This document shows, piece after piece, positions 1 through 35,946 of a stretch of 35,946 nt of DNA. How positions within the stretch are numbered: the first letter of the stretch is position 1; each line of letters opens with the position of its first letter. The translations under genes were made by a program, and so were the position numbers. This DNA is from an uncultured bacterium (GTDB taxonomy: Bacteria; DAOPZR01), in assembly GCA_964637655.1 (NCBI GenBank), contig CAZWUZ010000006.1, positions 1-35,946 on the forward strand, in the 5' to 3' direction. The notes below the pieces were generated by a model. The model saw only the letters and a program-made list of their open reading frames with translations, made no database searches and was not told where the DNA came from.

Positions 1-736
1 GCGCCGGCTTGCGCGTTTGCGGCTGCAGGTGCATACGCAGGTGGTCATCGGCCCCGGGCTCAACGACGGGGCGGTGCTGGCACGGACCTTGCGCGACCTC
101 GCGCGCCTGCGCCCCTGTGTGGCCTCGGTGGCGCTGGTTCCCGTCGGGCTGACCGCGCACCGCGCGCGCGCCTTCCCGCTGCGCCCGCTGACCGCTGACG
201 AAGCGCGCGCGGTACTCACTTTGGCGCACCGCTATGACGCGCGCCTGCGCCCGCGCACCGGGTCGGGGTGGGTCTACCCCGCCGACGAACTCTACCATCT
301 CGCCGGTGCACCGCTGCCGCGCCGCGCCTTCTATGACGATTTTCCGCAGCTGGAAAACGGGGTGGGGATGGCGCGCCGGCTGCTGGACCGCCTGCCGCGC
401 CTGCGTCTTGCCGGGCCGCGCCCGCACACGGTGCTGACGGGCGAACTGGCGGCGCCGCTGCTCGCCCGCTGGGCGGTGCGCACGCAGACCCGCATCATCG
501 CCGTGCCCAACCGCTGGTTCGGCGGCAACGTCAACGTCGCCGGCCTGCTGGCGGGCCGCGACCTGCTGCCGTACGCGCGGCGGGTCACGCGCGGCACGCT
601 CTTTATTCCCGGGGGCGCGCTCAATGCCGACGGGAAATTCGTCGATGACCTGCCGCTGGCGCAGCTGGCGGCGGCCGTGCGCGCGCAGGTGCGCTGCTAT
701 GATGATACGGGTGAGGTGACGGCATGCGCCGCGTAG
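1..736 (+). CDS. C-terminal part of a DUF512-type radical-SAM-associated protein (5' end outside window)
   Basis: Open frame enters from the left edge. Motif NRWFGGNVNVAGLLAGRDLL matches the conserved DUF512 C-terminal block (N-x-FGG-x-V-x-GLL-G-DL). Sits upstream of der, a synteny common in several phyla. Third-position GC bias is consistent with coding. Confidence 0.6.
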   Translation, partial: RRLARLRLQVHTQVVIGPGLNDGAVLARTLRDLARLRPCVASVALVPVGLTAHRARAFPLRPLTADEARAVLTLAHRYDARLRPRTGSGWVYPADELYHLAGAPLPRRAFYDDFPQLENGVGMARRLLDRLPRLRLAGPRPHTVLTGELAAPLLARWAVRTQTRIIAVPNRWFGGNVNVAGLLAGRDLLPYARRVTRGTLFIPGGALNADGKFVDDLPLAQLAAAVRAQVRCYDDTGEVTACAA

Positions 737-2043
737 CGCTTATCGGGCGTCCCAACGTCGGCAAGTCGACGCTCTTCAACCGCCTGACCGGCGAGCGGCA
801 GGCCATTGTCGCCCCGGTGGCCGGGGTCACGCGCGACCGCATCTACGGCACCGTCGAGTGGTGCGGCAAGTCGTTCATCCTCATCGACACCAGCGGGCTC
901 GACTTTGCCGACGGGGATTCGCTCGCCTCGCTGATGCGCCGGCAGGTGCGGCTCGCGGCGGACGAGGCGGACGCGGTCATCTGGGTCACCGACGCGCGCG
1001 AAGGGGTGGTCCCCGCCGACCACGAGGTGGCCGCCTTCCTGCGGCGCAGCGGCAAGCCGTACGTGGTCGCGGTCAACAAAATCGACGGGTTGGACGAGAC
1101 GGCAGCGACCGAGTTCCACGCGCTCGGCATCGACACGTTTTATCCGGTCGCCGCCGAGCACGGCACCGGGACGGGGGAACTGCTCGAAGCGGTGCTGGGC
1201 ATACTTCCCCCCGAAGCGGAGGAGGCCCCGTTTGCCGGCATCCGTGTCGCCGTCATCGGGCGTCCCAATGTCGGCAAGTCGTCATTAGTCAACGCGCTGA
1301 CGGGTGACGAGCGCTGCCTCGTCAGCCCCATGGCGGGGACGACGCGCGATTGCGTCGATACCGACCTGACCTGGCAGGGGCAGGCGTTCCGCCTTGTCGA
1401 CACCGCCGGGCTGCGCCGGCAGAGCAGCATCCGGGATGACCTCGAGTACTACAGCGTGCTGCGCGCCGAGGCGGCGCTCGAACGCTGTGATGTGGCGGTC
1501 TTCGTGCTCGATGCGACGCAACCGCTCTCCGAGCAGGATGCGCGCATCGGCGGGATGATCAACGAGCGCGGCTGCGCCTGCCTGATTGCGGTCAACAAGT
1601 GGGATGCGCTCCCCGAGCGCAGCGACGACACGGCCAAGGCCTGGCAGCGCGAGATTTCCCGCCACCTGCAGTTCCTCGATTACGCGCCGGTGGTCTACAC
1701 CTCGGCCACCGAGCGGCGGCATGTCTTCCGCCTGCTCGAACTGGCGCAGCAGGCGCATACGGAGGGGAAGGTGCGCGCGACGACGGGGGCGCTCAACCGC
1801 CTGCTGCTCGAAGCGAAGACCGTGGTGCCGCCGCCGTCGCGGCACGGCAAGCGCGCGGCGCTGCGTTACATCGCGCAGATCGGTACCGCGCCGCCGCTCT
1901 TCGCGCTCATGGTCAATGATCCCGACCTGGTGCACTTTTCCTACCGGCGGTATATCACCAACCGCCTGCGCGAACAGTATGCGTTTACCGGCTGGCCCAT
2001 CCGGCTGGTGGTGCGCGCGGGGGAGAAGCGGCAGCGGCGCTGA
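724..2043 (+). CDS. der: ribosome biogenesis GTPase Der (EngA), tandem GTPase domains + KH-like C-terminus
   Basis: Two G-domains with Walker A: GRPNVGKSTLFN (res 8-19) and GRPNVGKSSLVN (res ~180). Both carry DTAG/DTSG G3 and NKxD (VNKID, VNKWD) G4 motifs. 439 aa is typical for Der. ATG at 724 is preceded by GAGGTGA. Confidence 0.95.
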   Translation: MRRVALIGRPNVGKSTLFNRLTGERQAIVAPVAGVTRDRIYGTVEWCGKSFILIDTSGLDFADGDSLASLMRRQVRLAADEADAVIWVTDAREGVVPADHEVAAFLRRSGKPYVVAVNKIDGLDETAATEFHALGIDTFYPVAAEHGTGTGELLEAVLGILPPEAEEAPFAGIRVAVIGRPNVGKSSLVNALTGDERCLVSPMAGTTRDCVDTDLTWQGQAFRLVDTAGLRRQSSIRDDLEYYSVLRAEAALERCDVAVFVLDATQPLSEQDARIGGMINERGCACLIAVNKWDALPERSDDTAKAWQREISRHLQFLDYAPVVYTSATERRHVFRLLELAQQAHTEGKVRATTGALNRLLLEAKTVVPPPSRHGKRAALRYIAQIGTAPPLFALMVNDPDLVHFSYRRYITNRLREQYAFTGWPIRLVVRAGEKRQRR

Positions 2044-3509
2044 TGCGCCTGCTGCTGGCGGTGGCACTCTGCCTGCTGGCGGCGGGATGCAACGCGTCGG
2101 GCGTGGAGGAGGAGACGATGGCACGGCAGACCGTATTCGAGAATGCGCTGATGCCGCGCGGCTTCTATCCGTACGCGGAGCAGGAACTGCGGCGGCTGAT
2201 CCGCGGCCACCTGCGGCTGGCGGCGCCGGTCACGGGCGGCACGGTGCATGCCCTCATCTTTCCGCATGCCGGGTACACCTACTGCGCGCCGCAGATGGCG
2301 GCGGCGATGAAGGCCGTCGCGGGTCGGCAGTACGCGCGGGTCATCACCGTCGCGTTCACCCACCGCGTGCCGTGTGACGGGTTCTCCGTGCTCGCCGCCG
2401 ACGGCTATAAGACGCCGCTCGGGACTTCCCCTGTTGACCGGGTGCTGACCGACCGGCTCAACGCGCTGCCGGGCGGCGGCTACCGCGCGGAACTGCATCG
2501 CGAGGAGAACTCCACCGCGGTGACCGTGCCGTGGGTGCAGGAGGTGCTCGGCCTGCAGACGCCCGTGGTGGAAATAGCGCTCGGGCAGCCGTCCGACACG
2601 GTCGCCGCCGGGCTGGCGGCAGCGCTGGCAGAGACAGCGGACAGCACGACCCTCTTCATCTTCAGTACCGACATGTCGCATTACCACGAGGCGGCCGAGG
2701 CGGAACGGATGGACGGCGAGGTGATCGCGCTGCTTGAGGCGGGGCGGTATGACGAACTGCAGCGCAAGCTGGCGGCGCGCGAACTGGAATGCTGCGGCAG
2801 CGCTCCGCTCGGCATCGCCATGCGCCTCGCGCAGGCACAGGGCTGGGCGCCGCCGCGCATCCTGATGTACGGGCATTCGGGGCAGATTGCCGGCGACTAC
2901 GGTGAAGTGGTGGGCTATATGGGTGGCGTCTTTGCCACGGGCGCGACGCTGCCGGAGCGCTGCGAGCCGATCACGCACGAAGGGCAAAAGACACTGCTGG
3001 CACTGGCCCGCCGCACCATCACCACGTATCTCGAGCGGGGCGACACGTTGCGCGTCCCTGAAGACCTTGTGCTGACGCAGCGCATGGGGGCGTTTGTCAC
3101 CCTGCATAAGCGCGGGCAGTTGCGCGGCTGCATCGGGAATATCGTCGCGCAGGATATTCTGCCGAAGACGATTATCAATATGGCGATTGCCGCGGCGACG
3201 CAGGACCCGCGCTTCCCGCCGCTGACCGCGGTGGAACTCGCGCAGTGCGATCTCGAAATCTCCGTGCTGACCCCACCGTCGCGCTGCCGCGACGCGCAGC
3301 AGATCGTCATCGGGCGCGACGGCATCATCCTGCGCGTCGGGCGCCACTCGGGGGTCTTCCTGCCGCAGGTACCCGTCGAGCAGGGCTGGGACCGCGACGA
3401 GTATCTTGCGGAGATCGGCCTGAAGGCGGGCCTTGACACGGACGCCTGGCGCGACCCGCGCGCCGAGCTCTACACCTTCACCGCCCAGGTCTTCGGGGAA
3501 AAGGAATAG
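2043..3509 (+). CDS. fused AmmeMemoRadiSam system proteins B+A (Memo/MEMO1-like N-domain + AMMECR1 C-domain)
   Basis: N-half matches the Memo family (GFYPY..., HALIFPHAGYTYCAPQMAAA, STDMSHY). C-half matches AMMECR1 (GAFVTLHKRGQLRGCIGN..., DPRFPPLT, ISVLTPP). Start 2043 overlaps the der stop by 1 nt and would give a lipoprotein-like N-terminus (LLAAGC). An alternative ATG at 2118 has a strong GGAGGAG SD and begins exactly at the Memo domain. Confidence 0.85.
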   Translation: MRLLLAVALCLLAAGCNASGVEEETMARQTVFENALMPRGFYPYAEQELRRLIRGHLRLAAPVTGGTVHALIFPHAGYTYCAPQMAAAMKAVAGRQYARVITVAFTHRVPCDGFSVLAADGYKTPLGTSPVDRVLTDRLNALPGGGYRAELHREENSTAVTVPWVQEVLGLQTPVVEIALGQPSDTVAAGLAAALAETADSTTLFIFSTDMSHYHEAAEAERMDGEVIALLEAGRYDELQRKLAARELECCGSAPLGIAMRLAQAQGWAPPRILMYGHSGQIAGDYGEVVGYMGGVFATGATLPERCEPITHEGQKTLLALARRTITTYLERGDTLRVPEDLVLTQRMGAFVTLHKRGQLRGCIGNIVAQDILPKTIINMAIAAATQDPRFPPLTAVELAQCDLEISVLTPPSRCRDAQQIVIGRDGIILRVGRHSGVFLPQVPVEQGWDRDEYLAEIGLKAGLDTDAWRDPRAELYTFTAQVFGEKE

Positions 3510-3516
3510 CCGGGGT

Positions 3517-5904
3517 TCAGGGTATTACCCGCCGCAATTTTACGGCGAGGGTTGCCGGGTGGAGCAGAGCGTCCGTTGCGTAGCGCAGCGGCTGGCGTAT
3601 GATGCGGCGACGGAGAACAAAGGCGTCCCAACGTTGTTGGGCACGGGCGCGGATTGTTTCGAGGTCGGTGGCGGTCAGTTCCTGCGTGCGCAAAACCGCG
3701 GTACGATATCCGTCGTAGCGGTTATAGTCCTCAGAAATCAGCAAGCCTTCGCGTTTTCCCTGCTCGTACAAGCGGCTGCCCGGAAAGGGCGTGGCAAGCG
3801 AAAACTGCAACGTATCCGGTGCAAGTTTCAGGGCCAGCCGGATAGTGGCTTCGGCGGTGGCGCGGGTTTCGCCCGGCAATCCAAAGCAGAAGGTGAGATG
3901 GGTTTTGATGCCGAGCTTGCGGGTGAGACGGATATTGGCTGTGGCGAGCCGCAAGTCGAGCTTTTTGCCGATGCCGTTGACGATGTCCTGGTCAGCGGAT
4001 TCGATGCCGTATTTCACCGCGTGCAGGCCGCTGGCGCGCAGGGCGGCGAGCAGTTCGCGGTCCATGAGGTCGGCTCGCGCCATCATCGCCCAGGGCACGC
4101 GCAGGTTGCGCCGTTGCAGTTCCGCGGCGAAGGCGAGCAACCGTTCCCGCCCGATATTGAAGGTGTCGTCGTCGAAATAGACCGAGGCGTAGCCGCCGTG
4201 GCGGACGAGATGTTCAAACTCGTCGGCAATGGCAGCGGCGGCGCGCGGGCGATATCTGGCGCTGCCGTACATGACCTGCGGCCAGGCGCAGAAGCTGCAC
4301 TGGTAGGGGCAGCCGCGGCTGCCCCACATCTGCACGCTGGGCAGGGGCATGTCGCCGGGGACATCATAATATCGGGTCATCGGGAAAAGATGGCGCGCCG
4401 GCCAGGGCAGGGCATCGAGATCGGCGAGAGGCAGGCGCGGGCTGCTGCAGGCCGGCGTGCCGCCGGCCTGCCGATACACGAGGCCGGGCACGATGTCGAG
4501 TGGCCGGTCGGCGACGTGGGCGCGCAGCAGGTCGCGCAGGGTAATCTCATATTCGCCGTGCAGGGCGATATCGATAGCGGGGTGGGCGGCGAGAAAAGCC
4601 GGGTCACTGAGCGGGGCGTGGTTGCCGACGGCAATAAGCGTGGTCTGGGGCAGGCGCCGGCGCAGTTCGCGAAAATCAGCGAGGTCGGAAGCGAGCGAGG
4701 CGGTGGCGATTTCCAGCACGACCAGTTCCGGCAGCGCCGCCGCCGCACGGTCGTAAAAGGCGGCGGGGGTGAGATGGTCCGCTATCCCGTCGATGACCGC
4801 GACTGTGTGCCCGTCCTGTTCGAGCAGCGCGGCGGCGTAGGCGAGGAAGAAGGGGAAGGGCATATAATTGCTGTCGCAGCGCTCGAAATGCGGCCAGCGG
4901 CTGCCGGCCCGCACGCCGTAATGCCCCTCGCTCTGCCACGGGGCGTTGGCGAGCAGTACCCGCCGGCCGGTTGACCGTACGAGGCTGCCGACAGGTTGGG
5001 AGGCCGGCAGGAGCGAGCGCCGCGCATGTTCGCGGGGGATGGCGACAATCAGCGTGTAGGAGAAAACCTCGAGGCAGCGGCGGACAAACGATGCCAGCTC
5101 AATGATTGGCAGCAGCGAACCGTGCGACCCGGCGAGCTCGAACAGGTCGTAAGCTTCGGCCTGGAGCCGGACGAGAATCTCGTGGGCGGTAATCCCTGTT
5201 TGTTGCAGGACGACGGGCCAAAACTCGAACAGCACCACCGGTTGCCGGCCATGTCGACTGAGCAACTGGCGCATGCCGGCGAGGGCCAACCCTTCCGCGC
5301 CCTGAATGTCCATTTTTATGAGGTCGACCCGGTCAATGTGCTCCTCGCGGATGAAATCATCGAGGGCGAAACACAGCACGCTGGTGCCGGCGGTATCCGG
5401 GGTCAGGGCCAGGCGGTAATCCACCATCTGTCGGCTTGGCGCCAACCGGGCAGTGCCGGTGACATCTGCCACCGCGGCGGCGATAGCCCGGGCATTGTCA
5501 CAATGATTCGCGGCAAGATTTTTGGTCAGCAAGGCATAGTTGCCGGGCGCGGGTTCGAAGGCGAATAACCGCCCGGCCGGACCTGCCAGACGGGAGAGCA
5601 AGAGGGAGAAGTATCCGATATTGGCGCCGATATCGAATACGGTATCGCCCGGTTGGACGAAGCGGGACAGGAAAACAGCGGTTTCCGGCTCATAAACTCC
5701 GTTATTCAGGGAAAGGTGCAGTTCATCGTCCGGATCCAGGAAAATGGTCATGCCATTGCCTTGCACCGCCGGTGGTCGGAGCCGTCGCATCAGTGGACGG
5801 AAAAATCCGGCATGGCGGGAATCGTAAGGGAAGAGAAGGTTGAACCCGCGCCGCAATAGAAAGTGGAACAGTTTTTTCCAAAGGGCAAAAGCCAGTGTGC
5901 GCAT
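3517..5904 (-). CDS. bifunctional FkbM-family SAM methyltransferase (N) / B12-binding radical SAM enzyme (C)
   Basis: The N-terminal ~300 aa carry FkbM-type methyltransferase motifs (DIGANIGYFSL, FAFEP, LIKMDIQGAE). The C-terminal half is a class B rSAM with a B12-binding Rossmann block (LIAVGNHAPL) and the cysteine motif GSRGCPYQCSFCAWP, followed by a TIM-barrel region (YFDDDTFN...). 795 aa. The ATG is at 5902-5904 on the minus strand. Confidence 0.85.
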   Translation of the reverse strand: MRTLAFALWKKLFHFLLRRGFNLLFPYDSRHAGFFRPLMRRLRPPAVQGNGMTIFLDPDDELHLSLNNGVYEPETAVFLSRFVQPGDTVFDIGANIGYFSLLLSRLAGPAGRLFAFEPAPGNYALLTKNLAANHCDNARAIAAAVADVTGTARLAPSRQMVDYRLALTPDTAGTSVLCFALDDFIREEHIDRVDLIKMDIQGAEGLALAGMRQLLSRHGRQPVVLFEFWPVVLQQTGITAHEILVRLQAEAYDLFELAGSHGSLLPIIELASFVRRCLEVFSYTLIVAIPREHARRSLLPASQPVGSLVRSTGRRVLLANAPWQSEGHYGVRAGSRWPHFERCDSNYMPFPFFLAYAAALLEQDGHTVAVIDGIADHLTPAAFYDRAAAALPELVVLEIATASLASDLADFRELRRRLPQTTLIAVGNHAPLSDPAFLAAHPAIDIALHGEYEITLRDLLRAHVADRPLDIVPGLVYRQAGGTPACSSPRLPLADLDALPWPARHLFPMTRYYDVPGDMPLPSVQMWGSRGCPYQCSFCAWPQVMYGSARYRPRAAAAIADEFEHLVRHGGYASVYFDDDTFNIGRERLLAFAAELQRRNLRVPWAMMARADLMDRELLAALRASGLHAVKYGIESADQDIVNGIGKKLDLRLATANIRLTRKLGIKTHLTFCFGLPGETRATAEATIRLALKLAPDTLQFSLATPFPGSRLYEQGKREGLLISEDYNRYDGYRTAVLRTQELTATDLETIRARAQQRWDAFVLRRRIIRQPLRYATDALLHPATLAVKLRRVIP

Positions 5905-5973
5905 GTCGTGCCTTTCCCGGAGAGCATAGCATAGGCCGGTATTTCAGCCAAATGTTGCCGCTGGCTTAAAGGT

Positions 5974-6795
5974 ATGTTACAAACTAGTCGAGTCACGGAG
6001 GCGAAGATGGACGGAAATCTGGCGGCGCGGTTCTACTCGAAATTCGGGGCGTTGGGGTGGAGGTTGTTTCGTCGCCGACGGTGGAACCGTGAACAGCTGA
6101 CGGCCATGGTGGCGGCCCAGGGTGAATGGGTCCATGACATTGAGTTGCCCTTCGGGATTTCGACGGGCGGGCTCAAGGTTTTTCCCGATCATGCGCAATT
6201 TCGCTGGCAGTTCATCCGCGATTATGTGCTCCGGCACTGTGCAGGTGAGTCTTTTCTCGATGTCGGTTGCAGTGACGGTTTTTTCTGCCATGAAGCGCGC
6301 AAGGCGGGCGCGTCGTATGTCCTGGGAATCGACGAGCATGGCCCATCATTGGTCCGGGCCCGGATCGCCGCGGACGCGCTCGGCCGCTGGATCGAATATC
6401 GCCAGGCCAGCGTCTACGACCTGCCGCGCCTGCGCTTCGTTCCGAAACAGTTTGATAACATCTTGTTTCTCGGGGTTTTTTACCATTTGCGCCATCCCTT
6501 GCTGGCTCTGGATATTCTTTTCGCGCGGGCGCGGAAACGGATATTCCTGCATTCGATGATCAAGGGTCCCACGGAACCGGTCGCAGTGGATGCGGATTAC
6601 CACCTCGGCGAAGAGAAAGTGTTTTTCCGGCCGGGTTTTCCGAAACTGCACTTCATCCGGGGAAATTTTGCTTACGATGAAACCTCGAAGATCTGGTGGG
6701 TACCCAACGCCAACGGCCTGCGGGAAATCGTGCACAGCTATCCGTTCCGGAACATCATCGAACTTCGCCCGGATATGTATATCCTCGAAAAATAG
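5974..6795 (+). CDS. class I SAM-dependent methyltransferase (DUF1698/CmoB-like fold)
   Basis: Motifs LDVGCSDGFF (motif I) and LGIDEHGPSL, plus FLGVFYHLRHP, are typical of the CmoB-like MTase family. An alternative start ATG at 6007 has GGAGG 5 nt upstream. Confidence 0.8.
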   Translation: MLQTSRVTEAKMDGNLAARFYSKFGALGWRLFRRRRWNREQLTAMVAAQGEWVHDIELPFGISTGGLKVFPDHAQFRWQFIRDYVLRHCAGESFLDVGCSDGFFCHEARKAGASYVLGIDEHGPSLVRARIAADALGRWIEYRQASVYDLPRLRFVPKQFDNILFLGVFYHLRHPLLALDILFARARKRIFLHSMIKGPTEPVAVDADYHLGEEKVFFRPGFPKLHFIRGNFAYDETSKIWWVPNANGLREIVHSYPFRNIIELRPDMYILEK

Positions 6796-6842
6796 CGGTC
6801 ATCCGGCTTGCGCGGTGTTGTTTCGGCAAGTATAGTTGGACT

Positions 6843-8048
6843 ATGTTTAGCGATCGAATAAGAAATCGCCTGGCGAGTTACCGGCTGTACTGCGGGGTGC
6901 GGCACGGGGCAAGGGCTTTTGCCGCGCCGTACCGGTTCTCGCTGTGCCCGACCTATCGCTGCAATCTGCGCTGTTCCGCCTGCTGGTGCTATTCGCCGCT
7001 GGTGGGTGAGCGCGGACTGGCGCCGGAACTGCGGCAGCAGGAAGTTCCGTATGCGCGCCTTGAAAAACTGGTGCGGGACCTGCTGGCGCAGGGAACGGTG
7101 TATTTTTCCGTTTCGGGCGGGGGCGAGCCGCTGCTCTATCCGCAGATCCTGCCGCTGCTCCGCCTGATCAAGCACAACCCGCGTATCCGCTGCGATCTTA
7201 ACACCAATTTCACCGTGGCGACGGAGGAAGTGATTGAAACCCTGGTGGCTTGCGCGGTCGACGCGGTGATTGTCAGCGTGTGGGCGGGCACGCCGGAGAC
7301 CTATGCCGCGGTCCATCCGGGCGCGCCGGACGGCCTGTTTGCGAAGATGACGGCTGATTTGCGCCGCCTGAACCACCTGCGGCGCGAACGCGGCGCGGCC
7401 ATGGAGGTGGTGGTCAATCACGTGGTGTACCGCGACAACTGGCGCGAGTTTCCCGCCCTGGTCGAGTACGCCTACCTGACCGGCTCGACCCAATTGCGTT
7501 TCACGCATGTCGATATCGTCGCGGGCAGGACCGACGCGCTGGCTTTGACTGAGGAAACGCGGTTATCGCTGCTGGCGCAAGCGGAGCGGATAGCTGATTT
7601 GCAGCGGGAATATGAGGTGCGGCACGGCTGCCGGGTGGTCCTGGTCGAGTTCGACCAGTTCCTGCGGCGCTTGCGCCGGACCGGGCCGGCGGCCGGCCAA
7701 TACGACGCCCCGGTGATGCGGCGGCATCAATGCTACGCGGGCTGGGGTTTCTTCCAGTTGTTTCCCGACGGGAACTTTAATTCATGCTGTCGCATCGTTG
7801 AACCCCGCGGCAACCTGGCGCAGAATGATTTTGCCGTGGTATGGAACGGGCCCGGACAGCAGGCATTCCGCCGCCTGACCCGCGACCTTGACCGGGAAAA
7901 GGTTGATGCCCATAACCTGCCCTGCGGCGGGTTATGCGATAACCTGCAGGACACGCGGCATGTGGCGCAGCGGCTTGCCGCCTTGACGAAACCGGAGCGT
8001 CTGCTGCTGGATCTGCTGTGCGGTCGCGCGCCCGGGACCGGACAATGA
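6843..8048 (+). CDS. radical SAM enzyme with full C-terminal SPASM domain
   Basis: CxxxCxxC motif CPTYRCNLRCSAC near the N-terminus, then a GGGEPLL glycine-rich SAM motif. C-terminal cysteines (CYAGWGF...CCRIVEP...GN...C...CGGLCDN) fit a SPASM auxiliary-cluster domain. The first ATG after the upstream stop is 6843; the track ORF at 6696 overlaps the preceding gene. Confidence 0.85.
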   Translation: MFSDRIRNRLASYRLYCGVRHGARAFAAPYRFSLCPTYRCNLRCSACWCYSPLVGERGLAPELRQQEVPYARLEKLVRDLLAQGTVYFSVSGGGEPLLYPQILPLLRLIKHNPRIRCDLNTNFTVATEEVIETLVACAVDAVIVSVWAGTPETYAAVHPGAPDGLFAKMTADLRRLNHLRRERGAAMEVVVNHVVYRDNWREFPALVEYAYLTGSTQLRFTHVDIVAGRTDALALTEETRLSLLAQAERIADLQREYEVRHGCRVVLVEFDQFLRRLRRTGPAAGQYDAPVMRRHQCYAGWGFFQLFPDGNFNSCCRIVEPRGNLAQNDFAVVWNGPGQQAFRRLTRDLDREKVDAHNLPCGGLCDNLQDTRHVAQRLAALTKPERLLLDLLCGRAPGTGQ

Positions 8049-9169
8049 AGGCGCGGTTGCGGGATGCCTGGCGACGGGCCCGGTCCGGGAATTACCGTTC
8101 CGGCCTTTTCCACCCCGCTGAGGCGCGGTTTCTGTCGGTGTTTCTGGAACTGCATAACTGGTGCGCGACGAAATGTAAAATGTGCCATCACGGGTTCCTG
8201 CCCGACCCGGTGCCGGCGAGCATGGCGCCCGCGGATTATCGCCGGCTGGCGGCCAATGTCTTCTCCCATGTGGCGGAAATAACTTTCTGCCCCGGCATGG
8301 AGCCGCTGGCGCATCCGCACTTCATCGAATACCTGGAAATGGCGAAACAGGAATATGGCGTCCCGCATATGGCGATGATGTCGAATTTTACGATAATGGA
8401 CGAACCGTCGGCGCGCAGCATAATCCGCAACGGGGTCGAGCGCATCCAGATTTCCCTTGACACTTTCCAGCCCGAGCTCTATGCGTGGATAAAAACCAAT
8501 GCCCGGCTGGAGCCGGTGCTGGAGAATATCCGCCTTTTCCAGCGGGTCCGGCGGCGGATGGAAGTTCCGGGGCCGGAACTGGAGGCGAATTTCGTCATCA
8601 TGCGGCGCACGGTGGCGGCCTACAGCGGAGAATACTTTGCCTGGTTGCGGGAACTTGGTTTTACCCGGGTTCACCTGTGGCATCTGCATATCAACAAGCT
8701 GGCAACTTCGCTGCGCGGTGAATCGATGTGGGAGCACAAGGAAGAATACAACGAGTTTCACGGCCGGGTGCGGCGTGACGCGGCGGCCAACGGCATTGAA
8801 CTATTCCGCCTGCCGGAACCGTTCACGCTGCCGGGCGCGCCATTTTCGCCGCCAGCCGCGGGTGAAACCCGGAAATGTACTTTCCCCTGGCACAAGATTC
8901 AGGCCTTGCATAACGGCACCTTCACCCCGTGCGAGTTCTGGCACAACGAACCGTTCTGGGGTAACCTGTTCGAGCGGCCGTTCATGGATATCTGGAACGA
9001 CCTCGACTACCGGCGCCTGCGCTGGGAAATCAACACGGGCAACCTGACCCGCCGCTGTTGCCGAAACTGCGTTTCGATGTCATCATTGGCCGGCCGCGCC
9101 GATGACGCGGCGGCGTTCGTGGAAATCGATACGAGCGCCACTGATCCGGCGGGGGCGAAAGGAAATTGA
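8045..9169 (+). CDS. radical SAM enzyme, twitch/partial-SPASM type (paralog 1)
   Basis: CxxxCxxC motif CATKCKMCHHGF. C-terminal cysteines CEFWHNEPFWGNL ... CCRNCVSM (C-x9-GNL ... CCxxC). ATG 8045 overlaps the upstream stop (ATGA). Confidence 0.85.
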   Translation: MKARLRDAWRRARSGNYRSGLFHPAEARFLSVFLELHNWCATKCKMCHHGFLPDPVPASMAPADYRRLAANVFSHVAEITFCPGMEPLAHPHFIEYLEMAKQEYGVPHMAMMSNFTIMDEPSARSIIRNGVERIQISLDTFQPELYAWIKTNARLEPVLENIRLFQRVRRRMEVPGPELEANFVIMRRTVAAYSGEYFAWLRELGFTRVHLWHLHINKLATSLRGESMWEHKEEYNEFHGRVRRDAAANGIELFRLPEPFTLPGAPFSPPAAGETRKCTFPWHKIQALHNGTFTPCEFWHNEPFWGNLFERPFMDIWNDLDYRRLRWEINTGNLTRRCCRNCVSMSSLAGRADDAAAFVEIDTSATDPAGAKGN

Positions 9170-9171
9170 TC

Positions 9172-10332
9172 ATGGTTGACCAGACCGTGCTGTCCCGCCT
9201 GCTGCACAGCCGGGCCGTGCAGCGGATAAAGAATGAAATGCCGCCGGCGGTTGTGGCGCGACTGAAGCTGATGATCCCGGGCTATCACCGGCACCTCCGG
9301 TTTATCCCGCCGCGCGAGCGGTTCCTTACGGTCGTCATGGACCTGCAGAACAGCTGCAACCTCGCCTGCAAGATGTGTCACTTCGGTTTTCTTGGCGATT
9401 ACCCGAAGGAACCGTATGCTATTTCTCCGGCTAATTTCCGCCGTTTTGCCGATAATGTCCTTACCCGCACGGAGGAAATAGCCTTCTCGCCGTGCACGGA
9501 ACCGCTCATGCACCCGCAGTACGGGGAACTGCTCGACATCCTGGCCGAGTATCGCGTGCCGAAAATGTGGATGATGACCAACCTCAACCTGCTCACCCCG
9601 GCGATTGCGGAAAAGCTGGTGGCGATGCGCTTCGAGCGACTGCTGATCTCGCTCGACAGCTTCCGGCCGGAGGTTTACGAGTCGATCAAATGCAAGTCGA
9701 ATTTTGCGCGGGTGATCGATAATATCAAGATGGTCCAGGACATCAAACGCCGCACCGGCAGCGTGTACCCGAAAATCCATTTCAATTTCGTGCTGATGAA
9801 AACCACGGTCGACAATTATCCCGGCTACCTTGATTTCGTCGAATCGATTGGCGGGGAGCAGGTCGGCTTTTTCCATGTCGTGGTCTACCAGGGCGTGGAG
9901 AAGATGCGGGGCGAGAGCATGTGGCATCACCGCGAGCTGTACAACCGTTTTCATGATCAGGTGACGGCCGATGCGCGGCGCACGGGGATAAATATCGAAC
10001 GGCTGCCGGGAAAATTCGGGCAACCCGCCGCACCTGCCGACTGCGGTGCGGATGCCGGCGCTCCGCTGTGCCGCTATCCGTGGTATATCCTCGTGGTCTA
10101 TCCGCAGGGTAGTTTTAAACCCTGCGAATTCTGGTTCAACCAGAAGGTCTGGGGCAACCTGGTTACCGACCGTTTTGAGGATGTCTGGAACAGCGAGGAC
10201 TACCGCCGCCTGCGCTGGGAAGTCGATACGCGCCGGCCGTCGCGGTCCTGCTGCCGGAACTGCGTGTCCATGGCCGCGCTCGACGGCAGACCCGGCAGTG
10301 GCGATGCCTTCCGCGAGATTGTCTTCGAATGA
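9172..10332 (+). CDS. radical SAM enzyme, twitch/partial-SPASM type (paralog 2)
   Basis: Collinear paralog of 8045..9169, with CNLACKMCHFGF, SLD, CEFWFNQKVWGNL, YRRLRWE and CCRNCVSM all conserved. ATG at 9172 lies 10 nt after AGGA. The track ORF start at 9166 is a TTG overlapping the upstream stop. Confidence 0.85.
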   Translation: MVDQTVLSRLLHSRAVQRIKNEMPPAVVARLKLMIPGYHRHLRFIPPRERFLTVVMDLQNSCNLACKMCHFGFLGDYPKEPYAISPANFRRFADNVLTRTEEIAFSPCTEPLMHPQYGELLDILAEYRVPKMWMMTNLNLLTPAIAEKLVAMRFERLLISLDSFRPEVYESIKCKSNFARVIDNIKMVQDIKRRTGSVYPKIHFNFVLMKTTVDNYPGYLDFVESIGGEQVGFFHVVVYQGVEKMRGESMWHHRELYNRFHDQVTADARRTGINIERLPGKFGQPAAPADCGADAGAPLCRYPWYILVVYPQGSFKPCEFWFNQKVWGNLVTDRFEDVWNSEDYRRLRWEVDTRRPSRSCCRNCVSMAALDGRPGSGDAFREIVFE

Positions 10333-13055
10333 CCGATATCACTATCATCATCACGCCCTATACCATCATCAATTACCCTGCCATTGGTATCGGGTACCTG
10401 TATGCCTTTCTTACCGGGCGCGGCTACACCGTGCGGGTCATTGACTTGTCCAGCATGCTGCAAACCAGGTACCGTGAAAAACTTGCCGACAACCCGGCGG
10501 ACCGTGAACTGTGGCTCGATGAGCGGCGGGTGGCGGCGGTATTTGCCGGTTTGGAGGGGCAGGGGTGGTTCCGGGAACTGCTGGCCGTGATAACCAGCCC
10601 GCTGGTGGGGTTCACTTTATTTGACCCGTGCGTGCTGAGCGCCTGTCGCATGGCGCGCCTGTTGCGCGCGCGCCGGCCGGAAGTGAAAATTATCGCCGGC
10701 GGTCCGCGCGTCATTGACCCGGACTGGTGCGGCAGCCTGATCCCGCCGGAACCGCTGTTCGATGCCTTTGTCCATGGCGAGGGCGAGCTGGCGCTGGCGG
10801 CCCTGGTGGCGGCGGAAAAGGCGGGCGAATGGGGGCGGGCCATTCCCGGAGTTTCGTATGTGGTCGACGGCGGCCGGCGGCCGGGTCCGGCCGCCGAACC
10901 GGTTGCCGACCTGGATTCCCTGCCAATGCCCTCGTTTGCCTGGGCGAAGGAATTTCGCTATTTCACGGACCAGCTGCCCCTGCTGTTCAGTCGCGGGTGC
11001 ATCAGTCGCTGCATGTTTTGCGATGTCGATCGCTATTGGCCGGCGTTCCGGCAGCGTTCGGCCGCCTCGATGGCCGCCGAGGTTGAGCGGCAGGTCCGGG
11101 AGCACGGGACCAATGAGTTCTATTTCTGCGATTCCCTGATCAATGCCAATCCGCGCCGGCTTGAGGAGTTTTGCCGGCTGATCGTTGCCCGTGGCGTGAC
11201 GGTAGAATTCCACGGGATTGGCATCACCCGGGGCATGACGCCGGAACTGCTGCGCCTGATGTACGCGGCGGGGTTCCGCGTCTTTGAATACGGGGTCGAA
11301 AGCGGGTCGCAGCGGGTCCTGACGGCTATGCGGAAGCTGCACGCGGCGGCGGATATCGGGCCGACCATCCGCGCGACGGCTCAGGCCGGGATCAAGGCGA
11401 ATATTGACCTCATCGTCGGGTTTCCCGGAGAGACCGAAGATGACTTCCGCGCGACCTGCGACATGGTGCGGGATAATGCGCGCTGGATCAGCAAGGTGGT
11501 GGGACTCGACTGCTGCAATCTGGGCCGGGACCGCGCGGCGGCCCGCGGCCTGGACAAGGCCTATGGCATGACCTACCGCGGTGCCGGCTCGCATGACGAC
11601 TGGTCGGACGCGCACGGCAATACGCCGGAAAGCCGCACCCGACGGAAACTGGAACTGTACCGTTTGATTCGCGAGCTTAACCTGCCGGTCAGTGAATATG
11701 TGCATTCGCTGGAAATGGCGTCGCGCCGCCGACTGGGGCTGGCCGACGCTCACGACCGGGAGGAATACCTCGCGGCTTCCGGGCGCCGGGCTGCCCGGGT
11801 ATTGCGGCCGGACGGGCTGCGGCGCATCGCGGTGGTCGACCTGCTCTTCCAATGGCCGCCCGATGGCGGCGCCCGCACGGATGTGAAGGAGATCACCGCC
11901 CGCCTCGCCCGCGATTACGAGGTGAAACTCTTTGTGCCGGACCTGGATTTCGTGTTCCCGCGCGGGCGTGGGGCGGAACTGCCGGGTTTCCCGGTGGAAA
12001 AGGTCCCGACTTCCCCTCTGAGTTTTAACGCACTTGAATTCCCTGAGCGTTTGCGCGCGGCGGTGGGAAACTTCGCGCCCGACCTGGTATTCTTCACCGA
12101 CGGCTGGTACATGAAGACCCCGGTGCTGCGCAGTTTCGCTGATTACCGCTATGTCATCCGCTTCTATGCTTATGAAGGGCTTTGCTTGCGTCAGCACGGC
12201 ACCTTTTTCGTCAACGACCGGCTCTGCCGGCGCGATTACCTGAAGAACGGCGGCGATGAATGGCTGGCCTGCACCGAGTGCGCGCTGGCCTGGTTATGGC
12301 AGTCGCGGAGCAAGGTGTTTGCGCAGGAATACCTTGCCAGCGGCGCCTTCCTGCCCGGACACCGGCGGCGGGTGCGCAGCACCCTGCGCCAGGCGGCGGG
12401 GATCGTCTGCTATAACGATTACATCCGGGAAAAGCTGCAACCGTACAATCAAAAGGTGTTTATCTGTCCGAGCGGCATCGATCCCGACCTGTTCGCCTAT
12501 CGCGAGGGGCGGGAAACCGACCTGCTTCGACAGGATAGCATCACCCTGCTGATGGCCGGGCGGGTTTCCGACCGGGGCAAAGGGTATCATACGCTGCGGG
12601 CGGCCTACGACAAACTGAAAAAACGCTACCCGCAGCTGCGCCTGATGGTCACGCGCGAGACGGTTTATAACCGCACGGACCGCGACGTGATAACCTTCGA
12701 CTGGCAGACGCAGGAGAATCTGCCGGCGCTGTACGCGCAGGCGGACATTTGCGTGGTCCCGTCGGTGTGGCCGGAACCGTTCGGTATTGTCGCGCTCGAG
12801 GCGATGGCCAGCGGTGTGCCGGTGGTGGTGGCCGCGTCCGGCGGACTGCAGCATATCGTTGCCGACGGGGTGGATGGTCTGGTGTTTGCCGCGGGCGATG
12901 CCGATGACCTGGCAGCGAAACTGGAGTTGCTGATCAGCAATGCGCAACTCTATCGCCGGGTGCGCGAACGGGCGCGGGGCAAGGCCGAGACATACAATTG
13001 GGAACGGGTCTATTGCCAGGTACGTGAAGCGCTCGAAACAGCTTATCGCGTTTGA
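10329..13055 (+). CDS. bifunctional B12-binding radical SAM enzyme (N) / GT4 family glycosyltransferase (C)
   Basis: N-terminus carries a B12-binding domain (IIAGGP...) and an rSAM cysteine motif FSRGCISRCMFCDV with a TIM-barrel region (IVGFPGETEDD). The C-terminal ~350 aa is a GT-B/GT4 retaining glycosyltransferase (VVPSVWPEPFGIVALEAMASGVPVV, the E-x7-E region). 908 aa. ATGA overlap with the upstream gene. Confidence 0.85.
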   Translation: MTDITIIITPYTIINYPAIGIGYLYAFLTGRGYTVRVIDLSSMLQTRYREKLADNPADRELWLDERRVAAVFAGLEGQGWFRELLAVITSPLVGFTLFDPCVLSACRMARLLRARRPEVKIIAGGPRVIDPDWCGSLIPPEPLFDAFVHGEGELALAALVAAEKAGEWGRAIPGVSYVVDGGRRPGPAAEPVADLDSLPMPSFAWAKEFRYFTDQLPLLFSRGCISRCMFCDVDRYWPAFRQRSAASMAAEVERQVREHGTNEFYFCDSLINANPRRLEEFCRLIVARGVTVEFHGIGITRGMTPELLRLMYAAGFRVFEYGVESGSQRVLTAMRKLHAAADIGPTIRATAQAGIKANIDLIVGFPGETEDDFRATCDMVRDNARWISKVVGLDCCNLGRDRAAARGLDKAYGMTYRGAGSHDDWSDAHGNTPESRTRRKLELYRLIRELNLPVSEYVHSLEMASRRRLGLADAHDREEYLAASGRRAARVLRPDGLRRIAVVDLLFQWPPDGGARTDVKEITARLARDYEVKLFVPDLDFVFPRGRGAELPGFPVEKVPTSPLSFNALEFPERLRAAVGNFAPDLVFFTDGWYMKTPVLRSFADYRYVIRFYAYEGLCLRQHGTFFVNDRLCRRDYLKNGGDEWLACTECALAWLWQSRSKVFAQEYLASGAFLPGHRRRVRSTLRQAAGIVCYNDYIREKLQPYNQKVFICPSGIDPDLFAYREGRETDLLRQDSITLLMAGRVSDRGKGYHTLRAAYDKLKKRYPQLRLMVTRETVYNRTDRDVITFDWQTQENLPALYAQADICVVPSVWPEPFGIVALEAMASGVPVVVAASGGLQHIVADGVDGLVFAAGDADDLAAKLELLISNAQLYRRVRERARGKAETYNWERVYCQVREALETAYRV

Positions 13056-13070
13056 TGCCGCCGCCTGAGA

Positions 13071-14807
13071 TCAGGTGCGCGGGGCGAGTCGGCGCAGCAG
13101 CGGCTTGAGCAGATCGATGGCATGGATGAGCCGCGCCTGCAGCATGGTGTCACCGAAGCCATCGAGATTGATGTCCCGCTGCGGCAATGCGGTGCGGCCG
13201 ACCGGCTGCAGGCGGCCGAGCTGGGCGAGCACGACGGTCTGCACGCCGGTGTAATTCCATAACCCGTCATCCGTAAGTCTGAGTTCAGCCTGCACCTCGT
13301 GTGCGATGGCCTGCAGGGACCGGTTGCCGTCGCAGCGCCGGTAGAACGCATGCAGAAACGCGAGTAATTCAGCCGTGCGTGTGACGCGCAAGAGCGGCGA
13401 ACTGCCGGGCGGAGTGAAGCCGTACTGCGTGGCGATCTGGGCCTTGACGCAGATCAGCAGGTCGCGATAGGTCAGTTCCGGGGTCTGCTGTTGCGGGCGT
13501 TCGTCCAGCAGGGTGCGCGGCAGGAAATTCACGCGGTGATGGTAATAGTCGCGCCAGGTCCGGGTGTTGACCAATCCGAGCCGGGACGCGTCGGCATGCA
13601 ATTGCGTGCCCGGGTGGGGGGTGCAGAGCTGGCCGACATACAACGGCACCGGCATGTGATGGAAATGGGCAATCGGGTCGCAGCCAGCCAGCATGGCATC
13701 GATGAACTCGGCCTGGCGGTAATAAGTTTGCAGGGTATCACCGGGATTGAGCGCCATGTAGGTGAACAGGGGAACGAGTCCGGCGCGCTTGAGCAGTTCC
13801 GCCGCGATTCGGGTATCGGCCAAATCATCATCCTTGTGCACCGCCGCGCTGGCTTGCGGGTCGGCGCTTTCGATGCCCATTTCCAACCCGAGGCAGCCGG
13901 CGCGCTTGAGGAGGGGCAGCAGGTCGCCGCAGGCGCGGACATGGGCGGCGCGGGTCAGGCCAATCCAGCGGGTGTCCGGGGCGCGGGCGATGAGCAGTTC
14001 ACACAGGCGGGTGACCTGCCCGCGGTCGAGCAGCAGGTTATCATCCCAGAAATGGATGCTGGTCAGGCCGTATTGGCGGCGGATGGCGATGATTTCATCG
14101 ACGATATTGTCCGGCGAGCGCCAGCGCAGGCGCCGTCGCCAGAAAACCGGCGAAACGCAGTACGAACAGTTGTAGGGACAGCCGCGCGAGCCGATGACCG
14201 GCATGCGCCGGCCGCCGATGAGGTGCAGCGGCGTGTCGTAGTTGGCGAGCGGCATAAGGTCCCAGGCGGGGAAAGGCAGGGCGTCGAGGTCGGGCAGCAG
14301 TTCCCGCTCCCCGGTGAATGCCGGTTTCCCGTCGGCCGCGCGATACCACAGGCCGCGGATGCCGGCCGGGTCGCCGCCGCGGTTCAGGTCCCGGATGAGT
14401 TCGGGCAGCGTTGCCTCCGCTTCGCCGACGACAACAAAATCAGCGAAAGCCAGCGCGGCGGCGGGAAAAATGCTGGGATGCACACCCCCGGCGATGACCC
14501 GGGATCCGGCGGGCAGCAGCGGCCGCGCGCGGCGGGCCAGTTCCTCCGCGGCGTCCGCCATCGGGGTCCAGTAGGAGAGGCAGAGCAGGTCGGGCGCGGC
14601 GGCGGCGATGCGCGGCAGGGCGTCGGCGACGGTGAGGTTGCCCGACTGCAGGTCGAGAAACTGCAGGTTGAGGCCGGGCAGGTCGCGGCGCAGGACGGCC
14701 ATGAGATAGGCGATCCCGAGCGGCATCACCCGTTTGTGCCGGGCATTGACCTCGAGCGGCGGCTGGATGAACAGCACGGAGCGGACCGGCGAAGCTGGGC
14801 GGTTCAT
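13071..14807 (-). CDS. B12-binding radical SAM enzyme (class B)
   Basis: N-terminus MNRPASPVRSVLFIQPP...MPLGIAYLMAVL is a B12-binding domain. Cysteine motif IGSRGCPYNCSYCVSP. Start ATG at 14805-14807 (minus) overlaps the stop of the upstream GT4 (ATGA). The longer track ORF to 15197 is an N-terminal read-through artefact overlapping that GT4. Confidence 0.85.
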   Translation of the reverse strand: MNRPASPVRSVLFIQPPLEVNARHKRVMPLGIAYLMAVLRRDLPGLNLQFLDLQSGNLTVADALPRIAAAAPDLLCLSYWTPMADAAEELARRARPLLPAGSRVIAGGVHPSIFPAAALAFADFVVVGEAEATLPELIRDLNRGGDPAGIRGLWYRAADGKPAFTGERELLPDLDALPFPAWDLMPLANYDTPLHLIGGRRMPVIGSRGCPYNCSYCVSPVFWRRRLRWRSPDNIVDEIIAIRRQYGLTSIHFWDDNLLLDRGQVTRLCELLIARAPDTRWIGLTRAAHVRACGDLLPLLKRAGCLGLEMGIESADPQASAAVHKDDDLADTRIAAELLKRAGLVPLFTYMALNPGDTLQTYYRQAEFIDAMLAGCDPIAHFHHMPVPLYVGQLCTPHPGTQLHADASRLGLVNTRTWRDYYHHRVNFLPRTLLDERPQQQTPELTYRDLLICVKAQIATQYGFTPPGSSPLLRVTRTAELLAFLHAFYRRCDGNRSLQAIAHEVQAELRLTDDGLWNYTGVQTVVLAQLGRLQPVGRTALPQRDINLDGFGDTMLQARLIHAIDLLKPLLRRLAPRT

Positions 14808-15925
14808 GCGTTGGTATGCCGGGTGATGATTTCCGCGAGCTGGCGGGCGAGTACGGGCAGGGCATAGCGGGCGACACAATCGTCGTGCGCGGTCTCGGCC
14901 AGTCGCGGGTAAAGGGACGGTTCGGTGAGCAGGGCGCGGCACTGGCGCACGAAGCTGGCGCGGTCGCGGAAGAGCAGGCCGTTGTCGCCGTCGCGGATGA
15001 CGCGGCGGATTTCCCCGAAATCGCTGGCCAGGACCGGCAGACCGGCAGCCATGAACTCGAATATTTTGGTCGGACTCTTGGCCGCCATCCACTGCGCGTT
15101 GGCGGGGTCGGGCAGCAGCGGCACCAGACCGACATGGCAGTTTTTCAGGAAACCGGGCATGTCCCGCGGCGGCAGCGCGCCGGCGAAATGCACCCAACTT
15201 TCATCGCCGTGCCGGCGCACGTGTTCAATTACTGCGGGGAACCATTCGCCGTCGCCGGCCAACCGCAGCGTGAGCGGGTGCGTATTGCGCACTTCGCGCA
15301 GCGCGTCGATCAGGAATACAACATTGTCATGCATCACTTTTCCCCAGATCATGCCGGTCCATGCGAATGTCGGGGTGGCAGGCAGGGTGCACGGTTGGAA
15401 AACAAACCGGCTGGTATCGACCCCGGTGGGCAGGTAATGGACTTCCGGGTGCCATTGCCGCAGCAACTCGACCAGCGCGTGGCTGGCGGCCACGCAGCAG
15501 CGGGCATGGCGCGCTACCGCGGCGGTGACGCCGGTCGCATCGGTGGCGCCGAAAATCAAGCGGTTGACGGCCGCGGAGAAGAGCGGGGAACGGTCGAGGT
15601 CCCAGTCATCGTAATCGAGGATATAGGGCAAGCCGCACAGGCGGTGCAGCAGGAACGGCGCGGCGGCATGGTAGTGGACCTTCTGCAGGTAGAGCATGGC
15701 GCCGGCCTTGGGCAGGCGGCGCAAGGCGCGCAGGGTCAGGCGCAGTCGTTCCCGCTGCGGCAGGTCGAGCATGCGGGTGCCATCGGTTATGTCGGTGAGG
15801 TGTTCCTGAAAGGAAAACACCCCCGCATCCAGTCCGGCGCGGCGGAGCGAATCGGCGAAATGATAGCAGCGAACGCGGGTATAAGGTTTGCCGTAATCGG
15901 TCAAGCCGACGAAAATGTGGCGCAT
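14804..15925 (-). CDS. GT4 family glycosyltransferase
   Basis: GT-B fold with a C-terminal GT4 motif (EFMAAGLPVLASDFGEIRRVIRDGDNGLLF). 373 aa. ATG at 15923-15925 (minus). Confidence 0.8.
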   Translation of the reverse strand: MRHIFVGLTDYGKPYTRVRCYHFADSLRRAGLDAGVFSFQEHLTDITDGTRMLDLPQRERLRLTLRALRRLPKAGAMLYLQKVHYHAAAPFLLHRLCGLPYILDYDDWDLDRSPLFSAAVNRLIFGATDATGVTAAVARHARCCVAASHALVELLRQWHPEVHYLPTGVDTSRFVFQPCTLPATPTFAWTGMIWGKVMHDNVVFLIDALREVRNTHPLTLRLAGDGEWFPAVIEHVRRHGDESWVHFAGALPPRDMPGFLKNCHVGLVPLLPDPANAQWMAAKSPTKIFEFMAAGLPVLASDFGEIRRVIRDGDNGLLFRDRASFVRQCRALLTEPSLYPRLAETAHDDCVARYALPVLARQLAEIITRHTNA

Positions 15926-15934
15926 GAGGTGGGC

Positions 15935-17434
15935 TCAGCCGCGCAACAGGCCGGCGAACGCGTTGAGGATTTTCTTGCCCGCCAGGAGCAGGCGGAAAAC
16001 GAACCGGTTCTTGATTCGGGCGACATCAGCCATGAGCGCTGAATATTCAGTGGATAAGGCGCTGAATTGGCCCTGCTTGCGTTCGAGATCGTGCCGGCAG
16101 TCGGCAAGCTGGTGATTCAAAAGGGATATTTCGTGGCGGCGGTCAGTCAGTTGCCGGTTAAGCTCAGTTGCTTGTTGGTTAAGCTCAGTTGCTTGCCGGT
16201 TAAGCTCAGCCACGGTATTGAGAAAGCGTTCGCGCTGGCTGCGGTTGTTGTCGATGCCGCGCAGCAGGGAGCGGCTCATACGGCTGATGTGGTCGGTTTT
16301 ATTGCGCAATTTCACCGGGTTGGCGCAGAAGCGGGCGAGTGCGGCGGTGGCGGCGACCGGGTCGAAACATTCCGTCGCCAGTCGCTGCGCATTGGCGCCT
16401 TTGCGGGCGCAGATGGCCGGACTGGCAAAAATTTCGTCCAGCACAGCGGTGAGCTGCTCACTGTCGGCCGGGTCGATGACCCAACCGGCGTCGTACCGGT
16501 GGATCAGGTCGCTGTAATACATCCCTTCGCTGTAGATGACCGGCAGGCCGTGGTGGAGGTATTCGACGGTGCGCGTGGTTGAGGCCAGTTCGCGTTCGGG
16601 ATTGGGTAGGTACAGTTCAACGGCGGCGGAAGCGGTCAGCAGATGCTCGTGAAAATTTTCGTGGCTGACCAATCCGCTGATGGTCACCGTCGGCTGGCCC
16701 GCCAGGCCAGCCAAACGCCGGTCGCTGTTGCGGTAGACGAAATCGCCGGCGCAGACCCGGAGCCGCCCGTTATGCCGGTGGCAGTAGTCGGCGATGGTGT
16801 TTAGCGAATCGCCGTAGTCGAGCCAGCGCCAAAGAACGCTCCCGAAAAATAATTCCGGTGGCGACGGGTATTCCCGGTGCCGCGGCGGTTCGCCGGCGCT
16901 GCTCAGCGGGCAGAGTGCGACCGGGTCGCGCTGCAGGTCGACCCCGGCCAGCATCAGGAACGGATACAGGTAGGCCTTCTGGCGGGGATTGGAGACGAGG
17001 AAAAGGTCGCCAAGGTGCAGGGTGGCGAGTTTTTTCTGGATGAAGAGGAAGTCGGCTTCGCGCTGCTCAAAGACGTTTTCCAGGGTAAGCGAGGCCGGCA
17101 GGTCGAAGACGATGGGGATGTCGCGGTTGGCCGTGTCCGGGGTAAAGGCCAGTGCGATAGTCCAGGGGGAAAACAGGATGCAATCGGGTTTGACCGAGGC
17201 GATGACTTCATTATGGTTGGCGTTGTCATGCGCCAGGTCCAGCCATTCTGCGTGAGGCGAAATGTTGTTGTGCTGTTGTAAAAAGTCGATGTTCGATTGC
17301 TGAAAGGAAATACGTACTGTATGCCCGTGCTGGCGCAAGCCGTGGCTCAGGGCATTGATGCGAACTCCGCGCCCGCCCGTGGGTATGCCAGGCAACGGAG
17401 TGAGTTCGGAAGTAAAAATCAGAATTGTGGCCAT
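15935..17434 (-). CDS. glycosyltransferase (GT-B-like N-domain) with C-terminal coiled-coil containing heptad tandem repeats and a terminal amphipathic helix
   Basis: N-terminus MATILIFTSELTPLPGIPTGGRG is GT-B-like. The C-terminal ~110 aa are coiled-coil (ELNRQATELNQQATELNRQLT...), ending in RFVFRLLLAGKKILNAFAGLL. ATG at 17432-17434 overlaps the Wzt stop (TGATG). The upstream track extension to 17620 overlaps wzt and is rejected. Confidence 0.75.
   Translation of the reverse strand: MATILIFTSELTPLPGIPTGGRGVRINALSHGLRQHGHTVRISFQQSNIDFLQQHNNISPHAEWLDLAHDNANHNEVIASVKPDCILFSPWTIALAFTPDTANRDIPIVFDLPASLTLENVFEQREADFLFIQKKLATLHLGDLFLVSNPRQKAYLYPFLMLAGVDLQRDPVALCPLSSAGEPPRHREYPSPPELFFGSVLWRWLDYGDSLNTIADYCHRHNGRLRVCAGDFVYRNSDRRLAGLAGQPTVTISGLVSHENFHEHLLTASAAVELYLPNPERELASTTRTVEYLHHGLPVIYSEGMYYSDLIHRYDAGWVIDPADSEQLTAVLDEIFASPAICARKGANAQRLATECFDPVAATAALARFCANPVKLRNKTDHISRMSRSLLRGIDNNRSQRERFLNTVAELNRQATELNQQATELNRQLTDRRHEISLLNHQLADCRHDLERKQGQFSALSTEYSALMADVARIKNRFVFRLLLAGKKILNAFAGLLRG
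16151..16213. repeat. 21-bp tandem repeat (about 2.9 copies) ttgccggttaagctcagttgc inside the coiled-coil coding region
   Basis: Direct reading of 16151-16171, 16172-16192 (2 mismatches) and 16193-16213 (partial). The unit length is a multiple of 3, so on the minus strand it encodes ATELNRQ heptads. Confidence 0.9.
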
Positions 17435-18177
17435 CAGGCGTGTCCGGTCGTGGCGGTGAGGAATTGCCGGATGGTCTCCGGGGCCGGTCCGGAAGTAACG
17501 AGATGGCCGTGGTCGAGCCAGATAACCCGGTCGCACAGGGCCTCCACCGCGGGCATCATGTGCGAGACGATGATGATGGTCTTGTGCTGACGCTTGAGGT
17601 CGAGGATATGGGCGCTGCACTTCTCCTGAAAGGCGGGGTCGCCCACAGCGATGATTTCATCGATGAGCAGCAAATCGAAGGGGACATGGATGGCGATGGC
17701 GAAACCGAGGCGCAGGCACATGCCCGACGAATAGGTATAGAGCCGGGTGTTGATGAAATCGCCCAGGCCGGAAAATTCGACGATGGCGGAAAAGCGCGCG
17801 TCGATTTCCGCGCGGGTCAGCCCGAGGATACTGGCGTTGAGGTAAACATTCTCGCGCCCGGTCAGTTCGGGATGGAAACCCGCCCCGAGCTCGAGCAGTG
17901 AGGAAATCGCGCCGTTGACCGCGACGCCGCCCGCGGTCGGGGTGGTGACTCCGGCGATCGCCTTGAGCATGGTACTCTTGCCGGAACCGTTGGAGCCGAT
18001 AATGCCGAGGCATTCGCCGCGCGCGGCGGTAAAAGACACGTCACGCAGCGCCCAGAACTCACGGAATGTGCCGACGCCGATGAGCGCGGGCAGCACGGAG
18101 CGGATAAGCGACGGCTTCTCGAAGTACACCCGGTAGCGCTTGCTGACGCCGGCGACGGCGAGGACAGGGTCAGACAT
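17434..18177 (-). CDS. wzt: ABC-2 type polysaccharide/glycan exporter ATP-binding protein (Wzt/KpsT/TagH-like), short form without C-terminal carbohydrate-binding domain
   Basis: Walker A GSNGSGKST, ABC signature YSSGM, Walker B LLLIDE. 247 aa, i.e. the nucleotide-binding domain only. ATG at 18175-18177 (minus) overlaps the wzm 3' end by 8 nt. Confidence 0.9.
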   Translation of the reverse strand: MSDPVLAVAGVSKRYRVYFEKPSLIRSVLPALIGVGTFREFWALRDVSFTAARGECLGIIGSNGSGKSTMLKAIAGVTTPTAGGVAVNGAISSLLELGAGFHPELTGRENVYLNASILGLTRAEIDARFSAIVEFSGLGDFINTRLYTYSSGMCLRLGFAIAIHVPFDLLLIDEIIAVGDPAFQEKCSAHILDLKRQHKTIIIVSHMMPAVEALCDRVIWLDHGHLVTSGPAPETIRQFLTATTGHA

Positions 18178-18946
18178 GGTCGGCCAGGTTGTGCCGCAGG
18201 CGGCGGAAGACCAGCCAGCCGCCGAACCCGAAGAAGAGGCAGACGGCGATGGTGAAGGTGGTTAGTTGCCGCGAGGGGAACATGCCGTTGATGATCAGGT
18301 CGCGGTAGAGCACGGTGAGCCCCGCCATGGGATTGAGCAGGAAAATGTAGAGCAGCTGCTTGGAAATGCCCTGCACCAGTTCGAGCGGGTAGAAGATCGG
18401 GGTCAGGTAAAACCATAACAGCAGGGCGATTTCGACGACATAGCGGGTGTCGCGGCAATAGACCTGCGCCGCCGCCACCACGAGGGCGAGGCCGAGGGTG
18501 AAAACCAGTTGCAGCAGCATGACCAGCGGCACCGCCAGCAGATACCACGACCAGCGGATATCGAAAAGCAGTAAAACCAGCATGGACAGGGCAAAATTGA
18601 TGAAATTGGCCAATACCACCGAGGCGGGCAGTAGTTCCCGGGGAAAACGGACCTTTTTTATCAGGTTGCCGTTATCGACTATGCTGCCGACCACTGTGGC
18701 GATGGTGAGGGAAAAGAAGGTCCAGGGGAAGAGCCCGGCGAGCAGGAAGGTCGGGGTGATGTCGAATTTCATCAGGTACTTGAAAACGATGAGAAAGACA
18801 CCCATGAGCGCGAGCGGCACGACCAGCGACCAGAGGAAACCCAGCCAGCTGCTCTTGTAGCGGACCTTGAGTTCCTTGAAGGCGAGGGTGCAGAGCAGCT
18901 CCCAGCGCTGCCGCCACCCCGGTGCGGTCGTCTGCATGGGGGCCAT
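18170..18946 (-). CDS. wzm: ABC-2 type transporter permease (Wzm-like)
   Basis: Hydrophobic 6-TM protein with the ABC-2 permease signature region (FLWSLVVPLALMGVFLIVFKY..., LNPMAG). Start chosen at ATG 18944-18946 (MAPMQTT), after the upstream stop at 18970. ATG 18937 is also possible. Confidence 0.8.
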   Translation of the reverse strand: MAPMQTTAPGWRQRWELLCTLAFKELKVRYKSSWLGFLWSLVVPLALMGVFLIVFKYLMKFDITPTFLLAGLFPWTFFSLTIATVVGSIVDNGNLIKKVRFPRELLPASVVLANFINFALSMLVLLLFDIRWSWYLLAVPLVMLLQLVFTLGLALVVAAAQVYCRDTRYVVEIALLLWFYLTPIFYPLELVQGISKQLLYIFLLNPMAGLTVLYRDLIINGMFPSRQLTTFTIAVCLFFGFGGWLVFRRLRHNLADHV

Positions 18947-18969
18947 TGTAGCGTCGGGAACGCGGGCTG

Positions 18970-19830
18970 TCAACGCGGGCGGGGGAGAAACGCGGCCAGC
19001 CAGGCGGCGGGATAGAATAGTGAGGCACCGCGTGTGGCCGGCAGGTCGGTCAGCGCGCGGAGCAGCGACCAGCCGAGCAGCCACACTTCATGCCATAGCA
19101 GGCGCGGCAGGCGGCGGGCAAGTTCTGCGGCGGGCAGTTTCAGCAGCATGCGCCGCCGCGCATATTCCTGCCGGTAGAACCGGCGCAGCGAACGCTGCCG
19201 CCCCATCGTGCCGCCCCACGCGTGCGTGGCGGTGAATGACGGATGCACGGCGACCGTGTGCCCAGTGCGACGCAGCCGCCACGACAGGTCGACATCCTCG
19301 TAATACCACAACCGGGTATCCCAGCCGCCGGCAGCGTCGACCGCGGCGCGGCGCCAAAGCGCGCAGGCGCTGCAGAGCGCGTCGACGGCAACCGATGCCG
19401 TGGCGGCCGGGGGCGCCAGCAACACGGTCGTGGCGGCGGGAGTGATCCGGGCGCCGGCGTTGTGCACGGTGCCGTCAGGGCAGCGCAGCACCGGCTGCAC
19501 CGCGGCGAGCGCCGGGTCGGTGTCGAGCGCGGCCACCATGCCGGCCAGCGTTGCCGCGTCGATGACCGCGTCGGTGTCAAGGGTGAGCACGTATGGCGCG
19601 CTCCCTTGCGCCCACGCGGCGGCGCGCGCGGCGGACGGGCCACCGCGCCGCGGCAGGCGCATGACCTGCACGCGCATGTCATGCGGCAGCGCCTCCGCGG
19701 TGCCGTCGGTCGAAACATCGTCGCCGACAGTGATGGCGGCGACGCCGGGCAGCGGCAGCAATTGCGGCAGCAGCGCCGCGAGGCGGTCGCGCTGGTTATG
19801 CGCGGGAATGACGATATCGATGGTGGTCAT
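18970..19830 (-). CDS. GT2 family glycosyltransferase
   Basis: Begins at MTTIDIVIPAHNQ, with DDVSTDGT (the D-x-D region) and later YYEDVDLSWR, all typical of the GT-A/GT2 fold. The ATG overlaps the upstream stop (ATGA at 19827-19830). The track N-extension to 19974 is rejected. Confidence 0.8.
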   Translation of the reverse strand: MTTIDIVIPAHNQRDRLAALLPQLLPLPGVAAITVGDDVSTDGTAEALPHDMRVQVMRLPRRGGPSAARAAAWAQGSAPYVLTLDTDAVIDAATLAGMVAALDTDPALAAVQPVLRCPDGTVHNAGARITPAATTVLLAPPAATASVAVDALCSACALWRRAAVDAAGGWDTRLWYYEDVDLSWRLRRTGHTVAVHPSFTATHAWGGTMGRQRSLRRFYRQEYARRRMLLKLPAAELARRLPRLLWHEVWLLGWSLLRALTDLPATRGASLFYPAAWLAAFLPRPR

Positions 19831-20633
19831 CGGGACACCAGCAGGCGCAGCGCCGCCAGCCAGCGGCAGGGCAACGTCAGCAGCAGCGGCCAGAGCAGTG
19901 CGGGTGCGTCGAGACAGCGGCGCGCCACGGCCGGCAGGTTGAGCAGTGGCAGCAGCCAGCAGCGCATGAACCATGGCAGCCCGTGCCGGCGGCGCACGAG
20001 ATGCTCAAAGTAATGGTAGCGGTAGAGCAGTCGGCAGAAGGAGACGATGGTGTCAGCACGGTGATGCTCCGCCCGCGCGGCTGCGCTGCGCTGCAGCGTC
20101 AGTCCGCGCGCCCGCAGCCGCCGCCCGAGATCATAGTCCTCGCCGTTGCTGCGGTAGCGTTCGTCGAACCCGCCGGCGGCACGCAGCGCCTCCGTGCGAT
20201 AGAGCACGCAGAGGCCGGGCAGGAACGCGAGCGGCTCCGGCGGCTGCTGCGCGAGGAAACGCGCGCGGAACCGGTCGTAGACGGTGCAGGCGACTGCCTC
20301 GCTGATGGTCGCGCCGCACCCGGCGGCATCTGCCGGCAGCGTGGCACCGAGCTGCGCGAGGCAATCCGGCGCGGGAACGACATCGGCATCGATGAAGAAA
20401 AGGAGGTCGCCGGTGGCCGCCGACAGCGCGGTGTTGCGCGCCGCGGCGAGCCCGCGATTGGTCTCGTGGCGCAGCAGGCGGACACCATCGGGGACCGTGA
20501 GCGGCGGCACCGAGCCGTCGTCAACCACGATGATCTCTGCCGGGGACAGCGTCTGTGCCTGCAGTGCCGCCAGCGCGCGCGGCAGGTGCTCCGGCTGATT
20601 GCGCACGCAGAGGGCGGCAGTGACGGATGCCAT
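19827..20633 (-). CDS. GT2 family glycosyltransferase
   Basis: Motifs SVTAALCVRNQ, IIVVDDGS, FIDADV and NGEDYDLGRRL indicate GT-A/GT2. The ATG overlaps the upstream stop (TGATG at 20631-20635). Confidence 0.8.
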   Translation of the reverse strand: MASVTAALCVRNQPEHLPRALAALQAQTLSPAEIIVVDDGSVPPLTVPDGVRLLRHETNRGLAAARNTALSAATGDLLFFIDADVVPAPDCLAQLGATLPADAAGCGATISEAVACTVYDRFRARFLAQQPPEPLAFLPGLCVLYRTEALRAAGGFDERYRSNGEDYDLGRRLRARGLTLQRSAAARAEHHRADTIVSFCRLLYRYHYFEHLVRRRHGLPWFMRCWLLPLLNLPAVARRCLDAPALLWPLLLTLPCRWLAALRLLVSR

Positions 20634-21877
20634 CAGTTCCTTCCGGCCCGGCGCTGTGCGACCAGTTCCGCGTAGAGCGCGCGGTAGGCGTCGGCGACAT
20701 GCACCCAGGTGTGGCGGGCGGTGACCAGTTCGCGGCCGGCGCGGCCGAGGCGCGCGCGTTGCGCATCGTCGCCGGCCAGTTCCTGCATGATGGTCGCGAG
20801 TGCGGCGGCGTCGTCGGGCGGCACGAAGCGTGCCGCATTGCCGTCGGCACCGGCGAGGTCGCGTTGCGGCGGCGCCTCGGCGAAGACCACCGGCAGTCCG
20901 GCAGCCCAGGCGTCGAGCGCGGCGATGCCGAACGAATCGGTGACGGTCGGATAGAGAAACACGTCGGCGGCGGCGTAGAGCTGCGCCTTGTCTTCCCCGG
21001 GAAAATCGGGGACGAGGGTAAGCCGCGCGCGTGCCGTCGCCGGGAGGCGTTCTGCTGCGGCGTGCACTTCTGCTGCGTACGGGCTGCGCGTGCTCCCCGC
21101 GAGCAGCAGGTGGCAGTCGGTGCCGGCGGCAACGCAGCGGGCGAAGGCGTCGAGGATGAGCGGCAGTCCCTTGCCCGGAATGAACTGCCCGGCATACAGG
21201 AACACCGTGCCATCAAGCCGCCAGCGCGTGCGGGCGGCGCTGCGGTCGACGCCGTCCGTCCAGCCGGGGTCGGCACCCGCGGCGATGAGGTGCACACAGT
21301 CAGCGGCGACGCCGTTGCGGACAGCACACTCGCGCTCGAATGGCGTGTGTGCGACATAGGCAGCAGCGCGACGGGTGAACCGCCAGGTGTACGGGTGGCG
21401 GTGCAGCGGCTCGCGGTCATGGTAGGCCCCGACGAGCACCAGCGGAGTACCGGTCAGCGGCGCCAGCCATGCCGCGGCAGGCATCTGCAGGCAGGGGAAG
21501 GTGGTCGCCATGACGATGTCGTGACAGCCGTGCAGCAGGCGGGGGAGGAGCGCAGGCATACGCGGTCCGAAACGGACGTAGCGCAGATGCGCGCCCGTCA
21601 TCCCGTCGCCACAGAAGGCGATGGCCCGGTCGAGCCACCGGGTGCCCCCGCGCCAGGTGCGCAGCCGCTCCACCCGCACGCCGTTGATGACCTCCACGCC
21701 GCAGGGTAATCGCTCGCGCTGCGGCAGATTGAAATCATCGCAGCAACAGCCGTCCGGGCAGAGTACGGTGACCCGGTCTCCGTGACGGTTGACCAGCAGT
21801 TCTGATACACGTTGTACGCGGTATTCACTCCCCCCCCGCGCTGGCGCGTACCCCTGAACGATATGCAGGATATCCAT
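20633..21877 (-). CDS. GT4 family glycosyltransferase (first gene of minus-strand operon)
   Basis: MDILHIVQGYAPARGG is a GT4 N-terminus. C-terminal motif YPTVTDSFGIAALDAWAAGLPVV (E-x7-E-like region). ATG at 21875-21877 (minus). Confidence 0.8.
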   Translation of the reverse strand: MDILHIVQGYAPARGGSEYRVQRVSELLVNRHGDRVTVLCPDGCCCDDFNLPQRERLPCGVEVINGVRVERLRTWRGGTRWLDRAIAFCGDGMTGAHLRYVRFGPRMPALLPRLLHGCHDIVMATTFPCLQMPAAAWLAPLTGTPLVLVGAYHDREPLHRHPYTWRFTRRAAAYVAHTPFERECAVRNGVAADCVHLIAAGADPGWTDGVDRSAARTRWRLDGTVFLYAGQFIPGKGLPLILDAFARCVAAGTDCHLLLAGSTRSPYAAEVHAAAERLPATARARLTLVPDFPGEDKAQLYAAADVFLYPTVTDSFGIAALDAWAAGLPVVFAEAPPQRDLAGADGNAARFVPPDDAAALATIMQELAGDDAQRARLGRAGRELVTARHTWVHVADAYRALYAELVAQRRAGRN

Positions 21878-22032
21878 GTCGCTGCAAGCATAGCATTTTT
21901 CCTTTTCCCTGTCGTGTCATTTTTTTTTGCCTGCGCAGATTGGGAAGTTGTACACATCTCGCAATGCCACGTACTATTACGTTTGCATGAAGTTTTATAA
22001 CAAATGGTAGTATTTTTTCAACAATTACTGGT
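21878..22032. promoter_or_regulatory. AT-rich divergent intergenic/promoter region with a T9 (A9) homopolymer
   Basis: A 155-bp region of markedly lower GC than the flanking ORFs. It separates the minus-strand glycan operon (start 21877) from the plus-strand sulfatase-like genes (start 22033). Contains the T run 21920-21928 and several TTGxxx/TAxxAT-like hexamers on both strands. Confidence 0.6.
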
Positions 22033-23085
22033 ATGCGGTGTACCTGGAAGAAAACCGCCTTGCTGGGTATCGCAGTGATGCTGATGGCGGGCGTGTTCCT
22101 GCCGGATGCGCTCAGGGCCTCACGGCGGCGCATGGTAGTGGTACTGGTGACGGTTTCCGGACTAACCTACGATGCAGTGGTTGCCAGTCAGTCGCAGAGC
22201 ATGCCGCAACTGCGAGAGCTGATGCGGACCGGGGCATTGTTCACGAACGTGTACGCTCCGGCTGACAATGCCGCAGCGTCTCTTGCCTCGCTGCTTACCG
22301 GTATGAGTGTGCCGGAACATGGCGTGTGGGAAAAGGGGGATGTGCTGCTGAACAGCGTGCCGCTGCTGCCTGATGACTGGCGGCGACGCGGGATGCCGAC
22401 AGCGGCATTCAGCAATTCACCGCTGCCGCTGACGACCAGCCTGACCCACGGGTTTGCAGTCGCTCCGCCGCCGGCGATGGATGCCGCGCAGGTGAACGGC
22501 ATGGTGGCGGCATGGCTGGCGGAGCATCCTGCCGGTGGCACACCGCCGGCGCTCTGGGTGCACTACCGGGATGTGCTTACAGTTTCCGGTGGTGCGGAAG
22601 CGTTGCGCATGACCGATTACCACATCGGCAAACTGCTAACGGTACTCCGGCACGCCGGGTACCATCAGGGCAACACCATGTTTCTCGTTGCCGGGGTGCC
22701 CGGACCGGCGGCAGGCGGTGCACCTGCCGACCGGTTGTGCCGCGAAGTGGTGCACGTGCCGCTGGTCTGGTCGGTGCCCGGCGGGCGGCGGCAGGCGCGC
22801 CCTGAACTGCGGTCACTGGCCGACGTGCCGGCGCTGTTGCGGGCGGAACTGGACGGGTTGCCCTGGCCGTTGCCCGCGGCGGAAGTGTTCGCTACCGCCG
22901 GCGGCGCCCGCAGCGGCCGCCTGCACCTGGCGGCGATCAGTCCGGGCCGGTTTGCGGTTGACCAGGCCGCGACTGAACTCTCCCCGGCCGGGCAGGCATT
23001 TCACGCGCGCCAGCTGGCGCGTTCGCCGCTGCTGACCGCAGCGCGGCGCAGCGAAACACTGCGCGCCACCGGCTACCTGCACTGA
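22033..23085 (+). CDS. sulfatase-fold (alkaline phosphatase superfamily) protein, predicted catalytically inactive paralog; N-terminal signal/TM
   Basis: Collinear with the next gene but with active-site blocks degenerated. VVLVTVSGLTYDAV replaces the metal-binding DTxRADH block, APADNAAASLASLLTG replaces the nucleophile motif, and LVAGVPG replaces TADHGE. N-terminal hydrophobic segment KKTALLGIAVMLMAGVFL. Confidence 0.6.
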   Translation: MRCTWKKTALLGIAVMLMAGVFLPDALRASRRRMVVVLVTVSGLTYDAVVASQSQSMPQLRELMRTGALFTNVYAPADNAAASLASLLTGMSVPEHGVWEKGDVLLNSVPLLPDDWRRRGMPTAAFSNSPLPLTTSLTHGFAVAPPPAMDAAQVNGMVAAWLAEHPAGGTPPALWVHYRDVLTVSGGAEALRMTDYHIGKLLTVLRHAGYHQGNTMFLVAGVPGPAAGGAPADRLCREVVHVPLVWSVPGGRRQARPELRSLADVPALLRAELDGLPWPLPAAEVFATAGGARSGRLHLAAISPGRFAVDQAATELSPAGQAFHARQLARSPLLTAARRSETLRATGYLH

Positions 23086-23086
23086 T

Positions 23087-24493
23087 ATGCCGTCGCTGGC
23101 CCGCGCGACCCGGTTTTTCGTTGTGGTGCTGCTGCTGGCGGCCGGTATCATCGCGGGGTGGTGGCTGCAGCGCACACCGGAACCCGCCGCGGACGATACC
23201 CCCTCCTGCATCATCCTGCTCAGCATGGACACGGTGCGTGCTGACCATCTCTCACTCTACGGGTATGCGCGTCCAACGACTCCGCAGCTTGCGGCACTGG
23301 CTGCGGAGGCGGTGACTTTTACGCGGGTGTTGAGCCCGGCCCCGGCCACGGCACCGGCGCATATGTCAATGCTGACCGGGGTTTCGCCGGCGGTACACGG
23401 GGTCTACAATTACGGGGGCGGTGCGGTGCGACGGGTAGCGCCGTCGCTGCCGCTGCTCACCACGCTGCTGCGGCAGCACGGCTACCGGACGGAAGCGCTG
23501 GTCAGTTCGCCCAATGTCGGTGCGGAACTCGGGTTTGCCACGGGCTGTGACGGCTTCAGCGAGGATTTTTTCGCCTGCGGGCGGCTGTATGATGATGCCG
23601 GGCGCACGGAACGCGAGGAGGAGCAGCGGCTGCGCGACCTGCTGACGCGGGGCGGACGGGAGGAGAAACTCTTCCTGTTCCTGCACCATTATTTCTGCCA
23701 CCGCGTCTACCTCGCCCCTCCCGCGGCGTATCGTGAACGGTTCGCGGCAGCATTGCTGCCGGGCCTGCCGCGCAGCATTGCCGACGTGCGCCGCCAGGGC
23801 ACGGGAAATGACGACCATGATTTTTTCTCCCGGTTTGACGGCGGCACTGCCGCGCAGCGGGAGCATGTCGTGGCGCTGTATGACGGCACGCTTGCCTATG
23901 CCGACCATGTCGCCGGCATGCTCGTGCGCCTGCTGCACGAAACGGGGCGCTACGACCGCACCCTGCTGGTGGTTACCGCCGACCATGGCGAGGAGTTCAT
24001 GGAGCACGGGAGTTGGGGACATGACCAGCTGTACCGCGAGCATCTCGATGTTCCGCTGCTGGTGAAACTTCCGGGCCAGCGTGCCGGCGGCCGGCGGTAT
24101 GAGATACCGGTGTCCACGCTCGCGCTTGCCCCGACGATTCTCGCCGCTGCCGGCCTGCCCGTTCCCGCCCATATGCAGGGGCAGGTGCTGCCGCCGCTGG
24201 CGGATTCCCCGGCGGCGCGTCCGCTGGTTGCCTACCAGAACAGTGGTGATGAGCAGGGCAGAGATGTTGTTACCGGCATGCGGGTGGAAGATGGCGGGTA
24301 CGCGTGGTACTGGCACAACGGTGACAGCACCAGCGCGCGGTTGCATCTGCTGACGGATACCATGGAGCAGCATGACCTGGCGGGGGTGCGCCCGGAAATC
24401 GCGGCGCGGATGCGGACGCAGGCGGCAGCGCTGCTGGAGGAAGACCGCGCCTGCCGGGCACAGCTGGAAGCGGCACTCTCCGGCGAAGAGTGA
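23087..24493 (+). CDS. sulfatase-fold (alkaline phosphatase superfamily) hydrolase/transferase with T-x-P-x-H in place of sulfatase C/S-x-P-x-R
   Basis: ILLSMDTVRADHLSLYGY is the metal-binding block, SPAPATAPAHMSMLTG is the nucleophile block with Thr/His, and LVVTADHGEEFMEHGSWGH is the conserved DHGE block. N-terminal TM FFVVVLLLAAGIIAGWW. Confidence 0.75.
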   Translation: MPSLARATRFFVVVLLLAAGIIAGWWLQRTPEPAADDTPSCIILLSMDTVRADHLSLYGYARPTTPQLAALAAEAVTFTRVLSPAPATAPAHMSMLTGVSPAVHGVYNYGGGAVRRVAPSLPLLTTLLRQHGYRTEALVSSPNVGAELGFATGCDGFSEDFFACGRLYDDAGRTEREEEQRLRDLLTRGGREEKLFLFLHHYFCHRVYLAPPAAYRERFAAALLPGLPRSIADVRRQGTGNDDHDFFSRFDGGTAAQREHVVALYDGTLAYADHVAGMLVRLLHETGRYDRTLLVVTADHGEEFMEHGSWGHDQLYREHLDVPLLVKLPGQRAGGRRYEIPVSTLALAPTILAAAGLPVPAHMQGQVLPPLADSPAARPLVAYQNSGDEQGRDVVTGMRVEDGGYAWYWHNGDSTSARLHLLTDTMEQHDLAGVRPEIAARMRTQAAALLEEDRACRAQLEAALSGEE

Positions 24494-25783
24494 TCAGGCG
24501 TCCTGCAGCAGAATCTTGACCTGGCCGGGGAGCAGGTGGTACTCGAAGTGGCTGCCGATTTCCGCCACGCGGTGCTCGGGTGACACGTCGCGCACCGCGC
24601 CGCGGCGCTGGAACGGGGCGCTCACGTCATGCAGGCAGACGCGCTGATGCGCGCCAAGGTCGCGGTTGACGAGCAGCAGCGCCTGCTGCCGGCGGTCGCG
24701 GCTCACCTTGCGCAGCGCCAGCACGTTCCCTGAGCCGATGAGCGGCACCACGGTCGCGAAACTGTCCTCGTGCAGCACCCGGTGCTCTTTTTTGACCGCC
24801 AGCAGCGCGGTGATGAACGGCGACAAATCGACGTCTGTCTGCTCGCGGTCTGTCGGGCGCGTGCGTACCACATGGAGTTTCTGCCGGTAGCCGAACTCCG
24901 TCCCCTGCGTCAGCATGAAACCCGCCGACCAGCAGGCGGTGAACGCCAGCCGCTGCTTGACCGCCTCGACGTTGCCGCTGCAGTCCGCCAGCAGGCGCGG
25001 GGTATCATGCGATTCGGCGAAACTGATGCTCGGCACATCGCGCACGAAGACGAGGTACTCGTGCTGCTGCTGCAGCAGCCACTCGTCGCGGAAATTCCAG
25101 TACTTGCTGCTGTTGAAGGTGAAATCGAACCCCGCCCCCGCCAGCGCGATGCTCTGGTCCACCGTGCAGCCCAGCGACTCGGCGAGGAAAAGCGTTTCGC
25201 GCCGCTGCCGCGCGTCGGCGATCAGATCACCCCACACCCCGGCGGGTACCTGATAGGCGGCGTCGCAGCGGAAACCGTCGGCGCCCAGTTCCTGCAGCCA
25301 GGCAATCAGTTTGTGCCAGTAGACCGTCAGTTCACGCCGGGCTTTCGCGTCGGTGTAGTCAAGTTCCGCCAGGTCGCCCCACTCCACCCACCTGCCGTTG
25401 TCGAGCGCCCCGGGATGAGCAATCTTCCCGTCCGGCTTCCGCTGGTACCAGTGCGGGTGCTGCGTGACGAGCGGGGAATCGAAGGCGGTGTGGTTGATGA
25501 CCAGGTCGAGGATGACCCTGAGTCCCGCCTTGTGCGCCGCGGCAAACGTGTTGCGCAGCGTGCCGAGCGGGTTGCAATCACCCTCGACGAGCAGCGGGTG
25601 CAGACGGTAGTAGTCGGCCACCGAGTAGAGTGACCCCGAGTAGCCGGGCTGGTGAATGGGGTTGAGGTAGACGGCGTTGCAGCCGAGCGCGGCGATACGC
25701 GGAAATTCCGCCGCCCAGGTGCGTACCGGGCCGGCCAGCAGCGGAAACAGGTTGTAAAGCAGCAGCGGTTCGCGGTCGGCCAT
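24494..25783 (-). CDS. GH13 alpha-amylase family protein (glucan hydrolase or transglycosylase)
   Basis: GH13 blocks LDLVINHTA (region I), GFRCDAA (region II, catalytic Asp), EFGY/FAESHD-type later blocks. Start at ATG 25781-25783 has GAGGTG 9 nt upstream. An alternative ATG at 25816 has a poor SD. Tail-to-tail with the sulfatase-like gene, no spacer. Confidence 0.8.
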   Translation of the reverse strand: MADREPLLLYNLFPLLAGPVRTWAAEFPRIAALGCNAVYLNPIHQPGYSGSLYSVADYYRLHPLLVEGDCNPLGTLRNTFAAAHKAGLRVILDLVINHTAFDSPLVTQHPHWYQRKPDGKIAHPGALDNGRWVEWGDLAELDYTDAKARRELTVYWHKLIAWLQELGADGFRCDAAYQVPAGVWGDLIADARQRRETLFLAESLGCTVDQSIALAGAGFDFTFNSSKYWNFRDEWLLQQQHEYLVFVRDVPSISFAESHDTPRLLADCSGNVEAVKQRLAFTACWSAGFMLTQGTEFGYRQKLHVVRTRPTDREQTDVDLSPFITALLAVKKEHRVLHEDSFATVVPLIGSGNVLALRKVSRDRRQQALLLVNRDLGAHQRVCLHDVSAPFQRRGAVRDVSPEHRVAEIGSHFEYHLLPGQVKILLQDA

Positions 25784-25880
25784 CAGGGCACCTCGTCGTC
25801 GGGATATGCGCAGCATACCTTGCCCGTTCCGCTACCGTCAACCGTAGTGCCGGAGAAAAGAAGAAAAGAGAGAAGAAAAG

Positions 25881-26144
25881 GAGAAGAAAAGGTGCCACTC
25901 TTTCACATTTTCACATTTCATCTTGTGTATCAAATTGTAATTGCAAATGGATACACGAAGCAGTCGCTATTTTTATCCATAGATCAGCGCACAGGTTTCG
26001 CGTGTTTTACTGTCCTTACACGACGCACGCTTGCGGGTGTGAAGAAATAAGAAAACAGTTGTATTTTTGCGTATCACCGACATATCATTATGCCAAACAT
26101 GCGGATGTGAAAAACGAAATGTGAAAATGTGAAAGAGTGGCACC
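25881..26144. repeat. perfect 29-bp inverted repeat pair (25881-25909 and 26116-26144) flanking 206 bp AT-rich spacer; MITE-like or regulatory element
   Basis: Left arm ggtgccactctttcacattttcacatttc is the exact reverse complement of the right arm gaaatgtgaaaatgtgaaagagtggcacc. The arms contain internal ttcacatt / tgtgaaaa direct repeats. Immediately 5' is a 31-nt polypurine tract (25852-25882). Confidence 0.85.
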
Positions 26145-26156
26145 ATAGGAGCGCAG

Positions 26157-26186
26157 TAAAAATGCGCCGGCAGGACAGCCCGGCGC
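26157..26186 (-). terminator. rho-independent terminator downstream of fliD
   Basis: On the minus strand there is a 7-bp GC stem GCGCCGG/CCGGCGC (26164-26170 and 26180-26186) with a 9-nt loop, followed by ATTTTTA (26157-26163). It begins about 20 nt after the fliD stop. Confidence 0.6.
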
Positions 26187-26205
26187 GGGTTTGACGGACG
26201 GAAAA

Positions 26206-27621
26206 CTAATTGCCCAGCTGGCTCAGCTGTCCGGTCAGCCAGCTGGCGGTGTTCTGGAACTTGGCCAGCGCCATTTCGAGATTGGTGAAGGTGGTGCGGT
26301 AGCCCGCCTCGCGGCGCTCGAGAATGAGATCGAAGGCGTCGATGCGGTCCTGCAGCATGTCGATGGAGGACTGCATGGCGTCCTGCTGGTCGGCGAGCAG
26401 CCCGCCATACTGGGTCAGCGGGGTGAGGTACTCATCCATGCCCACCGCGATGCCCTCGTCGTAGCCGGCGCTGCCGTCGGTGTCCTTGGCGAACAGGGAA
26501 CGCACCGCGTCGGGGTTGGCAGTGATCGCCGCGCGCAGCGCGGTCTCGTCGATGATCAGCTTGTTGGCATCGCTGGTGCCGTAGGTGCCCAGCTCGACGC
26601 CGATGGCGCTGAGCGAGGTGTACTCGCCCGCGCTGCTGTAGCGGCCCATGGCGACATTGTAGAGGCGGTTTTCGATCTGCGTGGCGAAGATGTTGCCGGC
26701 CAGTTCGCCCGTGCCGCTGACCGCCCCGTCGCTGCCCAGGGTGATCTGCGTCTGCCGGCGGATGAAGTCGGTGCTGCTGTTGTACTGGTCGACCCATGCC
26801 TTGACCGCGTTGAAAATGCTGCCGGTATCGGTGGCGACGGTGAGCGTGGCGGCGCTGTAGTCGGCGGGCCAGGCGTCAATCCCGTCGATGCCGGTGACGT
26901 CCTGGAGGCTGATGGTCACCCCGGTGATGACGTCGTCGATGCCCGTGTTGGCGCTGCGCGTCACCTCGATGCCGTCGACGGAGAAAATGGCGTCCTGCGC
27001 CCCCTGCAGCTCGGTGACGAAGGTGTCGGGGGCGGAGATGACGTTGAGGTCGGTCATCAGCGTGCCGGACGTGTCGCTCAGGGTCAGCGTGTTGGCGCTG
27101 CCCGGCTCGGCCGCCTTGAGGATGAGGTGGTTGTCGACCACCGTGGCGCTGACCTCGTCCCCGTCAGCGTAGTCGGCGCTGTTGATGGCGGAAGCCACCT
27201 GCGCGAGTGTCTGCCCCGCGGTGACGCTGATGAGTTTGCCGTTGAGGGTGAAGGAGGAGTCGGCCCCGACCGTCCAGGCATCCGCCTGCTGCGCGCTGCG
27301 CACCTGCTGCGCCAGCGCCAGCTGCTTGACCTTGAGGTCGTAGGTGCCCGCGGTGGCGGTGTTGTCAGCCGTGGCGGTGAAGACGGAGGTGTCGGATGAG
27401 GTTGCGGTACGCCCCTGCCAGAGCGAGCTTTCGGTCAGCGCCTCGGATTTTGTTTTCAGGGAGAGGAGCCGGCTGTTGATGTCCTTCCAGGCGTCCTTGT
27501 CCCTGGTGTACTGGTTCTGGCGGTTGACCCACGCGGTAATCGGCTTGCGCTCGACCGCCATGAGCTGATCGATGGTGCTGTTCCAGTCGTTGCCGGTGGC
27601 GAGCCCTGAAATGGATCCCAT
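26206..27621 (-). CDS. fliD: flagellar filament capping protein FliD (hook-associated protein 2)
   Basis: The N-terminus MGSISGLATGNDWNSTIDQLMAVERKPI and C-terminus YRTTFTNLEMALAKFQNTASWLTGQLSQL are the conserved FliD terminal coiled-coil segments. ATG at 27619-27621 has GGAGGGAG upstream. The track start at 27711 is a spurious extension. Confidence 0.9.
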   Translation of the reverse strand: MGSISGLATGNDWNSTIDQLMAVERKPITAWVNRQNQYTRDKDAWKDINSRLLSLKTKSEALTESSLWQGRTATSSDTSVFTATADNTATAGTYDLKVKQLALAQQVRSAQQADAWTVGADSSFTLNGKLISVTAGQTLAQVASAINSADYADGDEVSATVVDNHLILKAAEPGSANTLTLSDTSGTLMTDLNVISAPDTFVTELQGAQDAIFSVDGIEVTRSANTGIDDVITGVTISLQDVTGIDGIDAWPADYSAATLTVATDTGSIFNAVKAWVDQYNSSTDFIRRQTQITLGSDGAVSGTGELAGNIFATQIENRLYNVAMGRYSSAGEYTSLSAIGVELGTYGTSDANKLIIDETALRAAITANPDAVRSLFAKDTDGSAGYDEGIAVGMDEYLTPLTQYGGLLADQQDAMQSSIDMLQDRIDAFDLILERREAGYRTTFTNLEMALAKFQNTASWLTGQLSQLGN

Positions 27622-27658
27622 AGGTCGTCTCCCTCCATGGAGTCGGTTGCTGCTCGAT

Positions 27659-27686
27659 ATATCGGCAGCAGCGCCCGTATACTTTA
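27659..27686 (-). promoter_or_regulatory. sigma-28 (FliA/SigD)-type promoter upstream of fliD
   Basis: Minus strand reads TAAA-N16-GCCGATAT (plus-strand coordinates 27683-27686 and 27659-27666). It matches the class III flagellar promoter consensus TAAA-N15-GCCGATAA/T and lies about 40 nt upstream of the fliD ATG. Confidence 0.55.
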
Positions 27687-27752
27687 TATGCCGGCAGAAT
27701 AAACGATACAATTAGAGCAAAACAGAGAGATATAACGATACAAAAAAGCCGG

Positions 27753-27781
27753 TTGACAGGGCGTGGGCGGTCGTGTAGCAT
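27753..27781 (+). promoter_or_regulatory. sigma-70-like promoter for the flotillin-ATPase operon
   Basis: TTGACA (27753-27758), a 17-nt spacer, then TAGCAT (27776-27781). An A-rich tract (caaaaaag) upstream may act as an UP element. Lies 97 nt upstream of ATG 27878, which has a GGAAGGAG SD. Confidence 0.5.
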
Positions 27782-27877
27782 GAGCGCTGTACCCCAACTG
27801 CATATCCGTACCGGAACGCATTACCGGCCGCCGTGCGCGGCCGCGCCCATACACCTGCTGGTGGAAGGAGTTTCCGC

Positions 27878-29959
27878 ATGGATGGCATCTCGATGGTGAT
27901 TACCGGAGTTATCGGCCTGTTCGGCACGCTGGTTGTCCTGGCGGTGCTGTACGGGATATTGCGGGTGGTGATCGGCTGGACCTACCGCATCCCGCAGCAG
28001 GGGCAGGCGCTGGTGCGCACCGGCGTGGGGGGGATCCGCATCGCCTTCGAGTCGGGCATCTTCGTCTTCCCCATCGTGCACCGGCTGGAGATCATGGACA
28101 TCAGCGTCAAGCGCGTGGAAATCCACCGTGAGGGCTCGACGGGCCTGATCTGCAAGGACAACCTGCGCGCCGACATCAAGGTGACCTTCTACGTGCGCGT
28201 GGACAGCAAGTCCCCCGATCACGTCAAGGCGGTGGCGCAGATTCTCGGCTGCCAGCGCGCCTCGGACACGCAGGTGCTGGCGGAACTGTTCGAGCCGAAG
28301 TTCTCCGACGCGCTCAAGACCGCGGGGCGCGACTTCAACTTCGAGGACCTGCTCAACAAGCGCGCCGAGTTCCGCGACGCGATCAAGGTCCATGTCGGCA
28401 CCGACCTCAACGGTTACATCCTCGACGACGCGGCCATCGACATCCTCGAGCAGTCGAAAGTGGAAAAACTCGACCCGAACAACATCCTCGACGCCGAGGG
28501 AATCAAGCTGATCACCGAGCGCACGGCGGTACAGGCCATCCTGACCAACGAGCGCAACCGTGACAAGGAGCGCGAGATCAACAAGAAAAATGTCGAGACG
28601 CGCGAGATCGTGCTCGAGCAGAACAAGCAGCTGGCCGAGGCGGAGGAAAAGCAGAAGCGGGAGGTGGCCTCGATCAAGGCCCGCGAAGAAGCGGAAACGA
28701 TCAAATTCCAGCAGGAGCAGCGGCTGCGTCACGAGAAGGCGCGCATCGCCTCTGACGAGGAAATCCAGGTCAGCGAGGAGAACAAGAACCGGCAGATCAT
28801 CGTGGCCGCGCGCAACCGCGAGCGCACCGACGGGGTCGAGCAGGTGCGCGTGCAGAAGGACCGCCAGCTCGAGGACGTCGAGCGCGACAAGGTGGTGTCG
28901 CTCGCCGCCATCGAGAAGACCAAGGTGGTCGAGACCGAGCAGAAGAACATCCAGGAGGTGATCCGCGCCCGCGTCGCCGTGCAGAAGGACGTGGTCGTCG
29001 AGGAACAGCGCATCAAGGATACCGAGGCGTTCGCCACCGCCGAGCGCGAGAAAAAGGTGGTCATTACCATGGCCGAGGCGGAGGCGGAACAGGCGGTGGT
29101 GCGGCAGGTGAAGGCGGCGGAGGCGGCGAAACAGGCGGCGGAACTGAAGGCAGAACAGGACCTGCTGGTCGTGCTCAAGGCGGCCGAGGCGCAGCGCCAG
29201 GCGGCGGCCCTGCTCGCCGAGAAGCGCGTGACGGAGGCGACGGGCGAGCAGGAGGCGTCGGCCCGCATCGCCACCGGCAAGAAGGCGCTGGCCGAGGGGA
29301 TCACCGCCGAGCAGGCGGCCGCCGGGCTGGCGGAGGCGAACGTCATCGCCGCGCGGGCGGCGGCGCTGCAGAAGCAGGGGGAGACCGAAGCGAGCGTGGC
29401 GCAGCTGAAATTCAAGGCGGAAGCGGACGGCATCACCAAGAAGGCCGAGGCGATGAAACTGTTCCACGAGGCGGGGCGCCAGCACGAGGAATTCAAGCTG
29501 CGCCTCGGGGTGGAGAAGGATATCGCGCTGGCCGACATCGCCGTGCGCAAGGACATCGCCGCCAGCCAGGCGGAAGTGCTCGGCGAGGCGCTGAGCCACG
29601 CCAAGGTGGACATCGTCGGGGGCGAGACGCAGTTCTTCAGCAGTGTGGTCAACGCGGTGACGGGCGGGCGCATGGTCGATCACGCGGTCGACAGCAGCCG
29701 CGTGCTCGGTGATGTGCACGCGGCGCTCACCGCGGGGGGCGCGGAGGGGTTTGCCGCGCGCCTGCGCGAGCTGCTCGCCCGCTTCCCGCTCGGCAGCGAG
29801 GACGTGAAGAACCTGACCATCGCCGCGGCGCTGGCGAAACTGGCGGGCGTGGCGTCGGGCGCCGACGCGAAGCGTCTCGTGCGCGACCTGCTGACGCAGG
29901 CGCAGGAGCGCGGGCTGGCGGAAAAAAGGGTCGGCGACCTGCCGGGCGGGGGCGCCTGA
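27878..29959 (+). CDS. flotillin-family SPFH (band 7) domain protein with N-terminal membrane anchor and long EA/Q-rich coiled-coil
   Basis: N-terminal TM (ISMVITGVIGLFGTLVVLAVLYGIL), then an SPFH domain, then about 350 aa of Ala/Glu/Gln-rich flotillin-type coiled coil (AEAEQAVVRQVKAAEAAKQAAELKAEQ...). 693 aa. The track start at 27833 extends through the SD and is rejected. Confidence 0.9.
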   Translation: MDGISMVITGVIGLFGTLVVLAVLYGILRVVIGWTYRIPQQGQALVRTGVGGIRIAFESGIFVFPIVHRLEIMDISVKRVEIHREGSTGLICKDNLRADIKVTFYVRVDSKSPDHVKAVAQILGCQRASDTQVLAELFEPKFSDALKTAGRDFNFEDLLNKRAEFRDAIKVHVGTDLNGYILDDAAIDILEQSKVEKLDPNNILDAEGIKLITERTAVQAILTNERNRDKEREINKKNVETREIVLEQNKQLAEAEEKQKREVASIKAREEAETIKFQQEQRLRHEKARIASDEEIQVSEENKNRQIIVAARNRERTDGVEQVRVQKDRQLEDVERDKVVSLAAIEKTKVVETEQKNIQEVIRARVAVQKDVVVEEQRIKDTEAFATAEREKKVVITMAEAEAEQAVVRQVKAAEAAKQAAELKAEQDLLVVLKAAEAQRQAAALLAEKRVTEATGEQEASARIATGKKALAEGITAEQAAAGLAEANVIAARAAALQKQGETEASVAQLKFKAEADGITKKAEAMKLFHEAGRQHEEFKLRLGVEKDIALADIAVRKDIAASQAEVLGEALSHAKVDIVGGETQFFSSVVNAVTGGRMVDHAVDSSRVLGDVHAALTAGGAEGFAARLRELLARFPLGSEDVKNLTIAAALAKLAGVASGADAKRLVRDLLTQAQERGLAEKRVGDLPGGGA

Positions 29960-29973
29960 CCGCGGGCTGACCC

Positions 29974-32900
29974 GTGGCGGAAAGCGCTCCCGCTGTTCCG
30001 GCCCCCGGGCTGGAAGCGGGCACCTACGAGATCCTGCGGCAGCGCCTGCGGGCGCAGGCGGACCTGCTGCGCGACCGGCTCGCGGTGCTCGACCGCGAGC
30101 GGCGTGCGGTGTTCGGCGCCATCCCCTTCGCGCTGCAGTCGACGGAGCGCATCACCACCGCCAACAACTGCGTGCCGCGCGACCTGGTGGCCATCGGCCC
30201 CGACTGCTTCCTGCTCGGCTATAACGTGCGCCTCGGGCTGCGCACGGAGACGAACCTCGCCGACGTTTTCGCCCGCTATTCCTACCGCGGGCACCAGTTC
30301 CACGAGGAGTCGCTCGACTGCCTGCAGAGCGGCGAGTTCGAGCGCGATTTCAAGGAACTCTACAAGTATTACCGCGCGGCCACCTTCTCGGCGTTCCGCG
30401 TCATCGGGCCGCACCTGTACATGGCTTTCCAGGTGGGGAAGACCGCGGACGACCTCAAGACCTTCAAGTGGGCGCTCGACAACGGCGTGCTCACCTATCT
30501 CGGCAACCGCTCCGACCACGAGTTCACCTACCCGCCGCAGCACGAATTCGCGTGGCGGCGCGCGGTGCGCGACTTCCACCGTCTCGGCACGCATCCGCAT
30601 GTCAGCATCGAGGACCGCGTTTTCGTCGAGTGCGTCGGGGGCGACCTGACGGTCAAGGTCGAGGACAACACCGAGACGGGCGAGGGCATCTACACCGAGC
30701 CGGTGGAAAACCGCGACCAGACGCTCGACGACGCGGAAATCCACTACGCCATCGTCGGGGCGCTGATCCTCCTGCGCCTCCGCCCCTTCCAGGAGAAGGC
30801 GTACCGCTACCTCGTCTACAGCGAGAAACTGCGCACGGTGTACCGCGTCGACGACATCGGCGAGGCGTGCGTGCTCCTCCCCGACGACCAGGGAATCGTC
30901 TTCCCGCACGGCTACGTGCTGCAGACGGGCGAGTGCAAGCGCTTCGACAACGATTTCACCGGCATGGTCTACGCCGGGCGCTGCGACGCGCCCAACGGCG
31001 AGGACTACCTGTACGACTTCCTCAACCGCGACACGGGGGTGGATATCGTCCTCGCCTACAACCGCATCGCGCAGAGCATGCAGCCGCCCATCATCTGCAA
31101 CGGGTTCGCGGTGTTCGACAGCGGCGCAATGGTGCTCTTCCGCAGCGACGACCAGCCGCAGAAGCATCACGCGCTGCAGGTCTGGCAGACGCCGTTCGTC
31201 GGGCGCAACGTCGTCCCGGCCGCGGCGCGCACCGACTCGTTCCTCTACAAACTGGGGAGCGCGACGGTGGTCAACGCGCTGGCCGAGGGGCACGAGATCC
31301 TCGCGCTGTGCGGCAAGGACGACACCTATGCCGGTCTGTACAGCGACCTCGTGCGCGCGACCGCGACCATGCTCGACACCTACTTCTGGCTGCACGAACC
31401 GGCGGCGGGCAGTCTGCGCGAGCCGCTGCAGGGGATCCGCACCGCCGCGTCCGCCGCCATCGCCGAGTACGAGAAGGTGGCGCGGCTCAAGCGCACGGCG
31501 CAGGCGGAACTGCAGCGGCAGCGGCAGGCGGTGGCGGAGCAGGTGCGGGCCATCGACTACTACGCGCTCAAGCGTATCGACGTCTTCGTGCAGCACCTGG
31601 CGGGGCTGCGGGCGCGGCGCGGCGCGCTGGTGACCGCGCGCGAGGTGCGCTATGTCGACCTGCCCGCGCTGGCGCAGCTCGAGCAGGAGGTGGCCGGGCA
31701 CGCGGAAAAGCTCTTCGGGCTGTGCGTGCAGTTTCTGCTCGGGGACGAGGCGCTCGCCCCCTATGCGCAGCGCGCGGAGGGGTTCCGCGCGCAGGTGCCG
31801 CAGGCGGCGACCGGCAAGGCGGCGACGGAACTGGCCGCGGCCATCAGCGCGGCGGCGGGCGAACTGGAGATGCTCATCGAGATCGTCGGCACGCTGAAGA
31901 TCGACGACGCGACGCAGACGACGCGCATCGTCGACCGCATCTCGACCATCTACGCCGCGCTCAACCAGGTCAAGTCGCTGGCGCAGGCGCGGCGGCGCGA
32001 CCTGGCGGGAGCGGAGGGAACGGCGCAGTTCGCGGCGCAGCTCAAGCTGCTGGCGCAGGCGGTCACCAACTACCTCGACCTGGCGTCTGACGCGGCGAAA
32101 TGCGACGAGTACCTGACCAAGCTGATGGTGCAACTCGAGGAACTCGAGGGCGCCTACGCCGACTTCGACGAGTTCCTGCCGCAGCTGGCGGCGAAGCGCG
32201 AGGAGATCTACGGCGCCTTCGCGGCGAAGAAGGTGCAGCTGGCGGAGGCGCGGCAGCGGCGCTGCAACGCGCTGGCGGAGACCGCCGAGCGCATCCTCAC
32301 CGGCATCCGTCACCGTGCCGCGTCGTTCGCCGCGCTCGACGACCTCAACGCCTACTTCGCGTCCGACCTGATGATCGACAAGGTGCGCGACACCGCGGCG
32401 AAACTGACCGCGGCGGAGGAAACCGTGCGCGCCGAGGAGATCCTCGGGCGCCTCAAGACCATTCAGCAGGACGCGGTGCGCCAGCTCAAGGACAAACTCG
32501 AACTGTACGTCGACGGGGCCAATGTCATCCGCTTCGGGACGCACCATTTCTCGGTCAACACCCAGCCGCTCGACCTGGCCATGGTCCTGCGTGACGGGGA
32601 GATGCACTACCACCTGACGGGCACCAACTACTTCGAACCGGTGACCGACGCGGAGTTTCTCGCCACGCGCGCGGTCTGGAATCGCGAGGTGGTGGCGGAG
32701 AGCCCGCAGGTCTACCGCGCCGAGTACCTCGCCTGGAGCATCCTGCGCGATGCGGTGATGCGCGGCAGCGCGGCGCTGGCGGAGTGGCGCGGGCATGACG
32801 CGGCGGCGCGCCTCGCGGCGGTGCGCGCGTTCATGGCGCCGCGCTACGCGGAAGGGTATGTCAAGGGGGTGCATGACACCGACGCGGCGCTGCTGCTCGG

Positions 32901-35598
32901 GGAACTGCTGCGCCTGCACGGTGAACTGCAGCGCCTGCGCTTCGCTCCCGCCGCGCGCGCGCTGGCCCGCCTCTGGTGGGAGGATCCCGCCGACCCGGAA
33001 CGCAAGCGTCTGCTCGGGGCGCGCCTGCGCAGCCGCGGCGCCGCCCGCCGCCAGTTCCCGCACTGGGAGGACCGCGCGGTCATTGCCGAGGCGGAACAGC
33101 TGCTGGCCGCGTATGCCGCGGCGGGCGGATGCGGCAGCGCGCCGCCCGCGGCCGCGGCGGAATACCTCGCCGACGAACTGGGCGAAGGTGACCGCTTTGT
33201 CGTCAGCAGCGAGGCGGCGGCGCTCGTTGCGGGCTGTCTCGACGCGCTGCGCGCGCGCGGGGCGCTGGCCGATTTTACCGCCGCGCGCGAGGCGGTGAAG
33301 GACGACCGCCGCGCCGCGTGGTGCGTCGTTCGCGACTGGCTAGCCGCCTACCTGACTGACGGCAACGGCCGCCACGACGCGGCGTTCCTCGACGAGGCGG
33401 CGGGTCTGCTGCTCGCGGGCGGCGCCACGGCGGCAGCCGCGGGTGCGGCCAGCGCTGCGGTGACCGTCAGCGGCATGGTCGGCACCCACCCGGTCATCGC
33501 CGGGGGCGAGTACCGGCTCAACTACCACGCCTTCATGGAGAAACTCGACCGCTTCGCCGCGGTCGAGGTGCCCGCCTTCACCCGCTGCGCGGAGCGCAAG
33601 CAGGCGCTGCTGGCACAGCGCCGCGCGGAACTCCGCCTGCAGGAATTCGTCCCGCGCGTGCTGACGACGTTTGTGCGCAACCGCCTTATCGACCGGTACT
33701 ACCTGCCGCTGCTCGGCGGCAACATGGCCAAGCAACTGGGCACCACGGGGGCCGACAAGCGCACCGACCGCTCGGGCCTGCTGCTGCTCATCTCCCCGCC
33801 GGGCTACGGCAAGACCACGCTCATCGAGTATCTTGCCAGCCGGCTCGGCATCGTCTTCATGAAGATCAACGGGCCCGCGCTCGGGCCGCGCGTCACCTCG
33901 CTCGATCCCGCCGAGGCGCCCAACGCGGCGGCGCGCGAGGAGATCAGCAAACTCAACCTTGCGCTCGAGATGGGGGACAACGTCCTCATCTGCCTCGACG
34001 ACATCCAGCATACCAGCCCCGAGTTCCTGCAGAAGTTCATCTCGCTGTGCGACGCGCAGCGCAAGATCGAGGGAGTCTTCCGCGGGCAGCCGCGCACCTA
34101 CGATCTGCGCGGGCGCAAGGTGATGGTGGTCATGGCGGGCAACCCCTACACCGAGAGCGGGGCGCGCTTCGTCATTCCCGACATGCTCGCCAACCGCGCT
34201 GATACCTACAACCTCGGCGATGTTGTTTCCACCAACGAGGAGATCTTCCGCGAGAGTTACCTCGAAAACGCGGTGACGTCCAATCCCGTCATCGCGCGGC
34301 TCGGACGCGCCAGCCAGCAGGACGTGCAGGCGGTCATCCGCCTCGCGCAGTCGGGCGGCACCGCGACGGTCGATCTGGCGGGTACTTACTCTCCGGAAGA
34401 ACTGAGCGAGATGGTCGAGGTGATGCGCCGCCTTATCCGCATTCGCGACATCGTCTACCGCGTCAACCAGGAGTATATCCGCTCCGCCGGCACCGCCGAG
34501 GCGTACCGCACCGAGCCGCCGTTCAAGCTGCAGGGCTCCTACCGCAACATGAACCGCCTCGCCGAGAAGGTGCTGCCGGTGATGACTGACGCGGAGATCG
34601 ACAACCTGATCTTCGACCATTACAAGAGCGAGGCGCAGACGCTGACCACGGGCGCGGAAGCCAACCTGCTGAAATTCCGCGAACTGACCGGCACGCTGAC
34701 GGGGGCGGAGGCGGAACGCTGGGCGGAGATCAGGCGCGCCTTCAAGCGCAACCTGCTTGCGGGAAGCGGTGACACGGACGACCCCGTCGGGCGCGTCGTG
34801 GCGCAACTGGCGTCGTTCCGCGAGGGGATCGACACGCTCGAAGCGTCGCTGGCGAAGGGACTGGCGGGTGCCGCGGAGCAGCTGCGTGGCGCGCTGCCGG
34901 CCGCCACGGCGGCGACCGCGCCGGCGAAGGCGGAAATGGCGCTGTCGCCCGAAACCGTGGCGCAGCTGACCCGACTGGCGGAGCAGGCGGCACCGCGTGT
35001 CGTGGTGGTGCCGGTGCCGGTGGGTGGAGGACTTGCTCCGGTGTCGCGCGTGGAACCGGCACCGGTACAGGCGACGCCCGCGGTTCCGGCTGCACATCCG
35101 GCAGCTGATCACCCGGCCATGCCCGCGGCGCAGCCGTCGGCGAAACCGGGGGCACCGCCGCAGATCACCGGCGAGTACCGTGATGAGTTTGTGCTGCCGC
35201 TGGGCGAACTGCTCACCTTTCCCGCGCGCACCTACACGCTGCGCGGCAGCAATATCCGTCCCGGCGCGCACCTCTTCGTCTACGACAAGAAACAGCCGAT
35301 CGTCGTGCGCGACGGCGCGTCGGTCATCTACACCCCGCCTCCCAACCCGAAACTGCGCCCGTGCGTGGTCATCGGCGAGGTGGCGCTCGGGTTCCGGGTG
35401 GACGGGCCGCAACAGGCGACCCTGACGCTCGAACTGCGCCAGACGGTCAACCGCGGCCTGCAGGAACCGTATACCGAGGTGCTGCCCGTCACCATCATCA
35501 ATCCCGACGGCACCTACGCGCCCTATGTGCAGCTGCAGTTCCTTGCCACGCCGCAGGCGGGCCAGCCGGTGCGGCCGAAACGGAAGCCCGCGAGGTGA
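29974..35598 (+). CDS. giant (1874 aa) multidomain protein with central AAA+ ATPase module, coiled-coil segments and Pro/Ala-rich linker; flotillin-associated
   Basis: Continuous open frame with strong GC3 bias. Walker A LLLISPPGYGKTTLIEY (nt ~33790-33825), Walker B VLICLDDIQH (nt ~33981-34010) and MVVMAGNPYT (a sensor-1-like block). Pro/Ala-rich low-complexity linker at nt 35020-35165. The start is GTG 29974, the first possible start after the in-frame stop at 29968-29970, so the exact start is uncertain. Confidence 0.8.
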   Translation: MAESAPAVPAPGLEAGTYEILRQRLRAQADLLRDRLAVLDRERRAVFGAIPFALQSTERITTANNCVPRDLVAIGPDCFLLGYNVRLGLRTETNLADVFARYSYRGHQFHEESLDCLQSGEFERDFKELYKYYRAATFSAFRVIGPHLYMAFQVGKTADDLKTFKWALDNGVLTYLGNRSDHEFTYPPQHEFAWRRAVRDFHRLGTHPHVSIEDRVFVECVGGDLTVKVEDNTETGEGIYTEPVENRDQTLDDAEIHYAIVGALILLRLRPFQEKAYRYLVYSEKLRTVYRVDDIGEACVLLPDDQGIVFPHGYVLQTGECKRFDNDFTGMVYAGRCDAPNGEDYLYDFLNRDTGVDIVLAYNRIAQSMQPPIICNGFAVFDSGAMVLFRSDDQPQKHHALQVWQTPFVGRNVVPAAARTDSFLYKLGSATVVNALAEGHEILALCGKDDTYAGLYSDLVRATATMLDTYFWLHEPAAGSLREPLQGIRTAASAAIAEYEKVARLKRTAQAELQRQRQAVAEQVRAIDYYALKRIDVFVQHLAGLRARRGALVTAREVRYVDLPALAQLEQEVAGHAEKLFGLCVQFLLGDEALAPYAQRAEGFRAQVPQAATGKAATELAAAISAAAGELEMLIEIVGTLKIDDATQTTRIVDRISTIYAALNQVKSLAQARRRDLAGAEGTAQFAAQLKLLAQAVTNYLDLASDAAKCDEYLTKLMVQLEELEGAYADFDEFLPQLAAKREEIYGAFAAKKVQLAEARQRRCNALAETAERILTGIRHRAASFAALDDLNAYFASDLMIDKVRDTAAKLTAAEETVRAEEILGRLKTIQQDAVRQLKDKLELYVDGANVIRFGTHHFSVNTQPLDLAMVLRDGEMHYHLTGTNYFEPVTDAEFLATRAVWNREVVAESPQVYRAEYLAWSILRDAVMRGSAALAEWRGHDAAARLAAVRAFMAPRYAEGYVKGVHDTDAALLLGELLRLHGELQRLRFAPAARALARLWWEDPADPERKRLLGARLRSRGAARRQFPHWEDRAVIAEAEQLLAAYAAAGGCGSAPPAAAAEYLADELGEGDRFVVSSEAAALVAGCLDALRARGALADFTAAREAVKDDRRAAWCVVRDWLAAYLTDGNGRHDAAFLDEAAGLLLAGGATAAAAGAASAAVTVSGMVGTHPVIAGGEYRLNYHAFMEKLDRFAAVEVPAFTRCAERKQALLAQRRAELRLQEFVPRVLTTFVRNRLIDRYYLPLLGGNMAKQLGTTGADKRTDRSGLLLLISPPGYGKTTLIEYLASRLGIVFMKINGPALGPRVTSLDPAEAPNAAAREEISKLNLALEMGDNVLICLDDIQHTSPEFLQKFISLCDAQRKIEGVFRGQPRTYDLRGRKVMVVMAGNPYTESGARFVIPDMLANRADTYNLGDVVSTNEEIFRESYLENAVTSNPVIARLGRASQQDVQAVIRLAQSGGTATVDLAGTYSPEELSEMVEVMRRLIRIRDIVYRVNQEYIRSAGTAEAYRTEPPFKLQGSYRNMNRLAEKVLPVMTDAEIDNLIFDHYKSEAQTLTTGAEANLLKFRELTGTLTGAEAERWAEIRRAFKRNLLAGSGDTDDPVGRVVAQLASFREGIDTLEASLAKGLAGAAEQLRGALPAATAATAPAKAEMALSPETVAQLTRLAEQAAPRVVVVPVPVGGGLAPVSRVEPAPVQATPAVPAAHPAADHPAMPAAQPSAKPGAPPQITGEYRDEFVLPLGELLTFPARTYTLRGSNIRPGAHLFVYDKKQPIVVRDGASVIYTPPPNPKLRPCVVIGEVALGFRVDGPQQATLTLELRQTVNRGLQEPYTEVLPVTIINPDGTYAPYVQLQFLATPQAGQPVRPKRKPAR

Positions 35599-35602
35599 AA
35601 CG

Positions 35603-35946
35603 ATGAGCGGCTCGGCTTACGGCACGGCGCTGTCGTCGCTGGAAACACTGCTGCGCACCATCGCCGAGGTGCGCGCACAGTTCGCGGCGGGTGGCGCCTT
35701 CGGGGCGCTGCGCCTGCTCGTCCGCCGCAACCAGCGGCGCAACCTGCTGCAGCTGCTGGCCGCGGCGCACGCTGAACTCGAACACGATCCCGACGTGCTG
35801 GCGCAGGCAATCGCCAGTGGCGCCGCGGGCGCGGATGCCGCCGCCTGGGCGGCGAATGCCGACGCGGTGACGAAACTCGCGTTGCGCGGCTCCGGCTTCG
35901 TGCGCGCACGGCAGCAGGCGGCGCTGCAGCATATCTGGACGCTGCG
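35603..35946 (+). CDS. 5' part of a third gene of the flotillin operon (hypothetical, Ala/Leu-rich; continues past window)
   Basis: ATG at 35603, 4 nt after the giant ORF stop. Hand translation gives MSGSAYGTALSSLETLLRTIAEVRAQFAAGGAFGALRLLVRR... with nearly all codons ending in G/C. It is not in the ORF track because it has no stop inside the window. Confidence 0.45.
   Translation, partial: MSGSAYGTALSSLETLLRTIAEVRAQFAAGGAFGALRLLVRRNQRRNLLQLLAAAHAELEHDPDVLAQAIASGAAGADAAAWAANADAVTKLALRGSGFVRARQQAALQHIWTL

Follow-up and report, generated by a model that had tools for sequence, protein, structure and literature searches.

An island of about 18 kb (3517-21877) within the window, which is the whole analysed stretch of 35,946 nucleotides from an uncultured bacterium, combines common glycan assembly and export genes with six radical SAM (rSAM) enzymes, as identified by Pfam and NCBIfam profile searches. 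Its probable product is a cell-surface glycan made by an ABC-transporter-dependent (Wzm/Wzt) pathway, tailored by the rSAM enzymes and lipid-linked before export. The reading is built on observed domain content, operon coupling, gene fusions and co-occurrence across phyla; what we infer are the carrier lipid, sugars as the substrates of the rSAM enzymes, the succession of steps and each individual reaction. No published description of such a locus was found in open-access text, in agreement with the initial annotation, which knew of no precedent.

Gene content and organization of the island

All rSAM, methyltransferase, glycosyltransferase (GT) and Wzm/Wzt genes are held in three tightly coupled transcription units (Table 1). 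The rSAM set divides equally into enzymes that have a B12-binding-type domain and enzymes that have a short SPASM/twitch domain, three of each, and the CX3CX2C motif is present in all six proteins. The six rSAM enzymes, the FkbM and class I methyltransferases and Wzm/Wzt of the initial annotation were reproduced by Pfam and NCBIfam at the same positions, and every CxxxCxxC protein falls into the rSAM superfamily. The six GT domains counted initially were retained in part: five are clear, while the domain described as "GT-coiled-coil" (g12) is marginal (E = 1e-3, BLASTP not significant).

Table 1. Features of the island and of its flank, with coordinates in the window and profile matches.
Gene	Position	Strand	Assignment	Profile matches
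g04	3517..5904	-	FkbM-type methyltransferase + B12-binding-type + radical SAM domains; trifunctional-looking	PF05050 4e-17, TIGR01444 2.5e-30; PF02310 1.1e-7 (exactly on Pfam cutoff); PF04055 2e-16
g05	5974..6795	+	Class I SAM methyltransferase, first gene of g05-g09	Pfam Methyltransf_23/25/11
g06	6843..8048	+	rSAM with abridged SPASM/twitch domain, paralogue family A	PF04055 2.3e-15; PF13186 25.9 bits
g07	8045..9169	+	Twitch-type rSAM, family B	PF04055; PF13186 36.8 bits
g08	9166..10332	+	Twitch-type rSAM, family C	PF04055; PF13186 46.9 bits
g09	10329..13055	+	B12-domain rSAM (residues about 90-480) fused to GT4 (residues about 497-905)	Radical_SAM 3.5e-20; GT4 2.3e-30
g10	13071..14807	-	B12-domain rSAM, last gene of minus-strand operon	PF02310 6e-15; PF04055
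g11	14804..15925	-	GT4 glycosyltransferase; 4-nt overlap with g10	Pfam GT4
g12	15935..17434	-	Probable degenerate GT-B domain + C-terminal helix/coiled coil of ~120 residues	Glycos_transf_1 (under cutoff)
g13	17434..18177	-	Wzt, ABC-transporter ATPase, nucleotide-binding domain only (247 aa)	PF00005
g14	18170..18973	-	Wzm, ABC-2 permease	PF01061 33.4 bits
g15	18970..19830	-	GT2 glycosyltransferase	PF00535 1.8e-16
g16	19827..20633	-	GT2 glycosyltransferase	PF00535 1.2e-22
g17	20633..21877	-	GT4 glycosyltransferase, first gene of minus-strand operon	PF00534 1.8e-20
g18 + g19	22033..24493	+	Alkaline-phosphatase-superfamily ("sulfatase") proteins, N-terminal membrane anchors	PF00884

The minus-strand operon comprises eight genes, from g17 to g10, joined by overlaps of 1-8 nt or by one 9-nt gap, and the plus-strand unit comprises g05-g09, of which g06-g09 overlap by 4 nt (as between g06 and g07). 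The listed open reading frames overlap and their likely starts leave overlaps of 1-8 nt, so that the operon is translationally coupled and the tight packing noted initially holds. Thereby, the conserved g10 and g11 share one translationally coupled unit with wzm and wzt. Intergenic gaps in the island range from 7 to 155 bp, with 69 bp between the divergent g04 and g05. The rSAM genes account for six of eight consecutive genes and their synteny is kept across phyla, and this clustering and cross-phylum synteny are far beyond chance. The window contains neither sugar-nucleotide pathway genes nor an initiating phosphoglycosyltransferase, a ligase or an outer-membrane export component. The island leaves no space for a precursor peptide gene, no small open reading frame is common to independent dense loci, and neither a hopanoid gene nor an fGly-type sulfatase target was found. 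A distance of 4.3 kb, with three unrelated mixed-strand genes, separates the island from the flagellar gene fliD.

Recurrence in other bacteria

The most widely conserved component of the island is g10, with about 80 homologues at 37-58% identity. Its orthologues form 48 dereplicated groups and occur, among others, in Dependentiae, Elusimicrobiota, Planctomycetales, Chlamydiota, Aureabacteria, Coatesbacteria, Syntrophobacteraceae and Fundidesulfovibrio. For 32 groups the context extends over 12 kb or more; of these, 27 have homologous GT4 genes, 15 Wzt orthologues, 13 Wzm, 11 a second B12-type (g04-type) rSAM and 10 twitch-type rSAMs, all counts being conditioned on g10 and obtained by blastx against the window's own proteins. 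Next to g10 orthologues are found orthologues of the GT4 half of g09 (33-47% identity; 31 of 48 groups), g13 (46-57%; 16 of 48) and g11 (38-49%; 15 of 48), and the rSAM part of g04, lacking FkbM, has orthologues at 40-50% identity in 14 of the 48 groups. Gene order on the same strand is Wzm-Wzt-g11-g11'-g10-g09C-g09C'-g04R-(PMT_2) in the related loci L019 and L025 and g10-Wzm-Wzt-SPASM rSAM-(MT)-GT4 in L009, L018, L022 and L092. Neighbours in relatives include Wzt_C, PMT_2 GT-C, GT9, NDP-sugar epimerases/dehydratases, sulfotransferases and a carbamoyltransferase, which are typical of surface glycan loci.

No Wzm/Wzt is encoded within the contig or bounded cassette of the dense multi-twitch-rSAM loci L002 and L003, so that the rSAM/GT core does not strictly require the exporter. 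In its minimal form, the pair of g10 and a GT4 gene adjoins infB, with no other glycan genes there. The linkage of rSAM enzymes to GTs is also apparent from fusions, namely rSAM-GT4 in g09 and rSAM-GT2 elsewhere (g10-family proteins P0085 and P0086); g10 is moreover fused to a SPASM rSAM in P0059 and P0061. A second protein carrying both halves of g09 was not found, and in Dependentiae L002 the halves are separate neighbouring genes (8156-9658 and 9658-10884). The combination of rSAM, GT and Wzm/Wzt genes is not a chance juxtaposition: the rSAM genes recur with GT and Wzm/Wzt genes and not with peptide precursors. The previously proposed ABC-transporter-dependent surface glycan with rSAM tailoring is supported by this recurrence, the fusions and the coupling, with sugars as the presumed substrates.

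Enzymes and exporter

All family-level matches of the rSAM enzymes are far below the curated NCBIfam cutoffs. For g04, which has CX3CX2C at residue 532, the best family is HpnJ (1e-68), aligned over nearly the full length but at 232 bits versus a cutoff of 577, and the top PDB sequence match is AprD4 (1.7e-30), followed by TokK. The B12-binding match of g09 (28 bits) is below the cutoff of 32.1, yet the protein aligns over a long region to NCBIfam models of B12-type rSAM enzymes. In NCBIfam, g10 is BchE-like (155 bits versus a cutoff of 481). Its AF2 model (pLDDT 92.5) matches best the fold of AprD4 (E 2e-21, TM 0.72-0.74 on target), with TsrM, OxsB, CysS and TokK as the next matches. AprD4 is the closest solved relative of g10 and g04 by sequence and of g10 also by fold. 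Cobalamin use by the B12-type enzymes is putative, and AprD4, the closest structure, is not known to be a cobalamin enzyme. As AprD4, HpnJ and BchE are not methylases, C-methylation is only one option for the B12-type rSAM enzymes, and the emphasis placed on it by the initial annotation is not specifically supported by these best matches of the two conserved enzymes.

The small enzymes g06, g07 and g08 all score above the gathering threshold of PF13186, and each has only about five Cys residues in its C-terminal domain, so that all three are twitch-like or abridged SPASM proteins, and the earlier division into one SPASM and two twitch enzymes is unsupported. Homologues of g06 (23-47% identity, often multi-copy) occur in L001-L005 and weaker ones (28-29%) directly after Wzt in L009, L018, L022 and L079. 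Homologues of g07 at 40-46% identity are present in L001 and L002, both from Dependentiae. The g08 subfamily is rare, with seven matches among 5.8e9 proteins; the exhaustive search returned one other 50%-cluster representative (42% identity), and orthologues at 42-56% identity are found in L002-L005. In the PDB search for nearest relatives, which covered g08 among the twitch enzymes, BtrN was the only match, across the twitch domain. The methyltransferase g05 is TIGR04290-like (177.7 bits versus a cutoff of 300), and class I methyltransferases adjoin SPASM rSAMs in L006, L009 and L093.

Among the five clear GTs, g15 and g16 are MftF-like below cutoff (2.8e-26 and 1.1e-29), and g17 has only generic GT4 matches in NCBIfam; ATG 19830 of g15 forms an ATGA overlap with g16. 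The marginal g12 also gives coiled-coil-type matches and a match to MshA (8e-4), whereas pairwise BLASTP does not significantly identify it as a GT. Its start overlaps the wzt stop (TGATG), its model contains a single helix (380-498, pLDDT >90) with an unresolved N-terminal part, and it has no homologue in 93 related loci, being unique to the window.

The ATPase g13 matches TagH (1e-54), galactan Wzt (4e-44) and DrrA (1e-33) in NCBIfam. It has no carbohydrate-binding extension, in contrast to the Wzt of many relatives; orthologues beside g10 usually have C-terminal extensions, with Wzt_C in L093 and ASD1/Alpha-L-AF_C-like domains in L006, L009 and L092. The permease g14 matches galactan Wzm (1.2e-12); its start is uncertain (TTG 18973, or ATG 18946/18937), and a sigma70-like site with 11 of 12 matches is located at 18973-18945. 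Beyond g17, g18 and g19 show partial EptA/CptA-type matches, and g19 reads ATAPAH in place of C/S-x-P-x-R of sulfatases and hence has no fGly target. Members of the same superfamily are found inside the related loci L006, L027 (40% identity), L041 (Phosphodiest) and L047, and g18/g19 may serve the pathway as accessory enzymes in the periplasm.

Proposed pathway, alternatives and known systems

Synthesis of the glycan would take place at the cytoplasmic side of the membrane, with a polyprenyl lipid as the presumed carrier and with four GT4-type and two GT2 enzymes assembling the chain from common nucleotide sugars. The sugars would be remodelled while still cytoplasmic: each of the three B12-domain rSAM enzymes has a GT4 as its physical or genetic partner and may act on the residue that this GT4 just installed, by analogy through C-methylation (GenK, MoeK5), deoxygenation (AprD4) or ring contraction (HpnJ, Cds). 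The three BtrN-like twitch enzymes could act on secondary carbons by oxidation, epimerisation or another kind of activation, and the FkbM and class I methyltransferases could add O-methyl groups. Wzm/Wzt would then export the finished polymer. Outside the cytoplasm, the membrane-anchored g18/g19 may attach or trim phospho-substituents.

An unlikely alternative, modelled on HpnI/HpnJ in hopanoids or on calditol synthase in archaeal tetraethers, is that the rSAM enzymes modify a membrane glycolipid instead of a polysaccharide, either in its lipid part or by converting the sugar head group into a cyclitol; a GT4 would place the sugar on the lipid, the paired B12-type rSAM would transform it and Wzm/Wzt would flip or export the product. 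The HpnJ match of g04 fits, although its score is far below cutoff, as does the minimal conserved unit of g10 and one GT4, a GT4 that has among its closest solved relatives MshA and PimA, the latter an enzyme that glycosylates a lipid of the membrane. Moreover, a CDP-alcohol phosphatidyltransferase and a PimA-like GT4 lie nearby in L006, and a GT followed by an rSAM on lipid-linked sugars has precedents (PMC9204698; PMC13459092). However, genes for lipid synthesis (shc, hpnH, polyprenyl or acyl transferases) are absent from the window, the presence of six GT domains here and of 4-5 GT4 genes in relatives points to an oligo- or polysaccharide, and the relatives' Wzt_C or other carbohydrate-binding Wzt extensions, GT9 and PMT_2 fit polymer export.

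It is also rather improbable that the rSAM/GT core tailors a glycan linked to flagellin, an S-layer or another surface protein, in place of a free or LPS-type polysaccharide. The proximity of fliD would fit, as would L007 from the cultured species Fundidesulfovibrio butyratiphilus, where an MptE-like (Maf-type) gene lies <10 kb from the core (g09C, g11, g10, g04R) and the core precedes a series of genes for NeuB, CMP-sugar synthetase and aminotransferase; flagellin, FlgK, FlgN and FlgM are 5 kb away in L010, and L006, L009 and L025 encode PMT-type GT-C enzymes, a type that can use proteins as acceptors. Yet flagellin glycosylation is cytoplasmic and does not need Wzm/Wzt, here in the same operon, the window has no Maf, PMT or oligosaccharyltransferase gene, unrelated genes separate fliD from the island, and the cassette also occurs in Dependentiae and in other lineages or contigs with no flagellar genes in view.

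There is little probability that the product is a small secreted pseudo-oligosaccharide or aminoglycoside-like compound with a DrrAB-type efflux/self-resistance pump: AprD4 and BtrN are aminoglycoside enzymes and DrrA is among the Wzt matches, but Wzt fits TagH/Wzt better than DrrA (184 versus 117 bits), aminotransferase, cyclitol synthase and resistance genes are lacking, relatives carry Wzt_C, GT9 and PMT_2, and the cassette occurs in reduced-genome symbionts such as Dependentiae. Largely refuted is the juxtaposition of an rSAM cassette for RiPP or cofactor maturation with an unrelated O-antigen-type locus, for which SPASM/twitch and B12-type rSAMs as common RiPP maturases, weak NCBIfam matches to ApyD, TIGR03975 and others, and the exporter-free L002 and L003 could be cited, but against which stand the short gaps, the missing conserved small open reading frame, the accompanying GT4 orthologues, the rSAM-GT fusions, the coupling of g10 and g11 to wzt and wzm, and RiPP-family scores far below cutoffs.

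The preferred reading, an exported, rSAM-tailored surface glycan, agrees with the nearest solved or characterised relatives, which are sugar-active: AprD4 (g10, g04), BtrN (g08) and HpnJ (family match of g04). The recurrence of a partial rSAM/glycan pairing in distant groups points to uncharacterised chemistry of cell-surface sugar remodelling, for which MoeK5, HpnJ and Cds are precedents of rSAM chemistry on lipid-linked sugars (PMC9204698; PMC13459092).

Gene content and operon structure of the island

The sequence is a complete contig of 35,946 bp from an NCBI metagenome-assembled genome with a G+C content of 65.5%, and its genes are numbered g01 to g23 in order, of which g04 to g17 constitute the island. 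Profile searches over all large open reading frames reproduced the inventory of genes and domains given in the initial annotation, barring three corrections, and confirmed six radical SAM (rSAM) proteins in the island, each of which (6/6) contains the CX3CX2C motif.

Positions, strands and assignments of the genes of the island and of further features of the contig
Feature	Position	Strand	Assignment
der and rSAM gene	17-736, 724-2043	+	der (engA) and 3' part of a DUF512/TIGR03279-type radical SAM gene
AmmeMemoRadiSam fusion	2043-3509	+	part B (Memo-like, N-terminal) and part A (AMMECR1, C-terminal)
g04	3517-5904	-	FkbM methyltransferase, B12-binding-type domain, radical SAM
g05	5974-6795	+	class I methyltransferase
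g06	6843-8048	+	radical SAM with short SPASM/twitch domain
g07	8045-9169	+	radical SAM with short SPASM/twitch domain
g08	9166-10332	+	radical SAM with short SPASM/twitch domain
g09	10329-13055	+	B12-type radical SAM fused to GT4
g10	13071-14807	-	B12-type radical SAM
g11	14804-15925	-	GT4
g12	15935-17434	-	weak GT-B signal, long C-terminal helix
g13	17434-18177	-	Wzt
g14	18170 to about 18973	-	Wzm
sigma70-like site	18973-18945	-	candidate internal promoter
g15	about 18970-19830	-	GT2
g16	19827-20633	-	GT2
g17	20633-21877	-	GT4
g18, g19	22033-24493		alkaline-phosphatase-superfamily proteins
GH13 gene	24494-25816	-	alpha-amylase family
fliD	26206-27711	-	fliD
coiled-coil-rich gene	27833-29959	+	708-aa membrane-anchored protein
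DUF3686 gene	29974-35598	+	1,874-aa protein

Judged from the likely start codons, the genes g17, g16, g15, g14, g13, g12, g11 and g10 form one unit on the minus strand, in which neighbouring genes are joined by overlaps of 1-8 nt or separated by a 9-nt gap; the wzt/g12 junction reads TGATG, and g16/g15 and g11/g10 are joined by ATGA-type overlaps. Through these overlaps and short junctions, translational coupling links the rSAM gene g10 and its glycosyltransferase (GT) partner g11 to the exporter genes. The plus strand carries g05, then a 47-nt spacer and g06, the genes g06 to g09 overlap by 4 nt each, and the divergent genes g04 and g05 are 69 bp apart. Within the minus-strand operon, directly upstream of the candidate wzm starts, lies a near-consensus sigma70-like site (TTGACA-17-TACAAT, 11/12), and wzm, wzt and the downstream genes g12, g11 and g10 may therefore have a promoter of their own. 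None of the tRNA, tmRNA and Rfam families searched for, including cobalamin riboswitches, reached threshold anywhere in the 35.9-kb contig. The G+C content is uneven across the island (0.56 in g05, 0.59 in g08, 0.60 in g12 and wzm, and 0.70-0.72 in g15-g17, with 0.67-0.70 in the flanks), which suggests that its modules are of mosaic origin.

The exporter genes match PF01061 and PF00005 as well as the NCBIfam models of TagH and of the galactan Wzt/Wzm, and they overlap by 8 nt. The same transcription units encode five clear GTs and one marginal one: six GT domains had been claimed, and the sixth, the "GT-coiled-coil" protein g12, shows no significant BLASTP match to g11 or g17 and is predicted from its single sequence with a pLDDT of <50 across the N-terminal 390 residues, while its C-terminal helix of approximately 120 residues is solid in the predicted structure.

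Several genes outside of the island were also assigned. The AmmeMemoRadiSam fusion matches TIGR04336 and TIGR04335 above cutoff, its usual partner rSAM is not adjacent, and upstream of it lies the DUF512/TIGR03279-type gene that is cut by the contig end. The GH13 gene, located between the alkaline-phosphatase-superfamily genes and fliD, also matches a glycogen-debranching glucanotransferase domain. The 708-aa coiled-coil-rich protein is flotillin-like by eye and has no Pfam, NCBIfam or PADLOC match; the gene 3' of it encodes a protein with DUF3686 (8e-170), DUF7902 and an AAA ATPase domain, and for this pair PADLOC yields only a marginal mad8 match.

Families of the radical SAM enzymes

In g04, g09 and g10 a B12-binding-type Rossmann domain at the N-terminus precedes the CX3CX2C radical SAM domain in Pfam and NCBIfam searches; the B12-binding Pfam matches of g04 and g09 lie at or below the gathering score, and these calls are backed by long alignments to NCBIfam models of B12-rSAM families. 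The AlphaFold2 model of g10 is class-B-like (pLDDT 92.5), and its fold matches AprD4 best, followed by TsrM, OxsB, CysS, TokK and MgmA. AprD4, a radical SAM 1,2-diol dehydratase that deoxygenates an apramycin sugar, is also the closest relative in the PDB by sequence for both g10 and g04. The closest NCBIfam families are HpnJ for g04 and BchE for g10, each far below cutoff (for g04, 232.4 bits against a cutoff of 577.6 for the HpnJ equivalog model). Both families belong to the cobalamin-rSAM group without being methylases (PMC9204698). The emphasis that had been placed on C-methylation thus finds no specific support, since the closest relatives AprD4, HpnJ and BchE are non-methylases, and by analogy C-methylation is one among at least three plausible reaction types.

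The three enzymes g06, g07 and g08 match PF13186 above cutoff, yet each has only about five conserved cysteines in the C-terminal domain, and the seven-cysteine SPASM motif with two auxiliary clusters was found in none of the three. From the sequences these domains fit a one-cluster, twitch-like type as in BtrN, and a division into one SPASM and two twitch enzymes, as initially drawn, is unsupported. BtrN, a dehydrogenase with a twitch domain and an aminocyclitol substrate, is the sole PDB match of g08 (about 70 residues, E 2e-5), and g07 shares the conserved cysteine pattern of g08. Each of the three constitutes its own rare family; that of g08 is very rare, with seven matches among 5.8 billion clustered proteins, and besides g08 itself an exhaustive search gave a single 50%-identity representative, which is 42% identical to it. 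An anaerobic sulfatase-maturating (anSME) role for g06-g08 in the maturation of g18 and g19, which carry the Pfam label sulfatase and partially resemble phosphoethanolamine transferases, was rejected: no anSME model occurs among the listed NCBIfam matches (the best 25 for g06 and g08), and the idea is removed because g18 and g19 lack the Cys/Ser-x-Pro-x-Arg target, in the place of which g19 has ATAPAH and g18 has no motif.

Recurrence with glycosyltransferases and exporters in other bacteria

A scan of one genome per species with g08 yielded four loci, from Dependentiae, Elusimicrobiota, Planctomycetales and an unclassified bacterium, all of which carry a syntenic multi-rSAM cassette. Besides three to five paralogues of the twitch type, the cassettes encode orthologues of g11, of the rSAM portion of g04 and of the GT4 half of g09 (43-47% identity). 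A g10 orthologue (42-52% identity) is likewise present except in the Planctomycetales locus L005, where none was seen and the cassette is cut by the contig end. Such dense cassettes contain 6-8 rSAM segments within 11-15 kb, and no exporter adjoins the cassette in the Dependentiae locus L002 and in L003. In L005 (CAZPQS010000001, 1-10915) at least eight rSAM-homologous segments and one GT4 occupy 10.9 kb with almost no intergenic space, and the cassette extends past the fetched stretch. A TMEM260/PMT-like membrane protein (weak match) and a TPR protein flank the dense cassette of L003 (3088-4461 and 14430-16358), and L004 encodes a GDSL/TPR protein, a QueC-like ATPase and a carbamoyltransferase (5139-9854); the window has none of these accessory genes.

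The family of g10 is wider, with approximately 80 homologues at 37-58% identity, and its named sources further include Chlamydiota, Aureabacteria, Coatesbacteria, Schekmanbacteria, Syntrophobacteraceae and, as a cultured species, Fundidesulfovibrio butyratiphilus. Another 79 loci came from a scan of metagenomes. The segments of every locus were assigned to the best window protein by blastx, and dereplication at 85% identity left 48 groups of g10 orthologues. Context of at least 12 kb was available for 32 groups; in these, a GT4 of the g11 family or of the family of the g09 GT4 half accompanies g10 in 27, a Wzt orthologue (at least 45% identity) in 15, Wzm in 13, a g04-type rSAM in 11 and a twitch rSAM in 10, counts that are conditioned on g10, rest on blastx against the window's own proteins and come from metagenomic contigs of uneven length. 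All small open reading frames compared between L003 (GTDB genome, DAINAU010000013) and L049 (JGI contig Ga0116156_10000573) are 100% identical; these loci represent the same organism sampled twice and should not count as independent.

Gene order recurs as well. Two loci (L019 and L025) share the same-strand order Wzm, Wzt, two copies of g11, g10, two copies of the g09 GT4 half and the g04 rSAM part, followed by a PMT_2 GT-C enzyme, and four (L009, L018, L022 and L092) share g10, Wzm, a long Wzt, a SPASM rSAM, in part a methyltransferase, and a GT4. A minimal pair of g10 and GT4 adjoins infB, with no other glycan genes, in L010 and L011. The two halves of g09, fused in the window, are adjacent separate genes in Dependentiae, and g10-family proteins are fused to a GT2 (P0085, P0086) or to a SPASM rSAM (P0059, P0061) elsewhere. 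A chance juxtaposition of the rSAM genes with the GT and Wzm/Wzt genes, which the initial annotation had named as an outcome that would refute its reading, is contradicted by the neighbourhoods recurring among the g10 groups and by the rSAM-GT fusions. The window unites all recurrent modules and adds the FkbM domain, g05, g12 and two GT2s of its own.

The extra genes of the annotated relatives are those of envelope glycan loci: their Wzt proteins carry Wzt_C domains or other carbohydrate-binding-like extensions, and their neighbours encode PMT_2 GT-C enzymes, GT9, NDP-sugar epimerases and dehydratases, sulfotransferases, a carbamoyltransferase, class I methyltransferases and alkaline-phosphatase-superfamily proteins as counterparts of g18 and g19.

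Proposed function, alternatives and comparison with known systems

In the cobalamin-type or other rSAM pathways of HpnI/HpnK/HpnJ, Cds and MoeK5, a GT places a sugar on a lipid-linked acceptor which is then remodelled by the rSAM enzyme (PMC9204698, PMC13459092). Sugar-directed radical chemistry is the most coherent reading of the island because of these precedents and the resemblances to AprD4, BtrN and HpnJ. We tentatively propose, with a confidence that stops short of calling it likely, that a widespread and unrecognised module of GT plus radical SAM enzyme in bacterial envelope glycan pathways edits sugars already present in the lipid-linked chain. The most likely mechanism for the island starts with the GT4 and GT2 enzymes, which would build the glycan from common nucleotide sugars on the cytoplasmic side of the membrane, with a polyprenyl as the carrier. 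Each B12-type rSAM with its fused or adjacent GT4 would act on the newly added residue, the twitch enzymes would catalyse oxidation or epimerisation at secondary carbons, O-methylation would fall to the FkbM and class I methyltransferases, and Wzm/Wzt would export a product that g18 and g19 may perhaps modify outside of the cytoplasm. On the broader reading of an editing module, the reactions would be C-methylation, deoxygenation, or ring contraction to carbasugars, the resulting polysaccharide chemistries would not be predictable from nucleotide-sugar pathways, and no other example would be as elaborate as the window, where six enzymes would feed one exporter. It is even conceivable that, where relatives have Wzt_C-type domains, the radical modification acts as the terminal cap required for export.

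Surface polysaccharide diversity normally arises through nucleotide-sugar pathways and simple transferases. If the rSAM enzymes edit sugars on the lipid-linked chain during or after its growth, glycans of anaerobes and many uncultured phyla would be diversified at a new level, new carbohydrate radical chemistry would become available, and large unannotated "B12-binding radical SAM" families that are now labelled as BchE or YgiQ-type would gain a biological context. Since the recurring core is present in the DNA of the cultured F. butyratiphilus, the question is experimentally approachable. In open-access full text no description of rSAM enzymes with Wzm/Wzt, O-antigen or polysaccharide assembly was found, "radical SAM" and "Wzm" being co-mentioned only in unrelated passages of two papers, and the sole related item is an unstudied rSAM gene in the capsule cluster of C. 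jejuni HS:19. The export and assembly logic is already known, and secondary metabolism offers known cases of radical chemistry on sugars; the hard-wired combination of both in a widely distributed envelope-glycan module appears to be undescribed.

Among the alternatives, a glycolipid head-group pathway is unlikely. It would follow the GT-then-rSAM logic of HpnI/HpnJ, the calditol synthase Cds and MoeK5, and HpnJ is the top family match of g04; unlike in those pathways, the six island rSAMs lie in a multi-GT Wzm/Wzt export operon, and hopanoid (shc, hpnH, hpnI, hpnK), tetraether and moenomycin genes are absent from the window. Tailoring of a protein glycan on flagellin is somewhat less probable still: fliD is 4.3 kb from the island, and the core has in its vicinity an MptE-like (Maf-type) gene and a run of NeuB and CMP-sugar synthetase genes in F. 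butyratiphilus (L007, 1-495) and flagellin, flgK, flgN and flgM in Coatesbacteria (L010, 16598-21722), whereas the window contains only fliD and no Maf-type or nonulosonic-acid genes, such genes being encountered in L007. A link of the rSAM/GT4 core to flagellar glycans is possible in some lineages. A secreted pseudo-oligosaccharide is very improbable; g08 resembles BtrN of butirosin biosynthesis (cf. neomycin NeoN) in its rSAM core and single-cluster C-terminal domain, and BtrN has a carbohydrate-like substrate as in the chemistry proposed here, but unlike for BtrN no aminocyclitol pathway is present in the window. Maturation of a RiPP, the least probable alternative, was rejected, as no precursor peptide gene fits the intergenic gaps of 7-155 bp and no small open reading frame is common to independent dense loci, the only match being that between L003 and L049. 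An anti-phage defence system, prompted by "GT4-conflict" Pfam matches, was likewise rejected by PADLOC, in which the rSAM part of g09 matched a candidate model only weakly (30 bits) and g17 matched none.

Groundwater Elusimicrobia contain rSAM-rich loci anchored on NifHDK paralogues with a proposed role in tetrapyrrole reduction (Meheust et al., bioRxiv 10.1101/765248), and as in the island many rSAM genes, some B12-binding, are packed in one locus of uncultured lineages including Elusimicrobia. Identity with these loci was rejected: they are a different thing because the window contains no Nif-like or tetrapyrrole genes, and it and the annotated parts of its relatives carry GT4 and Wzm/Wzt instead of Nif-like genes. 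With AprD4, TsrM, TokK, OxsB and CysS, g10 and g04 share an N-terminal Rossmann-type domain and an rSAM barrel, and the substrate of AprD4 is a sugar, as in the chemistry proposed for the island. Unlike AprD4, to which g10 and g04 are only 22-23% identical (74-120 bits against a cutoff of 500 for the NCBIfam AprD4 model), g10 has an additional C-terminal helical domain, and no AprD3-type reductase partner is found within the island.

The closest precedents for export are the Wzm/Wzt systems of O-antigen and wall-polysaccharide assembly (the E. coli O8/O9a polymannan system WbdABCD-Wzm-Wzt, Klebsiella O-antigens and TagGH). As in these ABC-transporter-dependent systems, adjacent Wzm and Wzt genes share an operon with genes of several GT4 and GT2 enzymes, and none of the 23 genes called in the window matched a Wzx flippase or Wzy polymerase family. 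The island shares methyltransferases with O8/O9a, where they cap the chains, and a coiled-coil protein with WbdD, the coiled coil of which serves as a ruler; its relatives share Wzt_C-type carbohydrate-binding extensions. An initiating polyprenyl-phosphate glycosyl-1-phosphate transferase (WecA), a ligase and outer-membrane export partners were not found in the 35.9-kb contig, and the missing WecA and ligase are not decisive because model systems often encode WecA and WaaL elsewhere. Unlike the known systems, the island has no sugar-nucleotide genes, and unlike the Wzt of many relatives that of the window lacks a binding domain. We know of no characterised ABC-transporter-dependent pathway that uses radical SAM chemistry, and what sets the island apart from these systems is its six rSAM enzymes, three of them fused to or paired with GTs.

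Follow-up and report, generated by a model that had tools for sequence, protein, structure and literature searches.

The window, a stretch of 35,946 nucleotides of DNA from an uncultured bacterium, contains a single ATG-to-TGA open reading frame (ORF) of 908 aa in which a class-B, cobalamin-type radical SAM (rSAM) enzyme is followed by a complete GT4 glycosyltransferase. Both domains are confirmed to be intact within one continuous frame, as the earlier note had claimed, and on balance we favor the view that the ORF is a genuine fusion of two neighboring, translationally coupled genes that gives rise to a bifunctional enzyme of an ABC-transporter–type glycan pathway. The exact fusion is a singleton, and the joining of an rSAM enzyme to a glycosyltransferase as such is already present, uncharacterized, in the databases.

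Results

The start ATG of the ORF overlaps the stop codon of the upstream SPASM-domain rSAM gene S3 (ATGA), and its product consists of a class-B radical SAM half (aa 1 to ∼470), a linker of ∼30 aa, and the GT4 half (Table 1). The coding signal is unbroken along the ORF, with a GC3 of 0.66 to 0.88 in all 50-codon windows, and the two alternative frames contain many stops along its length; the domain E-values of 1e-20 to 1e-30 are far beyond chance.

Table 1. Features of the fusion ORF and of the surrounding locus, with positions in the window.
Feature	Position (nt)	Strand	Basis
FkbM methyltransferase + HpnJ-like B12 radical SAM (rA) fusion, 795 aa	3517..5904	-	
SAM-dependent methyltransferase, TIGR04290-like, below family cut-off	5974..6795	+	
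SPASM radical SAM S1	6696..8048	+	
SPASM radical SAM S2	8018..9169	+	
SPASM radical SAM S3, translationally coupled to fusion ORF	9166..10332	+	
Fusion ORF (class-B radical SAM + GT4)	10329..13055	+	ORF listing, Pfam
Rossmann-like domain of cobalamin-binding type, aa 1-165	10329..10823	+	Pfam, profile, model/Foldseek, conserved columns
Radical SAM core, aa 219-379	10983..11465	+	Pfam, alignment
Arg/Ala-rich linker, ~aa 470-497	11736..11819	+	alignment, model
Complete GT4 glycosyltransferase, aa 498-908	11820..13052	+	profile, alignment
Four family-conserved cysteines of the GT4 N-domain, C619, C633, C648, C651	12183..12281	+	alignment
EX7E catalytic motif, E816...E824 (EPFGIVALE)	12774..12800	+	alignment
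Stand-alone B12 radical SAM rG	13071..14807	-	
GT4 gtH	14804..15925	-	
Remaining glycan locus	15935..21877	-	
561-aa protein with weak GT match, two GT2 genes, one GT4	within 15935..21877	-	
ABC ATPase	17434-18177	-	
ABC-2 permease	18170-19084	-	

The N-terminal half (rF) begins with a Rossmann-like domain that carries GGP at aa 124 and GEGE at aa 150 and whose match to the Pfam B12-binding family (aa 92–160) reaches 28.0 bits, slightly below the cut-off of 32.1. The core that follows matches Radical_SAM (PF04055) at 73.3 bits against a cut-off of 29.5, and the motif quoted in the earlier note, FSRGCISRCMFCDV, is present, with the CX3CX2C at aa 224–231 (nt 10998–11021) being the [4Fe-4S]-binding motif of the radical SAM superfamily; none of its three cysteines, C224, C228, and C231, varies among the 31 sequences of the family alignment. 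The family profile matches TokK, CysS, TsrM, and OxsB at E-values of 1e-28 to 1e-30, within a range of 1e-27 to 1e-34 for structurally characterized class-B enzymes as a group, and the match to TsrM spans chain residues 5–398. A Foldseek search with the structure model of the half (pLDDT 89) places six class-B enzymes first among the distinct targets, namely TsrM, MgmA, OxsB, AprD4, CysS, and TokK (E-values of 1e-16 to 1e-20, query-normalized TM-scores of 0.55–0.68, 13–19% sequence identity). These six have, like rF, an N-terminal Rossmann-like domain and a radical SAM barrel, but glycosyltransferase domains are absent from all of them; they act on antibiotics, peptides, or nucleotides rather than surface glycans, AprD4 on a glycosylated aminoglycoside. 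From profile and model, the class-B assignment is firm despite the weak Pfam score, and the use of cobalamin is itself a prediction, since no motif in the sequence is diagnostic for it and some enzymes of this fold do not use it; AprD4, for example, is not known to. All curated NCBIfam equivalogs are distant from rF, the best-scoring being ApyD (NF050148), at 109.7 bits against a cut-off of 750, and rSAM_ocin_1 (TIGR03975) reaches 101 bits against 281.85. The fusion protein likewise falls short of BchE (TIGR02026; 100.9 bits against 481.35) and HpnJ (TIGR03471; 71.6 bits against 577.6).

The C-terminal half (gtF) exceeds both GT4 profile cut-offs, with 105.8 bits against 26.4 for Glycos_transf_1 (aa 732–883) and 39 bits against 28.5 for Glyco_transf_4 (aa 513–595), and the assignment made in the earlier note therefore stands. 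Stand-alone GT4s of ∼400–420 aa can be aligned with it over the full length at 35–52% identity, and its profile matches GT4 structures at E-values of 1e-38 to 1e-26. The N-terminal GG loop is conserved, and the GT4 family alignment shows no variation at either glutamate of the EX7E motif or at the donor-diphosphate basic residues R745 and K751. PimA, MshA, the sucrose-phosphate synthase Tll1590, and PglA-type enzymes share with gtF the GT-B/GT4 C-domain, the EX7E motif, and the donor-binding residues, but the gtF subfamily differs from them in having its own N-domain signature, LLFxWPPDGGARTD (aa 505–518), and a four-cysteine insert. Three of the four cysteines are invariant among 32 sequences and one is kept in at least 90% of them, and the group is a possible metal site. 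The named GT4 equivalogs MshA, BshA, EpsE, and GlcN-PG synthase give 60–73 bits against cut-offs of 273–480.

The two halves meet at ∼nt 11810–11825 (aa 495–500), between RPDGL and RRIAVVDLLF, and the region that had been proposed for a check of the frame, 11900–12100, misses this junction. The linker matches in length the C-terminal tail of stand-alone rSAM homologues, and its residues 487–497 are modeled with a pLDDT below 50.

The fusion ORF belongs to a cassette of eight modules, a family defined in this analysis and not a published one, that comprises the B12-rSAMs rA, rF, and rG, the SPASM-rSAMs S1–S3, and the GT4s gtF and gtH. The start ATG of rG overlaps the stop of the upstream gtH gene (ATGA). 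The rA module matches the HpnJ model over positions 4–439 of 472 with 232 bits (E-value 1e-68; cut-off 577.6). The window carries Wzm/Wzt-like ABC genes besides GT2 and GT4 genes, and in this genome the cassette sits inside an ABC-transporter–type glycan locus; related loci bear Wzy_C, GNVR, and Wzt_C genes.

A comparator with the two enzymes encoded separately is the Dependentiae locus L001, in which an rF of 499 aa (38% identity) is followed by a gtF of 409 aa (47% identity) with a 4-nt ATGA overlap, and which has the same two SPASM genes upstream, the order S-S-rF-gtF being common to L001 and the window. All eight cassette modules can be paired between the two loci at 38–56% identity, and both halves of the fusion find their best reciprocal-type matches there, although the fusions of the modules differ, L001 having rA+gtH (856 aa) and rG+S1 (1005 aa). 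In locus L003 a B12-rSAM gene likewise precedes gtF with a 4-nt overlap. More broadly, among GTDB loci a B12-rSAM gene lies within 2.5 kb in 10 of 15 when the GT4 shares 40% identity or more, and in 6 of 52 when it shares 30–39%. The adjacency of the split orthologues in the same order, together with the 10 loci, strongly supports the proposal of the earlier note that the fusion reflects functional coupling. Because in other bacteria both enzymes are separate neighbors in a conserved, unstudied gene set for sugar building with several radical enzymes, the fusion helps to point to that pathway and is not a lone oddity.

Other fusions of this kind occur in public data. There are at least eight clusters of rSAM+GT4 proteins (rA+gtH and GT2+rA+gtH), one of which has six member sequences across four contigs, and at least 12 clusters of rSAM+GT2 proteins (rA+GT2). 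Proteins P0302 (MBP7652288.1, Candidatus Dependentiae), P0304, P0305, and P0306 are rSAM+GT4 fusions, P0307–P0310 are GT2+rSAM+GT4, and P0082 is GT2+rA+gtF. As in the fusion ORF, the rSAM domain precedes the GT4 with a short linker and the loci are of glycan type; P0082 has a GT4 of the same gtF-type subfamily, including the four cysteines, and P0302 is located in the same cassette as split orthologues of the fusion protein. They differ from it in that the rSAM of P0082, P0302, and P0304–P0310 is of the HpnJ-like rA type, and the GT4 of P0302–P0310 is of the gtH type. These proteins are unstudied and are annotated merely as "radical SAM protein." The belief that the architecture had not been described thus holds insofar as no member is characterized and a literature search found no paper describing any rSAM–glycosyltransferase fusion, but the architecture is not unique, since the databases hold other B12-rSAM+GT4, GT2+rSAM+GT4, and rSAM+GT2 proteins.

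Discussion

Because no rSAM–glycosyltransferase fusion has been characterized, the activity of the two domains, the substrate, the order of steps, and the chemistry are proposed here by analogy. The predicted retaining GT4 domain would use a nucleotide sugar as donor to add a residue to a glycolipid or lipid-linked glycan intermediate, and the tethered cobalamin-type radical SAM domain would then carry out radical chemistry on that residue or on a neighboring one, with C-methylation as the likeliest reaction and deoxygenation or rearrangement as alternatives. The fusion enzyme probably works in a larger assembly with other cassette enzymes. The sugar-tailoring role put forward in the earlier note, with action on the growing glycan or on the donor, is likewise an inference, and the evidence leaves acceptor-level and donor-level radical chemistry undistinguished.

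The nearest described logic is that of HpnI/HpnK/HpnJ, which make the cyclitol ether of bacteriohopanetetrol, and of the calditol synthase Cds, where a glycosyltransferase puts a sugar on a lipid and a radical SAM enzyme is proposed to rework the lipid-attached sugar in place (PMC13459092). HpnJ is a B12-domain rSAM that the cassette partner rA resembles, and the proteins of both systems are separate, unlike the fusion ORF. HpnI is moreover a GT2 and not a GT4. It is possible, though unlikely, that the fusion is real and that its product is such a small glycolipid head group, a carbocycle resembling a cyclitol or calditol that would arise when a sugar newly attached to a lipid undergoes radical ring contraction. 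The likeness of rA to HpnJ extends across the whole model, and the best solved GT4 relatives of gtF include the lipid- and inositol-directed PimA and MshA. In addition, fusions of rA with a GT2 or GT4 domain occur repeatedly, echoing the pairing of the glycosyltransferase HpnI with HpnJ (PMC13459092). The L001 cassette stands alone, adjoining housekeeping genes on a 13.8-kb contig with no polymerase or transporter genes, and for this reason the cassette product could be a small glycoconjugate rather than a polymer. However, rA lies far under the HpnJ cut-off and rF scores just 72 bits; the window and several related loci contain Wzm/Wzt, Wzt_C, Wzy_C, GNVR, and extra glycosyltransferases, which is typical of polymer assembly, and no hopanoid or ether-lipid genes were seen in the window.

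Substrate channeling, in which the radical domain would modify the nucleotide-sugar donor and then pass it to the fused GT4, is quite unlikely. There are precedents in DesII and OxsB, which act on nucleotide-linked sugars; OxsB, with its nucleotide substrate, is among the best structural matches, nucleotide-sugar epimerase/dehydratase genes occur in the related locus L002, and the fusion is equally compatible with chemistry on the donor. Against this, the matched class-B sugar enzymes of known substrate act after glycosylation, AprD4, matched in complex with paromamine, and HpnJ by proposal, as do GenK and GenD1, and the cluster in the window has no nucleotide-sugar synthesis genes.

An error of sequencing or assembly is an unlikely origin of the fusion; in that case rF and gtF would in truth be two genes with an ATGA-type overlap, and the error would have removed the stop or shifted the frame. 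The fused rF+gtF state is known from this one contig only, because no close relative of the exact fusion was found among 15 billion proteins, the GTDB representatives, or the contig index, and the nearest orthologues, L001 and L003, are split. The join is also seamless, neither half being longer or shorter than its stand-alone counterparts, which is how a lost stop would look, and since all three frames are free of stops between 11696 and 11884, a shift of frame in this stretch would go unseen. Yet a single indel could not recreate a separate rF gene, because there is no stop near the junction, the next ones lying at 11884 and 12026, both within the GT4, and the position of the GT4 initiator methionine is occupied by CTG (Leu), not by a start codon ATG, GTG, or TTG. 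Elsewhere in the locus the genes are intact and keep their ATGA couplings, and independent assemblies repeatedly contain equivalent fusions between related modules.

Maturation of a peptide (a RiPP or glycopeptide) that the GT4s would glycosylate is hardly plausible, for although peptides are what SPASM enzymes and ApyD-like B12-rSAMs typically modify, the cassette has three SPASM-domain rSAMs, and the best NCBIfam matches of rF are the RiPP enzymes ApyD and rSAM_ocin_1 (110 and 101 bits), these scores are far under the cut-offs of 750 and 282, the genes are tightly packed with no short precursor-like gene called in 3517–21877 or in the L001 or L003 gene tables, there are no protease or leader-recognition genes, and every context is of glycan type.

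For the preferred reading, a bifunctional enzyme of glycan assembly, one wider extension can be offered tentatively, as less probable than the reading itself. The fusion may be one edge of an undescribed, widespread system in which up to six rSAMs and two or three glycosyltransferases act as one physical assembly that builds and radically reworks sugars on a lipid-linked glycan, by multiple C-methylations, deoxygenations, or carbocycle formation, in Dependentiae, Acidobacteriota, Omnitrophota, Nitrososphaeria, and DPANN archaea. If so, the fusions rF+gtF, rA+gtH, GT2+rA+gtF, rG+S1, rA+rF, and rA+S1+rF would map contacts inside the assembly, and the system would tailor glycans in a new way and produce sugar structures so far undescribed. 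Cobalamin-type radical SAM enzymes carry out some of the hardest known reactions, on unactivated carbons, and to our knowledge they act on sugars almost only in antibiotic pathways and in hopanoid or archaeal lipid head groups. The link to a glycosyltransferase, the split orthologues, and the alternative fusions together are strong genomic evidence for the operation of such chemistry in cell-surface glycan assembly, too, across many uncultivated lineages; were the radical step to act on a lipid-linked glycan, the known repertoire of post-glycosylation tailoring would be widened. The fusion offers an expressible entry point with both predicted activities on one polypeptide, and the eight-module cassette, which is the more interesting lead, gives a defined set for tracing the product and its reactions.

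Fusion of a radical SAM enzyme and a GT4 glycosyltransferase in one open reading frame

The fusion of a B12-type radical SAM domain (module rF) to a GT4 glycosyltransferase domain (module gtF), read by the earlier note from the sequence, stands as stated: the ORF listing gives a single frame, Pfam families for both enzymes match its translation, the quoted radical SAM motif is present, and the C-terminal half matches glycosyltransferase HMMs (see table). GC3 lies between 0.66 and 0.88 in all 50-codon windows from the start of the fusion to its stop, and the two alternative frames carry 26 and 27 stops across the ORF, with the stretch from 11696 to 11884 stop-free in all frames. In the alignment to stand-alone relatives the two halves meet between aa 497 and aa 498, nt ~11820 (...AARVLRPDGL/RRIAVVDLLFQWPPDGGARTD), and the region proposed for inspection in the earlier note, 11900-12100, is therefore slightly off. 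Free GT4s start M-x-[KR]-I-A-x-x-D-L-L-F-N-W-P-P-D-G-G-A-R-T-D, and the codon at this initiator position in the fusion is CTG. The C-termini of stand-alone radical SAM relatives lie 10-35 residues past the last conserved helix, and the Arg/Ala-rich stretch of the fusion (aa ~470-497), the sole low-confidence part of the N-half model, is simply their tail. Two separate genes are not easily recreated from this ORF by one indel or substitution error, and it is therefore quite improbable that the fusion is an artefact of two genes that are separate in the organism. An internal start for a separate GT4 was considered at an in-frame TTG (11802) and a GTG (near 11832), and is unsupported, with no Shine-Dalgarno-like motif found by eye.

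Features of the fusion, the cassette and neighboring genes
Feature	Window position (nt)	Strand	Fusion position (aa)	Details
Fusion ORF	10329..13055	+		ATG to TGA, 908 aa
B12-binding (Pfam)			92-160	28.0 bits, slightly below cut-off of 32.1
Radical_SAM (Pfam)			219-379	73.3 bits, cut-off 29.5
CX3CX2C motif			224-231	
Glyco_transf_4 (Pfam)			513-595	39 bits
Four cysteines	12183-12281		619-651	C619, C633, C648, C651; N-domain of GT4
Glycos_transf_1 (Pfam)			732-883	105.8 bits
EX7E motif of GT4			816-824	
Memo-like + AMMECR1 fusion	2043-3509	+		488 aa
Cassette	3517-15925			
FkbM methyltransferase + rA fusion	3517-5904	-		795 aa; FkbM aa ~88-230, HpnJ-like B12 radical SAM aa ~315-770
gtH and rG	13071-15925	-		unfused, GT-then-radical SAM order; ATGA overlap 14804-14807
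561-aa protein	15935-17620	-		marginal C-terminal GT4-like match and coiled-coil-like match only
fliD (flagellar cap)	26206-27711	-		lone, no flagellin gene beside it
Flotillin/SPFH-like gene	27833-29959	+		by eye (membrane-anchored, long coiled coil); no Pfam match
DUF3686 + DUF7902 + AAA ATPase	29974-35598	+		1874 aa
Opposite-strand ORF	10617-12197	-		526 aa
Opposite-strand ORF	29680-33063			1127 aa
Antisense ORF	33340-35412			

Relationship of the two halves to known families

The fusion protein belongs to the radical SAM superfamily, with class-B (cobalamin-type) architecture, and is also a GT4; its nearest true relatives are uncharacterized database proteins. The fusion fails all curated equivalogs tested (HpnJ, ApyD, BchE, MshA and others), and NCBIfam B12-radical SAM families match the N-half at sub-threshold scores throughout (ApyD, 110 bits; rSAM_ocin_1, 101; BchE, 101; PhpK, 90; HpnJ, 72), which places the N-half outside every curated equivalog. 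In a 31-sequence alignment of the N-half family (A3), the GG pair (124-125), D145 and C224/C228/C231 are invariant and GEGE nearly so. The A3 profile matches MgmA (9ccb; 5e-34), TokK (4e-30), CysS, TsrM, OxsB and AprD4, and its match to TsrM spans residues 5-398 and thus includes the cobalamin domain. Single-sequence AlphaFold modeling of the full-length protein gave a pLDDT of 38, and in a combined alignment MAFFT placed radical SAM homologues over the GT half, so the N-half was modeled alone. The resulting A3-based model (pLDDT 89.2, pTM 0.89) has TsrM, MgmA, OxsB, AprD4, CysS and TokK as its best Foldseek matches (E 1e-16 to 1e-20, TMq 0.55-0.68). Because of these profile and structural matches the class-B architecture of the N-half is established, while its use of cobalamin is only predicted. 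No RNA family, cobalamin riboswitches included, was found in an Rfam scan of the window.

The C-half is a full GT4. A 32-sequence GT4 alignment (A1) keeps the N-terminal GG loop, R745/K751, the EX7E motif and the four cysteines, and its profile matches Tll1590, MshA, PimA, GlgA and PglA-type GT4s with E-values of 1e-38 to 1e-22. The cysteines, spaced C-x13-C-x14-C-x2-C, are common to the gtF GT4 subfamily and to the multidomain database protein P0082, and may form a candidate Zn or Fe-S site in the glycosyltransferase N-domain.

Split orthologues and synteny of the cassette

The decisive evidence for coupling of the radical SAM and GT4 domains is synteny, and the functional link claimed in the earlier note proves real and conserved across split orthologues, shared modules and GTDB neighborhoods. 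The closest GT4 relative, P0054, lies on a Candidatus Dependentiae contig (locus L001, GCA_017999075.1) in the order 856-aa B12-radical SAM+GT, 1005-aa B12-radical SAM+radical SAM/SPASM, two SPASM-radical SAMs, 499-aa radical SAM and P0054, with a 4-nt overlap between the last two genes. Compared by BLAST, the proteins of L001 and of the window prove to share eight modules in different packaging: rF and gtF, fused in the window, are split in L001 (38% and 47% identity); the window's FkbM+rA and free gtH correspond to a fused rA+gtH (41% and 38%); its free rG and free S1 correspond to a fused rG+S1 (51% and 46%); and S2 and S3 are found in both (45% and 56%). A second related locus, L003, has a fused rG+S1 and a B12-radical SAM gene whose end overlaps gtF by 4 nt; gtF lies between rG and rA in L087 and adjoins a divergent rF-like gene in L086. 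The rF/gtF-type junctions of L001 and L003 are ATGA overlaps, and in the window the pairs S3/fusion and gtH/rG are ATGA-coupled as well. The gtH/rG pair is convergent to the fused radical SAM-GT pair, and the listed 708-aa ORF of rG is over-extended, its likely start being the ATG at 14807.

Among GTDB representatives, the GT4 alignment recovered 80 loci, none with an in-frame fusion of a radical SAM to gtF. GT4 identity reaches 40% or more in 15 GTDB loci, and ten of them have a B12-radical SAM gene within 2.5 kb, directly adjacent in seven of the ten, compared with 6 of 52 loci in the 30-39% identity tier. The pattern is a classic Rosetta-stone case: the cassette modules work as a functional group, and evolution has tied them to each other in many ways, of which the fusion in the window is one.

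Rarity of the fusion and related architectures

Among 5.8 billion proteins searched by word index the fusion sequence is a singleton, with no second protein carrying both domain types among its matches, and neither an exact-protein contig look-up nor a whole-protein GTDB scan found an independent copy. Matches from an exhaustive HMMER search over 1.84 billion cluster representatives fall into three groups: free GT4s of 400-430 aa aligned end-to-end on aa 498-903 (P0056, 50%; P0054, 47%), free B12-radical SAMs of ~450-500 aa on aa 2-468 (P0061, 38%), and giant proteins with two to four radical SAM copies in tandem. Only one other protein in this search, P0082, covers both halves; it has 1405 aa arranged as GT2 + B12 + radical SAM + GT4, and its radical SAM is of the rA type, unlike that of the fusion. 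Among the best 120 matches to P0302, a fusion in a related locus, PF04055 is combined with PF00534 in eight clusters, these being rA+gtH (856-915 aa) and GT2+rA+gtH (~1385 aa), and with PF00535 in 12; the cluster P0304 holds six member sequences from four contigs. Radical SAM-glycosyltransferase fusions are therefore recurrent, and all are annotated as nothing beyond 'radical SAM protein'. The suggestion that the architecture is new holds insofar as a full-text literature search found no published description of a radical SAM-glycosyltransferase fusion or of the cassette; it does not hold in the sense of uniqueness, since other such fusions are in the databases. The wider cassette, with its network of fusions, is a more interesting lead than the single fusion.

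Other combinations were also seen. P0047-P0053 and others (1500-2300 aa) carry three or four rF-like B12-radical SAM domains in tandem, and archaeal proteins (Nitrososphaeria, Nanoarchaeota, Woesearchaeota) join rA+rF, rA+S1+rF or rA+S1, so that the module set spans Bacteria and Archaea. The FkbM+rA protein is a second unusual fusion of the window's locus, and an FkbM domain is absent from the best 120 rA homologues.

Glycan locus and proposed reaction order

The cassette runs on without break into further glycan-type genes, comprising the 561-aa weak-GT protein, an ABC ATPase and ABC-2 permease (Wzt/Wzm-like), two GT2 and one GT4, followed by two sulfatases. The 561-aa protein, placed beside the ABC transporter genes, could serve in chain-length control or termination. 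Related loci carry other genes of glycan assembly: L084 has Wzy_C and GNVR/Wzz-like genes, L003 has Wzy_C, and L002 has nucleotide-sugar epimerase, GT2 and GT4 genes. The P0199 contig (Logan SRR14699981) carries, in order, GT4, gtF, B12-radical SAM, Wzm, Wzt with a Wzt_C carbohydrate-binding domain, and a methyltransferase. Wzt_C domains recognize a cap at the end of the glycan chain, which hints that the radical-modified residue might be a chain-end signal of that kind.

Locus L085 (Logan SRR22388008) is 91% identical in nucleotides to window positions 1153-3505, over der and the Memo/AMMECR1 gene; this synteny stops exactly at 3505, where the window's cluster starts, and L085 continues with an AmmeMemoRadiSam-type radical SAM/SPASM gene in place of the glycan cluster. 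The cluster therefore behaves as a variable island, and breaks of that kind are the behavior of variable surface-glycan loci. A tRNA scan of the window found no tRNA marking the island boundary. A flagellin-glycosylation island, suggested by fliD, was set aside, there being no flagellin gene and an ABC-2 exporter in the locus, with sulfatase and amylase-like genes parting fliD from the glycan genes. A role for the SPASM genes as anaerobic maturases of the nearby sulfatases was likewise rejected, with no anSME family among their NCBIfam matches.

Both catalytic centers of the fusion are intact by motif, with a short flexible tail alone between the two domains. By analogy with known sugar-modifying systems, the GT4 domain would attach a hexose to an intermediate carried on a lipid, after which the added residue or its neighbor would be modified by the tethered radical domain, most likely through C-methylation; the other radical SAMs and methyltransferases would make additional changes, and the ABC transporter would then export the product. 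HpnI/HpnJ would share this logic, which the fusion condenses into a single chain. The GT-then-radical order is favored because those class-B enzymes whose sugar substrates are known take glycosylated substrates, as does AprD4, one of the class-B matches, which acts on paromamine. GenK and GenD1 likewise act after glycosylation. For HpnJ the proposed substrate is glucosaminyl-bacteriohopanetetrol, and with calditol synthase too the sugar is reworked by radical chemistry after a glycosyltransferase step (PMC13459092). The reverse order, in which the radical step would take place on the donor and the modified donor would be channeled into the GT4, is a live alternative, and so is a product that is a small glycolipid head group. 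The substrate is unlikely to be a peptide; gene calling shows no short precursor-like gene within the cluster or among the genes tabulated for L001 and L003.

Other genes of the window

The Memo-like/AMMECR1 gene has no adjacent radical SAM activase gene, its usual partner, in the window. The fliD, flotillin/SPFH-like and 1874-aa ATPase genes are unrelated to the fusion. The long antisense ORFs stem from a GC content of 62-72%; those at 29680-33063 and 33340-35412 were both scanned and have no family matches, and the 526-aa ORF was judged spurious because it overlaps the fusion ORF.

Follow-up and report, generated by a model that had tools for sequence, protein, structure and literature searches.

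Background

The locus considered here raises the question of whether a glycosyltransferase (GT) encoded next to the ATPase gene of an ABC exporter could use a coiled coil to measure the glycan on which it acts. To our knowledge, WbdD and WbbB are the only proteins in which a coiled coil has been shown to act as a ruler of glycan length; for a few further enterobacterial O-antigen proteins, those of K. pneumoniae O4 and O7, rulers have been inferred from architecture. All of these work with an exporter that bears a carbohydrate-binding module (CBM). Systems following the termination strategy have an extended coiled coil as their 'characteristic marker', and its distal end holds the terminating enzyme; in K. 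pneumoniae O4 the terminator is ORF7, a GT that stands alone and has its coiled coil at the C-terminus (PMC11231755). By analogy with WbdD and WbbB, the initial annotation of the present DNA had put forward as a candidate ruler a protein combining a GT-B domain, a coiled coil of ELNRQAT-type heptads and a terminal amphipathic helix. The window (the whole stretch of DNA analysed, 35,946 nucleotides) derives from an uncultured bacterium, the best named relatives of whose Der protein show at most 52% identity (Bacillota, Anaerolineae). As this host belongs to a deep uncultured lineage and is not a proteobacterium, the label O-antigen is unjustified for its glycan.

Results and discussion

Gene, start codon and operon

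The listed open reading frame for the stalked GT spans 15935..17620 on the reverse strand. We placed the start at the ATG at 17434-17432, which agrees with the N-termini of all orthologues (MATIL or MSKIL in the orthologue alignment). The 561-aa alternative beginning at the GTG at 17620 was rejected, since its additional N-terminal part overlaps wzt and the orthologues, without exception, begin at the internal Met. At 17436-17432 the sequence TGATG brings the wzt stop codon and the stalked-GT ATG together with one A in common, indicating translational coupling; the adjacency to wzt, the coordinates and the strand originally assigned to the gene are correct. The operon has the order GT4-GT2-GT2-wzm-wzt-GT(stalk)-GT4:

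20633-21877 (-): GT4, upstream in the operon (Pfam)
19827-20633 (-): GT2, upstream in the operon (Pfam)
18970-19974 (-): GT2, upstream in the operon (Pfam)
18170..19084 (-): wzm, ABC-2 permease (Pfam ABC2_membrane; NCBIfam Wzm/RfbD-type match)
17434..18177 (-): wzt, ABC-transporter ATPase, 247 aa (Pfam ABC_tran at residues 44-175; NCBIfam TagH/Wzt-type partial matches)
15935..17434 (-): stalked GT gene, whole, 499 aa, stop codon 15935-15937 (list of open reading frames and translation)
14804..15925 (-): GT4 directly downstream of the stalked GT (Pfam)

As listed, the wzm frame runs into the upstream GT2 gene, which puts its true start probably around 18940-18967; the alignment of the window Wzm to that of an orthologous locus (L002) starts at residue 49. 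A fliD gene is present at 26206-27711, about 8.8 kb from the stalked GT gene. Flagellin glycosylation, which its proximity had raised, was set aside, as the presence of wzm/wzt together with six GT modules indicates a polymer.

A head, a stalk and a foot

The initial annotation had described a three-part protein, and all three parts were recovered, the head at residues 1-371, the stalk at about 387-478 and the foot at 473-499:

16322..17434 (-): head, residues 1-371, divergent GT4-like GT-B glycosyltransferase (AF2, Foldseek, invariant columns)
16292..16321 (-): linker, residues 372-381 (PVKLRNKTDH), non-helical, with a dip in pLDDT (AF2)
16019..16276 (-): stalk, residues ~387-472, ~13 heptads in a single unbroken register (heptad scan, a/d table)
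16151..16209 (-): 21-bp tandem repeat, 2.8 copies, 89% matches (Tandem Repeats Finder)
15938..16018 (-): foot, residues 473-499 (RIKNRFVFRLLLAGKKILNAFAGLLRG), conserved cationic amphipathic helix

The AF2 model of the monomer is confident (pLDDT 90.3) and folds residues 1-371 into two Rossmann-like halves. Foldseek places it with the retaining GT4 enzymes MshA, ManT (7qsg), GlgM, SPS, PglA, WaaG and BshA at E-values of 1e-14 to 1e-10, the best 50 matches being nearly all GT4 with a few GT5 glycogen synthases (probability 1.0), which bears out the GT-B assignment. With MshA, ManT, PimA-like enzymes, WaaG, PglA and BshA the head has in common the fold, an N-terminal glycine-rich loop and an acidic motif in the C-domain, but sequence identity is just 10-17%, and all these enzymes lack a stalk. 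Moreover, where retaining GT4 enzymes have the EX7E motif the head appears to bear instead the signature N-x-E-R-E-L-A-x-T-T-R-T-x-E-Y (NPERELASTTRTVEYLHHGLPVI), present in 90 of 167 family sequences. E291 pairs with the second Glu of ManT, and the upstream acidic residue is either E280 or E282 (spacing 10 or 8), which sit within the invariant, family-specific N-x-E-R motif. In an alignment of 21 sequences D111, E119, D143, W204, N278, E280, R281, R288, P298 and G317 are invariant, and G21 and R25 nearly so. The Pfam model Glycos_transf_1 (PF00534) scores below threshold on the window protein (19.4 bits versus a cut-off of 26.4); its gathering score is passed by 7 of the 10 long-stalk relatives tested (for instance P0027 with 44.1 bits and P0029 with 44.5 bits). 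A direct sequence search of PDB with the window protein returned as closest match the mycobacterial methylmannose-polysaccharide mannosyltransferase, which produces a cytoplasmic polymer, and no WbdD- or WbbB-like match.

Beyond the linker, which is possibly a hinge, AF2 models a single helix of 116 residues (382-497) for the monomer, and a coiled coil is predicted by a heptad scan. The scan, a simple and crude custom scorer, follows the register past residue 472 to about 478-480, and the span of about 387-478 would measure roughly 13-14 nm if straight. It assigned 94 coiled-coil residues, with at least 90 being reached in none of 500 composition-preserving shuffles. The core holds A/L/I/V/F/Y at a and L/I with R, C and K at d, a composition that does not discriminate between oligomeric states. 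The 21-bp tandem repeat encodes the heptads ELNRQAT, ELNQQAT and ELNRQLT, its unit length meaning that whole heptads are added in frame; the ELNRQAT-type heptads noticed originally are real. Over residues 375-486 Pfam, NCBIfam and PDB gave just chance matches of coiled-coil type (SMC, ATG14, keratin), and of the 19 proteins of the window covered by the scan (724-25816) the stalked GT alone has a coiled coil. The stalk would be expected to oligomerize, and the enzyme is probably oligomeric. AF2 offers a monomer model only, which might leave room for a tail that is a mere helix of biased composition or a transmembrane segment, its likeness to a ruler being superficial. This we regard as highly improbable: the ~13 heptads hold one register with L/I/V/F/A at a and d, the shuffles fail to match them, they persist in orthologues at 14-36% stalk identity, and no run of uncharged residues reaches a length of 12.

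The terminal amphipathic helix proposed earlier is likewise apparent, residues 473-499 having 7 K/R, no D/E and a hydrophobic moment of 0.4-0.6. No transmembrane-type stretch occurs in these residues, and a transmembrane anchor at the C-terminus was rejected given the lack of any uncharged run of at least 12 residues. From these properties we infer a peripheral membrane anchor, a partner-binding site, or both.

Variation of the stalk in orthologues and in the wider family

Identity to the orthologues is 45-63% in the head, 14-36% in the stalk and 40-56% in the foot, and the heptad pattern is retained though the stalk diverges so far. This contrast between a conserved head and foot and a fast-diverging stalk fits a spacer and lends that role some comparative support. 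Measured from anchor to anchor, the stalks are 104, 97, 90, 83 and 83, plus 93, 79 and 73 residues long, the window stalk exceeding those of P0002, P0003 and P0004 by 7, 14 and 21 residues. Differences are a multiple of 7 in 7 of 21 pairs versus 3 expected (P about 0.04, from only 7 sequences). Such steps of whole heptads likewise fit a spacer and, with the 21-bp repeat, give indirect support to a glycan length that would follow the stalk.

The wider GT family comprises 311 representatives at E<1e-30, in which the same head and basic foot are separated by a stalk whose length goes from about 0 to 800 residues. Among 152 full-length sequences examined, 88 have a coiled-coil C-terminal extension with 28-495 predicted coiled-coil residues, and Pfam found no other domain in the extensions of the 10 long members scanned. 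In stalk-less members the head runs straight into a similar basic amphipathic tail, which makes the stalk an insertion separating the two. The family is associated with the CBM Wzt_C, the hallmark of glycans that are capped and controlled in length: the module lies within 9 kb in about half (14 of 27) of the family loci that have 3 kb or more of flank on both sides. Both this association and the wide range of stalk lengths agree with a spacer role. In L013 and L038 a CBM-bearing Wzt is followed by the stalked GT, and in L006-L008 a methyltransferase-Wzt_C fusion is encoded directly upstream of it. Stalk-less relatives adjoin a CBM-bearing Wzt in L028, L037, L050, L063, L068 and L079, loci that encode a separate methyltransferase-coiled-coil terminator or a methyltransferase-coiled-coil-GT2-GT1 protein. 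Terminator activity thus cannot be read off from homology, and by ancestry the head family is more likely to be a chain-building transferase. In 7 related loci (L001, L006-L009, L013 and L038) the stalked GT is followed by a GT4 that either stands by itself or is fused to radical-SAM/SPASM (rSAM/SPASM) domains.

A radical-SAM-rich glycan island

Pfam and NCBIfam delineate, beside the exporter operon, a part of the glycan island rich in radical-SAM enzymes:

3517..15197 (both strands): radical-SAM-rich part of the glycan island
3517-5904 (-): FkbM-B12-rSAM fusion
5974-6795 (+): methyltransferase
6696-10332 (+): three rSAM/SPASM paralogues
10329-13055 (+): B12-rSAM-GT4 fusion
13071 to about 14800 (-): B12-rSAM

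Enzymes of the rSAM/SPASM type are the most constant neighbours of stalked family members, with one lying no more than 6 kb away in 5 of 6 long-stalk loci, and 12 of 14 stalked loci containing one. They are also the constant partner in the three of five orthologous loci (L001, L003 and L004) that have no wzm/wzt within 7-10 kb; in L003 and L004 an rSAM/SPASM gene followed by the stalked GT forms a two-gene unit amid housekeeping genes. In relatives, rSAM/SPASM domains occur fused to GT4 domains, a pairing that speaks for chemistry on glycans and not on peptides. A literature search for published work tying radical-SAM/SPASM enzymes to GTs and Wzt returned nothing relevant.

Exporter and comparison with known terminators

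The window Wzt (247 aa) consists of the nucleotide-binding domain only by Pfam and NCBIfam, and its top matches are of the TagH type. A profile built from 20 Wzt tails plus a methyltransferase-Wzt_C fusion found no Wzt_C-like CBM in any of the six frames across the window (best E = 4), which disposes of a hidden or split module; Wzt_C is present on 20 of 22 Wzt proteins of related loci. All terminated systems studied so far have a CBM (PMC11231755). With a Wzt of this kind, export would not be gated by a cap.

The locus of WbdD (E. coli O9a/K. pneumoniae O3) encodes Wzm/Wzt, as does the window, and WbdD holds its catalytic head distal to the membrane anchor, as predicted here (PMC3482155, PMC5082667, PMC11231755). 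In contrast, the WbdD head is a methyltransferase plus a kinase, its stalk is trimeric and about 20 nm long, its partner Wzt bears a CBM, and the PDB sequence search detected no similarity between WbdD and the window protein. [quoted passage not shown] ORF7, however, has a non-canonical fold with a TPR-like bundle, a CMP-Kdo donor and a CBM on its Wzt, whereas the window protein has a canonical GT4-like GT-B head and lacks both TPR and CBM. WbbB (K. pneumoniae O12/Raoultella terrigena) and O7 ORF6, also of the Wzm/Wzt pathway, place the coiled coil between a distal terminator and the membrane-proximal end (PMC11231755). In these the coiled coil is followed by polymerase GT modules, as against a 27-residue foot alone in the window protein, and the terminating module of WbbB is a beta-Kdo transferase of family GT99. 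Proteins of this format (methyltransferase-coiled-coil-GT2-GT1) are encoded in loci of stalk-less relatives (L063, L079).

The analogy with WbdD and WbbB therefore holds for architecture, with an extended coiled coil and a catalytic module preceding the putative membrane-binding region, and for position beside Wzm/Wzt, and it gains from the comparative evidence for a spacer. It falters on the CBM-less Wzt, on the orthologues without wzm/wzt nearby, and on a terminating activity that homology does not supply.

Ruler, scaffold or separate pathway

The reading that we tentatively prefer, while holding it with reservation, is that of a length-gated ruler in an ABC-transporter-dependent glycan pathway. 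The protein would be a peripheral-membrane, probably oligomeric GT whose cationic amphipathic foot (473-499) may rest on the membrane from its cytoplasmic side, at the site of growth of the lipid-linked glycan, besides possibly recruiting partner glycosyltransferases. A parallel coiled coil of 13 heptads would keep the GT4-like head off the membrane, such that the head, with its presumed donor, could reach as acceptor the non-reducing end only of chains grown to about the length of the stalk. This limited reach would make it a length-gated, late-acting transferase that most likely adds the chain-ending residue or residues. The size distribution of the glycan would then be set by stalk length and change in whole heptads, with export not being cap-gated in view of the CBM-less Wzt. 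Against such gating, a linker of 10 residues may be enough for the head to return to the membrane surface.

Quite possible too, if doubtful, is that the coiled coil and foot act as a scaffold and anchor only. The head would then be an ordinary chain-building GT4 (an adaptor or a polymerase module), and the tail would oligomerize, tether and assemble the downstream GT4 and the radical-SAM enzymes into a complex. Stalk length would have no effect, with product length being set by the balance of polymerase and transporter, as in the CBM-less K. pneumoniae O2a. Such a reading accords with the window Wzt, since in the CBM-less O1/O2 system the stoichiometry of transporter to biosynthesis sets chain length, and with the scaffold role likewise stressed for coiled-coil proteins (PMC11231755). 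The separate methyltransferase-coiled-coil terminators beside stalk-less relatives and the GT4 that consistently follows the stalked GT speak for it as well. Yet it would be surprising for a pure oligomerization or anchor module to range in length from some 30 to some 800 residues while head and foot stay conserved, or to differ by whole heptads among close orthologues, and a lift of 13 nm would be counter-productive for an early-acting GT dependent on a lipid acceptor. It is less easy to credit, and in our view unlikely, that the protein does not serve Wzm/Wzt primarily but forms a unit with a radical-SAM/SPASM enzyme and together with it acts on a different substrate, for example a glycolipid, a modified peptide or a methylated polysaccharide of the cytoplasm, its adjacency to wzt being incidental in a mosaic island. 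The two-gene units of L003 and L004 and the similar lack of wzm/wzt near L001 suggest this, as do the frequency of rSAM/SPASM neighbours given above and the cytoplasmic product of the closest PDB match. The overlap of start and stop codons with wzt, the wzm-wzt-GT order kept in L002 and the strong family association with Wzt and Wzt_C argue for the exporter instead, and the rSAM/SPASM-GT4 fusions of relatives suggest glycan chemistry.

A bolder proposal, to which we give only a modest chance, is that the stalked members constitute a distinct and widespread class of rulers, in which a GT head (not a methyltransferase, kinase or Kdo transferase) stands on a coiled coil inserted over a conserved membrane foot. 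Its length would evolve by heptad slippage at 21-bp repeats, and it would be operable without an exporter CBM, far from Proteobacteria and with glycan-modifying radical-SAM/SPASM partners, members with stalks of 500-800 residues measuring longer polymers.

Conclusions

If its tail serves as a scaffold only, the protein would be an ordinary peripheral-membrane GT in an unusual radical-SAM-rich glycan island. Should it be a true ruler, a head of canonical GT4 type would join the known ones, and the principle would hold in a system without cap-gated export and in a deep uncultured, non-proteobacterial lineage. Orthologues differing by exact heptads (83, 90, 97 and 104 residues), together with the 21-bp repeat, provide a ready-made set of variants for the ruler model. 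The family series from stalk-less members to stalks of 800 residues would be a clear case of spacer evolution by insertion and, if the ruler class is real, stalks of 500-800 residues (more than 70 nm) would measure polymers several times the ~20 nm span of WbdD.

Architecture of the stalked glycosyltransferase

The open reading frame (ORF) listed at 15935..17620 (-) has its real start at the ATG at 17434, since every orthologue starts at the equivalent methionine (MATIL or MSKIL), and its product is a 499-residue glycosyltransferase (GT). The gene lies where the initial annotation had placed it and directly adjoins wzt: the TGA stop of wzt and the ATG of the stalked GT have an A in common (TGATG, 17436-17432), a classic junction for translational coupling. 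Pfam recovers Glycos_transf_1 in this protein below threshold (19.4 bits versus a cut-off of 26.4). An AlphaFold2 model, the kind of structure prediction that the initial annotation had called for, was built with 21 homologues as input (mean pLDDT 90.3) and comprises a two-lobed Rossmann-type head (residues 1-371), a non-helical linker (372-381) and a single continuous helix (382-497). In Foldseek searches the head groups with retaining GT4 enzymes (E 1e-14 to 1e-10), such as MshA, the methylmannose-polysaccharide mannosyltransferase ManT, GlgM, sucrose-phosphate synthase, PglA, WaaG and BshA. Though the protein falls below the Pfam threshold, its modelled fold thus marks the head as a divergent GT4-like enzyme, in agreement with the GT-B domain originally proposed.

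Pfam matches over residues 374-478 are chance matches of the coiled-coil type, as are those from NCBIfam and PDB sequence searches over the tail (SMC, Rad50, keratin). A heptad scan revealed one unbroken register from residue ~387 to ~480, with V/A/A/L/I/L/L/F/Y/V/F at position a and L/L/L/R/L/C/K/L/L/I at position d. None of 500 tail shuffles reached 90 coiled-coil residues (observed 94, shuffle mean 15), and the coiled coil is almost certainly genuine. A 21-bp tandem repeat (2.8 copies, 16151-16209) underlies three heptads in a row, ELNRQAT, ELNQQAT and ELNRQLT. If straight, a coiled coil of 92 residues would extend ~13-14 nm, at 1.5 A per residue. Of 19 window proteins scanned, only the stalked GT is a coiled-coil protein. 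The last 27 residues, the foot (RIKNRFVFRLLLAGKKILNAFAGLLRG), contain 7 basic and 0 acidic residues, with a hydrophobic moment of 0.4-0.6, and their composition points to a cationic amphipathic helix; a transmembrane segment is ruled out, as there is no uncharged run of at least 12 residues. Hence, both the ELNRQAT-type coiled coil and the terminal amphipathic helix of the initial annotation hold up, membrane association being predicted.

The surrounding glycan island

Genes of the glycan island, minus strand in gene order
20633-21877 (-), GT4
(-), GT2
(-), GT2
(-), wzm
(-), wzt
15935-17434 (-), stalked GT
14804-15925 (-), GT4
13071 to about 14800 (-), B12-binding radical-SAM (rSAM) enzyme
3517-5904 (-), FkbM-methyltransferase-B12-rSAM fusion
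(+), methyltransferase
6696-10332 (+), three tandem rSAM/SPASM paralogues
10329-13055 (+), B12-rSAM-GT4 fusion, 908 aa

The Wzt of the window (247 aa) has a nucleotide-binding domain and nothing else. No carbohydrate-binding module (CBM) emerged when all frames of the 36-kb window were searched with a profile of the C-terminal tails of 20 related Wzt proteins and a Pfam-verified Wzt_C domain (best E = 4). The stretch 3517-15197 is unusually rich in rSAM enzymes, none of which reaches a curated NCBIfam cut-off; such a set suggests that a polysaccharide undergoes heavy radical (C-)methylation or other radical chemistry. For several of the listed ORFs there is an overlap of 100-400 nt with the upstream neighbor, namely 13071-15197 (B12-rSAM/GT4), 18170-19084 (wzm/GT2) and 18970-19974 (GT2/GT2). 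Their true starts are probably internal, since the Pfam domains begin well inside the ORFs, and the overlaps fit the over-extension typical of 65% GC DNA.

The island is flanked by two adjacent sulfatase-family genes (350 and 468 aa) and an alpha-amylase-like gene (440 aa) at 22033-25816; sulfatase/phosphodiesterase-family genes recur near relatives of the stalked GT (loci L001 15293-16759, L004 15398-17368 and L013 8002-9969). Further along lie the flagellar cap gene fliD (26206-27711, -) and two long overlapping ORFs without a Pfam match (27821-29719, -, and 27833-29959, +), in a stretch with pronounced AT skew (0.28-0.29; 26206-29959). The window also encodes a giant protein of 1874 aa (29974-35598) that has no relation to the glycan genes; it contains DUF3686 ('ATPase involved in DNA repair', E 8e-170), DUF7902 and an AAA domain. 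For the Der GTPase beside the island, named sequences come no closer than 52% identity (Bacillota, Anaerolineae), and only MAG sequences are more similar. Therefore, an O-antigen label is unjustified for the island product, an ABC-exported glycan of unspecified type.

Stalk-length variation among orthologues

Close relatives of the stalked GT are only a handful, all from MAGs or metagenomes (41-58% identity). They share the head, the helical stalk and the foot motif D-x-x-R-I-K-x-R-x-x-F-R-x-L-L, and their identity to the window protein is lowest in the stalk (14-36%), against 45-63% for the head and 40-56% for the foot. Stalk length was taken as the distance between the conserved anchors FCxxPxK (head end) and RIKxR (foot start).

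Anchor-to-anchor stalk length (residues) in the window protein and its relatives
Window, 104
P0002 (L002), 97
P0005, 93
P0003, 90
P0004, 83
L004, 83
P0022, 79
L003, 73

Four of the lengths are spaced by exactly 7 residues (83, 90, 97 and 104), and 93 and 79 differ by 14. Pairs differing by a multiple of 7 number 7 of 21, against 3 expected (P about 0.036), with no comparable excess at other periods from 3 to 11. This small sample is suggestive of a stalk evolving by whole-heptad insertions and deletions, and the 21-bp repeat of the window copy hints at how these arise.

In L002 the order wzm-wzt (247 aa)-GT is kept, with Wzm and Wzt being 80-82% identical to those of the window and the stalked GT 58% identical overall (head 63%, stalk 36%). 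Between these two closest loci (window 17434-19084, L002 703-2305) the CBM-less transporter has stayed similar and the GT has diverged, a pattern expected when an exporter indifferent to its substrate works with a serotype-type enzyme. In L001 the GT directly follows a DUF512-Der-Memo/AMMECR1 anchor and is succeeded by GT4 and rSAM/SPASM genes, with no wzm/wzt within 10 kb. L003 and L004 hold a two-gene unit, rSAM/SPASM then stalked GT, amid housekeeping genes. Both the window (17-3509) and L001 (1175-5312) carry the DUF512-Der-Memo/AMMECR1 block ahead of their glycan genes, at 71-75% identity, and the gene content beyond it differs; the island appears to occupy a constant chromosomal site and to vary in its genes.

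The wider family and its gene neighborhoods

A profile search of 1.84 billion representative proteins recovered 311 sequences at E<1e-30 and 725 at E<1e-10, with the family signature N-x-ERELA-x-TTRT-x-EYLW-x-GLPVI. By our own crude heptad scorer, 88 of 152 sequences with a full-length head carry a C-terminal extension in which 28 or more residues (up to 495) are predicted as coiled coil. The longest extensions run to about 800 residues, and Pfam searches of the long ones in 10 proteins returned nothing but coiled-coil look-alikes. A large long-stalk subgroup (C-termini of P0026-P0061, L006-L009, L013 and L038) has a strongly conserved foot of ~35 residues, L-P-R-L-A-Y-L-F-x-V-N-L-x-x-N-x-Y-M-x-x-W-Q-x-R-x-G-x-x-I-F-P-G, unlike the RIKxRxxFRxLL foot of the window's group; it may be a membrane-embedded or partner-binding module. 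Since stalk-less members also end, 50-68 residues past the head, in a very basic amphipathic tail, the sequences point to a family plan of head and basic foot, in many lineages separated by an inserted rod whose length varies widely.

Among 85 loci (80 metagenome loci and L001-L005), 22 encode a Wzt-type ATPase on the GT's strand, upstream in nearly all and often directly adjacent; 20 of these ATPases bear a CBM tail of 155-211 aa (Wzt_C confirmed by Pfam in L013). Where both flanks extend 3 kb or more (27 loci), a CBM lies within 9 kb in 14. Loci of stalk-less GTs typically encode a classic terminator as a distinct protein, which is a class-I methyltransferase ending in a coiled coil (L028, L037, L050, L068) or a methyltransferase-coiled-coil-GT2-GT1 protein of the WbbB/O7-ORF6 format (L063, L079). 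Among stalked loci, L013 and L038 encode a Wzt with a CBM at a distance of 1.7 kb upstream. In L006-L008, with no Wzt within 10 kb, a class-I SAM methyltransferase-Wzt_C fusion (L008 8533-9900, L006 8515-9870, L007 2-1399) directly precedes the long-stalked GT; compared with the canonical pair of methyltransferase-coiled coil and Wzt-CBM, the accessory domains here seem to have changed places.

Of 14 stalked loci, 12 also contain rSAM/SPASM genes. In L006-L009, L013 and L038 the gene after the stalked GT is a GT4, usually fused to rSAM/SPASM (fusions of about 820-880 aa), and L008 also encodes a carbamoyltransferase-rSAM/SPASM fusion of 895 aa; examples of these fusion genes lie at L008 13217-15853 and 16469-19156 and at L013 11976-14441. 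Their fusion to sugar-handling enzymes argues that these SPASM rSAM domains act on glycans, not peptides. A literature search for radical-SAM/SPASM with GT and Wzt yielded nothing relevant.

A candidate length-setting role

These analyses establish a real head-stalk-foot glycosyltransferase (by fold) coupled to wzt, a stalk that behaves as a spacer in evolution, and a GT family belonging among capped, CBM-checked, ABC-exported glycans. By analogy with WbdD, WbbB and Klebsiella pneumoniae O4 ORF7, the most economical mechanism, which we favor only tentatively, is one in which the foot binds the membrane and an oligomeric stalk keeps the head about 13 nm away from it. Only chains of sufficient length would come within reach of the head, which would for that reason be a late-acting, probably chain-ending transferase, with the stalk setting length. 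WbdD and O4 ORF7 have the same layout, but a PDB sequence search found no sequence relationship to either. The ruler analogy of the initial annotation is thus apt in layout and stalk variation; it falters at Wzt, as the CBM on that protein, one defining feature of the capped-glycan strategy, is absent from the window.

That absence also favors the main rival, a tail that merely anchors and scaffolds an ordinary chain-building GT, as do the separate terminators coexisting with the head's stalk-less relatives and the GT4 partner conserved downstream. In CBM-less systems such as K. pneumoniae O2a, length is set by the transporter:polymerase balance (PMC11231755). However, a mere anchor gives no reason for extensions varying from 0 to 800 residues or for changes in heptad quanta, and we rank this alternative only slightly below the favored mechanism. 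It is unlikely that the rSAM/SPASM enzyme is the true partner and the adjacency to wzt incidental: the contexts of L001, L003 and L004 suit such a partnership, but the start/stop overlap with wzt, the gene order conserved in L002 and the family-wide link to Wzt speak against it.

The candidate ruler itself is what a specialist would expect, given that coiled coils are already on record as a hallmark of the capped-glycan strategy. Less expected are the missing CBM, the rSAM partnership, the heptad-step series of orthologues and the series of stalks spanning 0-800 residues.

Follow-up and report, generated by a model that had tools for sequence, protein, structure and literature searches.

The window, i.e. 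the whole stretch of DNA that we analysed, is an entire MAG contig of 35,946 bp in which fliD (26206–27711; Pfam FliD_N and FliD_C) and a GH13 alpha-amylase-family gene (24494–25783) both lie on the minus strand. The junction of these genes carries the intrinsic terminator of fliD (26157–26186, minus strand; GCGCCGG, a 9-nt loop, CCGGCGC and ATTTTTA), which our terminator scan missed because its loop is longer than 8 nt, and a sigma-70-type promoter for GH13 (25812–25841, minus strand; TTGACG, an 18-nt spacer and TATGCT). The two signals form, respectively, the upstream and downstream boundaries of an insertion site that holds an element of 254 bp in total (25891–26144), and the first-pass annotation was right to place this element between the fliD terminator and the start of GH13, in the longest non-coding stretch of the window.

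Sequence reading and a repeat finder identified the left arm of the element (25891–25919, plus strand) as the perfect reverse complement, over 29 bp, of its right arm (26116–26144, minus strand), with an imperfect extension of the inverted repeat to 34 nt (25891–25924 and 26111–26144; 94% in the repeat finder). The exactness of the repeat and the position of the right arm had been reported correctly in the first pass, but 10 bases had been dropped in placing the left arm (at 25881–25909), and the spacer, given then as 206 bp, measured 196 bp. Each arm is one 28/29-nt terminal-repeat unit with its head facing outward, which reads GGTGCCAC TCTTTCAC ATTTTCAC ATTTC on the plus strand of the left arm and on the opposite strand of the right arm. 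Its layout is that of a GC-rich head followed by 8-mers (GGTGCC AC TCTTTCAC ATTTTCAC ATTTC) or, for the 28-nt unit, a GGTGCC head and then tandem 8-mers of TTTCACAT. TRF reported a period of 8 with three tandem 8-mers per arm (CACTCTTT CACATTTT CACATTTC), a more exact description of the two copies of TTCACATT already seen in each arm, and this 8-bp periodicity is made up of ACTC/ACAT boxes and TTTC spacers. The third tgtgaaaa that had been pointed out just inside the right arm is located at 26107–26114. The unit (GGTGCCACTCTTTCACATTTTCACATTTC) has no self-complementarity and contains neither a GTAG nor a CGTC tag.

When the window was shuffled 40 times with dinucleotides preserved, and perfect inverted repeats with arms no more than 400 bp apart were compared, the longest repeat per shuffle was 11–15 nt vs 29 observed. 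The probability that a perfect 29-bp repeat arose by chance is negligible, in agreement with the earlier judgement that such arms are extremely unlikely. A third copy of the 29-mer was not present in the window, even at 3 mismatches, and the remaining 35.7 kb of the contig contained no further copies of the unit.

Between the arms lies an interior of 196 bp (25920–26115) that is AT-rich, non-coding and 40% GC. No other stretch of the contig is as AT-rich as the element (40–41% GC vs 65.5% for the window), and its composition is foreign. An imperfect palindrome within the interior (25925–25956; GTGTATCAAATTGTAA/TTGCAAATGGATACAC, 16-nt arms, 81% in the repeat finder) formed a local hairpin in predicted folds, and a promoter scan matched an outward-facing promoter-like site, also inside the interior (26111–26084, minus strand). 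None of the short ORFs of the element, including a 57-aa internal ORF, had a Pfam match, and a search of 1.84 billion representative proteins returned no real homologue of the 57-aa ORF, its single match being a repetitive 9-stretch; the element encodes nothing credible. Both as minus-strand RNA (−113.5 kcal/mol, z = −7.0) and as single-stranded DNA (−55 kcal/mol, z = −7.7), the element was predicted to fold into a long hairpin closed by a 29–34-bp stem, the base of which is GC-rich on the minus strand and is followed by a U/C-rich run. No Rfam 15 family matched the element at the gathering threshold, and a permissive search gave MIR821 alone (28 bits vs 249 required, both strands), a spurious match of a long-hairpin miRNA.

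The left arm is abutted, with a 2-base overlap, by an all-purine tract (25852–25892, plus strand) of 41 nt that includes three copies of an 11-bp tandem repeat, AGAAGAAAAGG. That such a tract adjoins the element had been recognised in the first pass, although its extent had been put at 31 nt (25852–25882). The runner-up among purine or pyrimidine runs in the window is 18 nt long. The first-pass idea of triplex or H-DNA thus has an actual purine tract to build on, but the mirror symmetry of the tract is weak (at best 75% over 16 nt). With respect to the −35 hexamer of the GH13 promoter, the tract occupies approximately positions −10 to −50; it is part of the window-specific segment delimited below, and is missing from the relatives L004 and L005.

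Orthologous fliD–GH13 junctions were reached via GH13 homologues. In L004 (GH13 95% identical), conservation of the terminator extends as far as ...GCGCTCC and that of the promoter starts at CGGTTGACG, with ~175 bp of unrelated GC-rich DNA between terminator and promoter, such that the change relative to L004 is a replacement and not a clean insertion. The −35 hexamer lies within ~35 bp of the terminator in L005 and L016 (GH13 69% and 71% identical, respectively), and the L006 contig (GH13 70%) starts 126 bp upstream of GH13, with unrelated sequence before the promoter. The GH13 promoter is kept in L004, L005, L006 and L016. Because these four relatives keep the flanking signal(s) and lack the segment of ~304 bp that is specific to the window (25844–26147; 40% GC, purine tract included), this segment is a derived acquisition in the window lineage. 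The orthologous junctions show that the pair of arms and the 196-bp interior entered that lineage at a site bounded by the fliD terminator and the GH13 promoter.

A metagenome scan with a head-containing 20-mer recovered the same type of unit at a second locus, L007, where the element is situated between a carbon-nitrogen (CN) hydrolase gene and a molybdopterin oxidoreductase gene. It is built from four units nested as inverted repeats (u1 u2 – 36 bp – u3' u4'), which match the window arm without gaps at 22–25 of 28 positions; one unit has an exact 20-mer in common with the arm, and u1 is the exact complement of u4. The L007 element folds to a near-perfect hairpin (−102 kcal/mol, z = −10.9) that lies inside an operon-like gene pair and is lengthened by flanking G-U pairs. 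Neither L007 nor the relatives contain a counterpart of the 196-bp interior. Matches of Der and of the CN hydrolase place L007 in an uncultured gammaproteobacterial lineage, and the Der GTPase of the window is 71% identical to a protein labelled 'MAG TPA: bacterium' and ~50% identical to Firmicutes proteins. On these protein matches, the window lineage is deep-branching and unclassified and belongs to a different phylum from L007, so that the unit is common to two phyla.

The first-pass annotation had proposed that target-site duplications be looked for, and none was found at the window element (flanks ...AGAAAA/GGTGCC and GGCACC/ATAGGA...) or at L007 (flanks CTTTTT/ and /GGGGGA). At the site orthologous to L007, three loci (L013–15; 85% identical) have a 32-bp intergenic gap and no element, L012 (91%) has a different GC-rich hairpin, and L039 (87%) has a dimer of GGGGACAGTTTACCTATTC with a spacer of ~38 bp. 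The unit of this dimer is a classical GGGGACAG-type TIR, and the dimer is located exactly where L007 has its cluster. Overall, the presence or absence of the element varies among close relatives at both the window and the L007 loci.

No further copies of the unit were detected in ~400 kb of fetched loci, among which the TTTCAC-type unit occurred at two loci only. BLAST searches of 72,556 plasmids and 50,697 phages gave no meaningful similarity to the element, the arm or the L007 element, pattern scans of viral contigs for the unit gave nothing, and a string search of the literature found no paper with the arm sequence. Three loci from Acidobacteriota MAGs (L001–L003), the only matches in a scan of the genome collection with a 23-mer of the arm, were rejected, as they contain a run of the TTTCAC 8-mer only, without the GGTGCC head. 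In the viral scan, (ATTTTCAC)n arrays were common minisatellites of AT-rich giant-virus contigs, and because such 8-mer arrays are common, we attribute L001–L003 to convergent low complexity and not to homology.

These comparisons bear on several readings of the element. Given that the window is an entire MAG contig, the repeat might be an assembly artefact or an incidental palindrome, but this can be given almost no credence: four independent relatives show colinearity with both flanks, a separate metagenome contains the unit in a similar inverted layout, and, as described above, shuffled sequences did not yield perfect repeats beyond 15 nt. The suggestion that the arms form the stem of a structured ncRNA, or else a hairpin that is produced by read-through transcription from fliD and stabilises or terminates the mRNA, draws on the strong minus-strand fold with its GC-rich stem base and U/C-rich run, and on the L007 hairpin with its G-U pairs within an operon-like gene pair. 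We consider it extremely unlikely, as the window element is downstream of a conserved terminator and upstream of the next promoter, has no Rfam match at gathering, has an interior that is not conserved between the loci, and is absent from the relatives.

It had also been suggested that the arms are paired operator sites for a dimeric regulator that loops DNA, in which case a protein, perhaps of the ribbon-helix-helix type acting on 4-bp boxes, would control GH13 and the glycosylation island. The element does lie directly upstream of the GH13 promoter, and its 8-bp periodicity of box and spacer recalls the sites of ParG, whose operator/centromere on plasmid TP228 consists of ACTC tetramer boxes with 4-bp AT-rich spacers (PMC3130281). 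Against this, relatives with the same promoter are without the sites, the same unit lies between unrelated genes in another phylum (L007), no regulator gene is adjacent, each arm has only three boxes, and the 225 bp between the arm centres correspond to 21.4 helical turns, a spacing that puts the arms out of phase for simple looping. Operator arrays are therefore a very unlikely explanation.

The remaining suggestion of the first-pass annotation, a recombination site, lacks support, and no recombinase gene was seen near the window element or the L007 element. Several known types of site were compared by eye and rejected. A sigma-54 −24/−12 promoter was represented by TGGCAC, with TTGC missing; AAATGTGA half-sites for CRP were present as direct repeats and not inverted with a 6-bp gap; dif/Xer sites matched at 14 of 28 positions; and a parS half-site, the inverted repeats of the Tn3 family and those of IS26/IS1 were likewise dismissed.

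A candidate for the type of enzyme involved was provided by L037, a locus with a CN hydrolase 87% identical to that of L007 and, directly upstream of that gene, a 293-aa ORF. The encoded protein matched Pfam Y1_Tnp (47 bits) and the NCBIfam 'REP-associated tyrosine transposase' (78.6 bits, just under the cut-off of 80), carries the motifs HUH (HIH) and Y---NP, and ends in a weak Bac_DnaA_C HTH (E = 4.5e-4); a PDB sequence search with it gave no match. A 28-nt inverted repeat of 96% identity, GGTGCCGGGTTTGGCTTTTTGGCTTATT, borders its gene on both sides; this repeat equals the units of L007 and the window in length and, like these, is oriented head-out and consists of a head and two tandem 8-mers. 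Its 8-nt head is identical to that of three L007 units (GGTGCCGG in L007 and L037; GGTGCCAC in the window), the boxes read TTTGGCT vs TTTCACA in the L007 and window units, and identity over the whole repeat is 15/28 to L007_u3 and 13/28 to the window arm. Seven homologues of this transposase gene, located on plasmids and viral contigs (25–44% identity), are each flanked by TIRs of 19–39 nt, the heads of which are mostly GGGG(A/T)(C/G)A(C/G), with GGGGWSAS present in L041–L047; the Sporomusa homologue also has a DnaA_C-like domain. A tblastn search of the window and all loci with the L037 transposase revealed no transposase remnant inside the element, and no Y1 transposase gene was present in the window or in the ~100 kb of relatives' fetched loci. 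Among the fetched loci, none contained a transposase gene flanked by the TTTCAC-type unit itself. Proteins of this class, the TIRYTs, fall within Y1 subclass 2.1 and have Bac_DnaA_C or HTH C-termini (Quentin et al. 2018; PMC6006769), and their genes are flanked by long TIRs in units named TIRtrons (Di Nocera et al. 2013; PMC3733652).

The likeliest alternative is a classical MITE, i.e. a deletion derivative of a DDE insertion sequence that is mobilised in trans via its 29-bp TIRs. The size of 254 bp, the TIR length, the lack of coding capacity, the AT-rich interior and the presence/absence polymorphism all fit the published definition of MITEs as elements of 70–300 bp with TIRs of 15–30 bp (PMC3733652). 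This origin is nonetheless fairly unlikely: there is no target-site duplication at the window or L007, plasmid and phage collections that are rich in insertion sequences showed no similarity, and the sole transposase found beside a related end sequence is of the Y1/HUH type. Of the four options raised in the first pass, the mobile element is the best supported. The description of the element as MITE-like was upheld in part: it is miniature, non-coding, foreign and absent in relatives and its unit recurs, but the lack of target-site duplications speaks against the DDE type.

The closest relatives of the unit flank a Y1/HUH (TIRYT/RAYT) gene, which points to the REPIN or 'TIR repeat' class, and HUH transposition would be expected to leave no target-site duplication, as was observed at both loci. 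The element is most likely a small non-coding mobile-DNA insertion. More specifically, it is probably, if by no means certainly, an orphan inverted dimer of TIRYT-type terminal repeats, MITE/REPIN-like and non-autonomous, that was mobilised by an HUH enzyme. The sequence type of the unit is undescribed; the kind of element is that of an ordinary genomic parasite. TIRYT/TIRtron elements are poorly characterised, and we know of no transposition activity that has been shown for them. By this account, units of this kind would flank Y1 genes of the TIRYT/RAYT class and spread through intergenic DNA as non-autonomous elements, and a transposase encoded elsewhere in the source genome would recognise them, with the GGTGCC head as the putative cleavage end and the tandem TTTCACAT boxes bound, we suppose, by an accessory HTH domain. 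The transposase would move the hairpin through a single-strand intermediate, and such an intermediate would explain why target-site duplications are lacking. Any effect on the expression of GH13 would be incidental, and might reflect either the AT-rich DNA with phased A-tracts that precedes the −35 hexamer or the outward-facing promoter-like site. Several observations sit less comfortably with an orphan TIR dimer: the head departs from GGGGWSAS, the spacer is 196 bp vs 36 bp in L007 and ~38 bp in L039, the resemblance to the L037 repeat is one of the 8-nt head and the architecture, the searched loci gave the unit at two places only and no transposase gene flanked by it, and the change relative to L004 is a replacement.

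The arms and the adjacent interior also contain DnaA-box-like 9-mers. Eight of the 25 9-mers in the window with no more than one mismatch from TTWTNCACA, a consensus that may not be the box of this lineage, fall within 266 bp (25885–26150), and they include the sole perfect match in the window (TTTTTCACA; 26106–26114, minus strand, just inside the right arm). Eight boxes were reached in 0 of 500 shuffles of the element (mean 0.64). The element might accordingly be imagined as a cluster of boxes that titrates or recruits the host initiator, or as what is left of a replication origin from a plasmid or phage, its AT-rich core lying between iteron-like arms, and the box density and AT-rich core are what such a role would predict. 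We regard it as improbable. The element is absent from the close relatives L004, L005, L006 and L016 and so does not qualify as a conserved control site of the chromosome; the window, whose ORFs were in part scanned against a family library, contained no recognisable dnaA, dnaN, rep or par gene; its neighbours are fliD and GH13; and L007, with the same units, has two such boxes only. Moreover, the eight boxes are not all independent: four arose as copies through the tandem and inverted repeats, and the other four, TTTTTCACA among them, lie in the interior outside the duplicated 29-bp arms.

With the element taken, as above, for a dimer of TIRYT-type repeats, the boxes allow a bolder and distinctly tentative proposal, which we hold to be doubtful while worth stating: the unit may represent an undescribed class of TIR for Y1 transposases with a DnaA_C domain, having a tail of DnaA-box-like 8/9-mers (TTTTCACA, matching TTWTNCACA). 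According to the literature, the TIRs of known TIRYTs are unlike DnaA boxes, which leaves room for more than one role of the DnaA_C-like domain. The tail could be a coincidence, as the boxes in the TIR of L037 itself (TTTGGCT) are not DnaA-like. If the proposal were true, either the DnaA-like HTH of the transposase would read the boxes directly or the element would recruit host DnaA, and the transposition of hairpin elements would be tied to the replication initiator. It would also settle a point that Quentin et al. 2018 (PMC6006769) did not resolve, namely whether the DnaA-like C-terminus recognises any DNA targets, and the occurrence of the unit in two phyla would reflect horizontal spread of a transposase/TIR pair.

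For annotation, the element should be entered as a small selfish-DNA insertion and not as a regulator of flagellar or glycan genes, and the labels operator, sRNA and origin should be avoided. For the biology of mobile DNA, a GGTGCC head with tandem 8-mers constitutes a new type of terminal repeat, and possibly a new TIR subtype, the DnaA-box-like tail of which offers a testable substrate for the unexplained DnaA_C-like domain of TIRYTs. At the locus itself, the element shows how the fliD–GH13 junction has been remodelled in a fast-changing glycosylation island, where the conserved GH13 promoter is now immediately preceded by AT-rich DNA with phased A-tracts.

Among known systems, there is a parallel with ParG/parH arrays, which the arms resemble in having tetramer boxes (one of them an exact ACTC), 4-bp AT-rich spacers and both direct and inverted arrangements (PMC3130281); with only three boxes per arm and no par or RHH gene nearby, this is a resemblance of format only. 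Bacterial MITEs such as Correia/NEMIS, ERIC, RUP and Nezha have in common with the element a size of 70–300 bp, TIRs of 15–30 bp, the lack of coding capacity, a location adjoining genes and a possible outward promoter, whereas the element differs from these in having no detectable target-site duplication and no known DDE insertion-sequence parent. REPs, palindromes of 20–40 bp with a GTAG or CGTC tag at one end, contrast with the unit, which has no GTAG tag and is not itself palindromic. REPINs, which are hairpin doublets mobilised by RAYTs (Bertels & Rainey 2011; PMC3116915), offer a further comparison: like them, the element has two inverted conserved ends around a poorly conserved spacer, would form a hairpin in ssDNA or mRNA, is extragenic and non-autonomous, and presumably depends for its mobilisation on a Y1 transposase present in single copy. 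Its spacing of ~225 bp compares with 71 bp in the GI REPIN.

The nearest comparison is with TIRtrons. [quoted passage not shown] Unlike these, the unit has the head GGTGCC(A/G)(C/G) and a tail of DnaA-box-like 8-mers, two or three in tandem, and the AT-rich spacer of the window element is 196 bp long vs a few tens of bp. In common with TIRtron TIR repeats, it is a non-self-complementary sequence of ~28 nt that is found in intergenic DNA as hairpin-forming, head-out inverted pairs or clusters, is present or absent in close relatives and leaves no target-site duplication. Furthermore, a possibly related unit flanks a Y1_Tnp gene with a DnaA_C-like C-terminus (L037), and the L007 cluster occupies the same niche as the classical GGGGACAG-type TIR dimer of L039.

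Within the window, DnaA-box-like 9-mers (≤1 mismatch to TTWTNCACA, the consensus used here, which may not be that of the host lineage) were concentrated in the AT-rich element between fliD and the GH13 gene, as 8 of the 25 fell at 25885-26150. Half of these eight boxes lay outside the duplicated 29-bp arms, namely TGATACACA at 25932 (minus strand), TTATCCATA at 25973 (plus strand), TTCTTCACA at 26046 (minus strand) and TTTTTCACA at 26106-26114 (minus strand), the last of which was the only perfect match to the consensus in the window.

Downstream of fliD, a large glycan-modification island (3517-25783), presumably involved in flagellin glycosylation, was densely filled with genes for B12-binding radical-SAM and SPASM enzymes, GT2/GT4 glycosyltransferases, methyltransferases (of FkbM type and others), a pair of sulfatases and a GH13 protein. 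Its gene content varied among relatives, with radical SAM/SPASM genes in L004 occupying the place held by sulfatases in the window and in L005 (both relatives share the fliD-GH13 junction). The stretch with the second-lowest GC content in the window (21776-22100, about 45-47% GC) fell within the intergenic region from which a GT4 glycosyltransferase gene on the minus strand and a sulfatase-like gene on the plus strand diverge. Divergent from fliD, two very large co-directional ORFs occupied 27833-35598 on the plus strand. One of these (1874 aa) matched DUF3686 with E = 8e-170 ('ATPase involved in DNA repair') and also contained DUF7902 and an AAA domain, the other (708 aa) had no Pfam match, and long antisense ORFs overlapping the two had no matches.

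Among relatives of the gammaproteobacterial contig L007, the intergenic site between the CN-hydrolase and Mo-oxidoreductase genes held different hairpin elements from the L007 cluster of arm-like units: a classical terminal inverted repeat of the GGGGACAG type, present as a dimer, in L039 (4740-4822) and a GC-rich REP-like hairpin (CAGGAGCGGCTTCAGCCGCG...) in L012 (11075-11200). The site looks like an insertion hotspot for palindromic elements. Long 8-mer arrays (NNTTTCAC) were found in Blastocatellia MAGs at L001 1710-1812, L002 600-675 and L003 3780-3855. Those of L001 and L002 were located between rpsU and surE, where they formed an imperfect hairpin, and that of L003 comprised nine tandem copies immediately upstream of a promoter, adjoining three TTGGGTCAC repeats. 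No Y1 gene was found in these three 8-kb loci; Di Nocera et al. (PMC3733652) reported a sharply defined group of TIR-associated Y1 tyrosine transposases (TIRYT) in Acidobacteria. Separately, recurrent 8-mer minisatellites, (ATTTTCAC)n and (ATTTTCCC)n, were observed among the viral contigs L018-L036, in AT-rich giant-virus MAG contigs (e.g. L020, L025, L029 and L034).

The element also contained a promoter-like site on the minus strand (26111-26084), directed toward GH13 and consisting of TTCACA, a 16-nt spacer and AATGAT, with an extended -10-like string, TGGCATAAT. The predicted site could drive outward transcription, a property reported of some MITEs. A TIRYT homologue on a Pseudoalteromonas plasmid (L041) was without annotation in the PLSDB gene table. 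Its flanks carried the unit TCAAGGGGTCAGAGTTGTTGA in three or four tandem copies per side (250-330 and 1390-1555), a multi-unit arrangement resembling the layout of L007, with two units per side.
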